DNA from: Carpediemonas membranifera BICM
Lineage: Eukaryota > Protista > Fornicata
DNA length: 64,000 nt
Direction of reading: 5' to 3'
NCBI GenBank assembly: GCA_019828565.1
Contig: JAHDYR010000005.1
Location: forward strand, 1,091,342 to 1,155,341
A model generated the notes under the pieces. It ran no database searches, was not told the DNA's origin, and worked only from the letters and a program-made list of their open reading frames with translations. How positions within the stretch are numbered: the first letter of the stretch is position 1; each line of letters begins with the position of its first letter. A program made the translations under genes and the position numbers. Of the stretch, positions 1 through 64,000 are shown in pieces.

Positions 1-1472
1 ACCAGGACCTGACGATCTGGACGGACCACCGCAACTTGGTCTACCTGCACTCCAAGGCTGGCCAGGAAAACCGTAAGCACCTCCGCTGGCTGCTTATGAT
101 CCAAGAGTTCGAGTTCGTCATCAGACACATCGCAGGCGCGCAGAACACACTGGCCGACGCACTCAGTCGATACAACCCGCAGGCCACAGTCACGCAGGTC
201 AACAACGTCTCAGAGGCCGAGCTCGACGAAGACGCCAAGCGCAAGATCGTGCAAGAAGCTCACCGATACCACGAGGGCGAGCAGGCCACCATCAGGAACG
301 TCCGCCAGCTTGGGCACGATTGGCCAGGCCTCCACTCCGACGTGCACGCAGTCGTGTCAACCTGCGTGTACTGCGCTAAGGCACGCCTCTCCGCTTTCAT
401 TAAGACCACAACGCAGTCTTCTCTGCGCGACCGACCCTTCCAGACCATCGCTGTAGACACCATGGGTCCTTTCCCTGTCGACTCCGAGGGTTTCAGATAC
501 ATCGTGGTGGCAACCGACATGTTTACCCGCTTCACGGAGCTCATCCCCACAGCTTCCAACAACGCGACGACGGTCGGGCTGGCACTTTGGTCCATCATCG
601 GACGCTACGGTGTGCCTCGCGAGTTCCTTTCGGACAACGGCCCCGAGTACCGCAATCGGATGATAGAAGCTTTCCTTGATCGCTTGCAGGTCACGTACCA
701 CCGGACAATCCCTTTCCACCCTCAGTCAAACGGCCTGGCCGAGAGACGCAACCAGGAAGTCAAGCGACACTTACGTGTGCTCTGTCTGATGTTTGACCGT
801 TACGACGCCTGGGCCTCCGTGGTCCCATACGTCCAGTACATCCTGAACACTACGGTCCACTCCGTCACCGGCGTCGAACCCATTGCTCTCTTGATGGGCA
901 AGCATGCCTCCGCTCGCGACTTCACGATCGCACCCAAGGAGGAGGGTAGAGTTCATACTCCCCTGGACGACATAGCCTCCTACATCGACGCGCTCACCGA
1001 GCACCTCCAGATCCTCGCCGACCAGGCCCTCAACCGCCAGCAGGCAATGACAAGGACCGCAGAGCCGACGCCCCCGATCGAGCCGGGCACTCTGGTCCTT
1101 CGTAAGAACGAGAGCCCCACGAAGCTACACGGCCACCGCGGCCCATTCCGCATCACAGCCGCCGACGGTTACGCAGCGGAGATCACGCCGCTCACTGGCG
1201 GCAAGAGCCGCCGGGTCCACCTGAGCCAGTTAATCCGCATCTGCCAAGGCCCCCTCAGCGACGCCGAACTGTTGCGCATCGCGGCTACCGACGACGAGGA
1301 GTATTACGTCGAGAAAGTCCTAGAGGTCGACGACGAGACTGGCGACCTCCTCATTAAGTGGCTCGGCTTCCCTGAGGCTAAGGCCACGTGGGAGGGTCCC
1401 AACTCTGACGCCGCCCGCACGTCCGTCGTGCGCCGTCACCTCGAGGAGAGGGGTAGTGTCCCAATCAATTGA
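1..1472 (+). CDS. Gypsy Pol C-terminal part: RNase H end, HHCC zinc finger, DDE integrase, chromodomain
   Basis: WTDHRNL / NTLADALSR; H..H..CVYC; AVDTMGP...SDNGPEY...SNGLAERRN; YYVEKVL...LIKWLGFP...TWE. Confidence 0.93.
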   Translation, partial: QDLTIWTDHRNLVYLHSKAGQENRKHLRWLLMIQEFEFVIRHIAGAQNTLADALSRYNPQATVTQVNNVSEAELDEDAKRKIVQEAHRYHEGEQATIRNVRQLGHDWPGLHSDVHAVVSTCVYCAKARLSAFIKTTTQSSLRDRPFQTIAVDTMGPFPVDSEGFRYIVVATDMFTRFTELIPTASNNATTVGLALWSIIGRYGVPREFLSDNGPEYRNRMIEAFLDRLQVTYHRTIPFHPQSNGLAERRNQEVKRHLRVLCLMFDRYDAWASVVPYVQYILNTTVHSVTGVEPIALLMGKHASARDFTIAPKEEGRVHTPLDDIASYIDALTEHLQILADQALNRQQAMTRTAEPTPPIEPGTLVLRKNESPTKLHGHRGPFRITAADGYAAEITPLTGGKSRRVHLSQLIRICQGPLSDAELLRIAATDDEEYYVEKVLEVDDETGDLLIKWLGFPEAKATWEGPNSDAARTSVVRRHLEERGSVPIN

Positions 1473-1509
1473 TTAAACCTCTTTCGCTAGCTGTTCTATC
1501 CATACCACA
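1457..1509 (+). repeat. Putative 53-bp 3' LTR of Gypsy 1
   Basis: Starts TGT right after the PPT and ends ACA just before the interrupted YR-element RT frame; partner LTR not in window. Confidence 0.65.
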
Positions 1510-1571
1510 AGGGCCTTGAGGACGGCTTTCGTAAAGCCTTTCTCCGTCTCGGTGGCTGTCTGAAGAGGTCT

Positions 1572-1653
1572 TGTCGGTTGAAATCATTTACAGTAAACCG
1601 CAGCGGGGTAAAAGTGGTCAAAACTGGACGGAGCAGTTTATAGACCGGTGACA
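1572..1653 (-). repeat. 3' LTR of Gypsy 2 (82 bp)
   Basis: Exact copy of 5851-5932. Confidence 0.96.
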
Positions 1654-1711
1654 CTACCTCCCTTTTTGATGAGAAAACCCCCAACCTGCAAGGAACGGGG
1701 GAAAAAGATGG

Positions 1712-2990
1712 TTAGTAGAGTTTCAGGTTCTTCCTCGCCTTACGGGCCAACCTCTTCATCTCCTCGAGGTGTTTCACTCCCGAGAGTGGTTCTTCCGTTA
1801 TGTTTTCGAATCCTACCCACTTGATGGCGGCTGTCCCTTCTTTCCAGTCTACCGATACTACTCGCTCTACCTCCCATTTTTTTCTGGTCGAAGCTTGCAA
1901 GTTGAAGCATCATCGTGTCCGTTACGGCATCCGTGTCGAACATCATGAGTTTTTCAATGTGGGTTGATCTGGTCGATCCGTCGAGTATCGACTGCAGGAC
2001 TATTCTGTTATTATCAAGTACATCGTGTACCTTCCATGGGCCCCTGTTGCGCGCGTCTAGCTTCTGAGGGGCCTCATCTTTCCAGAGGACGTAGTCACCC
2101 GGCTTCAGTTCGGTGTTGATAATTGTCTTTTGGCCCGGGCCCACACTCTCTCTGGCAGTGGTCTCCAGGGCGTTAAGGGCCAGCTCCAGGTCCTTTTTGA
2201 ACTCTGGGAAATTTCTGATCGGAGAGTTGTTGTCGTTCGTCCACCAGCTTGTAAACATGTTGTGCTCATGGCCAAATATCAGCTCGTGCGGGGAGAACTT
2301 CGTGGCCGTATGTGTCGTGCCGTTGATAATCATCTGGACCGTCGGTAAGAGTCCGCACCACTGGTCTTTGTAGGCTATTGCCAGGACAAGCCACCGTAGG
2401 TGTCTTCCAATCTCCGCATTCCTTCTCTCCACGAGACCATTGCTCTGTGGATGAAACGGGATGGTGAAGTGGTGTGCGACTTTCAATGACGTTGTGAGTT
2501 GTTCAACTATCGAGTTCGCGTACTCCGGGCCGCCGTCGGACAGAATCTCCGCCGGTATCCCGTGTCGCGTGAAAACGTGGTCCCATAGGGCCCTGGCGGA
2601 GGTCTCGGCGTCGATCGATGCGACTGCGACGAGCTCGGTGTATCTTGTAAACATGTCTACAGCCACAATGATGTAGCGAGCGCCCAGCGAATCCGTTGGG
2701 AGAGGGCCAATTGTGTCGACTGCCACTGTCTCCCATGGTCTGGTGCGTCTTGTCTGGCCCTTTTGGGCGATAAAGTAGTCCTTGATGCGAGTCTTCAGAC
2801 AAATGGGGCACGTCTTGATGTGCTTTTTGACGTCCAAGAGCATCCCCGGCCAAAAATGCAGACGTGGCGAGTGCTTGGAACGTTGAATTTGCTCCCGTAT
2901 GAAATTGGTGAGCGGTCCGAAGGGCCTTGTCGCGTGTCTCTCCCTTGGGGATAATCGGCACTCCGTCCTTGAAGTAGATCGAGTTTTCGA
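1712..2990 (-). CDS. Gypsy 2 integrase + chromodomain (frameshifted; ORFs 1740-2843, 1712-1900)
   Basis: AHQFH..CPIC; AVDTIGP..SDGGPEY..SNGLVERRN; RGPWKV (GPY/F module); WEVERVV..IKWVGFENITEEP. Confidence 0.9.
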
Positions 2991-3064
2991 TGGATACTCC
3001 CTCTAGTTTCTCCCAGCCGACTCGAGTTGACTCAGGTGCCATGGCCTGGGCAGCCTGGATCAAC

Positions 3065-4687
3065 TCAAGGGTCAGCCCTGGGCCGGCGTCCTCCGCCTCT
3101 AGCAGGTTCAGCTGCGGCCCGAGGTCCCCCTCGGGGAAGGATACGCGACAGCATGTCTGCCATCTTGTTTGTCTCTCCAGCAATATGCTCGATCGTAATG
3201 TTGTAGTCCGACAAGACAGACGTCCACCTGAGGAGTTTCTTGGAAAGCTCCTTCCTCTGCATGAGATATACCAGATTCTGGTGGTCGGTGCGGATCTGTA
3301 TGTTGTCCTTGAGGCGGAAAAGTTGAGCCATGTCAGGTCTCGTGAGACAAAAGATGATAGCATGAAGCTCTTGTTCGTAGGTCGGCCACCTAGTCTGGGT
3401 TGGCGTATGACACTTTGCGAAGAGCGAGACGATCTCTCGGTTGCCGGAGTCGTCTTCTTGGAACAGAATGCCCCCTAGTCCGTCGTTCGACGCGTCCGTC
3501 TCGAGGGTCCACTTCTTTGAGAAGTCGGGGAAATGGAGGACTGTGTCTGAGCTGAGTCTCTCCTTGAACGTTGTAAACGCCTCTTCTTGTTTGGGGTTCC
3601 AAGTTATGTTCTTTGAGTTCTCCTGTGCCGTTAGCATCTCGTTGAGAGGTTTGAGGATTCGTGATGAGTCCGGGACGAACTGGGCGACATAGTTGAATGA
3701 TCCCAGTGTCCTCTGAAGCTCCTTTGCGGTGGACGGGAGCGGTATGGCGTTTACCGCCTCTACCTTCTCTGGGGCAAGTTGTTTCCCCTTCTCCGAGACA
3801 ATATACCCGACGGCCTCGACGTGGGCTGAGCCTATCGTGCACTTCGGGCCTTTAAGGCGCAGTGAATAATGTCTACAGATCCTGAAGACGGTTTTGATCA
3901 GGGTGAGAAACTGGGCCTCGGTCTTGGCGTAAATCAAGATGTCGTCAAGATAGATGTCCACCCCTTTGTGGAGGACCTCGGCGAACGCCTTCTGCATGGC
4001 GCGTTGGAATCTCGCCGGGGCGTTCATCAGGCCGAATGGACATCTGGTGAACTCGCAGTATGCGTCTGGAGTGACAAAAGCGGTTTTGGGGATATCTTCC
4101 TCGTGCATCCGCATCTGGTAGTAGCCTTGTCTGAGGTCTAGGCCTGCAAAGTATTTGCAGCCTGATGCTCGGTCTACAAACTCGCGCGTGTTAGGCAGGG
4201 GGAAGGTATCCCTCACTGTCTTGGAGTTTAACTCCTTGTAGTCAATGCAAAGACGGATCTTGGTCGATCCTTTGTGGCCCTGCCTGACTACTACGATCGG
4301 CGAGCTGTACGGCCCAGTCGAGTCCTGGATTATCCCGTCTCGCCTGAGTTGTTCTAGCTCTGTCGACACCAGGCCTTGGGTCACTGGGTCGAGTCTGCGA
4401 GCGCGGCATTGTACAATTGCCCGCTCGTCTATCAGTTCAATCGACATGGGTTCCAGTCGAGACCCTTCCTTGGGTAGTTCTTCCTCGAAGATATCGTCAA
4501 ATGAGTTGATAATCTCGAGAATCTCGGGTCGGATCTTCGACTCCGGGACGTGGACACCACAGTAGTCGTCGGTTATCGCCATGTTTGCGTCCTCCGTGAG
4601 ATATTCATGGTAGAACGGCAGCCAGTCCTCGTCCTCCCTCAATTGAGGAGAGCTTGTGCAGGTTAAGGTTGAGTGTGCCATCGCCAA
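3065..4687 (-). CDS. Gypsy 2 reverse transcriptase + RNase H
   Basis: RLCIDYKELN, LDLRQGYYQ, PFGLMNAP, YLDDILI; ETDASN, EQELHAI, RTDHQNL, NKMADMLSR. Confidence 0.95.
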   Translation of the reverse strand: MAMAHSTLTCTSSPQLREDEDWLPFYHEYLTEDANMAITDDYCGVHVPESKIRPEILEIINSFDDIFEEELPKEGSRLEPMSIELIDERAIVQCRARRLDPVTQGLVSTELEQLRRDGIIQDSTGPYSSPIVVVRQGHKGSTKIRLCIDYKELNSKTVRDTFPLPNTREFVDRASGCKYFAGLDLRQGYYQMRMHEEDIPKTAFVTPDAYCEFTRCPFGLMNAPARFQRAMQKAFAEVLHKGVDIYLDDILIYAKTEAQFLTLIKTVFRICRHYSLRLKGPKCTIGSAHVEAVGYIVSEKGKQLAPEKVEAVNAIPLPSTAKELQRTLGSFNYVAQFVPDSSRILKPLNEMLTAQENSKNITWNPKQEEAFTTFKERLSSDTVLHFPDFSKKWTLETDASNDGLGGILFQEDDSGNREIVSLFAKCHTPTQTRWPTYEQELHAIIFCLTRPDMAQLFRLKDNIQIRTDHQNLVYLMQRKELSKKLLRWTSVLSDYNITIEHIAGETNKMADMLSRILPRGGPRAAAEPARGGGRRPRADP

Positions 4688-5835
4688 TGAGTGCGAGTGA
4701 CCTCAGCAAGTCACACCCGATGAGAGCCTTGAAGAACTCACCGGGGAGTACGTAGTACTTCCATGTAACCTCCAACGGTGTGACACCTAGTGCTGGGAAT
4801 GCTGCCTTAAATGTGACTGCTTGATCTGTCACGAGGGAGCGTCCGTCTCCTAGCGTGACCTTGATCTTTTCCTCGAGAGAGGTCTGCACTGTGTCCTTGG
4901 GTAGGGTACGTAGTGCCTTCGAACTAATGAAGCTTCGGCTTGCACCAGTGTCTACAACGAACGAGTAAGTTTTGCCTTTTACAGTAGCGGGGGTCGTCAG
5001 TGGACCCTTCCCGCCCTTCTCGTTAGTCGACGCGCTGTCGGCGTTGTTGTTCTCGCTGTAGCGGGGGTGCTTATCGCATCTGAAGTCCATGTGGGGACCG
5101 CCACAGAAACGACAGGGGCGCGACGGCTTCTTGGGTCCGTCGGCCGGCGGGCGCTTGGCCGCGTCCGGGCGGTACTGGGCCTTCCTGGCCTGGGCCGGGG
5201 CCTTGGGTCCGCCGGCCGGGGTTTGCGAGAGGGGTTGATCATGGTCATACGCCCTAGCAGCCCTAAGAGCCACCGCTACGGTGTCCTCGAAGGTCTTGAC
5301 GTTGTGGAGAGCAAGCAAGGTCTGTGCCTTCTTGCGGAATGCTGTCGGGTTCAGGGACTCCCTGAAGAGCCGTGCAGCCAGCTTATCAAAGCTTGCGAGC
5401 AGTTCGTCGGCATTGGGGTTGTCGTCGATGGGGTCCAAGAACCCTTCTGGGTCTGGCGTCTTGGAGTAGAGCTCGATGCGCTTGCGGAATGCTGCCGCTT
5501 GTAGTCTCGTGCCAGCTTCGAAGTTGCGTGCGGTGCTCGGCACCATGGGGAAACGAAGGTCTTGGAGCTCTTCGACGAGTGCTAGGATGGAGTGGGGGAA
5601 GGAGCCGCTGGCGACACCATTCGGTGAAGTTCTTGAGAGTGTAGTTCTTGTCGGATGTGTCTATGCCTTCGGCCTTGAGTTCGAGGGCAAATGACTCCTC
5701 AATGAGGACGGACAGTGGGATGCTTGGGTTTTGTATAGTAAAAATCGTTGCTCGGCGCTCAAACTCCTCAAGAGTCTCTAGTGTTAGATTTGAAGGAGAA
5801 AGCTCAGGAATTTGAACAGTTAACGACATCAGCAC
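4605..5835 (-). CDS. Gypsy 2 Gag + aspartic protease (frameshifted; ORFs 5386-5835, 4605-5546)
   Basis: Zinc knuckle CRFCGGPHMDFRC; protease VVDTGASRSF and ALIGCDLL. Confidence 0.88.
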
Positions 5836-5850
5836 AGCTAATACTAGTAT

Positions 5851-5932
5851 TGTCGGTTGAAATCATTTACAGTAAACCGCAGCGGGGTAAAAGTGGTCAA
5901 AACTGGACGGAGCAGTTTATAGACCGGTGACA
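5851..5932 (-). repeat. 5' LTR of Gypsy 2 (82 bp)
   Basis: Exact copy of 1572-1653. Confidence 0.96.
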
Positions 5933-6860
5933 GTCTCAGCCATGCGCGGCCGTCGGGGAAGCACAGAGATGCGAAGGATAGCTTCCCGATGAGGGATTGC
6001 CACCTCTTGTTGCTCATATTGCCTTCTATCAGCGCACTCTCGACCAATTGGCTGTATCTGCTGCGCTTCTTCGAGTCTAGGGAAATGACCCGAGCAGCTG
6101 AGTCGATGCGCATGCCGAGGTATGTCAGGACCGTGGTGGGCTCTAGGACTGACTTGTCGTGGTTGATGATAAAGCCTAGCTGATTCATGATGTCCAGGAG
6201 GCGCTGGCGCTCGCGCAGAAGGGCCTTCTTCTTCCCGAAGAATAGAAGGTCGTCCAGATAGACGGCAACTCCTACACCGCGGCAATGGCGCTTGATAATC
6301 TTCGCTACGGTAATCATGATCTTCTGGAAGTAGAATGGCGCCGCGGACCATCCGAATGGGAGGACTGTGAACTGATAGTGGACGCCGCGGTGAATAAAGC
6401 CTAGGAGGGACTGCGATGATGGGTGAATGGACACGTGGTGGTAGCCTGCATGGAGATCTAGCGACATCATCATGTCTCCTGGCGCAAGGCTTAAAACTGC
6501 TCTCTTGGCACCGAACAAGCGGAACGTACGGCGCTCTTTGGAGACCTTGTTGAGCGGTATGAGGTTGTGGACTGCTCTCCATTTGTCTGTACCCTTCGGG
6601 ACTGGAAAGAGAGGACATGTGAGCTTCGGTGGTGATGAGACGCGGTGTATGGCACCCGATGAGAGCATTTCGCGCACCAGCGGATCGAGCTTGGCTAAGT
6701 CCTTCTCTGGGAGATGGAATATTCGAGGATTGCTCGGTTGTTGTGTCAGTTCGATGGGTATGCCGTCGCCAACCCAAGAGACCACGTCGGATGGCGCTCC
6801 CAAGCGCCGCCACGCGGCCACTGAGTGGCGGAGAGAACCCGCTCGACGGTGTGGCGACAA
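5933..6860 (-). CDS. YR element 1 reverse transcriptase (interrupted)
   Basis: LDLHAGYHHV, LPFGWSAAP, YLDDLL, TYLGMRID, LIGKLSF. Confidence 0.9.
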
Positions 6861-6930
6861 CAGTATTTACACAGCCCTGACAGACGGGTTGTGGGGAGTG
6901 GTGGTTCGGTTGATTGATGGTCTTGCACAA

Positions 6931-7425
6931 TTAGTTTTTTCTGGGGCGCTTATCGCTCTTGGGGGCGACTCTGGCACTGGAGCGGGCCTCTGCGATGAGG
7001 ACGGTGAGGCTCTCGGAATCACGGATCCTGGAACGTCGGGCTCTGACGTAGTCCTTGACTGCGTCGGCGTAGTGAAAGCCATTGATGTCCTTAATGAGGA
7101 GAAGCTCATGACGGAGCATTAGCTGAAGCTTGATCGTCTCGGTTGTCCAGCTCGGGTGGAGGACGATGTCCCTGTAGAGCATCTGCAGCCATTCGGACTC
7201 GTTACGCATGGCTAGTGAGTCCGGGTGGCGCCACTCCAGCGACATTAAATCTCGAAGCGTCAATAACTCGCCTGTTAGTTCGTTGATGCGCTTCTGCGGA
7301 TCTGGGATCTTCTCTGCTTCAGGCGTGCGGTCCCCGGTGTTGTTCTCGGTTTCTTCAGCCATCTGGCCGTAATTGATTCGATCCCGATTCGTTCGGCTCG
7401 AATAAATCGAATCAGGCAGATCCAT
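6931..7425 (-). CDS. YR element 1 ORF1 (Gag-like)
   Basis: Position upstream of RT; weak similarity to ORF1 of YR element 2 (WR/KxPxS..M..E.E, LxLRH). Confidence 0.65.
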   Translation of the reverse strand: MDLPDSIYSSRTNRDRINYGQMAEETENNTGDRTPEAEKIPDPQKRINELTGELLTLRDLMSLEWRHPDSLAMRNESEWLQMLYRDIVLHPSWTTETIKLQLMLRHELLLIKDINGFHYADAVKDYVRARRSRIRDSESLTVLIAEARSSARVAPKSDKRPRKN

Positions 7426-8102
7426 CGCCCATGCTCCATTATCTCACGCCGGAGCTGACGTCTCGGTCAGACGAGCTGACGAGTCGGCAGACTCTGTCTT
7501 AACCATCCGGGGGGGTGAACAATTTACTGTGATCTTCTGTAGCACTATGTAAACAGGAAATTGTTCCGCCGGGCCCTTACTGGGACCCAGACTCACTCCC
7601 CTCGAAAGGAGAGGATTGGCAGCCAGGCTGCATTGCGACTTATTTCGCTTCTCCTTCGTTCTCTGGGTTCCTGATTTGATCTGGTCCTGATTTGGCCTCA
7701 ATCTGATGCGAATCAGAATGCCTCGACCGCTCAGCCGAAGATTGTCCACTACGCTGGCCTTGCCAGTCAGACGAGCTGACGAGTCGGCAGACTCTGTCTT
7801 AACCATCCGGGACTCGTCGCCGCCACGATCCCGGGCTCATTTTCTCTATCCATCCTTTGACTGGATCAAATTTGGCGCACATCATCTTGGATTCTTAAAC
7901 CTCCCGACGGTTCCTCTGTATTCCACCCGTGCAGGTGGAGAGCTCGAAAAACGTGCCTAGAGGTCTCAACACCGCCTGGTTGCCGAGATACGGCACTTTT
8001 GATATTTTCTCTCCCCTTTGAGCGTATATCGCCGTAGTTTCGCTAGAATCCGTGCGTAACCTCTCTAAGGTATCTCCCTACACTATAAGGAACTCAATAT
8101 CA

Positions 8103-9040
8103 TCACGTTTTACGATCAACCTCACTAAGGTCCGCGATCGTGCTGGAGCAAGCACTCCTCAATGCTGCTCCAGGCCTCAACGAGGCAACAGAAGTGCTGT
8201 AATCGAGGCGTAGGACGTCCTCGATATAGCGTATCAGTGATTTGGTATCCACCCAAGTGCCCTTCGCGGCCACGACGGGAATGGGTATGCCCGCAAGGAC
8301 CAGGTCCGCCGCGCTGCCGCGGCGAAGGCCATGAAGCCTTGCCCTCGAGGAGCGAAGGATCTCCTTAATCTGGTCCTCAAGCTCCGAGAACGCAAAAGAC
8401 CAGAGTGGGTCCTCCTCCCCAGCGTGGGCGTCCATCCGATTAACGACGACCTCGGAGAGCCAATGCGCAGGGTCCAGCTCGCCATCGACCCTTGGTACCA
8501 GCTTCTCTATGACCTCACGCCGCGTCTTTTGTGCCCTGTATTGCCACGCGCAGCCCTCGCCGACCATCAGTGGACACGTCCCTCATCCGCAAAGAGAATA
8601 TTTCCATAGGCCGCGATGTGGTGGCGTAGATGGTGAGCGCGAAGGCGAACGCCTCTCTCCATAGGGCCTGCCGGCGGGCCTCCGGCGTGGAGGCGTGGAG
8701 TCTTGCAGCTAACATCTGGGCCCTGATGGGCAGGGCTGGGCCCCTCGGTCGACCAAGCGCGTCTCTCGCCTGCTCGATAACCACCGCCGTGCCATCCACG
8801 GGGATCTCCCAGGGGACAACCCGGTCGAAGAACCTCACTATTAGGTTCCACTTCGACATGATGGTGGGGCGAGCCACCCTCTCCGCCTGGTCGTGTGCCC
8901 ACATTCGAACGAGCTCGGTGTCGCCACGGGCCTCGGTGTGGCTGTCGCGGAAGTCAGCGAACTGCTGCAAGACCCCGGCCACGTGTCTCTTGTCCTTGAA
9001 TCTGGCTAGCATGTCACTGCTGACGGCCTGGTCGAAGACC
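8103..9040 (-). CDS. YR element 2 tyrosine recombinase (frameshifted near 8560)
   Basis: ATTSRPMEIF, LHGLRRGSA, GTW..SLIRY; start approximate. Confidence 0.85.
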
Positions 9041-10928
9041 TGATGACCATGAAGAGGGCCATGAGCCTGAACGTCCCGTCCGACTGGAGCGGTGTGACCT
9101 CCGACAGGTCTGCCTCCTCCTTCCGAATCCTGAAGTAGAGCCGGTGCTCCGAGAGCTCTCTCAGTGCCATCGCTGTTGGAGAGCGGCTGTCCGACACAAG
9201 CAAGACCAGAGCATCCGGACATGCTGAGGGGGAGATGGGATGGTCCATCTGGAGGCGCTGCAACTTCGAATAGACCTCCAGCAGCAGGCTGAACGGGACT
9301 ACTGCCAGCCACCTGCCGACTGACCAGTCCTTGTCCATGAACTGTATGATCCCGGAGGCCTCTGTCGCGTCCTGCTTTGCTCCAAGCCACCCGGAGGGCC
9401 ATATCTCTCTTTGAACCGGGCCCCACGTCGTGATTATGCGCTCGAGCATCCGTCTGGGTGGTGATAATGTCTCGGATCGAGATAAGGCGTCGGCAGTGAC
9501 GTTGAGGTGACCTGACACGTGCACGGCCCTGACCCTGATCTGTCGCCTGCTGAGCGTGGGCAGCAGGGCTCGGAGGGTCTGGTCCACCACCTCTGGCGCC
9601 TTTGTAGACCCCCTGGTGGTTCCACCAGGCCACCGCCGCAACAGAATCCGAGAAGATAGTGATCTCGCTCGGGTCTCGAAGGTGTTGGAGAGTGAGCTCC
9701 ACAGCCTGGCAGAGGGCTCGAAACTCTAGCAGGGTGATATGCTCCCCCTTCGGGGCCGAAACAGCGAAGGTGTGAGGGTCCTGGCCTGGGATCAGGAGGA
9801 CTCCGCCGAGGCCGGCCTCCGAGGCGTCCGTCATCACCGTAACCTGAAGCTTCGGGGACATGCCCCACAAGTGGGTGAGCTCCAAGAAGCTGCGGACTGG
9901 GGAAGGGCGACTCAGGCGGGCTTGCCAATCGATGAGGGCCGCCTCTGCCTCGCCATGGACTCTCGTCCTGTATCGGGCCTTGATGTTGGCCAAGCAGCGT
10001 TGGATAGGTCTGATGGCCGCCCGGCCCTCTGGCCAGACTATCGACGCAAAGCCCAGGTTCCCGAGGAGTCTCTGCAGGCTGTGGAAGGTGACGCCCTGCT
10101 GGAGAGCCTCCTCCACTCTGGACAGGTACTTGTGGCGCTTCTCCTCCTGAAGGGAGACTCCATGCTTCCTCGAGTCGAGCACGAAGCCAAGGAAAGTCGT
10201 CGTGGGCGATGGTGTCAACTGGGATTTCTCCCGGTTGATTACGAGGCCTAGGTCCGTAAGCAACCGAACTATCCCCGGCATCGACGACTCTAACAGGGCT
10301 TTCGGACCGCAGAAAAGCCAGTCGTCTAGGTATATCGTCAGGTTGATACCCGGGAAGGCACGCGCGACAATCTGTCCGGCGGTCATCATGACCCGTTGAA
10401 AGTGGTAGGGTGCCGCGCTCCATCCAAACGGCAGGACGTTGAAGCAGTAGGGGCGCCCGTCTACCACAAAGCCCAGGAGTGTCCGGTCCTGCGGTCGGAT
10501 GCCCAGCTGATAGTACCCCTTCGTCAGGTCGATGCGCGTCATGTAGTCGTTCTCTCTCATCTGGCAGATGGCTTGCCTGACGCCTCGAAGCCGGAACGAC
10601 CTTCTCTCGAGCGACACTGCATTGAGTGACCTCAGATCGTGAATGAGGCGCGTCTCTACAGGTGTCTTCGGCACGGTGAAGATTGGCGAGATGAGACTCG
10701 GTGCCCGGCACGGGCTGGCCGCTCCCAAGGCGAGCAGCGTCCTTAGATGATTACCTTACCTTACCTTACCTTTCGATCCCTCGGCCGCGGTGAAGGAAGG
10801 CTGGGGTGCCTCGGCCGCGCACTCACCGAGATGGGGATACCCTCTCGTAGCCACGAGACCACCTCGGATGGCGCGTGTAAGCGCTCCCAAAGGGTCCAGC
10901 GGCTGTTGATGCACGGGAAGGGTCTCAT
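9006..10928 (-). pseudogene. YR element 2 RT / RNase H / methyltransferase-like ORF (disrupted)
   Basis: IDLTKGYYQ, LPFGWSAAP, YLDDWL; MTDASE, LLEFRAL, FSDS, NVTADALSR; frame broken by (GGTAA)4 at 10751-10770 and an indel near 9610. Confidence 0.88.
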
Positions 10929-11565
10929 CTTCGGGCACTGGAGGGGGGGTTGGTGGATGGTGGGCTGAGGGTGGTCGTGAGGAGAGCGGTCGTGAGGAGG
11001 GTGACCGTGAGGAGGGTGATCGTGAGGAGAGTGAACGTGATGATGATGATGATGGTTTGAACTTATGAGCGGTTGTTGCCGGGGCGCTTCGGGCCCTGGC
11101 CGCCTCGCTTTCGAAAATCCTTGCCTGGCTTCTCCGTAAGGCGGGGGTTCTTCGAGAGCGTCCGGAGACCAGGGTCTCGATCTCCGACTCGGTCATCTCT
11201 GGCTTCTCGGCCAGGGCGGCGCGACCGGCGGTGCTGACCGACTGGCCGGCGAGGTAACCGTAGCGATCCTTCACCCAGAGCACCCGGTGACGGAGGTAGA
11301 GTCGGGCGAGGATGGCGAAACCGCTGAGGCGACGGAACTTGAATCCGCGGTACATCTCCTCAATAAACTCGGCCTCCTCCTTCATCGTGTTGGAAGCTGG
11401 CCGCTTCCAGTTGATGAGCGACTCGTCGGATAGCATCTTCACCATGGAGGAAAGGTTCGAAGTTGGTTGTGCGATCTTTGTGGTCTCTTCGAGTTGTTTC
11501 TTCAGTTGCTCGATTGCATCTTGCATCTCCTTGATCGTGGCGGCGTTCTCAGATTCCTCAGGCAT
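10756..11565 (-). CDS. YR element 2 ORF1 (Gag-like, coiled-coil N-terminus, SSRSP repeats)
   Basis: First ORF after repeat A1, overlaps RT ORF start. Confidence 0.7.
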   Translation of the reverse strand: MPEESENAATIKEMQDAIEQLKKQLEETTKIAQPTSNLSSMVKMLSDESLINWKRPASNTMKEEAEFIEEMYRGFKFRRLSGFAILARLYLRHRVLWVKDRYGYLAGQSVSTAGRAALAEKPEMTESEIETLVSGRSRRTPALRRSQARIFESEAARARSAPATTAHKFKPSSSSSRSLSSRSPSSRSPSSRPLSSRPPSAHHPPTPPPVPEDETLPVHQQPLDPLGALTRAIRGGLVATRGYPHLGECAAEAPQPSFTAAEGSKGKVR

Positions 11566-12418
11566 TCTGATGACTTATTTCGCTTCTCCTTCGTTCTCTG
11601 GGTTCCTGATTTGATCTGGTCCTGATTTGGCCTCAATCTGATGCGAATCAGAATGCCTCGACCGCTCAGCCGAAGATTGTCCACTACGCTGGCCTTGCCA
11701 CGACTTGCAGTCGACTACGGTCGAAGTCTCCAATTGATCTAATCAAATTTATACCCGAGATTGATGGGAAACATGCTCTGACCTCCAGGCTCTCCAGTGT
11801 CACGGGGGGCTGTGCGTCGCCCATCTTCTCGGAACTACCGGGGAATGGGGTTTTAACCCCTTGGTAAAATTGGTCTGAACTGGACCGTAGATTTGATTCG
11901 AATATTTGGTCAATATTCGATCTCTCTCGAATATTTGTACCAGATGGCCGGTAGTCCATCTGGGCCTGTACCACGCCCCGAGGCGTACTTACGCATCGCG
12001 TCTACGACGGTATGCCGACTTGCAGTCGACTACGGTCGAAGTCTCCAATTGATGTATCCCGCCATCATATAATAAAAATTTTCTCTTCAGAAATTATTTC
12101 TCTGGTCTCCTGTGCCTCCAAGCATGCCATTGATGCCCATCTCTCAGGCACATATTTTCACAGCCTGATAGTCATTCATTGTGCGCGGTTTTGGCCATTT
12201 CCATTCGCCGGCATTTTCTCACTCTCTCCGGCCAATTCTTCGATAGTCTTCGATATATCGATCTTATTAACCATTAGTGACAATCTGCTGCGGTTTCTCC
12301 TTTCTCCCGCCTTCTCTTCTGCTCTCTATCATATCTTTAACTCTTACATGGCCTATTGTACAGTCTAATGGGGCCTTATGCAATCATATTCTATGTATTA
12401 TCCGTCTTTCTCGTCCTT

Positions 12419-13620
12419 CTACACCCAAGCGCTCGTGGAGAGGCGCACGGCTTCACTGACGTAGGTCTGCATCGAGTCGAGCTGTTTCCAGCCCCCGATT
12501 GCTTGGATCACTGCTGGGGCTACACCTAGCTTCATCATGTGGACTGCGCCTCCTCTCCGGAATGAGTGGCCCGACGCGCGCAGCACCTCCTCTAGGTCCA
12601 TGGACATCTCCCATCTTCTCCAAGGGTGGTCTCTGTTCATCAGGGAGGACCTGTTGTCCTTGATCAGCGCGTCCCTGGCCTCGAATGAGCGCCACAGGGG
12701 TCCTTCATCTGGGAGGTTTTCCATATGTCTCGCAAGCCAGTCTGCCGGGTTGTCGTCTCCGGGGACGTTAGGGACCAGCTTTAGCATGGGTTCATCCGAT
12801 GTCTTGGAGCGTCGTATGGTGATGGTGATGTCCCTGCCGTGTCGTTCGACGTCTGATGTTGAGAGCCCCCGTATCTCCCCCGACCGAGATATTGTCGCGA
12901 ACCCGACCAGCCCGAAAGCTATTGCTTGAGTCAATGCTGGTGTGGCGCTCTTGCCTGCTTGCACCGCAGCCTGTGACAGGGTCTCCCTGGCTATTGGCCA
13001 TGCTTTCCCTGTTCGACGCTGGCTTGACGTTGGGCACCTTCCAGCCAATCTGCCACAAGCCTTGATCAGGGCCCGGTGGAGTGGTGGGCATTCTATGGGT
13101 TCGCCCAATGCGGTCATTCCATCTCTGATGTTTGCCTCCTTCGTTAGCAGTGAGTCTTTGGCGAGGAAGGGCACCTCCCCTATAATGAACCATAGCAGTG
13201 TGTCGTCATCATCCCCCGCGATTGCCACCTCCTCGAACTCTTGCACCCACTTCTGGTCATGGATTTTCTCGTGGGCTTGTCGTACGATCTCCCATGCAGC
13301 TTCCCGTGGGGTTGGTGCCGGGTCGTCATTTTGTCCGAGGTAGGCCTCGAAGTCCGAGTCATCTGGTTCTCTGGTCATGTTGCGGAAGAATGTGAACTTT
13401 GCGGTCTCTGTTGCAATTCGATCACGCGTCACCTTCTCGAGGCGGAGCAGGAGCGGGCTGGACGCGACCTTTCTCTCGACGTCCTCGTTCTTAGGACGGC
13501 TAGCCCGGGACCATATTATCTGCGTTCTGGTTCTGTCGGGTGTCACGCCTGCGGCTCTTAGTGCTCGGTGTCGCGCTTGCACTGCTGATGCTGATAGGAA
13601 GATTCCGAGGCTGACGTCAT
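12419..13620 (-). CDS. YR element 3 tyrosine recombinase
   Basis: ISRSGEI, RRSKT, GHSFRRGGA, IGGWKQLDSMQTY; start approximate. Confidence 0.9.
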
Positions 13621-15560
13621 CACCGGGACCCAGTACGCCCTGAAGGGAATGTGTGTCTTGCCCTCGAACAGTACCGCCAACTCCGTGTCTGCCCACCAGT
13701 GGGCTGGTAGCGATGCGTTGACTGTCTCCTGTGCGACTCGGATAAGGCGCAAGTCGATGTTCGTCTGCCTGACTGGGGCGATAACTAGGATTCCTGACTG
13801 TTGTTGACTGGGATGTCTCTCTTCTCGTTGGTCTACGATTGCCTCCAGTCGTTCGGCCACTCGGTCGAGCATGGCCACCGGGGGGACCGCCACTGACCGG
13901 CACTCTGTCCAGTTCGCTGTGAACGCGTCTCTGCAGTAGTCGTAGTCCTGGGGTAAGAACCTTTCGGCCGCGAACAGCGCTCGGTCCACTGCTCCCCACC
14001 TCTCTATCGCAGCTGCCAGCAGGGCCGCTGGCATGGCCCAATCGAGCTTCTTGTACCTCGACAGAGCATCGGCCGTTGTGTTGAATACACCTGCGATATG
14101 TTTGACTCTCAAGCGGCAACCGTTGGCATGCAGGAAGTCGTGTAGGTCGGCGATCTCCCGGCGAATGTGGGCTGGGGCCTTCGTCGAACTCTTCGCAACC
14201 CACGCGAGTGACGAGGTGTTGTCTCCCGCGATCAGGACATCTCTGTCTCGGATCACATGTGCCCAGTGTCGCAGCGCCGTGGTTATGGCCCTCGTCTCTT
14301 TGCAGTTGATCGACTTGTATGCATGACTGCTTGAACCGGCCCTGGATCTCCATCCTCTCGCTGTCTGTCCATATTGTCGCGCCGTAGGCTACGTCCGAGG
14401 CGTCTGTCTCGACCCTGATCTCCGGTCGCGGTGACCCCTGCATTGCGTACTGCGGGTCTGTCGCGATCACACGCGCCCACCATCTGAGGTCTGTGCGGGC
14501 GTCTCGGGGCATGGAGGCTCTCGTAAATCGCTGACTCGGCGCAGTCACCATTAACTGGAGTTCTCTCAGTCGAGGAAGCGTTCTTGCTCCTACTGCGAAT
14601 CTGGCGAAAAGGAGTTTGCCAATGAGTCGCTGGAGTTCTATCTTCGTTGTTCTTCGTTCTTTGAGCACCTGATCGATCATTCTTCTCAGCTCCACGCGCT
14701 TGTCGTTCGGAAGAGACATTGTGTTCTTGCGCGTATCGATAACTATTCCCAGGTACTCGATTCGTCGTGTCGGTGTAAGAACGCACTTGTTTCTCGAGAT
14801 TATCATTCCTAGCCGCTCCATTATCTTCAGGACTTCGGGCATCTTTCGTGCTAGCTCTTGCTGTGATGGGTCGGCGAACAACAGGTCGTCTAGGTAGACG
14901 AACACTGTGAGAGAGCTCTCGGCGGATGATCTTCGCCGCCTGCGCCGTGATCGATTGAAATGCTTCCGGGGCCGTGTTGAGGCCGAAAGGAAGCGCGTTC
15001 CAGCGGTACGTGTTCCCTTCGTGCTGGAAGCCTAGCCATTTCCGACCCGTCTGTTCGACCAGGACTTGGTAATATCCGCTCTTCAGGTCCACGCTGGCGA
15101 GCCACGCCCCCTTGGTCAGTGCATTCGCTATCTCGGTCAATCCCTTCAGTCGGAATCGCCTGGTTGTCTGGTACCAGTTCACCGGCCTCAGGTCGTGGAT
15201 GAGGCGCCAGTCTATGTGGTTCTTCTTCAGCGTCATGAAGATTGGGCAGACTTGCGCTACCTCTGTCGGTGCACACTGCTCCACTGCTTGCAGCTCCATT
15301 AGCTCGTTGATTGTGTCTGTGATCGGGCCCTGTGACCCGTTGGGCGACGAGTTCGTCGTCTGCCCGTCCTGTACTGGGACTCCCTGCCGGAGTAAGTCCA
15401 CGACACTCGTGCTGGCCCCCATGGCCTCCCACTCTTTCCACGCTCGACTCATTGAGCCAACCACGTGTGTCCGTTGACCTGGACCAGAGACGGGCTGAGC
15501 GTCGGACAATAGGTGCCATGTGTCCTGGCTTGTTTCGCTTCTTGCTTGCTCTTGTGACAT
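13558..15560 (-). CDS. YR element 3 RT / RNase H / adenine methyltransferase-like ORF (frameshifted near 14905 and 14320)
   Basis: VDLKSGYYQ, LPFGLNTAP, YLDDLL; ETDASD, GDNT, NTTADALSR; ALFAA..DAFTANW..AVPP. Confidence 0.88.
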
Positions 15561-15628
15561 TCTTCTCTGTATTCAAAACGTAGACGGTGCCTTTTATATC
15601 TGAGGATGGCATAACCTCACTTGGGCAA

Positions 15629-16148
15629 CTACTGCTGCCCCGGGGCCGCATTGCGGTTGCCCGAGGCTTTCTGGAATCTGTGGTTGTTGTATCCGTGGTT
15701 TCGGAAGGGACGCTTGGCGAACCGGTGTGATGTGTGAGCCCGCGTGGCAGGGATGGCCTTCTTGGCCTTGGCGGCGACCTTGACGAGGTCCTTGACGTTG
15801 GATATGTCCTCGGCGGTGACGATAAAGTAGGCGGCCGCTTCTTCGTTGGCAGAGTCGAGGACTCGGAGGAACTCGAGGCGCTTTTCAACGGCAAGATTAA
15901 TGGCTGTGGTTATGTCAGCAATCGTCTCCCTTGCTGGGGTCAGCCAGGATTGACTTGATTTCTCCGTGTAGGGCGCGCAGGTGTTGGAATTCTTTGAGCA
16001 CTGCTGGGATTTTGGTGGGTTTGCGTACATCCTCAGCATTCGTGCGGACATCGTCAAGATTCTCGCTCAGTGATGCTATTGTAGCAGCCTGTGACCGCAC
16101 CAGGGCCTCCAGGCTCTCCAGTGTCACGGGGGGCTGTGCGTCGCCCAT
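15629..16148 (-). CDS. YR element 3 ORF1 (Gag-like, frameshifted)
   Basis: MGDAQPP... ORF starting inside repeat A1 and continuing in ORF 15629-16057. Confidence 0.6.
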
Positions 16149-16342
16149 CTTCTCGGAACTACCGGGGAATGGGGTTTTAACCCCTTGGTAAAATTGGTCT
16201 GAACTGGACCGTAGATTTGATTCGAATATTTGGTCAATATTCGATCTCTCTCGAATATTTGTACCAGATGGCCGGTAGTCCATCTGGGCCTGTACCACGC
16301 CCCGAGGCGTACTTACGCATCGCGTCTACGACGGTATGCACC

Positions 16343-16415
16343 GCTCCTTTAGCTCAGTTGGTAGAGCGTGTGATTAGTAATCACAAGGTCCTCGGTTCGA
16401 ATCCGGGAGGGAGCA
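16343..16415 (+). tRNA. tRNA-Thr (anticodon AGT)
   Basis: Cloverleaf: acceptor GCTCCTT/AGGGAGC, D arm GCTC-AGTTGGTA-GAGC, anticodon arm TGTGA-TTAGTAA-TCACA, T arm CTCGG-TTCGAAT-CCGGG; no encoded CCA. Confidence 0.97.
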
Positions 16416-16418
16416 AAC

Positions 16419-16422
16419 TTTT
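16419..16422 (+). terminator. Putative Pol III terminator (T4) lying in the 3' end of a family-A retrotransposon
   Basis: TTTT 3 nt after the tRNA; the same AACTTTTATG begins every family-A copy. Confidence 0.6.
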
Positions 16423-16974
16423 ATGTAATCAACGACAAACTGTCTAGCGAGCTAGCTGTCCTAGCCTCTAGACATACTTGCTCTACCCAACGGGGGGGGC
16501 GATCGTTTATTAAAGAAGAGAGCTAGTGTAAACGATCAGGGGACTCCGGCCAGCTTACCTACTGGGCGGATATACCGGTCTTGACCAGTATCGTGCCGTC
16601 GGATCTGGATGTTCCGAATTTTCTACCATTCTGCCCGCATAAACTGCGCGGCTCGCCTGGTCGGCGCATCACCATGCCGGAGCGAGGCGATCTCATTGCC
16701 CTCCGCTCACGGCCCGTTACCCGAGGTAACCTGTCAGCGCGATGTAACGCCAGCTAGCTGTCCTAGCCTCTAGACATACTTGCTCTACCCAACGGGGATA
16801 TCCCACCGGCAACGAGCATAGTGGAATGGCTTGCAGGCACGCTTGCGAGCCCAAACCGACCGTCTCCTCGAGAGACCGCGTCAAAGAATGTCTGTTGTGG
16901 CTTACATCTGCCGTTGTAACGCGTGTCAGCCCCACCCTACCTAGCTCTCCCAGCCACTAGCTCCCGTCAGAGAT

Positions 16975-17880
16975 TTAAAGTGGTGGTTGGAGAAGGATGG
17001 AGGCCAGGTGTCCCTGGACCCCCGGGTGTGTGCGGACCCCGTTGCCCATATATCTCAGCATGCTTTTCGTGGAGGCCCACGTCCCCATGGACAGGAGGAC
17101 TTCGGTACTCGTGTGGGCTACCGCCAACTCCGTGGTGGCGCCCTTGCGGAATGAGTGCCACGAAATGTCGGTGCCGTACGCCTGGTGGATCCAGTGGCGG
17201 AGGGTTGACGCCGGTAGCGGCTTCGATAGTGAAATACCACCGGTTGAGGTGATCGCCCGCCAGATGAGGTCGTCGTCGCGGCGCGTTGCCGTGGGGACCC
17301 ATGCCTTCAGGGCCCTTGCTGGGTTAAAGCGGGCCCACGATTGGTTTGGTACCAGCTTGCGGACGCCTGTGGCAGTCTTAGTTCTCGCGAACAGAAGGAG
17401 GGCATTGCCATCAGCGTCGAACTCGACGTCTCTTCGTCTGAGCCCAAAGATCTCTGCGCCTCTACTCACGGTGATAAAGCAGAGAGCAGAAAAGAGGGCG
17501 GCCTGGAAGGCTTGGGGTGACTTCCGACGTCTGTCTATGACCCTGCGGACTCTCGCGGACGTGACAGGCTTCGCACCCCCGGTCAGGCCTTCTACAGAGG
17601 CGACGTTCCGGGCGGCGGCGATTATCTGCTTGGCAGCGATCGGGGGGCGCCAGTCAGACACGAGTGGGGCGGCCTCGCAAATCCAGTAGCCTTTCCTGTG
17701 TATCGACTGTGGGCCCGACGTGGTACCCTCGGTCAGAAGGAACTCTTTGAGCTGTTGCGCGTGTGAGTGGCTCGCGTTGCGGGATTGGAGGAATTTGGCG
17801 ACCCAGCCCGCTGCTGTGCGGCGCGACGATTCGTTTCTGAAATGTGATAGTCGGTCGTCAGCGAGGAGGGCTTGGAACGG
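16975..17880 (-). CDS. YR element 4 tyrosine recombinase
   Basis: VSRGAEI, ARTKT, WHSFRKGA, GTWASTKSMLRY; start approximate. Confidence 0.9.
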   Translation of the reverse strand, partial: PFQALLADDRLSHFRNESSRRTAAGWVAKFLQSRNASHSHAQQLKEFLLTEGTTSGPQSIHRKGYWICEAAPLVSDWRPPIAAKQIIAAARNVASVEGLTGGAKPVTSARVRRVIDRRRKSPQAFQAALFSALCFITVSRGAEIFGLRRRDVEFDADGNALLLFARTKTATGVRKLVPNQSWARFNPARALKAWVPTATRRDDDLIWRAITSTGGISLSKPLPASTLRHWIHQAYGTDISWHSFRKGATTELAVAHTSTEVLLSMGTWASTKSMLRYMGNGVRTHPGVQGHLASILLQPPL

Positions 17881-19750
17881 GTTTTCAGGATAAGCGCCAC
17901 GAAGCGGATCTTGCCCTTGTCTGTCGCTGTCCAGGCTAGCTCGGACTGCAGGAGGTGTTTCGCCTGGACTCTGAGGTACAACTTGAGGGGTGTCAAACGT
18001 TTGATGGCTCGGACCTCGGGCGAGTTGAGGTCCGGGCACAGGACTATCGCCGCTGATCTCCAGTGTCGAGGGTTCCCAGTCTGGGTCGAGGCGCGTATTG
18101 TCTGGAGGCGACGACACGTCACTCCAAGAAGGGCTATAGGAGGAGCTATATAAATCCTGACTCCCCTCCAGTCCATCTGGAAGCCGTTGTCGTGGATTGA
18201 CCAGGCTATTTCTGCAAAGCCTGGTAAGGCCAGAACCTTGTCGGGGCGTGCTGTGACGTCGATCTCGACCGGCCCCCCACTTGCGCATGATGGTTTCCAA
18301 GACTTCTCGGGGTGACGACCAGTCGAGCTTGGCGAACCTGGAGAGCCTGTCCGCCTGGACATTCAGGTGTCCGGCAATATGGAAGCAGTGGACGTCGAGG
18401 CGCTTGGTTTCTGCCGTGTTGTAGATGTCCTGTAGGATCTGGTGTGCGGCTGGGGGAGGTTCGGCGATCCCCGTCTGTTTACCCAGCTGATGGCAGCTGA
18501 GTTGTCGGCAAAGACTGTGAGAGAGGAGCGTGACTCCTGCTGGGGCACGAGATTGATCGCCTGAGCGATCGCGAAGAGCTCCTTGACGCCAATGTGTTCC
18601 CCCTTGAGATGAGGGGGGAAGGCACCCTGTGATGCCGCTCCCTTCTCCCCATTGAACAGGCATGCTCCCCAGCCGGACGTTGATGCGTCTGAGGTGACAG
18701 AAATCTGGAGCGTATCGCGTATTTCCCAGTCCGCTCTTGCTTCGGCGAACCTCTTGGGTGGGCGATCGCGGAGGAGGACTTGCCACGCCGCCAGCTGCCT
18801 GCGGATTTGGCTGGAGAGGTGGACGGTCTCCGTCGTAGGGGTGGCCTGCAGTGGTCTGAGTGCGAGGCGGGCGAACTGTGTGGTCCCTGCGAAGAATGAC
18901 AGACGGCCTAGGAGCTTCTGCCAGTCTGAAGCTGTGATGGACCCGACCCGGAGGGCCTTGGAGATCGTGGCCGTGTAGGCCTCGGCCTTGTCTTTTGAGA
19001 TTCTTAGGGACTCGCTTGCGGTGTCTATGTGGACACCTAGGTAGTCTACCTGCTGGGTCGGCGTGAGGACGCACTTGTTGAGGCCCGGTATCGCCCCCAG
19101 CGATAGCATGAGGTCGATGATCTGCGGGGTGACCGAAGCTAGGTACGATGGGGAGGCATGGGACACTAAGAAGTCGTCGAGATAGACCGCGATGGTCACC
19201 CCGAACCTGTGTGCGATGATCTTTGCAAGCTGTATGGTCGTGCTCTGGAACACGTACGGCGCCGCTGTCCATCCGAAGCCGAGTGTGTTGTACCTGAATG
19301 CGCGGCCGTCCGGTAGGACCACGCCTAGGAGGGGGAGTCTCGCGAGGCGACGCCAAGTTGGTGGTATCCCGATGCTAGGTCTATCTTGATCATGTAGTCG
19401 TTCTTGTGCAGATTGCGGACCGCCCGTCTGATGCCGAACAGACGAAACACCCTCAGCTCTGCTGTCAACTCGTTCAGGGCTCGGAGGTCGTGCACGGGGC
19501 GGACATCGTCTTTGCCCTTCGACACCGCGAACAGGGGTGCGCTGTGACGCAGTTCGTCTATCGGGCACGGGGAGAGGACGCCCTTGGCGACTAGCTCTTC
19601 GATCTTCGGGAGTAGGCGGGGGTCCACTCGCCTTTGCGGTTCTGGTGGAGGGGGCGCAGAGGTGAGGTGGATAGGGACGCCATCCCGCAGCCAGCTTACT
19701 ACCTCGGGGGAGGCACCGAGTCTTGCCCACACCGGCCACTTTTTGTTCAT
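17733..19750 (-). CDS. YR element 4 RT / RNase H / MT-like ORF (frameshifted)
   Basis: IDLASGYHQ, LGFGWTAAP, YLDDFL; TSDAS, KELFAI, FADNS, NVQADRLSR; FQMDW..YIAPP. Confidence 0.88.
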
Positions 19751-20308
19751 TGACGGGAACTGAACATCTGTGGCAAGGGCTACTTCTTGTGCTTCTTGTG
19801 AAACCCCCCCTTTGTTCTGGGGCTGGTCCTTTCTCTTACCCTTGGCTCTGGCTTTGGCTGCGCAGTAGGAGATGGCACGGGGGGTTTTGGTCTGGGACGT
19901 GTTGAACAAGTCGAGAAACAGTTCGCAGGTTGCGTCCGACCAGTTGTCGTCCTTGAGGTCCAGAAGGGTACGGCGTGCTTGGAGTTCCACCAGGAGTCTT
20001 GCTTTGAGCGGCTCGTCGTCGAGGGCGTTGACGATCACCATCACGCGGCGAAGCCACTTTGCTTCCGCCTTAAGTGGTCTCTTTGTCGGAAGCTCGCCGT
20101 ATGCATCCATCTCTGCCAGTGTTTGGTCAATATCCGCTTCATCTTGTTCAGGGAAGAAATCAATTTGAGATTCCTTCGGCGGCTCGGTCTCGGGCGGCGG
20201 AGGAGGCGGATTAAGCTTTGCAAGCTGTTGCGAGATGGTAGCGATTGAGGCTTCTAGGTTATTGAGCCTCGTTGCCGTCGGATCTGGATGTTCCGAATTT
20301 TCTACCAT
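19750..20308 (-). CDS. YR element 4 ORF1 (Gag-like; in frame with RT start in this assembly)
   Basis: MVENSEH... ORF starting inside repeat A. Confidence 0.65.
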
Positions 20309-20653
20309 TCTGCCCGCATAAACTGCGCGGCTCGCCTGGTCGGCGCATCACCATGCCGGAGCGAGGCGATCTCATTGCCCTCCGCTCACGGCCCGTTACC
20401 CGAGGTAACCTGTCAGCGCGATGTAACGCCAGCTAGCTGTCCTAGCCTCTAGACATACTTGCTCTACCCAACGGGGATATCCCACCGGCAACGAGCATAG
20501 TGGAATGGCTTGCAGGCACGCTTGCGAGCCCAAACCGACCGTCTCCTCGAGAGACCGCGTCAAAGAATGTCTGTTGTGGCTTACATCTGCCGTTGTAACG
20601 CGTGTCAGCCCCACCCTACCTAGCTCTCCCAGCCACTAGCTCCCGTCAGAGAT

Positions 20654-22228
20654 TTAAAGTGGTGGTTGGAGAAGGATGGAGGCCAGGTGTCCCTGGACCC
20701 CCGGGTGTGTGCGGACCCCGTTGCCCATATATCTCAGCATGCTTTTCGTGGAGGCCCACGTCCCCATGGACAGGAGGACTTCGGTACTCGTGTGGGCTAC
20801 CGCCAACTCCGTGGTGGCGCCCTTGCGGAATGAGTGCCACGAAATGTCGGTGCCGTACGCCTGGTGGATCCAGTGGCGGAGGGTTGACGCCGGTAGCGGC
20901 TTCGATAGTGAAATACCACCGGTTGAGGTGATCGCCCGCCAGATGAGGTCGTCGTCGCGGCGCGTTGCCGTGGGGACCCATGCCTTCAGGGCCCTTGCTG
21001 GGTTAAAGCGGGCCCACGATTGGTTTGGTACCAGCTTGCGGACGCCTGTGGCAGTCTTAGTTCTCGCGAACAGAAGGAGGGCATTGCCATCAGCGTCGAA
21101 CTCGACGTCTCTTCGTCTGAGCCCAAAGATCTCTGCGCCTCTACTCACGGTGATAAAGCAGAGAGCAGAAAAGAGGGCGGCCTGGAAGGCTTGGGGTGAC
21201 TTCCGACGTCTGTCTATGACCCTGCGGACTCTCGCGGACGTGACAGGCTTCGCACCCCCGGTCAGGCCTTCTACAGAGGCGACGTTCCGGGCGGCGGCGA
21301 TTATCTGCTTGGCAGCGATCGGGGGGCGCCAGTCAGACACGAGTGGGGCGGCCTCGCAAATCCAGTAGCCTTTCCTGTGTATCGACTGTGGGCCCGACGT
21401 GGTACCCTCGGTCAGAAGGAACTCTTTGAGCTGTTGCGCGTGTGAGTGGCTCGCGTTGCGGGATTGGAGGAATTTGGCGACCCAGCCCGCTGCTGTGCGG
21501 CGCGACGATTCGTTTCTGAAATGTGATAGTCGGTCGTCAGCGAGGAGGGCTTGGAACGGGTTTTCAGGATAAGCGCCACGAAGCGGATCTTGCCCTTGTC
21601 TGTCGCTGTCCAGGCTAGCTCGGACTGCAGGAGGTGTTTCGCCTGGACTCTGAGGTACAACTTGAGGGGTGTCAAACGTTTGATGGCTCGGACCTCGGGC
21701 GAGTTGAGGTCCGGGCACAGGACTATCGCCGCTGATCTCCAGTGTCGAGGGTTCCCAGTCTGGGTCGAGGCGCGTATTGTCTGGAGGCGACGACACGTCA
21801 CTCCAAGAAGGGCTATAGGAGGAGCTATATAAATCCTGACTCCCCTCCAGTCCATCTGGAAGCCGTTGTCGTGGATTGACCAGGCTATTTCTGCAAAAGC
21901 CTGGTAAGGCCAGAACCTTGTCGGGGCGTGCTGTGACGTCGATCTCGACCGGCCCCCACTTGCGCATGATGGTTTCCAAGACTTCTCGGGGTGACGACCA
22001 GTCGAGCTTGGCGAACCTGGAGAGCCTGTCCGCCTGGACATTCAGGTGTCCGGCAATATGGAAGCAGTGGACGTCGAGGCGCTTGGTTTCTGCCGTGTTG
22101 TAGATGTCCTGTAGGATCTGGTGTGCGGCTGGGGGGAGGTTCGGCGATCCCCGTCTGTTTACCCAGCTGATGGCAGCTGAGTTGTCGGCAAAGACTGTGA
22201 GAGAGGAGCGTGACTCCTGCTGGGGCAC
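20654..22228 (-). pseudogene. Duplicated YR and partial RNase H/MT coding region of YR element 4
   Basis: Near-identical to 16975-18550. Confidence 0.85.
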
Positions 22229-23849
22229 GAGATTGATCGCCTGAGCGATCGCGAAGAGCTCCTTGACGCCAATGTGTTCCCCCTTGAGATGAGGGGGGAA
22301 GGCACCCTGTGATGCCGCTCCCTTCTCATGAGAGCAGGCATGTAAGCGCGTACCACGTCGAACATGAACGCCCTAGATAGGCATCCATAAGCGTTCGATA
22401 AGTCGAGGGAGACAACAGTCCCTCCCTCCTCGTAGACCCTGGTCACGCTGTCACTCAGCCTCTCCAGGCCGCACTTCTCCCCCACCCCATACTGATCCTT
22501 GAGGGTCCGGTCGACGTCGACCAGGCGGGCCCTCACAGCCCAGGCGAGAGCCTTCGCCGCAACCCGCCGAAGCGAGTCCCCGATGGCCACTCCTCGGATC
22601 TTCCCGGCCCCCTTGGGGACCGGGACAATGATGCAGTGGCTCAATACCGCGGTGTAGGTCTCGCCGTTCAGGATGTCCTGTACGATCGGCATCAATGCGG
22701 CGATGAGGTCATGTCTGGCCACCTTCGCTGCTATTCTGATATGGAGGAAGGACAAGCCCGACGGCCCTGGGGCCGCCTCGGCCTTTAGAGCGTGTAGTAC
22801 AGTCTTGAGGGTCCTAGCGGACACCTCAACTGACTGCAGTGGCTCTGCGGGGACGTCCTTAAACGGAACATCTGGGCGCAGGCCACTGTAATCCTCCTGC
22901 AGTCTCTTCAGCTCTACATCCACCTCCTGTGGTGACAGGCCCGCATCCTCAGCTACCAGCGCAGTGGCTGCCTTGGACACGAACCCGTGGCGAACCAGTC
23001 GCATCACCTTACGCCACTTGGACGGGCGGCGCTTGGGGCCTTTCGATGCAACCGGCGGTGCGTACAGCGCCTTCGGGTACTCGAGTACCGTCCTCAGGGC
23101 CGCGCGCTTCTCGTCCTCGCTCTCCACGAGGGCCACCCGCTTGAGCTTCTCGATCAGGCCTCTGGCGAATTTCTCGCGTCCCCTCTTGGGGGGAGCGATC
23201 TTGCCAAGGAAGAGAGCCTGTCCCGGTGGTAGGAACACGTCGGGTCGATGGGCTGGGTGAGCGGGAGGGGCAGTCGGGGGGCTTGCGGTGAAGCCCACCG
23301 CGGTGACGTGCGCTGCTGCGCTCGGCTGCGATGACAGCTGGCTACCAGGGGCGTGGACCTCTTCGACAGATGGAAGGAGACTGGCAGGGTCGTTGTTGCC
23401 CATCACGTTTCTCCTGATCTCTCGGAAGAATTCGGCCGCCACCGACGGAGCTGTTTTGGCAGAACGCAGCGGTGTTGCTTTGGGAGTACTGCTAAGAGTA
23501 ACACCCGCCGCGTCTAAGAGCCGCTTGAAGGAATCTACGATGTCCTTCAGTGCTCTCACCGTCAAACGCACAATCTTCTTGTTGTTCACGTCCTTCATCA
23601 GCTCGACGATGGCCGCTTCGGAGCACAGCGTATCAAACACTGTCTCTACATTGCACCAACGTGCGTCAATGAACTCAGCATTGACGAATTTCGCGTAGTC
23701 GGTACGAACAGTCTGCAGCAGAAGCTGTACGTCCCGAGCAAGCGCGTTTTCGCGCCAATCGGACGTTATGGAAACTCTCATCGCCATCTGGCCTCCAGGA
23801 TCAGCCTGGGGCGCAGAAAATGACGACATTTCCATTTCGGGAGGGAGCA

Positions 23850-24239
23850 CAGTTTATTGCCTTTTGGACGAACTGTATTGCGAGCGGCGAGGCGCAGCCG
23901 AGCTTCGCGAGCCTGAGCGCAGCGAAGACGTCACTCTAGTGGTCAGTATGTCGGGTTTGAGGCACTGCTCGCTCCGAAATCTCCCTTTCGACTCTCCACT
24001 CAGTCACAACGAACGCGAACGCGAATAACGCGCAGATCACGCTCAAAGTACAGAAACAACATCAGTATTAGTGGTTGAGGCCATTAGCCTCAGCTTGACG
24101 GTGCGCAGCATCCGCCTGGCGCATGAACGCATGGAACACATGAACTTGCTTTCGCGCCATACGAGTCTCGTACGTCGTCGAGTCACCATCTGGCCTCCAG
24201 GATCAGCCTGGGGCACAGAAAATGACGACATTTCCATTT
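23850..24239 (-). mobile_element. Non-autonomous mini-B element copy 1 (390 bp)
   Basis: B 5' end fused to B ORF end and 3' UTR at GCT microhomology; flanked by 12-mers at 23838 and 24240. Confidence 0.9.
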
Positions 24240-24251
24240 CGGGAGGGAGCA

Positions 24252-27200
24252 AACTTTTATGTAATCAACGACAAACTGTCTAGCGAGCGGCGAGGCGCAG
24301 CCGAGCTTCGCGAGCCTGAGCGCAGCGAAGCAGTTTGAGGCTATGGGGTGCGTCGGGGTCCTCCGTCGCTCCATCCAGTGAGTCGCTGGCGAGTCAACAA
24401 AACCAACAAGAACACTCTGAAGCGCTCTGCACGAGCCGATTGCTACACCAATATCAGAATTGAGTAACAATTAGTGGGAGAGGCCCAAATCCTCTGCTGC
24501 AGCATGTGCTGCGTCGCATTGCTTGATGAACGCTGCATATGTGTGCACTTGCCCTCTCATGCACGCCAAGAAAGCGTTATCAGCCATCTCGCGGACCTGC
24601 TCAGCCTTAAGACCAAGTTCATCGCGCAAATCGTCCGTCCAGCCCCCTTCCGTGCACTCTTCCAACGTCACCGTTGTGAAGCGTCACCGCGGGTATGAGC
24701 TTGACGTCCCAGTTGGAGTACTGGGCGCGCTTGCTCGTCATGGCCTGAGACACGTGGTTGCTGACGACGTTGTCAATGACGATTGCCTTCACGCCAGGTT
24801 TCGTGAGGAGGATGTCCGCCCGCGCCTTCATAGGCTTGGTCCGGTCAATGGTCCACTCACTGGCCTTGTTCAACCACACCTCGGACTGGACTCTCCAGCC
24901 ATAACCCTTCAGGTCTCTCACCAGCCCGTCCTTGATAGCGTTGTGACGCTCGTCGTCCAGGCCTCCACGGAGGCATGGGCAGCACAGGGTGTGAGTAGCG
25001 TTGCACACAACGGACTGGTGGTTCACGGTGCGTGCCCTGCAGAGAGGGCAGACGTCAAATCCGGGCGTGAATGCGGGGAGGCCCAGGTGATTGCGGAAGA
25101 TGGGGGCAACAGCGGCATCGGTTACCGAGCGCCCAAGAGAGGTCGGGTCGACCATCATGAACGACCGAACGACGTTGGGCGAGACGGCGGCACTCACAGA
25201 GAGCTTGGTGGCAATAGATTCCTCAACGAGGCGAACCAAGTTCTTCTGCGTGTGGTCGGCGTCAAGAGCCTTCACATCGTCCAAGCCACTAGGCCAGTTC
25301 GACGGCGTGTTGAGCTGGGGCGGGAGACACTTGATGGCACCCGTCACGCTGTCAGGTGAGCGTGTAACACCCAGCCCTGCCAGTTGTCTCGTGGCCGCGA
25401 GGAACGCGGGAGCCCACACGACTGATGGCATTGCCAGCGCAAGCCCGCGTCTTTCGACCGGCATACTCAGGCGGAGAGCAAAGTCGTCATCGACCTCAGC
25501 CTCGCTCGACAGGATTCGGAGGATGGCCGGGACCGCCTCTTTCTTCTCAAATCCGAGCTCAGCCTCGTAGAGACCGTTGCCGACTCCACCCGTTGCGGGG
25601 GGAACGTTACGGAAGAAGTGCTCCCACTTTGTGAGCGCACAATACTTCGCAATGATCAACGCAGGGGCAGTTGCCTCCGGCCCCTCCTTGGCCACCATCT
25701 CTCCGGCAGCGTTAAGGAGTTGCATCACGCGACTGTTGACCTTGGCCAACTCACCCATCGCATGAGCAGCGGACCCAACCGGAACGCCCACGAGAAACAT
25801 GAACGCCCTAGATAGGCATCCATAAGCGTTCGATAAGTCGAGGGAGACAACAGTCCTCCCTCCTCGTAGACCCTGGTCACGCTGTCACTCAGCCTCTCCA
25901 GGCCGCACTTCTCCCCCACCCCATACTGATCCTTGAGGGTCCGGTCGACGTCGACCAGGCGGGCCCTCACAGCCCAGGCGAGAGCCTTCGCCGCAACCCG
26001 CCGAAGCGAGTCCCCGATGGCCACTCCTCGGATCTTCCCAGCCCCCTTGGGGACCGGGACAATGATGCAGTGGCTCAATACCGCGGTGTAGGTCTCGCCG
26101 TTCAGGATGTCCTGTACGATCGGCATCAATGCGGCGATGAGGTCATGTCTGGCCACCTTCGCTGCTATTCTGATATGGAGGAAGGACAAGCCCGACGGCC
26201 CTGGGGCCGCCTCGGCCTTTAGAGCGTGTAGTACAGTCTTGAGGGTCCTAGCGGACACCTCAACTGACTGCAGTGGCTCTGCGGGGACGTCCTTAAACGG
26301 AACATCTGGGCGCAGGCCACTGTAATCCTCCTGCAGTCTCTTCAGCTCTACATCCACCTCCTGTGGTGACAGGCCCGCATCCTCAGCTACCAGCGCAGTG
26401 GCTGCCTTGGACACGAACCCGTGGCGAACCAGTCGCATCACCTTACGCCACTTGGACGGGCGGCGCTTGGGGCCTTTCGATGCAACCGGCGGTGCGTACA
26501 GCGCCTTCGGGTACTCGAGTACCGTCCTCAGGGCCGCGCGCTTCTCGTCCTCGCTCTCCACGAGGGCCACCCGCTTGAGCTTCTCGATCAGGCCTCTGGC
26601 GAATTTCTCGCGTCCCCTCTTGGGGGAGCGATCTTGCCAAGGAAGAGAGCCTGTCCCGGTGGTAGGAACACGTCGGGTCGATGGGCTGGGTGAGCGGGAG
26701 GGGCAGTCGGGGGGCTTGCGGTGAAGCCCACCGCGGTGACGTGCGCTGCTGCGCTCGGCTGCGATGACAGCTGGCTACCAGGGGCGTGGACCTCTTCGAC
26801 AGATGGAAGGAGACTGGCAGGGTCGTTGTTGCCCATCACGTTTCTCCTGATCTCTCGGAAGAATTCGGCCGCCACCGACGGAGCTGTTTTGGCAGAACGC
26901 AGCGGTGTTGCTTTGGGAGTACTGCTAAGAGTAACACCCGCCGCGTCTAAGAGCCGCTTGAAGGAATCTACGATGTCCTTCAGTGCTCTCACCGTCAAAC
27001 GCACAATCTTCTTGTTGTTCACGTCCTTCATCAGCTCGACGATGGCCGCTTCGGAGCACAGCGTATCAAACACTGTCTCTACATTGCACCAACGTGCGTC
27101 AATGAACTCAGCATTGACGAATTTCGCGTAGTCGGTACGAACAGTCTGCAGCAGAAGCTGTACGTCCCGAGCAAGCGCGTTTTCGCGCCAATCGGACGTT

Positions 27201-27270
27201 ATGGAAACTCTCATCGCCATCTGGCCTCCAGGATCAGCCTGGGGCGCAGAAAATGACGACATTTCCATTT
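24252..27270 (-). mobile_element. CRE-like family A copy 2 (~415-bp deletion at ~25794 removes RT QGDP/YQDD core)
   Basis: Comparison with copy 37882-41316. Confidence 0.92.
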
Positions 27271-29332
27271 CGGGAGGGAGCACAGTTTATTGCCTTTTGG
27301 ACGAACTGTATTGCGAGCGGCGAGGCGCAGCCGAGCTTCGCGAGCCTGAGCGCAGCGAAGACGTCACTCTAGTGGTCAGTATGTCGGGTTTGAGGCACTG
27401 CTCGCTCCGAAATCTCCCTTTCGACTCTCCACTCAGTCACAACGAACGCGAACGCGAATAACGCGCAGATCACGCTCAAAGTACAGAAACAACATCAGTA
27501 TTAGTGGTTGAGGCCATTAGCCTCAGCTTGACGGTGCGCAGCATCCGCCTGGCGCATGAACGCATGGAACACATGAACTTGCTGCCGCATACAGGCCATC
27601 ATGACCGCGTCGGCAATCTGCCCAACAGTTTCGGCATCAAGGCCCAAAACGTCGCGCATCTCATCGGTCCATCCTCTCCCATGCACAGCACCAACACCAC
27701 CACTCTGGCGAACGACCACGGGAATAACCCGGACGTTCCAGTTGGCGTACTGCTCCTTCTTGCTCCGCATAGATGCAGACGCGTGATTGCTCACCACTAC
27801 GTCAAGCACAACGGGTTCGGTATGGCCCGGTCTGGTCAAGAGGAGGTCCGCCCGCGCCTTGACCCGTTTGGTCCGGTCCACAGTCCACTCGCTGCCCCGT
27901 CCGAGCCAATGCTCAACTCTTACGCGCCAGGGGTGCCCGCGCAGCAGTTTGGCGAGCGTGTCGCGAATTTGGTCGTGCCGCTCCGATCCCAGCCCCTCCC
28001 TCAGGAAGGGACAGGTAAGAGAATGCTCGGCTGAGCAGGGGACAGACCGGTGGTTAACACTACGGGCCAGGCATAGCGGACAGACGTCGTGGCCTGTCTC
28101 AAAGGCAGGAAGGCCGACATGGTTGCGAAGCATCGGTGCAGCACCCTCGTCACAGGGGTTACGACCCATAGCGGCTGGATCAGCCGCGAGTAGAGACCTG
28201 ATCACGTTTGGCGAGTCGACTGAAACAGTCAGTTGGCTGGAAATGTTATCCTGCAGGAGGCGTACCAACTTCTTCTGCGTGCTCTCGAGTGAGAGCTTTC
28301 TGACATCGCCATATGATGTCGGCCAATCCTTGGGCGTCGCGGCGAGAGCCGGGATGCATGGCAGTGCGTCTTGGATGAGAGCCTCGGGCCTTTCGACCTT
28401 CAGCTCTATGAGTTGTCGTGCGGCACCCAGATAGGCTGGGGCCCACACAACAGAGGGCATGGCCAATCCGAGCCCGCCTTGACTGACCGGCAGACAGAGC
28501 CTTGCGGCGAAGTCCTTATCAGTCTCTGCGCTGGACTGGAGCAGCTTCAGGATGGCGGGGACCACCTTCTGCTGTTCGAAGTCCAGTTGCGACTCGAACA
28601 TGTCACCCCCGCCCGGCGAAACATTGCGGAAGAAGTGCTCCCACTTGGTGAGGGCACACAGTTTCGTCACTAGGAGGGCAGGGGCGACGGCTTCCGCGCC
28701 AATGTCAGAGACCATCGATGCAGCAGCGTCAAGCAGCTCCATAACCTTGCGGTTAGCAGAGCCTAGCTCCCGCATGATGTGCGTGGCGGAGCCGATTGGA
28801 ACACCAACCAGCTTGGTATCGCGTCTCCGTGGGACGCCACCAGTTGTGTTGCCGTCAACGACATCCTTATGGGCTAGCACGCACTTGGCACGGTTGAGGC
28901 GGAGGCCAACCTCGTTGAACTTCTGAGCGGCGAGTTCTGTGAGATTGTTGGCCTCACGGCCGACCCCAGGCGACTGTAGCGGGCGGGTAGTGGTGGCTAC
29001 AATGTCATCCTGGTAGGCACGGATGCACCACCCAGGGAAAGCCTCGCGCAAGACGTCCAGAATGGGCTTAACGCCTAAGCTGAAAAGAATTGGCGAGAGC
29101 GGGTCCCCTTGGTGAATGCCTTCAGCCGACCTCATGGTGATGCCGGAGGTAGAGAAAAGTAAGCCCCGTCGGTACATGGTCGACAGGTATGGGATGAGCG
29201 CCGGCATGTAGGCCGCCACCACCTTCATGGCGAAGGCCCTCGACAAGCATCCATAGGCGTTGGAAAGGTCGAGCACTGTACCGCCACTTCGGTAGACTGC
29301 ACTCACCTCCTCTCCCATTTTTTTTCCGCACC

Positions 29333-30833
29333 ATGGGCAAAAGTAGTTCTGGCTACAGAGGCCCAATCTTAGTGAAAGACACTGGTCCGCAACCACAAAG
29401 TACCACTGCTGCTCAAAGCAGTATCGCCGACCAACGCTTCCTGACGAGGAAGCACCTCAAATATGTTTCATCCGCCCCTCCTGTCCTCAAAAGACAACTA
29501 CTAGCAGGCATTGCCTTTATTGGGGACCCCGTAATCATCCATCCCTTCAAAACTGAGCTTGCAACACACTCATCGACGGGCAATTTCGTCTCGGTGGCAA
29601 TCCCAAACCTAAAACGGGACAACGCCCGCTATAAGCGGGCTAAGGATGCCTGTAATGACCTACTCCAAGATGCTGAGCACCTTGCAGCTGCATTTGGGCT
29701 CTCCATCCGGGAAGGTATCCTCAAACTCTTTCCCCTCATTGCCTATGATCTTGTCCACACGGTTGGAACGCTTAAGGCTGCCCTAATCCACTGCAGGTTC
29801 ACGGGACTCCCCCCAGCTAGCAGCATGGACTGGAGCAAGTTCGCAGATTTCATCTCCGCCAGATGCCCTACAGTGTTAGACCAACGGAACGATCCTTGGC
29901 CTCCAACCATATCCACTGTCCCGAACTCTCCGAGCCTGACATGGCAGGCAGTCGGTCAAAGAGAGCCTCTTGGTCCCCGCATCGCTCACTCCGGCCGGCC
30001 CGGCCCCATTGTATCTCCGGATGGTCTCAACCTCACGCCGTTCATGGGCCTCGAGGTAATCCACTTACTGTATGGCGCCTCTCCCGTGTTGGGAGGACAT
30101 GCGATGACTGAGCTTTATGCCGAATGGGGTGGAGCCACAGCGGCCGACCTTCAGTCTTCCTTATCGAATACCTTATCAGACAGCCTTATCTCTCCCATTC
30201 GCCGGAAGGCCTATCCAGTCGATGACTCTACTATATCCATAAGTTCCTGTTCAAACTCTGATGTTGAGCTCGCAAGCCCGATCCCTGTTAGCGTGGAAGA
30301 GGTTGCGCGGCAGATTCGGAAAGAAATATCGTCTTGCGAAGAGAACAGCATTTATCCATCATCCCCGATCGTAGCTGAGGAGCCTAACGCCCGTTGGGGC
30401 CCTCTCATGAGCATCCCAGTTCACGCCGACGGCAACTGTGGCCTTCACTCACTTGCTGTCTCTCTGGGTATGACGGGCCTGACGAGACGAGAAGCCGTGT
30501 CGAAACTTGCCTCCGCCATCCAGAATGGTACAGTGGATCTTAACTCCTCGTGGAGATCCACGGTGCGCACTTTAACCACACACACCACCGCTAGCGACAT
30601 TGGTAGTGCCTTCCTATCCACCACAGACCTCCGCAATATTGCATCGCTCTTTGGAAAAAAATGTGCTTATTGCTCATCGATATGATGCCAACACAGTCTC
30701 AGTAACCATCCCAGCATTATCCGAGTTCTCTACACTTCCTCTCAATATTGACGCGCTCAAAACGATGCTCAAAACCGATTACATCCTCATTAGACTGAGT
30801 GCTCTGCACTTCACGCCTCTTTTCCGTCTGTGA
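29333..30833 (+). CDS. LINE ORF1 with C-terminal OTU-like cysteine protease domain (frameshift in A-run near 30660)
   Basis: PVHADGNCGLHSL, with LSALHFTPL in the shifted frame. Confidence 0.7.
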
Positions 30834-33800
30834 GGAGCGCAGAAGCAAGGCGCCTGCAATATGCTGAATATCGTCCAAGAAGAGCCCCCTCTAGTGTGGC
30901 TCGCAACAACATCGCCGCTGAAGGCCTCGATAGCGCCCCCTCTAGTGTGGCCCGCAACAACATCGCCGCTGAAGGCCTCGATAGCGCCCCCTCTAGTGTG
31001 GCCCGCAACAACATCGCCGCTGGAGGCCTCGATAGCGCCCCCTCTAGTGTGGCCCGCAACAACATCGCCGCTGGAGGCCTCGATAGCGCCCCCTCTAGTG
31101 TGGCCCGCAACAACATCGCCGCTGAAGGCCTCGATAGCGCCCCCTCTAGTGTGGCCCGCAACAACATCGCCGCTGAAGGCCTCGATAGCGCCCCCTCTAG
31201 TGTGGCCCGCAACAACCGTGATGGCGTCCATGGCGCTCTCATAGGCTTGTCTGGCAAGAGAGAGGGTCCTGTTTCTCATATCCTAGTGGTCGACTTTGAA
31301 GGACTAGGAACTGCCGTAGACCGCAGAGCCACCAAACAGAGTCGCGTCTCATATCCCGTAGAGGCCGGCGCCACACTCCTAGCCCGCGTCAAGGATCCTG
31401 AAACGGGGATAATGATGTGGGACGTCGCAGGGGTCCACTGGGGCGGCTTAGAAGTTGATATCCCAGCGCAGTTAATGCAGACAGCTTTATACCAAGCGGC
31501 AGTTGTTCATGGGTGTCCTCCCATGAGCTTCAGAGTACACCCCGACCACCCCGGGATCTCATTCCCCAGCCCGACCGACTGGCTTCACCACCTCACGGTC
31601 ATAGTGAGCTCCCTCCCGAACTGCATCATGGTCGCCAAAGACCCGAGACTTGAGAACTCCGTCCTAGAGTCATGGGTCTCGGAAAGCGATGCCCCCTTCC
31701 TTGACAAGGTCTATGACATAAGTGATCTAGAGTCCATAGACAAAAGATCCTTTGGGCATATCCATGACTACTGCCGTTCACCCGAGTTCTCTGAGGCGAT
31801 GTCGATAGCCCAATGTCTCACAATGGTGAAGTGCCCCTGCCCGTACCACATTGGAACAGATCCAGGCTACCATTGTGCTCTCAGTGACACTGTAGCTTTC
31901 GCGGCGGTACTGCACACAGTCTCATGTCTCGACCGAACATCTAGGGGAGCTATCACATCCACGTACTCTGAAATCACTGATGCATGGAGGAAAGACTTGG
32001 ATGTCCTCATCGGCAACTGGTCCTCTCTCCTGCCCGACCTGGCCGTGCTACTACTCCAAGACCTCCACCTGCCAACGCTTGAGGAGCTGCACCACATCCT
32101 CAAGGAGTACGTAATAGCACCTAAGGGTGGCTGCTCCTTCCCCACAGGTGATAGGGCCAGACAGGCTATGACGTGCCGTCAATTTATTGCAGTGCGGAGC
32201 CCAGCTCGGCGAGGGTGGGAATGGTTTGATCCTCTTGCCAAGATGATAGCGGTGGCGGATGCGGCAGGCATAGTCCCTCCAAACAGCCTAGAACAGCCAT
32301 TCATCAGGATAGCGACGGTGAATAACGACAGCTCCTTCAGCAATCAGTTGACGGCTCAGCAAGTTTACTGGGAGTGCCCTCCTCACCGAGACCTACCGCA
32401 ATCTGCTGCAGAGCTTCTGGCTCTCAACGTTCCTCCCTCGGCAGACAACTCCAAAGGAGTAGTCAAGAGGTCCTACAGAGCGCCGGATCATTGGTTTCTA
32501 GTCCCGAGAATCCCCAACAAGCCAGTGCGAGGGCTCCGCAAAGTCAGACTGAGAGGGCCCATGACTCGAGGAGACATGGATGCCCTCATACAGAAGGCAG
32601 AAACAGCATGGGTCAGCGAAGCGTGGGACCTTTCTCCGGTGTTCAAAGCTCTCCAGAGTGCCCGAGCTCACGACGGTAACTGGAGTAAGGTTGAGCCACC
32701 GGCTTCTTCCACGCCAGCTCCAAGCTTAGCCACGCGAGTCTCGCCTGCGACCTTCAGGAATCAGAGAGGGCGAAGTCAAGCAGGTAGACGACCAGTAAAT
32801 GGTCACCTCTACTCGTGGAATTGCACATCACTCAACATCACCAAGATGACTCTTGCTCTAGTACAAGACGTGGACATCATGGCCATTCAGGAGCTATGGT
32901 GGTGGGCCCAGTCCCCGGAGCTGCCCACAACGAATGACAAGGTCCTGCTATACCACGGAGTGATCAAGTCAGAGTCCGAGACAAAGCATCTAGGCGTAGG
33001 CATCATGCTGAGGAAGGAATTAGCTGAGCTCTGCACATACGTCGAGAACCAACCCCACTCTCCAAGGTTGATTCAAGCTGACCTAGGCTGCGTGTTTGTA
33101 ACAGCTGGCAAACTGAAGGTCCGTGTCATGTCCATCTATAGTCCATGCACGGGAGCACAAGCCAAGAAAGAGTTCCACACTCTACTGTCCTCCGAGGTGA
33201 AGAAAGCTATTGAGCAAGGGCTCCAAGTTCTTGTCATGGGAGACTTCAACACGAACCTACTAGATCCATCGACGCTGTGGGCTACCACCCTAAAGGAGTG
33301 TGGCTTGAGACTGGTAGTGCCCGACGGCCCGACCTTCATGGACAGAGTAATTGATGGCATCGCAGCAACACCTAAGCTGGCTGATCTCATCAAGAAGCCG
33401 CTCACAGTATCCCTTGAACCCAAAGGACACAGAGCGGTTGTAGCAAGATCAGGCATAACGGGTTACTTTCGCACGAGGAGCAAGGCAACAGCAGTCCTCA
33501 ACGAAAGACATGTGGCTAACGTACTTGAATGCAGCAAGGATCATCGAAAGGCGAGGACTCTCCTGAGGAACATCAGCCACCTTGATGTCGACCAAGCCTT
33601 TCAAAGCCTGACGTCGACTATCAACCGATGGGCGTTGGTGGACACTGCGGCCTCACATGAAGTGAGAGAAGTCGAGAGAGCAGAAGACTACGACCACTGG
33701 TTTGTCGCCGGAGAGCAGATCGGTATTTCCCCTGAACGGCTCTATGAGCTCATCATTGAGGATCATCGCCACCAACATCAGCTCAAGGAGAGGACGAGCA

Positions 33801-36022
33801 GAGGCCCCAAAGCTCTCGTGTGCTCTGAGCTATCATCAGCAATGCTATCAGTAGCGTTAGCATCCTCGGAGAGCCACGCCCACTCAACACTCAAAGCCTA
33901 CCATGCCCGAGCCAAGCGAGTCTCTGAGAGCATGGATGTCATGTCCCCTGAATTCTTTAGATACGTCCATTGGAAGCTTTTTGAAGGGGCAGGCCAGAGT
34001 GTCTGGTCTTCGCAGAGACCTGGAAGGCTTACTCAGAGGACCCGGCCTTCCTGCTACCACCACAGTAGGAGGCAGAGTGATCACCAACCGAGAAGAAGTA
34101 GCCAAGGCCTTCGAGGAGTGGTATGCGTCAGTATCATATGTGGCAGGAGCAGTAGAACCATCCATCTCTCGCCCCCGATATAGAGCTCGAAATCACGGAC
34201 ACTCTCCTGGAAGGGGCTCTCAAATCTGCCAAGAATAGATCAGCCCCAGGCAGTGATGGACTAACCCCGGCAATTTTCAAATATTGCCCAGTCCTCAAGG
34301 AGGCGCTCAAGACTCTGCTACAGAAGTGCATTGACCAACTCAAGACCCCAGCAGAGTGGCATACCGCCGTGGTAATTCCATTGAAAAAGCCCGGCTCTAC
34401 TAGCGATGCTCCTGTGGCGTTCAGACCTATCTCCCTACTTTCCACAGCCCACAAGGTGCTCGGCACAATGATGATCCGCACGATTGACCGAGACAACCCT
34501 CTTCCCCCTGAACAATACGGTGCAAGGCCGGGTGTTTCATCGGTTGATGCACTATGGGCTATTGAGCACGCGAGACGTGGGTTCAAAGCGACCCACATTG
34601 GGACTCTGGACGTGGCTAAGGCCTTTGACCGTGTCCCGAGGAGAGATGCATTGGACTCGTTGAGGGGGAACAGAAGGGCCATTGAGATGTTGAAGGAGAT
34701 GCATTTGCACACAAGGATCTCTATGCGAGGTAGCAGCACTAGCGCCGCTACCAACACAGGAGTACGGCAAGGATGCACCACTGCTCCCTTCATCTTCACA
34801 AGATACCTTGCGGAAGTCCCTCACATCATTGCAAGCTTAACCGCTCTAGGGAAGGGAAGCAATTGAGAAGCTTCCTCCCGACATAGAGACCCTGAGACGA
34901 GTGGCAGCAAGGCCGTGCGTTCCCTGGATTGTCACAGTCCTGTTCGTTGATGACATTACAATAGTAGCTCCCTCCCTTAAGTGGTTGGAGGCAGCACTTA
35001 CGGCGGCATGGACATGCATGCTAGCGCTATCCTTGGAGCCCAACGATAAGACCACCTATGTCTCAGAGGACGACACCCCCTCCCTCACCATCCATGGCAA
35101 TCCAGTCATTAAGAGAGACGCGGTCAAGCTCCTAGGGGTCCTCTTCGATACGTCCCGAGACTTCTCCACCCAGAATAGGACTATGGGCGAAAGGATAGAC
35201 AGAGAGCTACGACTACTGAGAGCTAGCGGCGTGATGCACTCCAAGTTCTGTCCTCGCATTGTAGAGGTCTACACCCTCCCCAAGCTGCTGTACGGGTGGA
35301 GCGTCTGGGCTAATCATAAGGCTGTCTCCCAGGTAGGCAAGCTTGCATCGGCAGCCCTAAGGATCAGCCCAACTGCATCGGAGGCGAAGTACCTGGAGCT
35401 AGGCTGGCTGCATCCAGAGGCAATGCTCCTGCTGGACAGATTCAAGCAAGGGGTGAGATGGGCGAGAATCCATCCGGGCAAGGATCTCCCAGACTGCATT
35501 GCTGAGGCACAAGGCAGCCTTGGCCTGTCCCACTCCGACAGCCTTGACCTAGCAGCCTGTCGAGCAGCCCAGCTCTCTCACGACATAATCTGCCGTGGTA
35601 ACAAAGTGGCTGTCAGGAGATACGTCACGGAGTCGGCACTCACCCGCCCTTTTACCCGCTCTAACTACCCGGCCAGGCAGCCATACCTCGACCATCTAAC
35701 GGCTGGGCTAGCGAAGCGCCTCGCGATGCTACGGCTATCGTGTCTACCAATGCCAACGAGAGGGGCTCTTCCTGACGCGTGGCAGCCGGTCAGGGGAATC
35801 CTACAGGACCTGAAGGATGAACCGGAAGCCGCCGCAGCTCTTGAGGCATGTCCTCTCTGTCAGGGTGAGGCCATCGCCGCGGCTGTGATTGAGATCCTGA
35901 CGTCCCCTACCAAGACCTTAGCAGTGCTGAGATCCAGGACGTGGGTTGTCCTGAACCAGACCCACTTGGCTAAGTGCGACCACTTCAAGATTAACCCCAT
36001 CCTCCTTTTCAAGGACCCCTGA
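30830..36022 (+). CDS. LINE ORF2: 17-aa repeats, DEDDh/Maelstrom-like nuclease, APE endonuclease, RT (several frameshifts)
   Basis: VVDFEG..YPVEAG..VHG..CPYH..HCALSD; SWNC, AIQE, SIYSP, MGDFN, IDGI; FRPISLL, LDVAKAFD, GVRQG, LFVDDI. Confidence 0.88.
30884..31216 (+). repeat. 51-bp coding tandem repeat x6.5 (APSSVARNNIAAE/GGLDS)
   Basis: Seen directly. Confidence 0.97.
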
Positions 36023-37881
36023 CCCTGAGCAGGCGTGACGACGCCAAGCTCACACATATGTTGAGTGTACTTTGTGACGCGTGACTGGTAGGTTCCCTCG
36101 CTTACATAGGAAAACGCCACCGTCCTCCCCGGTCTCAGGACCTCCTCGATCATCGTCCTGAGGGAGCCCCATCGGGCTCGGAGCACAGAGTCCCGCAGCG
36201 CCAAGAGCTGGAAGTTGTGAGCTGGCCGACCCGCGTGGGTCATCTTTTTACCCTTCTTCGAAGGGGTTTTAGGCCCTCCTCTCCCTGCAGCTTCAGAACA
36301 GTACTCTTGGGCGCCGCAGCTCTGGCTTCCAATGTTATGAGAACCGTTGCCCTCCTGCGGCTGATCACCGCTCGTCTGGCTCGGGTTGTGGCCAGTGCCT
36401 GGAGGTGGACACCCCGGCACTGTATCAAAAAATAAACTCAAAAACTCAAAAACTCAAACCTCCTCTCCCAACCTCTCCAAGCCGCACTTCTCACCTACTC
36501 CGAACTGGTCCTTCAGGGCACGATCGACGTCAACCAGCCGCTTACGGACGGACCAGGCGAGTGCCTTTGCCGCCACACGGCGAATAGAGTCGCCGATCGC
36601 GACCCCTCGGACCTTCCCTTCACCTTTCGGCACAGGGACGAGAATGCAATGACTGAACACATCAGTGTAAGCTTCTCCGTTCAGGATGTCCTGAACCAGC
36701 GGGAGCAGAGCCTGGACTAGTTCGCGCCTTGATGTCTTGTAGGCGATCTTCAGGTGAAGGAACGATAGCCCGGAGGGCCCCGGGGCCGCCTCAGACTTGA
36801 GTGTGTTGAGGATGGTCTTCAGAGTCTTAGAGGAAACTTCGACACACTGCAGGGGGTTCTCGGGGACGTCTCGCATGGGGACGTCGGGACAAAGCCCGTT
36901 GAACCCAACCTGGAGGTCCCGCAGTTGAGCGTCGATTTCAGTCGGTGTCAGGTCAGTCTCATTGGCTACCATGGACGTGGCGGCCTTCGAGACAAACCCG
37001 TGGCGAATCAGGTTCAGCGTCCGACGCCACTTGCTCGCGCTAGCGCGTCGTCCGCCTCGGTCCGATGGCGGTGCGTACAGCGTCTTGGGGTAGTCTACAA
37101 CCTTAAGAGCCTCAGCCCGCTTGGCGTCGTCACCTGTCGCGTTGTTCACCTCCCTCAATCGTTCAATAAGGCCTCGTGTGAACTTCTCGCGCCCGCGCTT
37201 GGGCGGAGCGATCTTTCCGAGGAACAAGGCCTGACCCGGGGAAGGAAGACATCGGGTCGATGAGCAGGGGTAGTGGGAGGTGCTGATGGCGGGGTTAGGG
37301 GAAACCAACCGCCGAAACGTGAGCTGCCGTGTCTGCCTGGACCTCTTCGTCAACAGGCTGCGATGACAGACCCTCGTCGTCCGTCGCGATCTCTACTGCA
37401 GAGGGAGGGACATTTGCAGCGGTCTCTGGACGCATAGCGTTGTCTCGTATCGTGCAGGCGATAATCGCAATGGACTTGGGGGCTGTGTTTGCAGAACGCA
37501 ACGAAGTTGCCGTTGGCAGCGCCTGTGTGGTGATGCTGTGGGCCTTAAGGAGGTCCTTGAAGCTGTCAGCAATCGCCTTCAGGGCTTTCACGGTAAAGCG
37601 TACGATGTGTTTGTTCTGGACGTCGCGCATGAGCTCGACAACCGCAGTTTCAGAGCACAATGTGTTGAACACCGTGTCCGTATCACACCACAGTCTGTCA
37701 ATTAGGCTTATGTCGACGAACTTCGCGTAGGTGCTATGAACTTCGGTAAGAAGAGCACGAACATCCTCGGCGAAGACGCTTTCGCGCCATACGAGTCTCG
37801 TACGTCGTCGAGTCACCATCTGGCCTCCAGGATCAGCCTGGGGCACAGAAAATGACGACATTTCCATTTCGGGAGGGAGCA

Positions 37882-40800
37882 AACTTTTATGTAATCAACG
37901 ACAAACTGTCTAGCGAGCGGCGAGGCGCAGCCGAGCTTCGCGAGCCTGAGCGCAGCGAAGCAGTTTGAGGCTATGGGGTGCGTCGGGGTCCTCCGTCGCT
38001 CCATCCAGTGAGTCGCTGGCGAGTCAACAAAACCAACAAGAACACTCTGAAGCGCTCTGCACGAGCCGATTGCTACACCAATATCAGAATTGAGTAACAA
38101 TTAGTGGGAGAGGCCCAAATCCTCTGCTGCAGCATGTGCTGCGTCGCATTGCTTGATGAACGCTGCATATGTGTGCACTTGCCCTCTCATGCATGCCAAG
38201 AAAGCGTTATCAGCCATCTCGCGGACCTGCTCAGCCTTAAGACCAAGTTCATCGCGCAAATCGTCCGTCCAGCCCCCTTCCGTGCACTCTTCCAACGTCA
38301 CCGTTGTGAAGCGTCACCGCGGGTATGAGCTTGACGTCCCAGTTGGAGTACTGGGCGCGCTTGCTCGTCATGGCCTGAGACACGTGGTTGCTGACGACGT
38401 TGTCAATGACGATTGCCTTCACGCCAGGTTTCGTGAGGAGGATGTCCGCCCGCGCCTTCATAGGCTTGGTCCGGTCAATGGTCCACTCACTGGCCTTGTT
38501 CAACCACACCTCGGACTGGACTCTCCAGCCATAACCCTTCAGGTCTCTCACCAGCCCGTCCTTGATAGCGTTGTGACGCTCGTCGTCCAGGCCTCCACGG
38601 AGGCATGGGCAGCACAGGGTGTGAGTAGCGTTGCACACAACGGACTGGTGGTTCACGGTGCGTGCCCTGCAGAGAGGGCAGACGTCAAATCCGGGCGTGA
38701 ATGCGGGGAGGCCCAGGTGATTGCGGAAGATGGGGGCAACAGCGGCATCGGTTACCGAGCGCCCAAGAGAGGTCGGGTCGACCATCATGAACGACCGAAC
38801 GACGTTGGGCGAGACGGCGGCACTCACAGAGAGCTTGGTGGCAATAGATTCCTCAACGAGGCGAACCAAGTTCTTCTGCGTGTGGTCGGCGTCAAGAGCC
38901 TTCACATCGTCCAAGCCACTAGGCCAGTTCGACGGCGTGTTGAGCTGGGGCGGGAGACACTTGATGGCACCCGTCACGCTGTCAGGTGAGCGTGTAACAC
39001 CCAGCCCTGCCAGTTGTCTCGTGGCCGCGAGGAACGCGGGAGCCCACACGACTGATGGCATTGCCAGCGCAAGCCCGCGTCTTTCGACCGGCATACTCAG
39101 GCGGAGAGCAAAGTCGTCATCGACCTCAGCCTCGCTCGACAGGATTCGGAGGATGGCCGGGACCGCCTCTTTCTTCTCAAATCCGAGCTCAGCCTCGTAG
39201 AGACCGTTGCCGACTCCACCCGTTGCGGGGGGAACGTTACGGAAGAAGTGCTCCCACTTTGTGAGCGCACAATACTTCGCAATGATCAACGCAGGGGCAG
39301 TTGCCTCCGGCCCCTCCTTGGCCACCATCTCTCCGGCAGCGTTAAGGAGTTGCATCACGCGACTGTTGACCTTGGCCAACTCACCCATCGCATGAGCAGC
39401 GGACCCAACCGGAACGCCCACGAGGTTTAGGCTGCGTCTTCTTGGGACGCCTCCCGAGGTGTTGCCGTCGGTAACGTCTCTGTGCGCCACAACGCACTTC
39501 GACTTGTTGAGCCGCAGGCCGACTTCGAGGAACTTCTCCCTCGCGATCTCGACAAGGTTGTTAGCCTCTCGGCCGACACCGGGCGTCTGCAAAGGCCGAT
39601 CAGTCGTGGCGACTAGATCGTCTTGGTACGCTTGGAGGTGCCAACCCGGGAACGCCTCGCGCAGAACGTCCAGAATGGGCTTGATGCCCAGGCTGAACAG
39701 AATAGGGGACAGGGGATCTCCTTGATGTATGCCCTCAGCTGACCTCATCACTCCTCCTGACGTGGAGAATAGGAGCCCTTGGCGATACATCGTAGACAGG
39801 TAGGGCATGAGAGCAGGCATGTAAGCGCGTACCACGTCGAACATGAACGCCCTAGATAGGCATCCATAAGCGTTCGATAAGTCGAGGGAGACAACAGTTC
39901 CTCCCTCCTCGTAGACCCTGGTCACGCTGTCACTCAGCCTCTCCAGGCCGCACTTCTCCCCCACCCCATACTGATCCTTGAGGGTCCGGTCGACGTCGAC
40001 CAGGCGGGCCCTCACAGCCCAGGCGAGAGCCTTCGCCGCAACCCGCCGAAGCGAGTCCCCGATGGCCACTCCTCGGATCTTCCCAGCCCCCTTGGGGACC
40101 GGGACAATGATGCAGTGGCTCAATACCGCGGTGTAGGTCTCGCCGTTCAGGATGTCCTGTACGATCGGCATCAATGCGGCGATGAGGTCATGTCTGGCCA
40201 CCTTCGCTACTATTCTGATATGGAGGAAGGACAAGCCCGACGGCCCTGGGGCCGCCTCGGCCTTTAGAGCGTGTAGTACAGTCTTGAGGGTCCTAGCGGA
40301 CACCTCAACTGACTGCAGTGGCTCTGCGGGGACGTCCTTAAACGGAACATCTGGGCGCAGGCCACTGTAATCCTCCTGCAGTCTCTTCAGCTCTACATCC
40401 ACCTCCTGTGGTGACAGGCCCGCATCCTCAGCTACCAGCGCAGTGGCTGCCTTGGACACGAACCCGTGGCGAACCAGTCGCATCACCTTACGCCACTTGG
40501 ACGGGCGGCGCTTGGGGCCTTTCGATGCAACCGGCGGTGCGTACAGCGCCTTCGGGTACTCGAGTACCGTCCTCAGGGCCGCGCGCTTCTCGTCCTCGCT
40601 CTCCACGAGGGCCACCCGCTTGAGCTTCTCGATCAGGCCTCTGGCGAATTTCTCGCGTCCCCTCTTGGGGGGAGCGATCTTGCCAAGGAAGAGAGCCTGT
40701 CCCGGTGGTAGGAACACGTCGGGTCGATGGGCTGGGTGAGCGGGAGGGGCAGTCGGGGGGCTTGCGGTGAAGCCCACCGCGGTGACGTGCGCTGCTGCGC

Positions 40801-41316
40801 TCGGCTGCGATGACAGCTGGCTACCAGGGGCGTGGACCTCTTCGACAGATGGAAGGAGACTGGCAGGGTCGTTGTTGCCCATCACGTTTCTCCTGATCTC
40901 TCGGAAGAATTCGGCCGCCACCGACGGAGCTGTTTTGGCAGAACGCAGCGGTGTTGCTTTGGGAGTACTGCTAAGAGTAACACCCGCCGCGTCTAAGAGC
41001 CGCTTGAAGGAATCTACGATGTCCTTCAGTGCTCTCACCGTCAAACGCACAATCTTCTTGTTGTTCACGTCCTTCATCAGCTCGACGATGGCCGCTTCGG
41101 AGCACAGCGTGTCAAACACTGTCTCTACATTGCACCAACGTGCGTCAATGAACTCAGCATTGACGAATTTCGCGTAGTCGGTACGAACAGTCTGCAGCAG
41201 AAGCTGTACGTCCCGAGCAAGCGCGTTTTCGCGCCAATCGGACGTTATGGAAACTCTCATCGCCATCTGGCCTCCAGGATCAGCCTGGGGCACAGAAAAT
41301 GACGACATTTCCATTT
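37882..41316 (-). mobile_element. CRE-like family A copy 3 (full length, 3435 bp)
   Basis: Bounded by 12-mers at 37870 and 41317. Confidence 0.95.
38101..41314 (-). CDS. Family A protein (~1070 aa): RT, CCHC zinc motif, restriction-like endonuclease; one homopolymer frameshift near 38275
   Basis: AAPGPSG, RGVAIGD, QYGVG, LDLSNAYG, GIHQGDPLSPILF, AYQDD, LSMPVERRGLAL, CPLC..HTLCC, RHN, RADILL..D. Confidence 0.92.
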
Positions 41317-41328
41317 CGGGAGGGAGCA

Positions 41329-44300
41329 AACTTTTATGTAATCAACGACAAACTGTCTAGCGAGCGGCGAGGCGCAGCCGAGCTTCGCGAGCCTGAGCGC
41401 AGCGAAGCAGTTTGAGGCTATGGGGTGCGTCGGGGTCCTCCGTCGCTCCATCCAGTGAGTCGCTGGCGAGTCAACAAAACCAACAAGAACACTCTGAAGC
41501 GCTCTGCACGAGCCGATTGCTACACCAATATCAGAATTGAGTAACAATTAGTGGGAGAGGCCCAAATCCTCTGCTGCAGCATGTGCTGCGTCGCATTGCT
41601 TGATGAACGCTGCATATGTGTGCACTTGCCCTCTCATGCATGCCAAGAAAGCGTTATCAGCCATCTCGCGGACCTGCTCAGCCTTAAGACCAAGTTCATC
41701 GCGCAAATCGTCCGTCCAGCCCCCTTCCGTGCACTCTTCCAACGTCACCGTTGTGAAGCGTCACCGCGGGTATGAGCTTGACGTCCCAGTTGGAGTACTG
41801 GGCGCGCTTGCTCGTCATGGCCTGAGACACGTGGTTGCTGACGACGTTGTCAATGACGATTGCCTTCTCGCCAGGTTTCGTGAGGAGGATGTCCGCCCGC
41901 GCCTTCATAGGCTTGGTCCGGTCAATGGTCCACTCACTGGCCTTGTTCAACCACACCTCGGACTGGACTCTCCAGCCATAACCCTTCAGGTCTCTCACCA
42001 GCCCGTCCTTGATAGCGTTGTGACGCTCGTCGTCCAGGCCTCCACGGAGGCATGGGCAGCACAGGGTGTGAGTAGCGTTGCACACAACGGACTGGTGGTT
42101 CACGGTGCGTGCCCTGCAGAGAGGGCAGACGTCAAATCCGGGCGTGAATGCGGGGAGGCCCAGGTGATTGCGGAAGATGGGGGCAACAGCGGCATCGGTT
42201 ACCGAGCGCCCAAGAGAGGTCGGGTCGACCATCATGAACGACCGAACGACGTTGGGCGAGACGGCGGCACTCACAGAGAGCTTGGTGGCAATAGATTCCT
42301 CAACGAGGCGAACCAAGTTCTTCTGCGTGTGGTCGGCGTCAAGAGCCTTCACATCGTCCAAGCCACTAGGCCAGTTCGACGGCGTGTTGAGCTGGGGCGG
42401 GAGACACTTGATGGCACCCGTCACGCTGTCAGGTGAGCGTGTAACACCCAGCCCTGCCAGTTGTCTCGTGGCCGCGAGGAACGCGGGAGCCCACACGACT
42501 GATGGCATTGCCAGCGCAAGCCCGCGTCTTTCGACCGGCATACTCAGGCGGAGAGCAAAGTCGTCATCGACCTCAGCCTCGCTCGACAGGATTCGGAGGA
42601 TGGCCGGGACCGCCTCTTTCTTCTCAAATCCGAGCTCAGCCTCGTAGAGACCGTTGCCGACTCCACCCGTTGCGGGGGGAACGTTACGGAAGAAGTGCTC
42701 CCACTTTGTGAGCGCACAATACTTCGCAATGATCAACGCAGGGGCAGTTGCCTCCGGCCCCTCCTTGGCCACCATCTCTCCGGCAGCGTTAAGGAGTTGC
42801 ATCACGCGACTGTTGACCTTGGCCAACTCACCCATCGCATGAGCAGCGGACCCAACCGGAACGCCCACGAGGTTTAGGCTGCGTCTTCTTGGGACGCCTC
42901 CCGAGGTGTTGCCGTCGGTAACGTCTCTGTGCGCCACAACGCACTTCGACTTGTTGAGCCGCAGGCCGACTTCGAGGAACTTCTCCCTCGCGATCTCGAC
43001 AAGGTTGTTAGCCTCTCGGCCGACACCGGGCGTCTGCAAAGGCCGATCAGTCGTGGCGACTAGATCGTCTTGGTACGCTTGGAGGTGCCAACCCGGGAAC
43101 GCCTCGCGCAGAACGTCCAGAATGGGCTTGATGCCCAGGCTGAACAGAATAGGGGACAGGGGATCTCCTTGATGTATGCCCTCAGCTGACCTTATCACTC
43201 CTCCCTGACGTGGAGAATAGGAGCCCTTGGCGATACATCGTAGACAGGTAGGGCATGAGAGCAGGCATGTAAGCGCGTACCACGTCGAACATGAACGCCC
43301 TAGATAGGCATCCATAAGCGTTCGATAAGTCGAGGGAGACAACAGTCCCTCCCTCCTCGTAGACCCTGGTCACGCTGTCACTCAGCCTCTCCAGGCCGCA
43401 CTTCTCCCCCACCCCATACTGATCCTTGAGGGTCCGGTCGACGTCGACCAGGCGGGCCCTCACAGCCCAGGCGAGAGCCTTCGCCGCAACCCGCCGAAGC
43501 GAGTCCCCGATGGCCACTCCTCGGATCTTCCCGGCCCCCTTGGGGACCGGGACAATGATGCAGTGGCTCAATACCGCGGTGTAGGTCTCGCCGTTCAGGA
43601 TGTCCTGTACGATCGGCATCAATGCGGCGATGAGGTCATGTCTGGCCACCTTCGCTGCTATTCTGATATGGAGGAAGGACAAGCCCGACGGCCCTGGGGG
43701 CCGCCTCGGCCTTTAGAGCGTGTAGTACAGTCTTGAGGGTCCTAGCGGACACCTCAACTGACTGCAGTGGCTCTGCGGGGACGTCCTTAAACGGAACATC
43801 TGGGCGCAGGCCACTGTAATCCTCCTGCAGTCTCTTCAGCTCTACATCCACCTCCTGTGGTGACAGGCCCGCATCCTCAGCTACCAGCGCAGTGGCTGCC
43901 TTGGACACGAACCCGTGGCGAACCAGTCGCATCACCTTACGCCACTTGGACGGGCGGCGCTTGGGGCCTTTCGATGCAACCGGCGGTGCGTACAGCGCCT
44001 TCGGGTACTCGAGTACCGTCCTCAGGGCCGCGCGCTTCTCGTCCTCGCTCTCCACGAGGGCCACCCGCTTGAGCTTCTCGATCAGGCCTCTGGCGAATTT
44101 CTCGCGTCCCCTCTTGGGGGGAGCGATCTTGCCAAGGAAGAGAGCCTGTCCCGGTGGTAGGAACACGTCGGGTCGATGGGCTGGGTGAGCGGGAGGGGCA
44201 GTCGGGGGCTTGCGGTGAAGCCCACCGCGGTGACGTGCGCTGCTGCGCTCGGCTGCGATGACAGCTGGCTACCAGGGGCGTGGACCTCTTCGACAGATGG

Positions 44301-44764
44301 AAGGAGACTGGCAGGGTCGTTGTTGCCCATCACGTTTCTCCTGATCTCTCGGAAGAATTCGGCCGCCACCGACGGAGCTGTTTTGGCAGAACGCAGCGGT
44401 GTTGCTTTGGGAGTACTGCTAAGAGTAACACCCGCCGCGTCTAAGAGCCGCTTGAAGGAATCTACGATGTCCTTCAGTGCTCTCACCGTCAAACGCACAA
44501 TCTTCTTGTTGTTCACGTCCTTCATCAGCTCGACGATGGCCGCTTCGGAGCACAGCGTGTCAAACACTGTCTCTACATTGCACCAACGTGCGTCAATGAA
44601 CTCAGCATTGACGAATTTCGCGTAGTCGGTACGAACAGTCTGCAGCAGAAGCTGTACGTCCCGAGCAAGCGCGTTTTCGCGCCAATCGGACGTTATGGAA
44701 ACTCTCATCGCCATCTGGCCTCCAGGATCAGCCTGGGGCACAGAAAATGACGACATTTCCATTT
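41329..44764 (-). mobile_element. CRE-like family A copy 4 (full length, frameshifted)
   Basis: Near-identical to copy 3; 12-mers at 41317 and 44765. Confidence 0.95.
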
Positions 44765-44776
44765 CGGGAGGGAGCA

Positions 44777-45166
44777 TCGTTTATTGCCTTTTGGACGAAC
44801 TGTATTGCGAGCGGCGAGGCGCAGCCGAGCTTCGCGAGCCTGAGCGCAGCGAAGACGTCACTCTAGTGGTCAGTATGTCGGGTTTGAGGCACTGCTCGCT
44901 CCGAAATCTCCCTTTCGACTCTCCACTCAGTCACAACGAACGCGAACGCGAATAACGCGCAGATCACGCTCAAAGTACAGAAACAACATCAGTATTAGTG
45001 GTTGAGGCCATTAGCCTCAGCTTGACGGTGCGCAGCATCCGCCTGGCGCATGAACGCATGGAACACATGAACTTGCTTTCGCGCCATACGAGTCTCGTAC
45101 GTCGTCGAGTCACCACCTGGCCTCCAGGATCAGCCTGGGGCACAGAAAATGACGACATTTCCATTT
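44777..45166 (-). mobile_element. Non-autonomous mini-B element copy 2
   Basis: Same deletion junction as 23850-24239. Confidence 0.9.
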
Positions 45167-45178
45167 CGGGAGGGAGCA

Positions 45179-48100
45179 AACTTTTTATGTAATCAACGAC
45201 AAACTGTCTAGCGAGCGGCGAGGCGCAGCCGAGCTTCGCGAGCCTGAGCGCAGCGAAGCAGTTTGAGGCTATGGGGTGCGTCGGGGTCCTCCGTCGCTCC
45301 ATCCAGTGAGTCGCTGGCGAGTCAACAAAACCAACAAGAACACTCTGAAGCGCTCTGCACGAGCCGATTGCTACACCAATATCAGAATTGAGTAACAATT
45401 AGTGGGAGAGGCCCAAATCCTCTGCTGCAGCATGTGCTGCGTCGCATTGCTTGATGAACGCTGCATATGTGTGCACTTGCCCTCTCATGCACGCCAAGAA
45501 AGCGTCATCAGCCATCTCGCGGACCTGCTCAGCCTTAAGACCAAGTTCATCGCGCAAATCGTCCGTCCAGCCCCTTCCGTGCACTCTTCCAACGTCACCG
45601 TTGTGAAGCGTCACCGCGGGTATGAGCTTGACGTCCCAGTTGGAGTACTGGGCGCGCTTGCTCGTCATGGCCTGAGACACGTGGTTGCTGACGACGTTGT
45701 CAATGACGATTGCCTTCACGCCAGGTTTCGTGAGGAGGATGTCCGCCCGCGCCTTCATAGGCTTGGTCCGGTCAATGGTCCACTCACTGGCCTTGTTCAA
45801 CCACACCTCGGACTGGACTCTCCAGCCATAACCCTTCAGGTCTCTCACCAGCCCGTCCTTGATAGCGTTGTGACGCTCGTCGTCCAGGCCTCCACGGAGG
45901 CATGGGCAGCACAGGGTGTGAGTAGCGTTGCACACAACGGACTGGTGGTTCACGGTGCGTGCCCTGCAGAGAGGGCAGACGTCAAATCCGGGCGTGAATG
46001 CGGGGAGGCCCAGGTGATTGCGGAAGATGGGGGCAACAGCGGCATCGGTTACCGAGCGCCCAAGAGAGGTCGGGTCGACCATCATGAACGACCGAACGAC
46101 GTTGGGCGAGACGGCGGCACTCACAGAGAGCTTGGTGGCAATAGATTCCTCAACGAGGCGAACCAAGTTCTTCTGCGTGTGGTCGGCGTCAAGAGCCTTC
46201 ACATCGTCCAAGCCACTAGGCCAGTTCGACGGCGTGTTGAGCTGGGGCGGGAGACACTTGATGGCACCCGTCACGCTGTCAGGTGAGCGTGTAACACCCA
46301 GCCCTGCCAGTTGTCTCGTGGCCGCGAGGAACGCGGGAGCCCACACGACTGATGGCATTGCCAGCGCAAGCCCGCGTCTTTCGACCGGCATACTCAGGCG
46401 GAGAGCAAAGTCGTCATCGACCTCAGCCTCGCTCGACAGGATTCGGAGGATGGCCGGGACCGCCTCTTTCTTCTCAAATCCGAGCTCAGCCTCGTAGAGA
46501 CCGTTGCCGACTCCACCCGTTGCGGGGGGAACGTTACGGAAGAAGTGCTCCCACTTTGTGAGCGCACAATACTTCGCAATGATCAACGCAGGGGCAGTTG
46601 CCTCCGGCCCCTCCTTGGCCACCATCTCTCCGGCAGCGTTAAGGAGTTGCATCACGCGACTGTTGACCTTGGCCAACTCACCCATCGCATGAGCAGCGGA
46701 CCCAACCGGAACGCCCACGAGGTTTAGGCTGCGTCTTCTTGGGACGCCTCCCGAGGTGTTGCCGTCGGTAACGTCTCTGTGCGCCACAACGCACTTCGAC
46801 TTGTTGAGCCGCAGGCCGACTTCGAAGAACTTCTCCCTCGCGATCTCGACAAGGTTGTTAGCCTCTCGGCCGACACCGGGCGTCTGCAAAGGCCGATCAG
46901 TCGTGGCGACTAGATCGTCTTGGTACGCTTGGAGGTGCCAACCCGGGAACGCCTCGCGCAGAACGTCCAGAATGGGCTTGATGCCCAGGCTGAACAGAAT
47001 AGGGGACAGGGGATCTCCTTGATGTATGCCCTCAGCTGACCTTATCACTCCTCCTGACGTGGAGAATAGGAGCCCTTGGCGATACATCGTAGACAGGTAG
47101 GGCATGAGAGCAGGCATGTAAGCGCGTACCACGTCGAACATGAACGCCCTAGATAGGCATCCATAAGCGTTCGATAAGTCGAGGGAGACAACAGTCCCTC
47201 CCTCCTCGTAGACCCTGGTCACGCTGTCACTCAGCCTCTCCAGGCCGCACTTCTCCCCCACCCCATACTGATCCTTGAGGGTCCGGTCGACGTCGACCAG
47301 GCGGGCCCTCACAGCCCAGGCGAGAGCCTTCGCCGCAACCCGCCGAAGCGAGTCCCCGATGGCCACTCCTCGGATCTTCCCGGCCCCCTTGGGGACCGGG
47401 ACAATGATGCAGTGGCTCAATACCGCGGTGTAGGTCTCGCCGTTCAGGATGTCCTGTACGATCGGCATCAATGCGGCGATGAGGTCATGTCTGGCCACCT
47501 TCGCTGCTATTCTGATATGGAGGAAGGACAAGCCCGACGGCCCTGGGGCCGCCTCGGCCTTTAGAGCGTGTAGTACAGTCTTGAGGGTCCTAGCGGACAC
47601 CTCAACTGACTGCAGTGGCTCTGCGGGGACGTCCTTAAACGGAACATCTGGGCGCAGGCCACTGTAATCCTCCTGCAGTCTCTTCAGCTCTACATCCACC
47701 TCCTGTGGTGACAGGCCCGCATCCTCAGCTACCAGCGCAGTGGCTGCCTTGGACACGAACCCGTGGCGAACCAGTCGCATCACCTTACGCCACTTGGACG
47801 GGCGGCGCTTGGGGCCTTTCGATGCAACCGGCGGTGCGTACAGCGCCTTCGGGTACTCGAGTACCGTCCTCAGGGCCGCGCGCTTCTCGTCCTCGCTCTC
47901 CACGAGGGCCACCCGCTTGAGCTTCTCGATCAGGCCTCTGGCGAATTTCTCGCGTCCCCTCTTGGGGGAGCGATCTTGCCAAGGAAGAGAGCCTGTCCCG
48001 GTGGTAGGAACACGTCGGGTCGATGGGCTGGGTGAGCGGGAGGGGCAGTCGGGGGGCTTGCGGTGAAGCCCACCGCGGTGACGTGCGCTGCTGCGCTCGG

Positions 48101-48613
48101 CTGCGATGACAGCTGGCTACCAGGGGCGTGGACCTCTTCGACAGATGGAAGGAGACTGGCAGGGTCGTTGTTGCCCATCACGTTTCTCCTGATCTCTCGG
48201 AAGAATTCGGCCGCCACCGACGGAGCTGTTTTGGCAGAACGCAGCGGTGTTGCTTTTGGGAGTACTGCTAAGAGTAACACCCGCCGCGTCTAAGAGCCGC
48301 TTGAAGGAATCTACGATGTCCTTCAGTGCTCTCACCGTCAAACGCACAATCTTCTTGTTGTTCACGTCCTTCATCAGCTCGACGATGGCCGCTTCGGAGC
48401 ACAGCGTATCAAACACTGTCTCTACATTGCACCAACGTGCGTCAATGAACTCAGCATTGACAAATTTCGCGTAGTCGGTACGAACAGTCTGCAGCAGAAG
48501 CTGTACGTCCCGAGCAAGCGCGTTTTCGCGCCAATCGGACGTTATGGAAACTCTCATCGCCATCTGGCCTCCAGGATCAGCCTGGGGCGCAGAAAATGAC
48601 GACATTTCCATTT
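45179..48613 (-). mobile_element. CRE-like family A copy 5 (full length; RT to C-terminus intact in ORF 45399-47912)
   Basis: 12-mers at 45167 and 48614. Confidence 0.95.
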
Positions 48614-48625
48614 CGGGAGGGAGCA

Positions 48626-51600
48626 TCGTTTATTGCCTTTTGGACGAACTGTATTGCGAGCGGCGAGGCGCAGCCGAGCTTCGCGAGCCTGAGCGCAGCG
48701 AAGACGTCACTCTAGTGGTCAGTATGTCGGGTTTGAGGCACTGCTCGCTCCGAAATCTCCCTTTCGACTCTCCACTCAGTCACAACGAACGCGAACGCGA
48801 ATAACGCGCAGATCACGCTCAAAGTACAGAAACAACATCAGTATTAGTGGTTGAGGCCATTAGCCTCAGCTTGACGGTGCGCAGCATCCGCCTGGCGCAT
48901 GAACGCATGGAACACATGAACTTGCTGCCGCATACAGGCCATCATGACCGCGTCGGCAATCTGCCCAACAGTTTCGGCATCAAGGCCCAAAACGTCGCGC
49001 ATCTCATCGGTCCATCCTCTCCCATGCACAGCACCAACACCACCACTCTGGCGAACGACCACGGGAATAACCCGGACGTTCCAGTTGGCGTACTGCTCCT
49101 TCTTGCTCCGCATAGATGCAGACGCGTGATTGCTCACCACTACGTCAAGCACAACGGGTTCGGTATGGCCCGGTCTGGTCAAGAGGAGGTCCGCCCGCGC
49201 CTTGACCCGTTTGGTCCGGTCCACAGTCCACTCGCTGCCCCGTCCGAGCCAATGCTCAACTCTTACGCGCCAGGGGTGCCCGCGCAGCAGTTTGGCGAGC
49301 GTGTCGCGAATTTGGTCGTGCCGCTCCGATCCCAGCCCCTCCCTCAGGAAGGGACAGGTAAGAGAATGCTCGGCTGAGCAGGGGACAGACCGGTGGTTAA
49401 CACTACGGGCCAGGCATAGCGGACAGACGTCGTGGCCTGTCTCAAAGGCAGGAAGGCCGACATGGTTGCGAAGCATCGGTGCAGCACCCTCGTCACAGGG
49501 GTTACGACCCATAGCGGCTGGATCAGCCGCGAGTAGAGACCTGATCACGTTTGGCGAGTCGACTGGAAACAGTCAGTTGGCTGGAAATGTTATCCTGCAG
49601 GAGGCGTACCAACTTCTTCTGCGTGCTCTCGAGTGAGAGCTTTCTGACATCGCCATATGATGTCGGCCAATCCTTGGGCGTCGCGGCGAGAGCCGGGATG
49701 CATGGCAGTGCGTCTTGGATGAGAGCCTCGGGCCTTTCGACCTTCAGCTCTATGAGTTGTCGTGCGGCACCCAGATAGGCTGGGGCCCACACAACAGAGG
49801 GCATGGCCAATCCGAGCCCGCCTTGACTGACCGGCAGACAGAGCCTTGCGGCGAAGTCCTTATCAGTCTCTGCGCTGGACTGGAGCAGCTTCAGGATGGC
49901 GGGGACCACCTTCTGCTGTTCGAAGTCCAGTTGCGACTCGAACATGTCACCCCCGCCCGGCGAAACATTGCGGAAGAAGTGCTCCCACTTGGTGAGGGGC
50001 ACACAGTTTCGTCACTAGGAGGGCAGGGGCGACGGCTTCCGCGCCAATGTCAGAGACCATCGATGCAGCAGCGTCAAGCAGCTCCATAACCTTGCGGTTA
50101 GCAGAGCCTAGCTCCCGCATGATGTGCGTGGCGGAGCCGATTGGAACACCAACCAGCTTGGTATCGCGTCTCCGTGGGACGCCACCAGTTGTGTTGCCGT
50201 CAACGACATCCTTATGGGCTAGCACGCACTTGGCACGGTTGAGGCGGAGGCCAACCTCGTTGAACTTCTGAGCGGCGAGTTCTGTGAGATTGTTGGCCTC
50301 ACGGCCGACCCCAGGCGACTGTAGCGGGCGGGTAGTGGTGGCTACAATGTCATCCTGGTAGGCACGGATGCACCACCCAGGGAAAGCCTCGCGCAAGACG
50401 TCCAGAATGGGCTTAACGCCTAAGCTGAAAAGAATTGGCGAGAGCGGGTCCCCTTGGTGAATGCCTTCAGCCGACCTCATGGTGATGCCGGAGGTAGAGA
50501 AAAGTAAGCCCCGTCGGTACATGGTCGACAGGTATGGGATGAGCGCCGGCATGTAGGCCGCCACCACCTTCATGGCGAAGGCCCTCGACAAGCATCCATA
50601 GGCGTTGGAAAGGTCGAGTGTGAGCACTGTACCGCCACTTCGGTAGACTGCACTCACCTCCTCTCCCAACCTCTCCAAGCCGCACTTCTCACCTACTCCG
50701 AACTGGTCCTTCAGGGCACGATCGACGTCAACCAGCCGCTTACGGACGGACCAGGCGAGTGCCTTTGCCGCCACACGGCGAATAGAGTCGCCGATCGCGA
50801 CCCCTCGGACCTTCCCTTCACCTTTCGGCACAGGGACGAGAATGCAATGACTGAACACATCAGTGTAAGCTTCTCCGTTCAGGATGTCCTGAACCAGCGG
50901 GAGCAGAGCCTGGACTAGTTCGCGCCTTGATGTCTTGTAGGCGATCTTCAGGTGAAGGAACGATAGCCCGGAGGGCCCCGGGGCCGCCTCAGACTTGAGT
51001 GTGTTGAGGATGGTCTTCAGAGTCTTAGAGGAAACTTCGACACACTGCAGGGGGTTCTCGGGGACGTCTCGCATGGGGACGTCGGGACAAAGCCCGTTGA
51101 ACCCAACCTGGAGGTCCCGCAGTTGAGCGTCGATTTCAGTCGGTGTCAGGTCAGTCTCATTGGCTACCATGGACGTGGCGGCCTTCGAGACAAACCCGTG
51201 GCGAATCAGGTTCAGCGTCCGACGCCACTTGCTCGCGCTAGCGCGTCGTCCGCCTCGGTCCGATGGCGGTGCGTACAGCGTCTTGGGGTAGTCTACAACC
51301 TTAAGAGCCTCAGCCCGCTTGGCGTCGTCACCTGTCGCGTTGTTCACCTCCCTCAATCGTTCAATAAGGCCTCGTGTGAACTTCTCGCGCCCGCGCTTGG
51401 GCGGAGCGATCTTTCCGAGGAACAAGGCCTGACCCGGGGGAAGGAAGACATCGGGTCGATGAGCAGGGGTAGTGGGAGGTGCTGATGGCGGGGTTAGGGG
51501 GAAACCAACCGCCGAAACGTGAGCTGCCGTGTCTGCCTGGACCTCTTCGTCAACAGGCTGCGATGACAGACCCTCGTCGTCCGTCGCGATCTCTACTACA

Positions 51601-52069
51601 GAGGGAGGGACATTTGCAGCGGTCTCTGGACGCATAGCGTTGTCTCGTATCGTGCAGGCGATAATCGCAATGGACTTGGGGGCTGTGTTTGCAGAACGCA
51701 ACGAAGTTGCCGTTGGCAGCGCCTGTGTAGTGATGCTGTGGGCCTTAAGGAGGTCCTTGAAGCTGTCAGCAATCGCCTTCAGGGCTTTCACGGTAAAGCG
51801 TACGATGTGTTTGTTCTGGACGTCGCGCATGAGCTCGACAACCGCAGTTTCAGAGCACAATGTGTTGAACACCGTGTCCGTATCACACCACAGTCTGTCA
51901 ATTAGGCTTATGTCGACGAACTTCGCGTAGGTGCTATGAACTTCGGTAAGAAGAGCACGAACATCCTCGGCGAAGACGCTTTCGCGCCATACGAGTCTCG
52001 TACGTCGTCGAGTCACCATCTGGCCTCCAGGATCAGCCTGGGGCGCAGAAAATGACGACATTTCCATTT
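48626..52069 (-). mobile_element. CRE-like family B copy 2 (full length, 3444 bp; CDS 48844-52067 with two frameshifts)
   Basis: 12-mers at 48614 and 52070; same domain set as family A with divergent sequence. Confidence 0.95.
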
Positions 52070-52766
52070 CGGGAGGGAGCAAACTTTTATGTAATCAACG
52101 ACAAACTGTCTAGCGAGCGGCGAGGCGCAGCCGAGCTTCGCGAGCCTGAGCGCAGCGAAGCAGTTTGAGGCTATGGGGTGCGTCGGGGTCCTCCGTCGCT
52201 CCATCCAGTGAGTCGCTGGCGAGTCAACAAAACCAACAAGAACACTCTGAAGCGCTCTGCACGAGCCGATTGCTACACCAATATCAGAATTGAGTAACAA
52301 TTAGTGGGAGAGGCCCAAATCCTCTGCTGCAGCATGTGCTGCGTCGCATTGCTTGATGAACGCTGCATATGTGTGCACTTGCCCTCTCATGCACGCCAAG
52401 AAAGCGTTATCAGCCATCTCGCGGACCTGCTCAGCCTTAAGACCAAGTTCATCGCGCAAATCGTCCGTCCAGCCCCTTCCGTGCACTCTTCCAACGTCAC
52501 CGTTGTGAAGCGTCACCGCGGGTATGAGCTTGACGTCCCAGTTGGAGTACTGGGCGCGCTTGCTCGTCATGGCCTGAGACACGTGGTTGCTGACGACGTT
52601 GTCAATGACGATTGCCTTCACGCCAGGTTTCGTGAGGAGGATGTCCGCCCGCGCCTTCATAGGCTTGGTCCGGTCAATGGTCCACTCACTGGCCTTGTTC
52701 AACCACACCTCGGACTGGACTCTCCAGCCATAACCCTTCAGGTCTCTCACCAGCCCGTCCTTGATA

Positions 52767-52788
52767 GGTAAGGTTACCTTACCTTACC
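52767..52788. repeat. Head-to-head (TAAGG)n/(CCTTA)n telomere-like junction
   Basis: GGTAAGG-TTACCTTACCTTACC exactly at the breakpoint. Confidence 0.6.
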
Positions 52789-53391
52789 CGTTGCGACCCC
52801 CGTCTGACCCAGGAGCCCGACCATCCGGCCCTCAATCGGACGCAGAGCGTCGGCCGAGGCATGATTGCCACTGAGGATATCTCAGCTGGCACATGTCTCG
52901 GCATATACTTCGGGAAGCTGATTCCCGATGCTGAGACGGCCAGCAACAACGGCCAGATGGTGTTTGTTTCGCATATTCCATTACCATTACACAGCATGTC
53001 ATTCGCTGACAGTCAGGTCGCCGTCGATGCCATGTCGGCCGCAGCGGGTGTCCACCTGATTAACCACAGCCCTGACGATGTCAACTGTGAGTTCGTGGAC
53101 GTCTTGGTGGATGGCCTGCCAGTGATATCGGTCAGGGCCACTGCCAACATCGTTCGCGGCGAGTTCTTGCGCATCGATTATGGCGAGACCTACTTTGAGG
53201 CCGATGAAGAGGAGCACCCGGTTGCTCGCTTCAAGAGTCTCGCCATAGATGACCCTCACTACCTCGCTCGAAAGGTGGAGCAGTTCAAAATACTGCAGGT
53301 CAAGCCGCAGCCCCGCAAGCGGAAGACCAAGTCCAACCCCGCCCGTAAGCGCTTCCACACTGCGCGCATGACTCAAGGCAAGAGTGAATAA
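52789..53391 (+). CDS. SET-domain lysine methyltransferase, 5'-truncated at the junction
   Basis: GRGMIATEDI..YFG, LINHS..NC, GEFLRIDYG; frame open back to the repeat junction. Confidence 0.85.
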   Translation, partial: RCDPRLTQEPDHPALNRTQSVGRGMIATEDISAGTCLGIYFGKLIPDAETASNNGQMVFVSHIPLPLHSMSFADSQVAVDAMSAAAGVHLINHSPDDVNCEFVDVLVDGLPVISVRATANIVRGEFLRIDYGETYFEADEEEHPVARFKSLAIDDPHYLARKVEQFKILQVKPQPRKRKTKSNPARKRFHTARMTQGKSE

Positions 53392-53421
53392 ACTTGAAGA
53401 GATATCAATTCAATCAATCAT

Positions 53422-54318
53422 TTATGAGCGGGTGACATCCTCCGGACGAGTAGCACGCTTCTCGGGCTCTGCGGCAGCTGCCTTGCGCTTGCGGTCCGGA
53501 AGACTGTAGACACAGGCATGACGATTCTCGATGACGATGAACTGAGTGAGCTTCATGCTCTCACAAAGACCTAAGATCTTGTCCAGCGTCGCATCCTGGA
53601 TGGGCAAGAACTCTGAATCTTCCCAACCTTTGTGGACCCAGAGGCAGGTAAGGTCCTCGTCGATCTGGGTGATGATTACCGGAGTGTGACTCAGCTCTAC
53701 ACTGGCCTGGATGGCCTCATGGTCTGCCCAGGGGAAAGGGGAGCCAGGCATCTCAGAGAACGGGTCGCCCTCGAACCCCTTGCCCTCACAGAAGGATCGG
53801 ATGTCCTCGTACAGCTGAAGCTTCTCACCAACAGTAGGCTGGGACCCAGTCCTGATGAGATGCATGGCGCTGAGAATGCATGAGCCATCCCCAGGCACCT
53901 CAGACCGCTTCAGAGAGCTTGTATCGTTCTTAAACTTCTTAGCGGTCTTCTCCATGATGGTCTGGACGTCATCTTTGGGGTCTGCGGCCACCAAAGCCTC
54001 CCGATCCAGGTCTATGACCTCAGCCTCCTTCTTCAAGGGCACAAGCTTCTCCGTCTCGAGCTTTTCAATCTTGGCCCGGGCTCGCCAAAGCTCCCTCTTC
54101 AAATCACGGATCGCACCGTTGTGTTCCACGGCAAGATGGCGGCGCAGGAGGCGCGATGTGCCACTCAGGGTACTTCTGTGGACGGGAGAGTCCATCAGAA
54201 GCGCGTCCAGGTGCCTTATCCGGTCGAACTGCACGTCGACCGGGTCCGACAGCTCAGGCTCGGCGTTGTTCTTGAACGAACGGACGACCCCCGACCTTCC
54301 TGGCTTCACCTTGCGCAT
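53422..54318 (-). CDS. Coiled-coil plus OTU-like cysteine protease
   Basis: EVPGDGSCILSAM, WADHEAIQA, NRHA. Confidence 0.72.
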   Translation of the reverse strand: MRKVKPGRSGVVRSFKNNAEPELSDPVDVQFDRIRHLDALLMDSPVHRSTLSGTSRLLRRHLAVEHNGAIRDLKRELWRARAKIEKLETEKLVPLKKEAEVIDLDREALVAADPKDDVQTIMEKTAKKFKNDTSSLKRSEVPGDGSCILSAMHLIRTGSQPTVGEKLQLYEDIRSFCEGKGFEGDPFSEMPGSPFPWADHEAIQASVELSHTPVIITQIDEDLTCLWVHKGWEDSEFLPIQDATLDKILGLCESMKLTQFIVIENRHACVYSLPDRKRKAAAAEPEKRATRPEDVTRS

Positions 54319-54359
54319 TATGCGCTCACGGAGCAGCGAAAGGACTGAATAAGCAGGAG

Positions 54360-54795
54360 TTATTTGGAGTACTTACCTCCAACGTCGTGCTCGTGATCCG
54401 AAGACACTTCTCGGCGGACCTTCTGGACAAGGCTGTCGTAGGCATGATCTCCCATGACCTTCTTCAGCTCAGCCGATGTCGTGATCAGCTCAAGCTGAGC
54501 CTCGGCAGTTTCTCTTAGGTGCAGGATAAGGTGAGGCGACCTGAAGAGCTTGCGAAGCGTTTTCCAGCCAATATCTGTGTAAAAAGGTATGGGGAAAGTA
54601 CTTACGATCACGAAGAAGGGCGGTGAGGATCTTGTCATCGGGCAGAAGGAACTTACGAAGAAGTGAGCACTTGATCATCTCCTGCGCGTTTGATGAGGCC
54701 TGACTGATCTCAGCGCTGTCATAGAAGATAAAGAACTGCTTACCAAACGTTTTCGAACGCTTCAAGAGCATGTAGAAGTCGAAAACCGATTGCAT
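54360..54795 (-). CDS. Hypothetical protein (two overlapping frames, probable frameshift)
   Basis: ORFs 54490-54795 and 54360-54638 with coding-like composition. Confidence 0.45.
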
Positions 54796-54799
54796 GATT

Positions 54800-54968
54800 A
54801 TAAGGCTCTCAGGACCTAATGAAAAAATTCATAAGGCTCTGAGAGCCTAATAAACCATGCGGAAAAATGACCAGTATCAGTAGGCAACGGCGCGCGGGAG
54901 ATTCATTAGGCTCTGAGAGCCTTATACACGATTTCGAATTGGTGTATAAGGCTCTGAGAGCCTTATGA
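54800..54968. repeat. Cluster of AGGCTC(T/A)GAGAGCCT-type imperfect palindromes
   Basis: AGGCTCTGAGAGCCT at 54834, 54908 and 54949, plus a degenerate copy near 54803. Confidence 0.85.
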
Positions 54969-55496
54969 ACTCAGAGGAGGTCCTCGGGGCACTTCGGTGC
55001 AGAATTTTGATTGGGCATCTGATTGGACCATGGGGCGGATGCTCAGAGGGATGAATGCGAGCTCAATGGAGACCATTGGACATGTCAGAGATGGCATGTC
55101 CAGGTGAAGGTCCATCATGGAAGGAGCCATTCACGATAAGTCTTCTAAATGTTGTGTTGCGAGCGTCTGAAGGGCTTTCTCTGGATACCGACCAAGATGG
55201 AGGTCACGTGGATCAACGGACGATAATTGCGGTATTCTGGCCTTGTATGCCACTCTTAAATCCATTGTTTGATCCATTCCCGCGTTTATAGTTCATCTCA
55301 ACGCTTCCTCGACGAGTTACAATTGTTGATGTTGTTTAGGTTCTATTACAGGCCATTCGAGGCCACAGAGCTCTCATGATGTTGTTTTTAGTGATATGCA
55401 CATGCTTGCCAGCGTTTGAGGATCGATACTCTTCTCCTTTCTTCGTTTGGTTTTCTAATTTCGTTGCGAGCATAAAGTGCACCTTGAAGAAACGTT

Positions 55497-56183
55497 ATGC
55501 CTCCGAAACGGAGTAATACTGCTAAGAGCAAGGGCAGAAAGCGTCTAAACGCTGTGGAAATGATTTCTACTTACTTAGAGAAGGAGCACGCTGCTGGAAG
55601 CATCTCCGCTGCCGATGTCGCCACCGGAAACCGCATTTGCAATGAGGTGGTTGACAGACGCCCCAATGACCTCCCCACATTCGTTCCGGAGGATCTTAGG
55701 GATGAAGCGGAGTTCCGTTCTCTCGATAGCATTGAGCAGATCATGGCGCAGTACAAGGGCGAGTCTTCTGAGGCCAAGGAGAAGCGCTTCAGGGCCCTCA
55801 TCAGCCTGGACGCCGAAGGAGATGAGGTCGACCATGGCAGCCCTCTCTTGGCAACTGTCCGTGAGTACCGCGAGCTGTTCCACGGCATCCCTCAGTCGGT
55901 CCGCCCCCGCGCTTACGCCTTCGTCGCCCAGAGGCTTGGTATCTCTGTCGACAAGGTCAGAGAGGTCCTTCTGGAGAGTGTGTGCCGCAAGGACTCTAAG
56001 CTCATCTTCGAGCGTCCGCAGCTTGTCCTCAAGAAGCACTCGAAGACCTTCAAGGACCTCGCCGCTGTGATTGAGAAGAGGAACGCTGCCCGTGCCGCTG
56101 CAGAGGCTCGTGATGTTCTGCGTATACCCGTTTACGCGAGCCTCCTGCTCTTCCACGCAGCTAACGTCAACTCAAATGAGTAA
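55497..56183 (+). CDS. Hypothetical protein (228 aa, basic NLS-like N-terminus)
   Basis: ATG-started ORF MPPKRS..KGRKR in an AT-richer flanking context. Confidence 0.65.
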   Translation: MPPKRSNTAKSKGRKRLNAVEMISTYLEKEHAAGSISAADVATGNRICNEVVDRRPNDLPTFVPEDLRDEAEFRSLDSIEQIMAQYKGESSEAKEKRFRALISLDAEGDEVDHGSPLLATVREYRELFHGIPQSVRPRAYAFVAQRLGISVDKVREVLLESVCRKDSKLIFERPQLVLKKHSKTFKDLAAVIEKRNAARAAAEARDVLRIPVYASLLLFHAANVNSNE

Positions 56184-56203
56184 TAAATCGACTGCTTCTT
56201 CAT

Positions 56204-57058
56204 TTAATCTTCATTCTCTTCCTCATCTTCCTTCTCAGACAGCAGATGGTACCACTCTTCCTCGAAATAGTTCTCTTTCTGGTAATCCTTACGCATCTTT
56301 GATCTCTTATCCACGATCTTTTGGACCAAATCCCTTCGGTTGCTGTCGTAAAGGGCGATGATTATCTCACGTTGCTTCTTGCGCGTCGGGTGCGGGGTAA
56401 CACTCTTCCTCAGACGCTTAATGTAGCGGTTGAGCTTGTCCGAGGGCTTGGTGGGCAGGGTGGGTTGGGTGGCTTGGGTTCTCTTTGGGGGAGGCTGGAC
56501 CTGGTCCACAGAAGTGAAAGCCGTACCGTAGTCGACGGACGGGGGAGCCCTCCAGGACTTCATGGCATATCCATGGCAAGCAACGAGACTCTCACCGAGC
56601 TTCGTCCACTTGTTCGGGCCGTATGTTGCCTCCATGGTCACCAGTTTCGCATCATCCAGGTACTCCATCGTGGACTTTTGCTTGGAGATGGACATCCCCA
56701 TACGCTGGTAGGCTGGCACAAGAGAACTTACACACTGCAGGCGGATCCTCTGTCCGGCAGAGGCAACCGAAAGAAGAATCGTGGCGAGACCATTGCCCCT
56801 GGCATAGAATGCCGTGCGAATAACCACAACATATAAGTCCTGGCGCAGCTCGGAAGGGGTTTCATCAGTAGCTTCGGTGTTGTATGACTCCTTCGTGAGC
56901 AACAAGGCCGAAATGATGGAATCAGTCTTGCAGTCACGAATCGCAACCAATCTGGGTAAATACCTGGGCAACACTGGGTGAACAAACATGAAGAAGCGAT
57001 GATCGATGTCATCAACTCCTCTCGTGGCAACGTCCTGCTTAAAAAAACGTACGGACAC
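56204..57058 (-). CDS. GNAT-family acetyltransferase-like protein
   Basis: Motif A VIRTAFYARGNGLATILL and motif B LVPAYQRMGM; start uncertain. Confidence 0.68.
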   Translation of the reverse strand: MSVRFFKQDVATRGVDDIDHRFFMFVHPVLPRYLPRLVAIRDCKTDSIISALLLTKESYNTEATDETPSELRQDLYVVVIRTAFYARGNGLATILLSVASAGQRIRLQCVSSLVPAYQRMGMSISKQKSTMEYLDDAKLVTMEATYGPNKWTKLGESLVACHGYAMKSWRAPPSVDYGTAFTSVDQVQPPPKRTQATQPTLPTKPSDKLNRYIKRLRKSVTPHPTRKKQREIIIALYDSNRRDLVQKIVDKRSKMRKDYQKENYFEEEWYHLLSEKEDEEENED

Positions 57059-57146
57059 TGGGGATGATGTCTGACTTATCAGAAAGTCTTACGTACTGTA
57101 TATAAGCCTTATGGGCTGCAAGAGTATCCTCTGTCCAAGATTCTTT

Positions 57147-59920
57147 CCCCGTTTGGTTCATTTTCACAAACTTTTTGTGAAACCTGCGAAATGTGAAATG
57201 TGCCATTCATGAAAAAAAGTGGCACATATGAAAAATGAATGAATTTATCACGGAACCATCTTACATCACTTTATATCACGCGGATGCCTCAATTCTGTCT
57301 GCTACACTCTCCACACAGGCAGCAAACTAACTCTATGCCATGGTCCGCCAGACTGCATGACATCGTGCCCTCCTCACCCCACGTCAGCGTCGTATGCTCT
57401 TCTACAAACTCCCACACTTCATCAACAGTCTCCTGAAAGGTCTGGATCATCTCACGAGTTGGCTCGAAGGTCACGGTGGTCAGTGTGCGGACACCAAACC
57501 AATGCTTCGCATCCTTACAGCAGTCGTGAACTCGCACACACTTGAGTCGCTGGAGCTGGGGGACAGAGTAGTCCTGCCGACCAAAAAGAACGCATGCCCG
57601 TCAGGAAGGAACACGCGAGAGTTGTCTGCTCGATCAAGCAAATGCCCTCAAGGACTGCCTTCCTGTGCAACTTGGCTGCTACCTCCTGGTTCTTGATGAA
57701 CTCTCGCTCAAAGTACTCCTCTAGGATATAGAACAGCGGCACCTTGAGATGCTTGTGGCACAGGGGGCTGCGTCGTGAGTCTGCTGATGCTGTAGAGGTT
57801 CTCAGCGCACGGTTTCTCCTTCGTCTTCGCTTCGCTGCTTGATAGCAGGGATATGGAAGTCTTATCCTTGTTAGGAATGAACGCAATCGTGACGTGAATG
57901 AGGTGGGCCACTGCGGCAGCCATGAAGTGAAACGCGACAGCCGCGTCAGTCACAGGTTCGGACGAGTAGTACATGGCCTGGAGGTAGCCAATGAGCCGAA
58001 TGATATCTTGAATGCACTCAGGGAGAGCAACGTAGTCCTCTTGGTCGTGGCAGCCATCCTTACACGTGCGGACGACTGCTCGTTACAACCTACGGTCCTA
58101 TCGATGCTTCGCATGGACGACATACGGCCAAGCTTGAGGTTGAGGAGCTTATTCTGGATGATCTCCTCGCGGGACCCGCGGGTGGTGGGATGCTTCTTGA
58201 AAGAACCACAGATATGGGCAACCTGCTCGAGTAAACGGTGCGAGTCGTGCATGAATGGAGGGCATATGACGATCTTCTCAAGAGGGATGACACTACAATT
58301 CTCGAACACCATGCGTTCATTGGTGAAATCGCCATAGATTGCAAGTACATCTTGAACTCGGTTCGGGTCGTCGACTTCAGCCTGGTATGCTGTCTTATCG
58401 TCCAGGTTGTCCTTGATGGTGAGACGATGGCGGCCTGCTATCGGGTGGAGCGCCTTACTTTTTTTGTGGTAAATCGTGTTGCAAGGGTGTGGATAGTTGG
58501 GCCGGCCCGACTTTCTGGACAGCATGTGGCGGAGGGCGGCATGATCGCCCATGACGATGACATGGTCGAAGATCGTGACCTCACCAGTGTCTCTGATGGG
58601 TATCTGACTCGTATATAGGCGCTCAATCTCCTTCTCGACGCGAGAAAGAGACTCTTCCATCAACAAATCACCCTCGCTACCCATATACTCGACTATACGG
58701 AAAGGTGGAGTAATCTTGTTGGGGAATGTGAAGCCTGTGGGGTCGTAGATGCGGAGCTTGAAGGCAGCAGAACCCCCTTTCCACCCGTCAAGCCATAGTA
58801 GGATCTTCATGGGGCTAAACGTGACTCCAACCCTGTTGCCAAGGGCGTTCTTGCATCGAACGTAGTTGGGCTGGTCCGACTCGAGCCATTCCGGGTGGCG
58901 AACAGCTTGCTTGAGGTAACGAACGGCATCAAACCAGACTCGATCAACCTTGTCCCATGTGGAGCTGTTGAGCCGCTTGCCGAGGGTGACTCCCTGGGTC
59001 TGCTTGAGCTCAGGGCGATGACTTGTGGCCTCATCGCTCGTCTCGTAGTGAAGATCAAGCATTGGCTTCTCCCACTTGAAGTCAATGACGTTCTCCGCGT
59101 CCGTCAGGGGCTGGATATCGACACCCTCGTCCACCGTTAGGCGATTGGTGCACTCGAGTCTCGACTTTGTGCCATTTCTGCCCCACCGCCAGGTCGTGTT
59201 GACTGTGACAGACTCCACAGGGACGAGATGACCCAAGAAAGCAACCTCTGGTCTAGTCAGCGCTGCAACCAGGCCGTTGATCTTGGTGATATTGACCTGC
59301 AACTGCTTCACGAAGATATCAGCAGCCTTGCTGGAGATGATTGGCATATGAAGTCGCGCAGAAAGACTACGGATGAGCTTAAAGAGCTCATGGGTTGCGT
59401 TACAACCCGACTTGATGTACATCAGGATAGAAACAAGCTCCAAAAATCTGCTTGTAGTTGTCAGTTTCCTCAGTTGAGACCTCGTGCTGTCTCCGCAAGC
59501 GTTCGTGGGTGACAGCAATACGCGCGTGGTCACGTACGAAGACATCGAAGGTCGGGGCGACTCCTCTATGGGAACGTACTGCACGCAAGAAGGGTCGAGA
59601 GTCGTGCGGGTCGGCGAAAAATCTCGGATCGACCTCCATGTCCGCAAATAGGCCCTGGTTAGCCATTTCCAAGATGAGTTCACGGAATTCTCGGCGCTGG
59701 CGGCCTCGATCCTGTGTATTTCCGCCAATACCAACAAGGGAGAGGTATGTATGAGCGAGAATGTAGTTCATACGCTCTGCAGTCCTTGGAGGGCCAGTAT
59801 TGTCGTAGACAGTGCCTATGAAGGTCTGTATGACAATGTGCATGCTCAGGAATTTTTGCTGAAGTCACTTTCACATTTCACAAGTTTCACAAGAGTTTGT
59901 GAAAGATTTTTGGTTTGGGG
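57147..59920 (-). mobile_element. Putative degenerate DNA transposon with RAG1/Transib/Chapaev-like transposase (fragments 57289-59843)
   Basis: Imperfect inverted repeats at ~57162-57215 and ~59852-59904; LWLDG, MGDHAAL..YPHPC, PPFMH..R..E, EEYFE; no clear TSD. Confidence 0.5.
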
Positions 59921-60359
59921 CTTCCGCTGCTCTGTTTCCTCCAAAAAGTTGTGAGCAGCAACTACACTGAGTTTTATACGTATTCTATGCTTCTCATACC
60001 CATTGATGCGTTATTGCGCAATTCTGCTTTGCCCTCAAAGGAAAAGTGAATTTGAATTTCCCCCTGAATCTTGCAAGATACTGCGGAAGTAACGGTAAGA
60101 AAAAATGAAACTCGCCAACGAAAGCAGCTGGAAGAAAATGGTAAAAAGTATTGGAACTAGGACAATATGGTGTACACTCTGAGCAACTTCATTTCTTTCT
60201 GGCGTTCACCTGTGTCACGAGCTCTTTGGGCACTGTTTCGGGCGTTAGGACAAACCAAGGGTTCCATGATCCTTTGTTGATCTAGTTACACCTCTGTTGT
60301 TAGCACAATCTTCCAAGACCATCTCATCGTTGATAAAATTTTGCAGATTTTTCGAATGC

Positions 60360-60466
60360 GAGAAAATGAAGACTTCCCCACAGAACCTGAGTATGTACGG
60401 ATAGTACTTGACCCCCATGGATTATCCCCCCATGTTTGGTTTTTGTGGGGAAGTCTTCATTTTCTC
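60360..60466. repeat. Inverted repeat with ~28-bp arms
   Basis: GAGAAAATGAAGACTTCCCCACA...TGTGGGGAAGTCTTCATTTTCTC. Confidence 0.85.
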
Positions 60467-63078
60467 AATCTCTGATTCAATCATTAATTCATACGGAAGT
60501 AGAAGATACTGGAGGCTGAAAACTTCAGAGGGCATTGCTATTAGCTATAAAACACCGCTGTTAAGATCCCATGTTCGAACGAGCACTTCACATTTACAAC
60601 ATAAAATGCGTTATCCTCTTTTATCAACACTGACACCATGTGATACTTCAAGACGCCAGACATGTCTTTTATGCTTCTATAACTACCTTCTAGATGTTCT
60701 GGAGGTGCCTGAGATCGCCTGGATCGCGAGGTTTGACCAGCGTTGACACATGAGTATCTCCAGAGTATCTCCCGGGAGACTCTAGCCATTCTTACAGTAT
60801 GACTGATGGCATTGCCAGCGCAAGCCCGCGTCTTTCGACCGGCATACTCAGGCGGAGAGCAAAGTCGTCATCGACCTCAGCCTCGCTCGACAGGATTCGG
60901 AGGATGGCCGGGACCGCCTCTTTCTTCTCAAATCCGAGCTCAGCCTCGTAGAGACCGTTGCCGACTCCACCCGTTGCGGGGGGAACGTTACGGAAGAAGT
61001 GCTCCCACTTTGTGAGCGCACAATACTTCGCAATGATCAACGCAGGGGCAGTTGCCTCCGGCCCCTCCTTGGCCACCATCTCTCCGGCAGCGTTAAGGAG
61101 TTGCATCACGCGACTGTTGACCTTGGCCAACTCACCCATCGCATGAGCAGCGGACCCAACCGGAACGCCCACGAGGTTTAGGCTGCGTCTTCTTGGGACG
61201 CCTCCCGAGGTGTTGCCGTCGGTAACGTCTCTGTGCGCCACAACGCACTTCGACTTGTTGAGCCGCAGGCCGACTTCGAGGAACTTCTCCCTCGCGATCT
61301 CGACAAGGTTGTTAGCCTCTCGGCCGACACCGGGCGTCTGCAAAGGCCGATCAGTCGTGGCGACTAGATCGTCTTGGTACGCTTGGAGGTGCCAACCCGG
61401 GAACGCCTCGCGCAGAACGTCCAGAATGGGCTTGATGCCCAGGCTGAACAGAATAGGGGACAGGGGATCTCCTTGATGTATGCCCTCAGCTGACCTTATC
61501 ACTCCTCCTGACGTGGAGAATAGGAGCCCTTGGCGATACATCGTAGACAGGTAGGGCATGAGAGCAGGCATGTAAGCGCGTACCACGTCGAACATGAACG
61601 CCCTAGATAGGCATCCATAAGCGTTCGATAAGTCGAGGGAGACAACAGTCCCTCCCTCCTCGTAGACCCTGGTCACGCTGTCACTCAGCCTCTCCAGGCC
61701 GCACTTCTCCCCCACCCCATACTGATCCTTGAGGGTCCGGTCGACGTCGACCAGGCGGGCCCTCACAGCCCAGGCGAGAGCCTTCGCCGCAACCCGCCGA
61801 AGCGAGTCCCCGATGGCCACTCCTCGGATCTTCCCGGCCCCCTTGGGGACCGGGACAATGATGCAGTGGCTCAATACCGCGGTGTAGGTCTCGCCGTTCA
61901 GGATGTCCTGTACGATCGGCATCAATGCGGCGATGAGTTCATGTCTGGCCACCTTCGCTGCTATTCTGATATGGAGGAAGGACAAGCCCGACGGCCCTGG
62001 GGCCGCCTCGGTCTTTAGAGCGTGTAGTACAGTCTTGAGGGTCCTAGCGGACACCTCAACTGACTGCAGTGGCTCTGCGGGGACGTCCTTAAACGGAACA
62101 TCTGGGCGCAGGCCACTGTAATCCTCCTGCAGTCTCTTCAGCTCTACATCCACCTCCTGTGGTGACAGGCCCGCATCCTCAGCTACCAGCGCAGTGGCTG
62201 CCTTGGACACGAACCCGTGGCGAACCAGTCGCATCACCTTACGCCACTTGGACGGGCGGCGCTTGGGGCCTTTCGATGCAACCGGCGGTGCGTACAGCGC
62301 CTTCGGGTACTCGAGTACCGTCCTCAGGGCCGCGCGCTTCTCGTCCTCGCTCTCCACGAGGGCCACCCGCTTGAGCTTCTCGATCAGGCCTCTGGCGAAT
62401 TTCTCGCGTCCCCTCTTGGGGGAGCGATCTTGCCAAGGAAGAGAGCCTGTCCCGGTGGTAGGAACACGTCGGGTCGATGGGCTGGGTGAGCGGGAGGGGC
62501 AGTCGGGGGGCTTGCGGTGAAGCCCACCGCGGTGACGTGCGCTGCTGCGCTCGGCTGCGATGACAGCTGGCTACCAGGGGCGTGGACCTCTTCGACAGAT
62601 GGAAGGAGACTGGCAGGGTCGTTGTTGCCCATCACGTTTCTCCTGATCTCTCGGAAGAATTCGGCCGCCACCGACGGAGCTGTTTTGGCAGAACGCAGCG
62701 GTGTTGCTTTGGGAGTACTGCTAAGAGTAACACCCGCCGCGTCTAAGAGCCGCTTGAAGGAATCTACGATGTCCTTCAGTGCTCTCACCGTCAAACGCAC
62801 AATCTTCTTGTTGTTCACGTCCTTCATCAGCTCGACGATGGCCGCTTCGGAGCACAGCGTATCAAACACTGTCTCTACATTGCACCAACGTGCGTCAATG
62901 AACTCAGCATTGACGAATTTCGCGTAGTCGGTACGAACAGTCTGCAGCAGAAGCTGTACGTCCCGAGCAAGCGCGTTTTCGCGCCAATCGGACGTTATGG
63001 AAACTCTCATCGCCATCTGGCCTCCAGGATCAGCCTGGGGCTCAGAAAATGACGACATTTCCATTTCGGGAGGGAGCA

Positions 63079-63468
63079 CAGTTTATTGCCTTTTGGACGA
63101 ACTGTATTGCGAGCGGCGAGGCGCAGCCGAGCTTCGCGAGCCTGAGCGCAGCGAAGACGTCACTCTAGTGGTCAGTATGTCGGGTTTGAGGCACTGCTCG
63201 CTCCGAAATCTCCCTTTCGACTCTCCACTCAGTCACAACGAACGCGAACGCGAATAACGCGCAGATCACGCTCAAAGTACAGAAACAACATCAGTATTAG
63301 TGGTTGAGGCCATTAGCCTCAGCTTGACGGTGCGCAGCATCCGCCTGGCGCATGAACGCATGGAACACATGAACTTGCTTTCGCGCCATACGAGTCTCGT
63401 ACGTCGTCGAGTCACCACCTGGCCTCCAGGATCAGCCTGGGGCACAGAAAATGACGACATTTCCATTT
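63079..63468 (-). mobile_element. Non-autonomous mini-B element copy 3
   Basis: Same junction; 12-mers at 63067 and 63469. Confidence 0.9.
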
Positions 63469-63480
63469 CGGGAGGGAGCA

Positions 63481-64000
63481 AACTTTTATGTAATCAACGA
63501 CAAACTGTCTAGCGAGCGGCGAGGCGCAGCCGAGCTTCGCGAGCCTGAGCGCAGCGAAGCAGTTTGAGGCTATGGGGTGCGTCGGGGTCCTCCGTCGCTC
63601 CATCCAGTGAGTCGCTGGCGAGTCAACAAAACCAACAAGAACACTCTGAAGCGCTCTGCACGAGCCGATTGCTACACCAATATCAGAATTGAGTAACAAT
63701 TAGTGGGAGAGGCCCAAATCCTCTGCTGCAGCATGTGCTGCGTCGCATTGCTTGATGAACGCTGCATATGTGTGCACTTGCCCTCTCATGCACGCCAAGA
63801 AAGCGTTATCAGCCATCTCGCGGACCTGCTCAGCCTTAAGACCAAGTTCATCGCGCAAATCGTCCGTCCAGCCCCTTCCGTGCACTCTTCCAACGTCACC
63901 GTTGTGAAGCGTCACCGCGGGTATGAGCTTGACGTCCCAGTTGGAGTACTGGGCGCGCTTGCTCGTCATGGCCTGAGACACGTGGTTGCTGACGACGTTG
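63481..64000 (-). mobile_element. CRE-like family A copy 7 (3' end; continues past window)
   Basis: Matches A 3' UTR and ORF end. Confidence 0.92.

Follow-up and report, generated by a model that had tools for sequence, protein, structure and literature searches.

A tandem array of site-specific retrotransposons at the 3' end of a tRNA-Thr(AGT) gene in Carpediemonas membranifera

The tRNA-Thr gene and its array

A tRNA-Thr(AGT) gene is located at positions 16343-16415 (+) of the window, the 64,000-nucleotide stretch of Carpediemonas membranifera DNA that was analyzed (JAHDYR010000005.1:1091342-1155341). The gene is intact, comprises 73 nucleotides, and is the sole tRNA called by both ARAGORN and Rfam (RF00005; 69.3 bits versus a gathering score of 29). 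It is followed by the tandem array that a sequence-only reading of this DNA had proposed, but the array is larger than claimed and less uniform: it comprises 13 units (U1 to U13) over 52.6 kb when onward contig sequence (L009) is included, runs past the window end to about window-equivalent position 69050, and contains nested foreign elements within several units. As that reading held, every unit is antisense to the tRNA, with sharp ends and no poly(A) on junction comparison, and the first begins at 16416, the base directly after discriminator A73. Two divergent element families, A and B, were correctly recognized as sharing the site, and a mini-element derived from B (mini-B) is present there as well.

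All units are on the minus strand. U1 (16416-23837), which adjoins the tRNA, is a heavily rearranged family A remnant identified by sequence comparison. Of A, the 3'-terminal 37 nucleotides occupy 16416-16452 and positions 1-1511 occupy 22327-23837; between them is a nested tyrosine-recombinase (DIRS-like) element (16453-22326) with Phage_integrase and RVT_1 matches and an internal 2-kb direct repeat (16591-18647 equals 20269-22327). U2 (23850-24239), U7 (44777-45166), and U11 (63079-63468) are mini-B copies; U2 is a 390-bp non-autonomous element corresponding to B positions 1-92 plus 3144-3444. U3 (24252-27270) belongs to family A but lacks 415 bp internally (A positions 1478-1892). U4 (27283-37869) is a family B unit interrupted by an APE-type LINE (29318-36458, +), which has an Exo_endo_phos match in the ORF at 30830-34183 and its own 12-bp target-site duplication (TSD) at 29306-29317 and 36459-36470. 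Full-length family A copies include U5 (37882-41316; 3435 bp), with an intact ORF, and U6 (41329-44764) and U8 (45179-48613), both with frameshifts in homopolymer runs. U9 (48626-52069; 3444 bp) is a full-length family B copy. A positions 2268-2748 are missing from U10 (52082-63066), a family A unit, and an insert of 8 kb takes their place at about 52768-60800; no Pfam match and no terminal repeats were found in this insert. The window end cuts U12 (63481-64000), a family A unit that is full length in the contig, and the last unit, U13, is a 5'-truncated B (positions 1316-3444) that ends at window-equivalent 69050.

The units are separated by copies of the last 12 nucleotides of the tRNA, CGGGAGGGAGCA (16404-16415, +). 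As read from the sequence, this 12-mer corresponds to tRNA positions 62-73, namely four nucleotides of the T stem, the 3' strand of the acceptor stem, and A73. By sequence match it occurs at exactly 12 positions in the window, all on the plus strand: the tRNA end and 11 internal sites at 23838-23849 (U1/U2), 24240-24251 (U2/U3), 27271-27282 (U3/U4), 37870-37881 (U4/U5), 41317-41328 (U5/U6), 44765-44776 (U6/U7), 45167-45178 (U7/U8), 48614-48625 (U8/U9), 52070-52081 (U9/U10), 63067-63078 (U10/U11), and 63469-63480 (U11/U12). All 12 sites listed by the earlier reading are exact, compared with a chance expectation of 0.02, and none of 100 shuffles reaches 12. One more copy separates U12 from U13 beyond the window. 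The flanking bases fix the duplication at exactly 12 nucleotides: on the left flank the tRNA has c and each internal copy has t, and the base to the right is a, c, or t, varying by unit. Over three loci, 24 junctions comprise 22 perfect 12-mers and two with one mismatch.

Families A, B, and mini-B

Family A is 3435 bp and family B 3444 bp, and they share about 70% nucleotide identity. The ORF of the B copy U9 is spread over three frames and is 51-64% identical to A in amino acids, as measured by tblastn in pieces with the frames left unjoined. Both termini are far more similar. The first 54 nucleotides (41260-41316 in U5, -) are 98-100% identical between families and form a stable hairpin (fold z = -4.1 for A and -4.35 for B; none of 200 shuffles is as stable). 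A 3' UTR block of 61 nucleotides (37900-37960 in U5, -) is conserved at 95%, includes a 48-nucleotide core identical in A and B, and is located 18 nucleotides from the 3' end; shuffle-tested folding revealed no significant fold in it. Mini-B retains just the two terminal portions of B, and with them both the hairpin block and the 3' UTR block. These blocks are likely to be cis signals read by the element protein, similar to those of R2, and A is the autonomous partner of B and mini-B. Element copies are roughly 99.6% alike and carry mosaic SNPs, and every 1-nucleotide indel between copies is within a homopolymer run. The elements may still be active.

The element protein

The only intact ORF among the window copies is that of U5 (38252-41314, -; stop codon 38249-38251), which encodes 1021 amino acids and whose start codon is at element position 3. 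Because the 1-nucleotide indels between copies are confined to homopolymers, they may be assembly errors. The protein contains a reverse transcriptase domain at residues 412-638 (39401-40081, -; Pfam RVT_1, E = 2.5e-14). An alignment of relatives locates a CCHC motif and a restriction-like endonuclease (RLE) at residues 879-992 (38339-38680, -), with CCHC residues C879/C882/H898/C902 and RLE residues R913-H914 (RHN), E935, R955-A956-D957, D971, and K985. All of these residues are invariant among four relatives of 33-35% identity. In a broader alignment of 19 relatives, E935 alone is invariant, and C882, C902, H914, and D971 are conserved at 90% or more.

An AlphaFold model (pLDDT 73.7) predicts a beta-sheet core at residues 931-1001. 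Its best matches in the PDB are R2 complexes engaged in target-primed reverse transcription (TPRT), with E values of 7e-20 to 1e-17, the best of which spans about 930 columns; similarity to R2 in sequence is marginal (E about 4e-4). The domain match, conserved residues, and R2-like predicted fold agree with the earlier assignment of RT, CCHC, and RLE coding. Pfam gave no match to an N-terminal zinc finger or Myb domain, and A and B encode no integrase or recombinase.

A second occupied tRNA-Thr gene

An identical 73-nucleotide tRNA-Thr(AGT) gene, also whole, is present at 11213-11285 of locus L008 (JAHDYR010000012.1) and is occupied likewise, so the expectation that the tRNA stays intact holds at both loci. 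The 3' end of an A unit abuts the tRNA at the same base as in the window. Homology between the two loci ends exactly at the tRNA 5' end, beyond which L008 has host genes, and its order of units is unlike that in the window. Because flanks and unit order differ while the start base is the same, the proposed specificity of A and B for the exact 3' end of tRNA-Thr(AGT) genes is well supported. Some observations weigh on the other side. Each locus has a 301-bp repeat near the 5' side of its tRNA (at a distance of 2 bp in L008 and of 8.6 kb in the window), and the two might derive from a single locus duplicated long ago. Around L010, a third fragment of array, no tRNA is present for 10 kb. The rearranged state of U1 and the presence of just one open ORF also count against the reading. 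At the loci examined, tRNA-Thr(AGT) is the only tRNA seen as a target.

Long, near-identical repeats are difficult to assemble, and the homopolymer indels suggest unpolished long-read sequence, so the array might be a collapsed or expanded repeat created by assembly. This is highly improbable, however, because nested insertions, deletions, and chimeric junctions are unique and occupy fixed places in the units, and because two contigs carry similar arrays of differing order, with unique flanking sequence anchoring each of them.

Another possibility, which is compatible with site specificity and which we regard as real but not favored, is that there were few true insertions and that unequal crossing-over or segmental duplication produced the bulk of the 13 units. 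A block consisting of an A 5' part, mini-B, and an A 3' part is found three times (U1-U3, U6-U8, and U10-U12), and the near-identity of copies with mosaic SNPs suggests homogenization. Double insertions of site-specific elements are reported to seed satellite-like arrays (bioRxiv 10.1101/158386). However, the last nucleotides at the 3' end are not the same in all three mini-B copies (..CTG versus ..CGA), the units neighboring them differ in indels, and the order of units beside the tRNA is not the same at the two loci. Chimeric and 5'-truncated units also point to separate reverse-transcription events. If duplication did make most of the units, the array tells little about repeated retargeting.

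Insertion mechanism and origin of the 12-mer

We consider it probable that A and B, as non-LTR retrotransposons of R2-like type with an RLE, are specific for tRNA-Thr(AGT) 3' ends and insert by TPRT. The element protein would nick the tRNA-sense strand where A73 meets the trailer, and the resulting 3'-OH would prime reverse transcription of element RNA, which would place the element antisense to the tRNA. The opposite strand would be cut 12 bp inside the gene, so that repair duplicates the last 12 nucleotides and regenerates an intact tRNA coding sequence. A family A unit adjoins the tRNA at both loci, and its A-rich tail provides, in the tRNA sense, a TTTT run 3 nucleotides past the tRNA that may terminate Pol III transcription. 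With the recognition site preserved, insertion could recur and build a head-to-tail array with 12-mers between units, and unequal exchange possibly enlarges it further.

Evidence that the 12-mer is a TSD is divided. In L010, a 5'-truncated A that starts near A position 2730 is still preceded by the 12-mer, and another A copy beside a 12-mer lacks its first two nucleotides, which is ordinary 5'-junction variation. An identical one-mismatch variant flanks a composite unit on both sides. However, the 12-mer followed by the original tRNA trailer, which had been predicted for the distal end of the array, is absent: unrelated DNA abuts U13 immediately, and neither a 12-mer nor a recognizable trailer is present there. 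A second truncated B (L005) is preceded by 12 nucleotides of unrelated filler (12626-12637). At both of these truncated B units the TSD model needs an extra deletion.

The same site-specific element might instead carry the 12-mer in its RNA, so that each insertion or template jump copies it into the DNA; we consider this the less likely reading. Transcription or processing might begin just upstream of a 12-mer in the array, yielding a 5' leader, or a read-through 3' tail might base-pair with the nicked end of the tRNA gene. In R2, co-transcribed rRNA sequence guides junction formation. The 12-mer precedes every full-length 5' end but is lacking at two among the three 5'-truncated units, one of them U13 at the end of the window's array, and a start codon only 3 nucleotides past the 12-mer makes a slightly longer leader plausible. 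Both 12-mer-bearing A copies in L010, truncated and two nucleotides short, oppose this model, although the truncated exception could stem from a template jump onto read-through B RNA, and R2 template jumps are documented in vivo (PMC3414825). A 3' tail alone would leave one junction per event devoid of a 12-mer, and none is seen among the 24 examined. Also, the junction matches no ribozyme family, HDV-like ribozymes included.

Read in element sense, the 12-mer complements the 3'-terminal 12 nucleotides of the tRNA exactly and might act like a primer-binding site. The 3' end of a CCA-less tRNA-Thr could prime on read-through element RNA, and tRNA-linked cDNA could then recombine into the gene; the insertion junction coincides with the tRNA 3' processing cut. 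We judge this very unlikely, because the elements retain a complete RLE with conserved catalytic residues, the whole predicted fold matches R2 TPRT enzymes, neither integrase nor recombinase is encoded, and no observation requires a tRNA-primed step. TPRT with a nick after A73 remains our preferred reading.

Relation to known elements

Like R2 elements of Bombyx mori, Taeniopygia guttata, and others, A and B have one ORF that combines RT and CCHC with an RLE at the C terminus, precise site specificity, and mini-elements that keep conserved 5' and 3' RNA regions; R2 proteins are also the best structural match to the predicted model of the A protein over nearly its full length. In contrast to R2, the target is a tRNA end and not 28S rDNA, and no HDV-like ribozyme or Pfam N-terminal zinc-finger/Myb match was found. 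R2 insertion destroys its own site, and arrays are not usual for R2.

Drosophila R1 forms tandem arrays in 28S rDNA, in which copies are separated by a 14-bp TSD and interspersed with short internally deleted elements (SIDEs) (PMC3414825). A and B similarly re-insert head to tail at one site with a short spacer (12 nucleotides, compared with 14 bp), and mini-B resembles SIDEs in being an internally deleted, non-autonomous element reduced to its 5' and 3' ends. However, R1 uses an APE endonuclease and disrupts the 28S rRNA gene, whereas A and B have an RLE and leave the tRNA gene whole; the spacer is a TSD in R1 and would be one here.

The CRE group (CRE1/2, SLACS, CZAR, and MoTeR) consists of early-branching RLE LINEs that are site-specific for spliced-leader genes or telomeres. 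Its targets differ from that of A and B, whose placement in this group, as the earlier reading proposed, is only a lead. One C. membranifera paralogue carries the automatic annotation 'SLACS', and units of a sister family, C, stand purely head to tail in an array within 1 kb of a contig end. The Giardia elements GilM and GilT were reported by Arkhipova and Morrison in 2001 to form tandem arrays at chromosome ends as well. Both have been assigned to the CRE group (PMC10088271).

The compact genome of Dictyostelium likewise collects retrotransposons downstream of its tRNA genes, namely TRE3, which has an APE endonuclease, and Skipper-2, which has an integrase (PMC5911963). They are position-specific and not sequence-specific, inserting 40-150 bp or 8-23 bp downstream of any tRNA, with Pol III factors as the probable guide (PMC5911963), whereas A and B join their target with single-base precision and are seen at no tRNA but tRNA-Thr(AGT).

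Specificity of RLE-type LINEs for tRNA genes has precedent. NeSL-1_TV of Trichomonas, like Carpediemonas a metamonad, targets tRNA-Pro, LIN15_SM targets tRNA-Arg, and LIN25_SM targets tRNA-Glu (PMC4640811). A and B resemble these in type and in being sequence-specific for one kind of tRNA gene. LIN15_SM is shown inside the tRNA-Arg coding sequence, in the orientation of the tRNA (PMC4640811, S6 Fig), which interrupts the gene; compared with LIN15_SM, A and B differ in being inserted after the last base, antisense, with the gene preserved. The earlier reading, which knew of no described CRE family that targets a tRNA 3' end, is therefore to be qualified: site-specific elements of this kind are known, and what is new is their target, the 3' end of tRNA-Thr(AGT).

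Array of retrotransposons at the 3' end of a tRNA-Thr(AGT) gene

The sole tRNA that ARAGORN predicts in the window is a tRNA-Thr(AGT) at 16343-16415 on the + strand (Rfam, 69.3 bits), and a tandem array of retrotransposon units begins directly after it. The last 12 nucleotides of this gene, CGGGAGGGAGCA (the 12-mer), occur at 12 sites in the window, all on the + strand, where 0.02 are expected. These are exactly the positions reported in an earlier, sequence-only reading, and they are spaced by 7434, 402, 3031, 10599, 3447, 3448, 402, 3447, 3456, 10997 and 402 bp. The repeat is exactly 12 nucleotides long: the base on its 5' side is c in the tRNA and t in 11 of 11 internal copies, and the base on its 3' side varies with unit type. 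As that reading held, the tRNA is left intact, with its coding sequence untouched and an antisense element beginning after position 73; it was also right that every unit runs antisense to the tRNA and lacks poly(A).

The array comprises two related families, A and B (~70% identical), which share this one site as had been noticed, plus an internally deleted form of B, called mini-B. Family A is 3435 bp long and, when each unit is compared with two full-length types, is complete in U5, U6 and U8 (units are counted outward from the tRNA). U3 is an A copy with a 415-bp deletion, U10 carries an 8-kb insert, U12 is cut by the window end, and U1 is a remnant consisting of A 1-1511 and the last 37 nucleotides (positions in element sense). 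Family B is 3444 bp long; U9 is full length, and U4 carries a nested LINE. Mini-B is a 390-bp element consisting of B 1-92 and B 3144-3444, and its copies U2, U7 and U11 are each bounded by the 12-mer. With the 5' and 3' ends of an autonomous element and the same target site, mini-B is a SIDE-type element.

Copies within a family are ~99.6% identical. The identity of ~70% between A and B applies to their internal regions; their first 54 nucleotides are 98-100% identical, and a common 61-nucleotide block located 18 nucleotides from the 3' end is 95% identical, with an identical 48-nucleotide core. Read in element sense, full-length units start with AAATGGAAATG immediately after the 12-mer, and the terminal sequence is ACATAAAAGTT in A units and AATAAACGA or AATAAACTG in B units. 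Terminal repeats are absent, and some units are 5'-truncated or chimeric.

The array continues past the window end in an extension (L009) that overlaps window 52384-64000 at 100% identity and so locates the window at JAHDYR010000005.1:1091342-1155341 in the Carpediemonas membranifera assembly GCA_019828565.1, to which a B fragment and several gene calls also point. There, U12 proves to be a full-length A, followed by the 12-mer and by the last unit, U13, a 5'-truncated B (B 1316-3444). The whole array thus has 13 units at window-equivalent 16416-69050, or 52.6 kb, including ~21 kb of nested foreign elements.

A second locus with the same insertion point

A second tRNA-Thr(AGT) gene, identical at 73 of 73 nucleotides, is found at locus L008 (JAHDYR010000012.1:472412-493404), where an A-type 3' end abuts the same base. 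The distance between element and tRNA is exactly 0 at both loci, and tRNA-Thr(AGT) is the sole tRNA type seen there. Identity between the window and L008 covers the last 37 nucleotides of A and the tRNA, and it ends exactly at the tRNA 5' end. On that side of L008, a solo 301-bp repeat is followed by a gene call (12170-13834) without a Pfam match and then by host genes for wyosine synthesis, UPF1, RPL37e and a DEAD helicase, whereas the window instead has 16 kb of other transposons.

The second array extends from L008 through L005 over at least 34 kb, with a 476-bp gap between the two loci. Its order, which differs from that of the window array, is outward a B/A chimera, a B with a nested recombinase element, three further B units, an A/B chimera, an A with a nested element, and a B. 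The first chimera (L008 9172-11212) joins B 1-294 to A 1684-3435, and the second (L005 9993-14825) consists of A 1-2633, 12 nucleotides of filler and B 1256-3444. Such units fit template switching or repair between A and B.

Because two loci with different sets of units use one phosphodiester bond, after A73 of two tRNA-Thr(AGT) genes, there is strong evidence that insertion is sequence-specific, even if the loci share an ancient origin. Clean dispersed copies that carry the 12-mer at non-tRNA sites, which would have marked it as element sequence, are absent among the loci examined. One dispersed B fragment (L001; B 1305-3190, 97.8% identical) lies at a non-tRNA site and is uninformative on the junction, since it lacks both ends and the 12-mer. 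A rearranged array fragment, L010 (JAHDYR010000012.1, 44805-66179), has no tRNA within 10 kb. An exact DNA search of JGI metagenomes with the junction gave 0 matches.

At both loci the A tail reads, in tRNA sense, AACTTTT directly after A73. The T run sits at the position expected of a Pol III terminator and may serve as one. For a Pol III gene, gene-sparing insertion that may also replace the tRNA terminator would amount to a "harmless landing pad" strategy.

The encoded protein resembles R2

The only intact ORF is that of U5 (38252-41314; 1021 amino acids), whose start codon is at element position 3. Its sole Pfam match is RVT_1 (residues 412-638; E 2.5e-14), and this one long ORF encodes a reverse transcriptase of the LINE type. 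When it is aligned with three relatives that are 33-35% identical, the invariant residues of the C-terminal region include C879, C882, H898, C902, R913-H914, E935, R955-A956-D957, D971 and K985. Across 19 aligned sequences, invariance holds for E935 and nearly holds for C882, C902, H914 and D971. Judged by their sequence pattern, these C-terminal residues correspond to the CCHC, RHN and PD-(D/E)XK motifs of a predicted restriction-like endonuclease (RLE). The RLE domain alone has no sequence-level PDB match.

An AlphaFold model of the protein (mean pLDDT 73.7, pTM 0.68) most resembles structures of R2 engaged in target-primed reverse transcription (TPRT), namely 8gh6, 9nl3, 9nl2, 9dou and 8ibz (E 7e-20 to 1e-17). 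These alignments span ~900-1090 columns and, at about 930 of 1021 columns, take in the C-terminus. R2 is followed in the fold ranking by LINE-1 ORF2p and then by group II intron reverse transcriptases, and similarity to R2 by sequence only is marginal (E ~4e-4). The first ~200 residues have a poorly predicted fold and give no Pfam match, and an exact-protein look-up of the U5 ORF gave no match on record. A LINE reverse transcriptase, a C-terminal CCHC/RLE region and a sequence-specific site together identify A and B as RLE-type, R2-like non-LTR retrotransposons.

The B coding region shares 51-64% amino acid identity with A and is spread over three frames, as aligned by tblastn in pieces without joining frames. 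Wherever A copies differ by a 1-nucleotide indel, it is in a homopolymer run (for example, at A 356, 557, 645, 1065, 1559, 3040 and 3428). The frameshifts that break most A ORFs may thus reflect errors of long-read assembly rather than real decay.

Candidate signals in the element RNA

The 5' 92 nucleotides of both A and B are predicted to form a stable hairpin (z = -4.1 and -4.35, respectively), with 0 of 200 shuffled sequences as stable. The core of this hairpin lies within the 54 nucleotides common to the two families, and mini-B retains exactly the 5' hairpin region and the region of the 3' block. The 3' UTR, taken as its whole 367 nucleotides or its last 100, folds no better than shuffled sequences, and neither does the common 3' block. 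In R2, 5' RNA controls second-strand cleavage. The 3' UTR RNA of R2 starts TPRT (PMC3414825). By analogy, the 5' hairpin and the 3' block are probably protein-binding signals.

A ribozyme at the unit 5' end was also considered, and an Rfam search of 37000-52500 at E <= 1 returned no family, ribozyme or other. At gathering thresholds, a scan of the whole window detects the tRNA only.

Origin of the 12-mer

On mixed evidence, we lean towards the explanation that the 12-mer is a target-site duplication (TSD). A precedent is Drosophila R1, in which tandem copies at one site are separated by a 14-bp TSD and interspersed with short, internally deleted elements (PMC3414825). In the L010 fragment, an A copy whose 5' truncation point falls within the RHN motif, at about A 2730, directly follows a 12-mer with one mismatch, and another A copy without its first two bases lies beside the same variant. 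The variant, TGCTCCCTTCCG in element sense, is found at L010 9761 and 11594, each time after a B 3' end. It flanks a composite unit on both sides, as expected if an internal 12-mer carrying the mutation had been duplicated as a TSD. The change would break a T-stem pair in the tRNA; a spacer copy, rather than a tRNA, is the probable origin of the variant.

Other junctions argue against a TSD. The sequence-only reading predicted that the 12-mer and the old tRNA trailer would be found at the distal end of the array, but the truncated B of U13 joins unrelated DNA 21 nucleotides from where a gene call begins, with no trace of the 12-mer. In L005, another truncated B follows 12 nucleotides of unrelated filler, and its neighbour lacks 800 bp. 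Both junctions fit deletions of the target, which R2 is reported to cause (PMC3414825), and they are also consistent with a 12-mer that travels with full-length RNA. Perhaps the 12-mer is carried by the element RNA, although we consider this rather unlikely in view of the truncated copies in L010 that adjoin it.

A more elaborate possibility, to which we give little credence, is that these 12 nucleotides, complementary to the tRNA 3' end, have a function within the element RNA. As a PBS-like tail or leader, they might pair with the nicked end of the tRNA gene, or even with CCA-less tRNA-Thr, and the junction of 3' end, 12-mer and 5' hairpin might double as a promoter or processing site through which arrays sustain themselves. 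If so, RNA-DNA pairing would share in target choice with the protein. A TSD remains our preferred explanation. Apart from the distal end and this mixed evidence on the TSD, the sequence-only reading described a real feature and was largely correct.

Growth of the array and nested elements

An intact site that can be reused is a simple account of how a site-specific LINE builds a 50-kb array from a site present in one copy. The window array contains the block A, mini-B, A three times, so unequal exchange may have added some units. Differences among the mini-B copies in their 3' terminal nucleotides, together with the chimeric and truncated units, indicate that more than one reverse-transcription event is recorded. 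No age gradient is readable from the tRNA outward, as SNPs are few and mosaic.

Several other elements are nested in the arrays. A tyrosine-recombinase (DIRS-like) retroelement lies in family A in the window (16453-22326, - strand) and in L005 (6267-9950), at both loci 37 nucleotides from the A 3' end. The window copy is a 1.5-mer in which 16591-18647 is repeated directly at 20269-22327 (99.8% identical; period 3678 bp). A different recombinase element occupies a B unit (L008 5402-9098), 61 nucleotides from the B 3' end, and recombinase elements may prefer the 3' UTRs of A and B. The LINE in U4 (29318-36458, + strand) is a 7.1-kb APE-type element with an Exo_endo_phos domain in its ORF (30830-34183). 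It is flanked by a 12-bp TSD (29306-29317 and 36459-36470) and ends in an (AAAACTC)n tail. The 8-kb insert in U10 (52768-60800) takes the place of A 2268-2748. It lacks terminal repeats, its ORFs give no Pfam match, and its GC content of 51-53% is below the 58-60% of the array.

Upstream of the tRNA, window 1-16342 consists entirely of transposon sequence, including Ty3/gypsy-like pieces that encode integrase, reverse transcriptase, RNase H and protease. A reverse transcriptase element there is bounded by a 301-bp repeat (7466-7766; partial copy, 11572-11700), and another DIRS-like element (12419-15894), the second in the window, stops shortly upstream of the tRNA. The solo 301-bp repeat at L008 (11288-11588) lies 2 bp from the tRNA 5' end. 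Another element may also favour the tRNA-Thr(AGT) gene.

Relatives and comparison with known systems

Known RLE LINEs mostly target rDNA, spliced-leader genes, snRNA genes, microsatellites and telomeres. In part of the NeSL clade, the protein has an N-terminal protease; Pfam detects no protease domain in the U5 ORF. The A and B elements differ from the R2 clade in lacking an N-terminal zinc-finger/Myb region (by Pfam) and an Rfam-matching HDV-like ribozyme, and in targeting a tRNA gene rather than 28S rDNA. Kojima and Jurka described RLE LINEs specific for tRNA genes, namely NeSL-1_TV (tRNA-Pro, Trichomonas), LIN15_SM (tRNA-Arg) and LIN25_SM (tRNA-Glu) (PMC4640811). LIN15_SM lies inside its tRNA gene, in the gene's orientation, and splits it in two (PMC4640811, S6 Fig). 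In contrast, A and B lie after position 73, antisense to a tRNA that stays whole. Dictyostelium TRE3 and Skipper-2 insert downstream of any tRNA gene, at variable distance (PMC5911963). Unlike Pol III-guided elements such as TRE3, TRE5, Ty3 and Skipper-2, which use APE or integrase, a distance window and many tRNAs, A and B have an RLE, a distance of 0 and tRNA-Thr(AGT) only.

Further C. membranifera families share 33-42% protein identity with A. Family C, a related RLE family (~33% amino acid identity), is arranged purely head to tail in at least five units with a period of ~4.59 kb (L006, JAHDYR010000066.1:612563-635427), with 93-bp tandem repeats inside each. This array is located within 1 kb of the contig end, and neither a tRNA nor another Rfam RNA is close to it. 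GilM and GilT of Giardia form tandem arrays at chromosome ends, which the family C array resembles. Both have been placed in the CRE clade (PMC10088271). For A and B, which the sequence-only reading called CRE-like, CRE membership is a lead that rests on the automated name "SLACS" of one C. membranifera paralogue (P0011), the only hint in this direction.

Searches for named relatives gave little: a word-indexed protein search gave 4 matches and a 19-sequence profile gave 6, none informative, and the cluster names of the top 20 representatives are almost all those of unnamed metagenome proteins. The closest relative outside C. membranifera is P0008 (35% identity). Beside it is an ORF with reverse transcriptase and Dam methyltransferase domains (L011 5469-7031, PPCM01001310.1), and elements with this combination are described in bioRxiv 10.64898/2026.05.21.726589. 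No tRNA adjoins the C. membranifera relatives, family C included (L006, L007), P0002-P0004, P0008 or 32 metagenome loci, although most of these contigs are too short for a firm conclusion. Targeting of a tRNA is thus seen only for A and B.

A full-text literature search found no account of Carpediemonas retrotransposons, nor of a LINE fixed to the last base of a tRNA. The A and B elements belong to a known kind, the site-specific RLE LINEs; as a pair accompanied by a mini-element, they combine a new target with a gene-sparing geometry and R1-like array building. Site-specific RLE retrotransposons are natural models for precise RNA-templated gene insertion, for which R2 is already under development as a tool, and A hits one exact phosphodiester bond. 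With a small protein (1021 amino acids) and a target of a few tens of base pairs, a nicking/TPRT assay is feasible. Because C. membranifera is a deep-branching, free-living metamonad with a sister array near a contig end, these elements bear on the age of array-forming site specificity in early LINEs.
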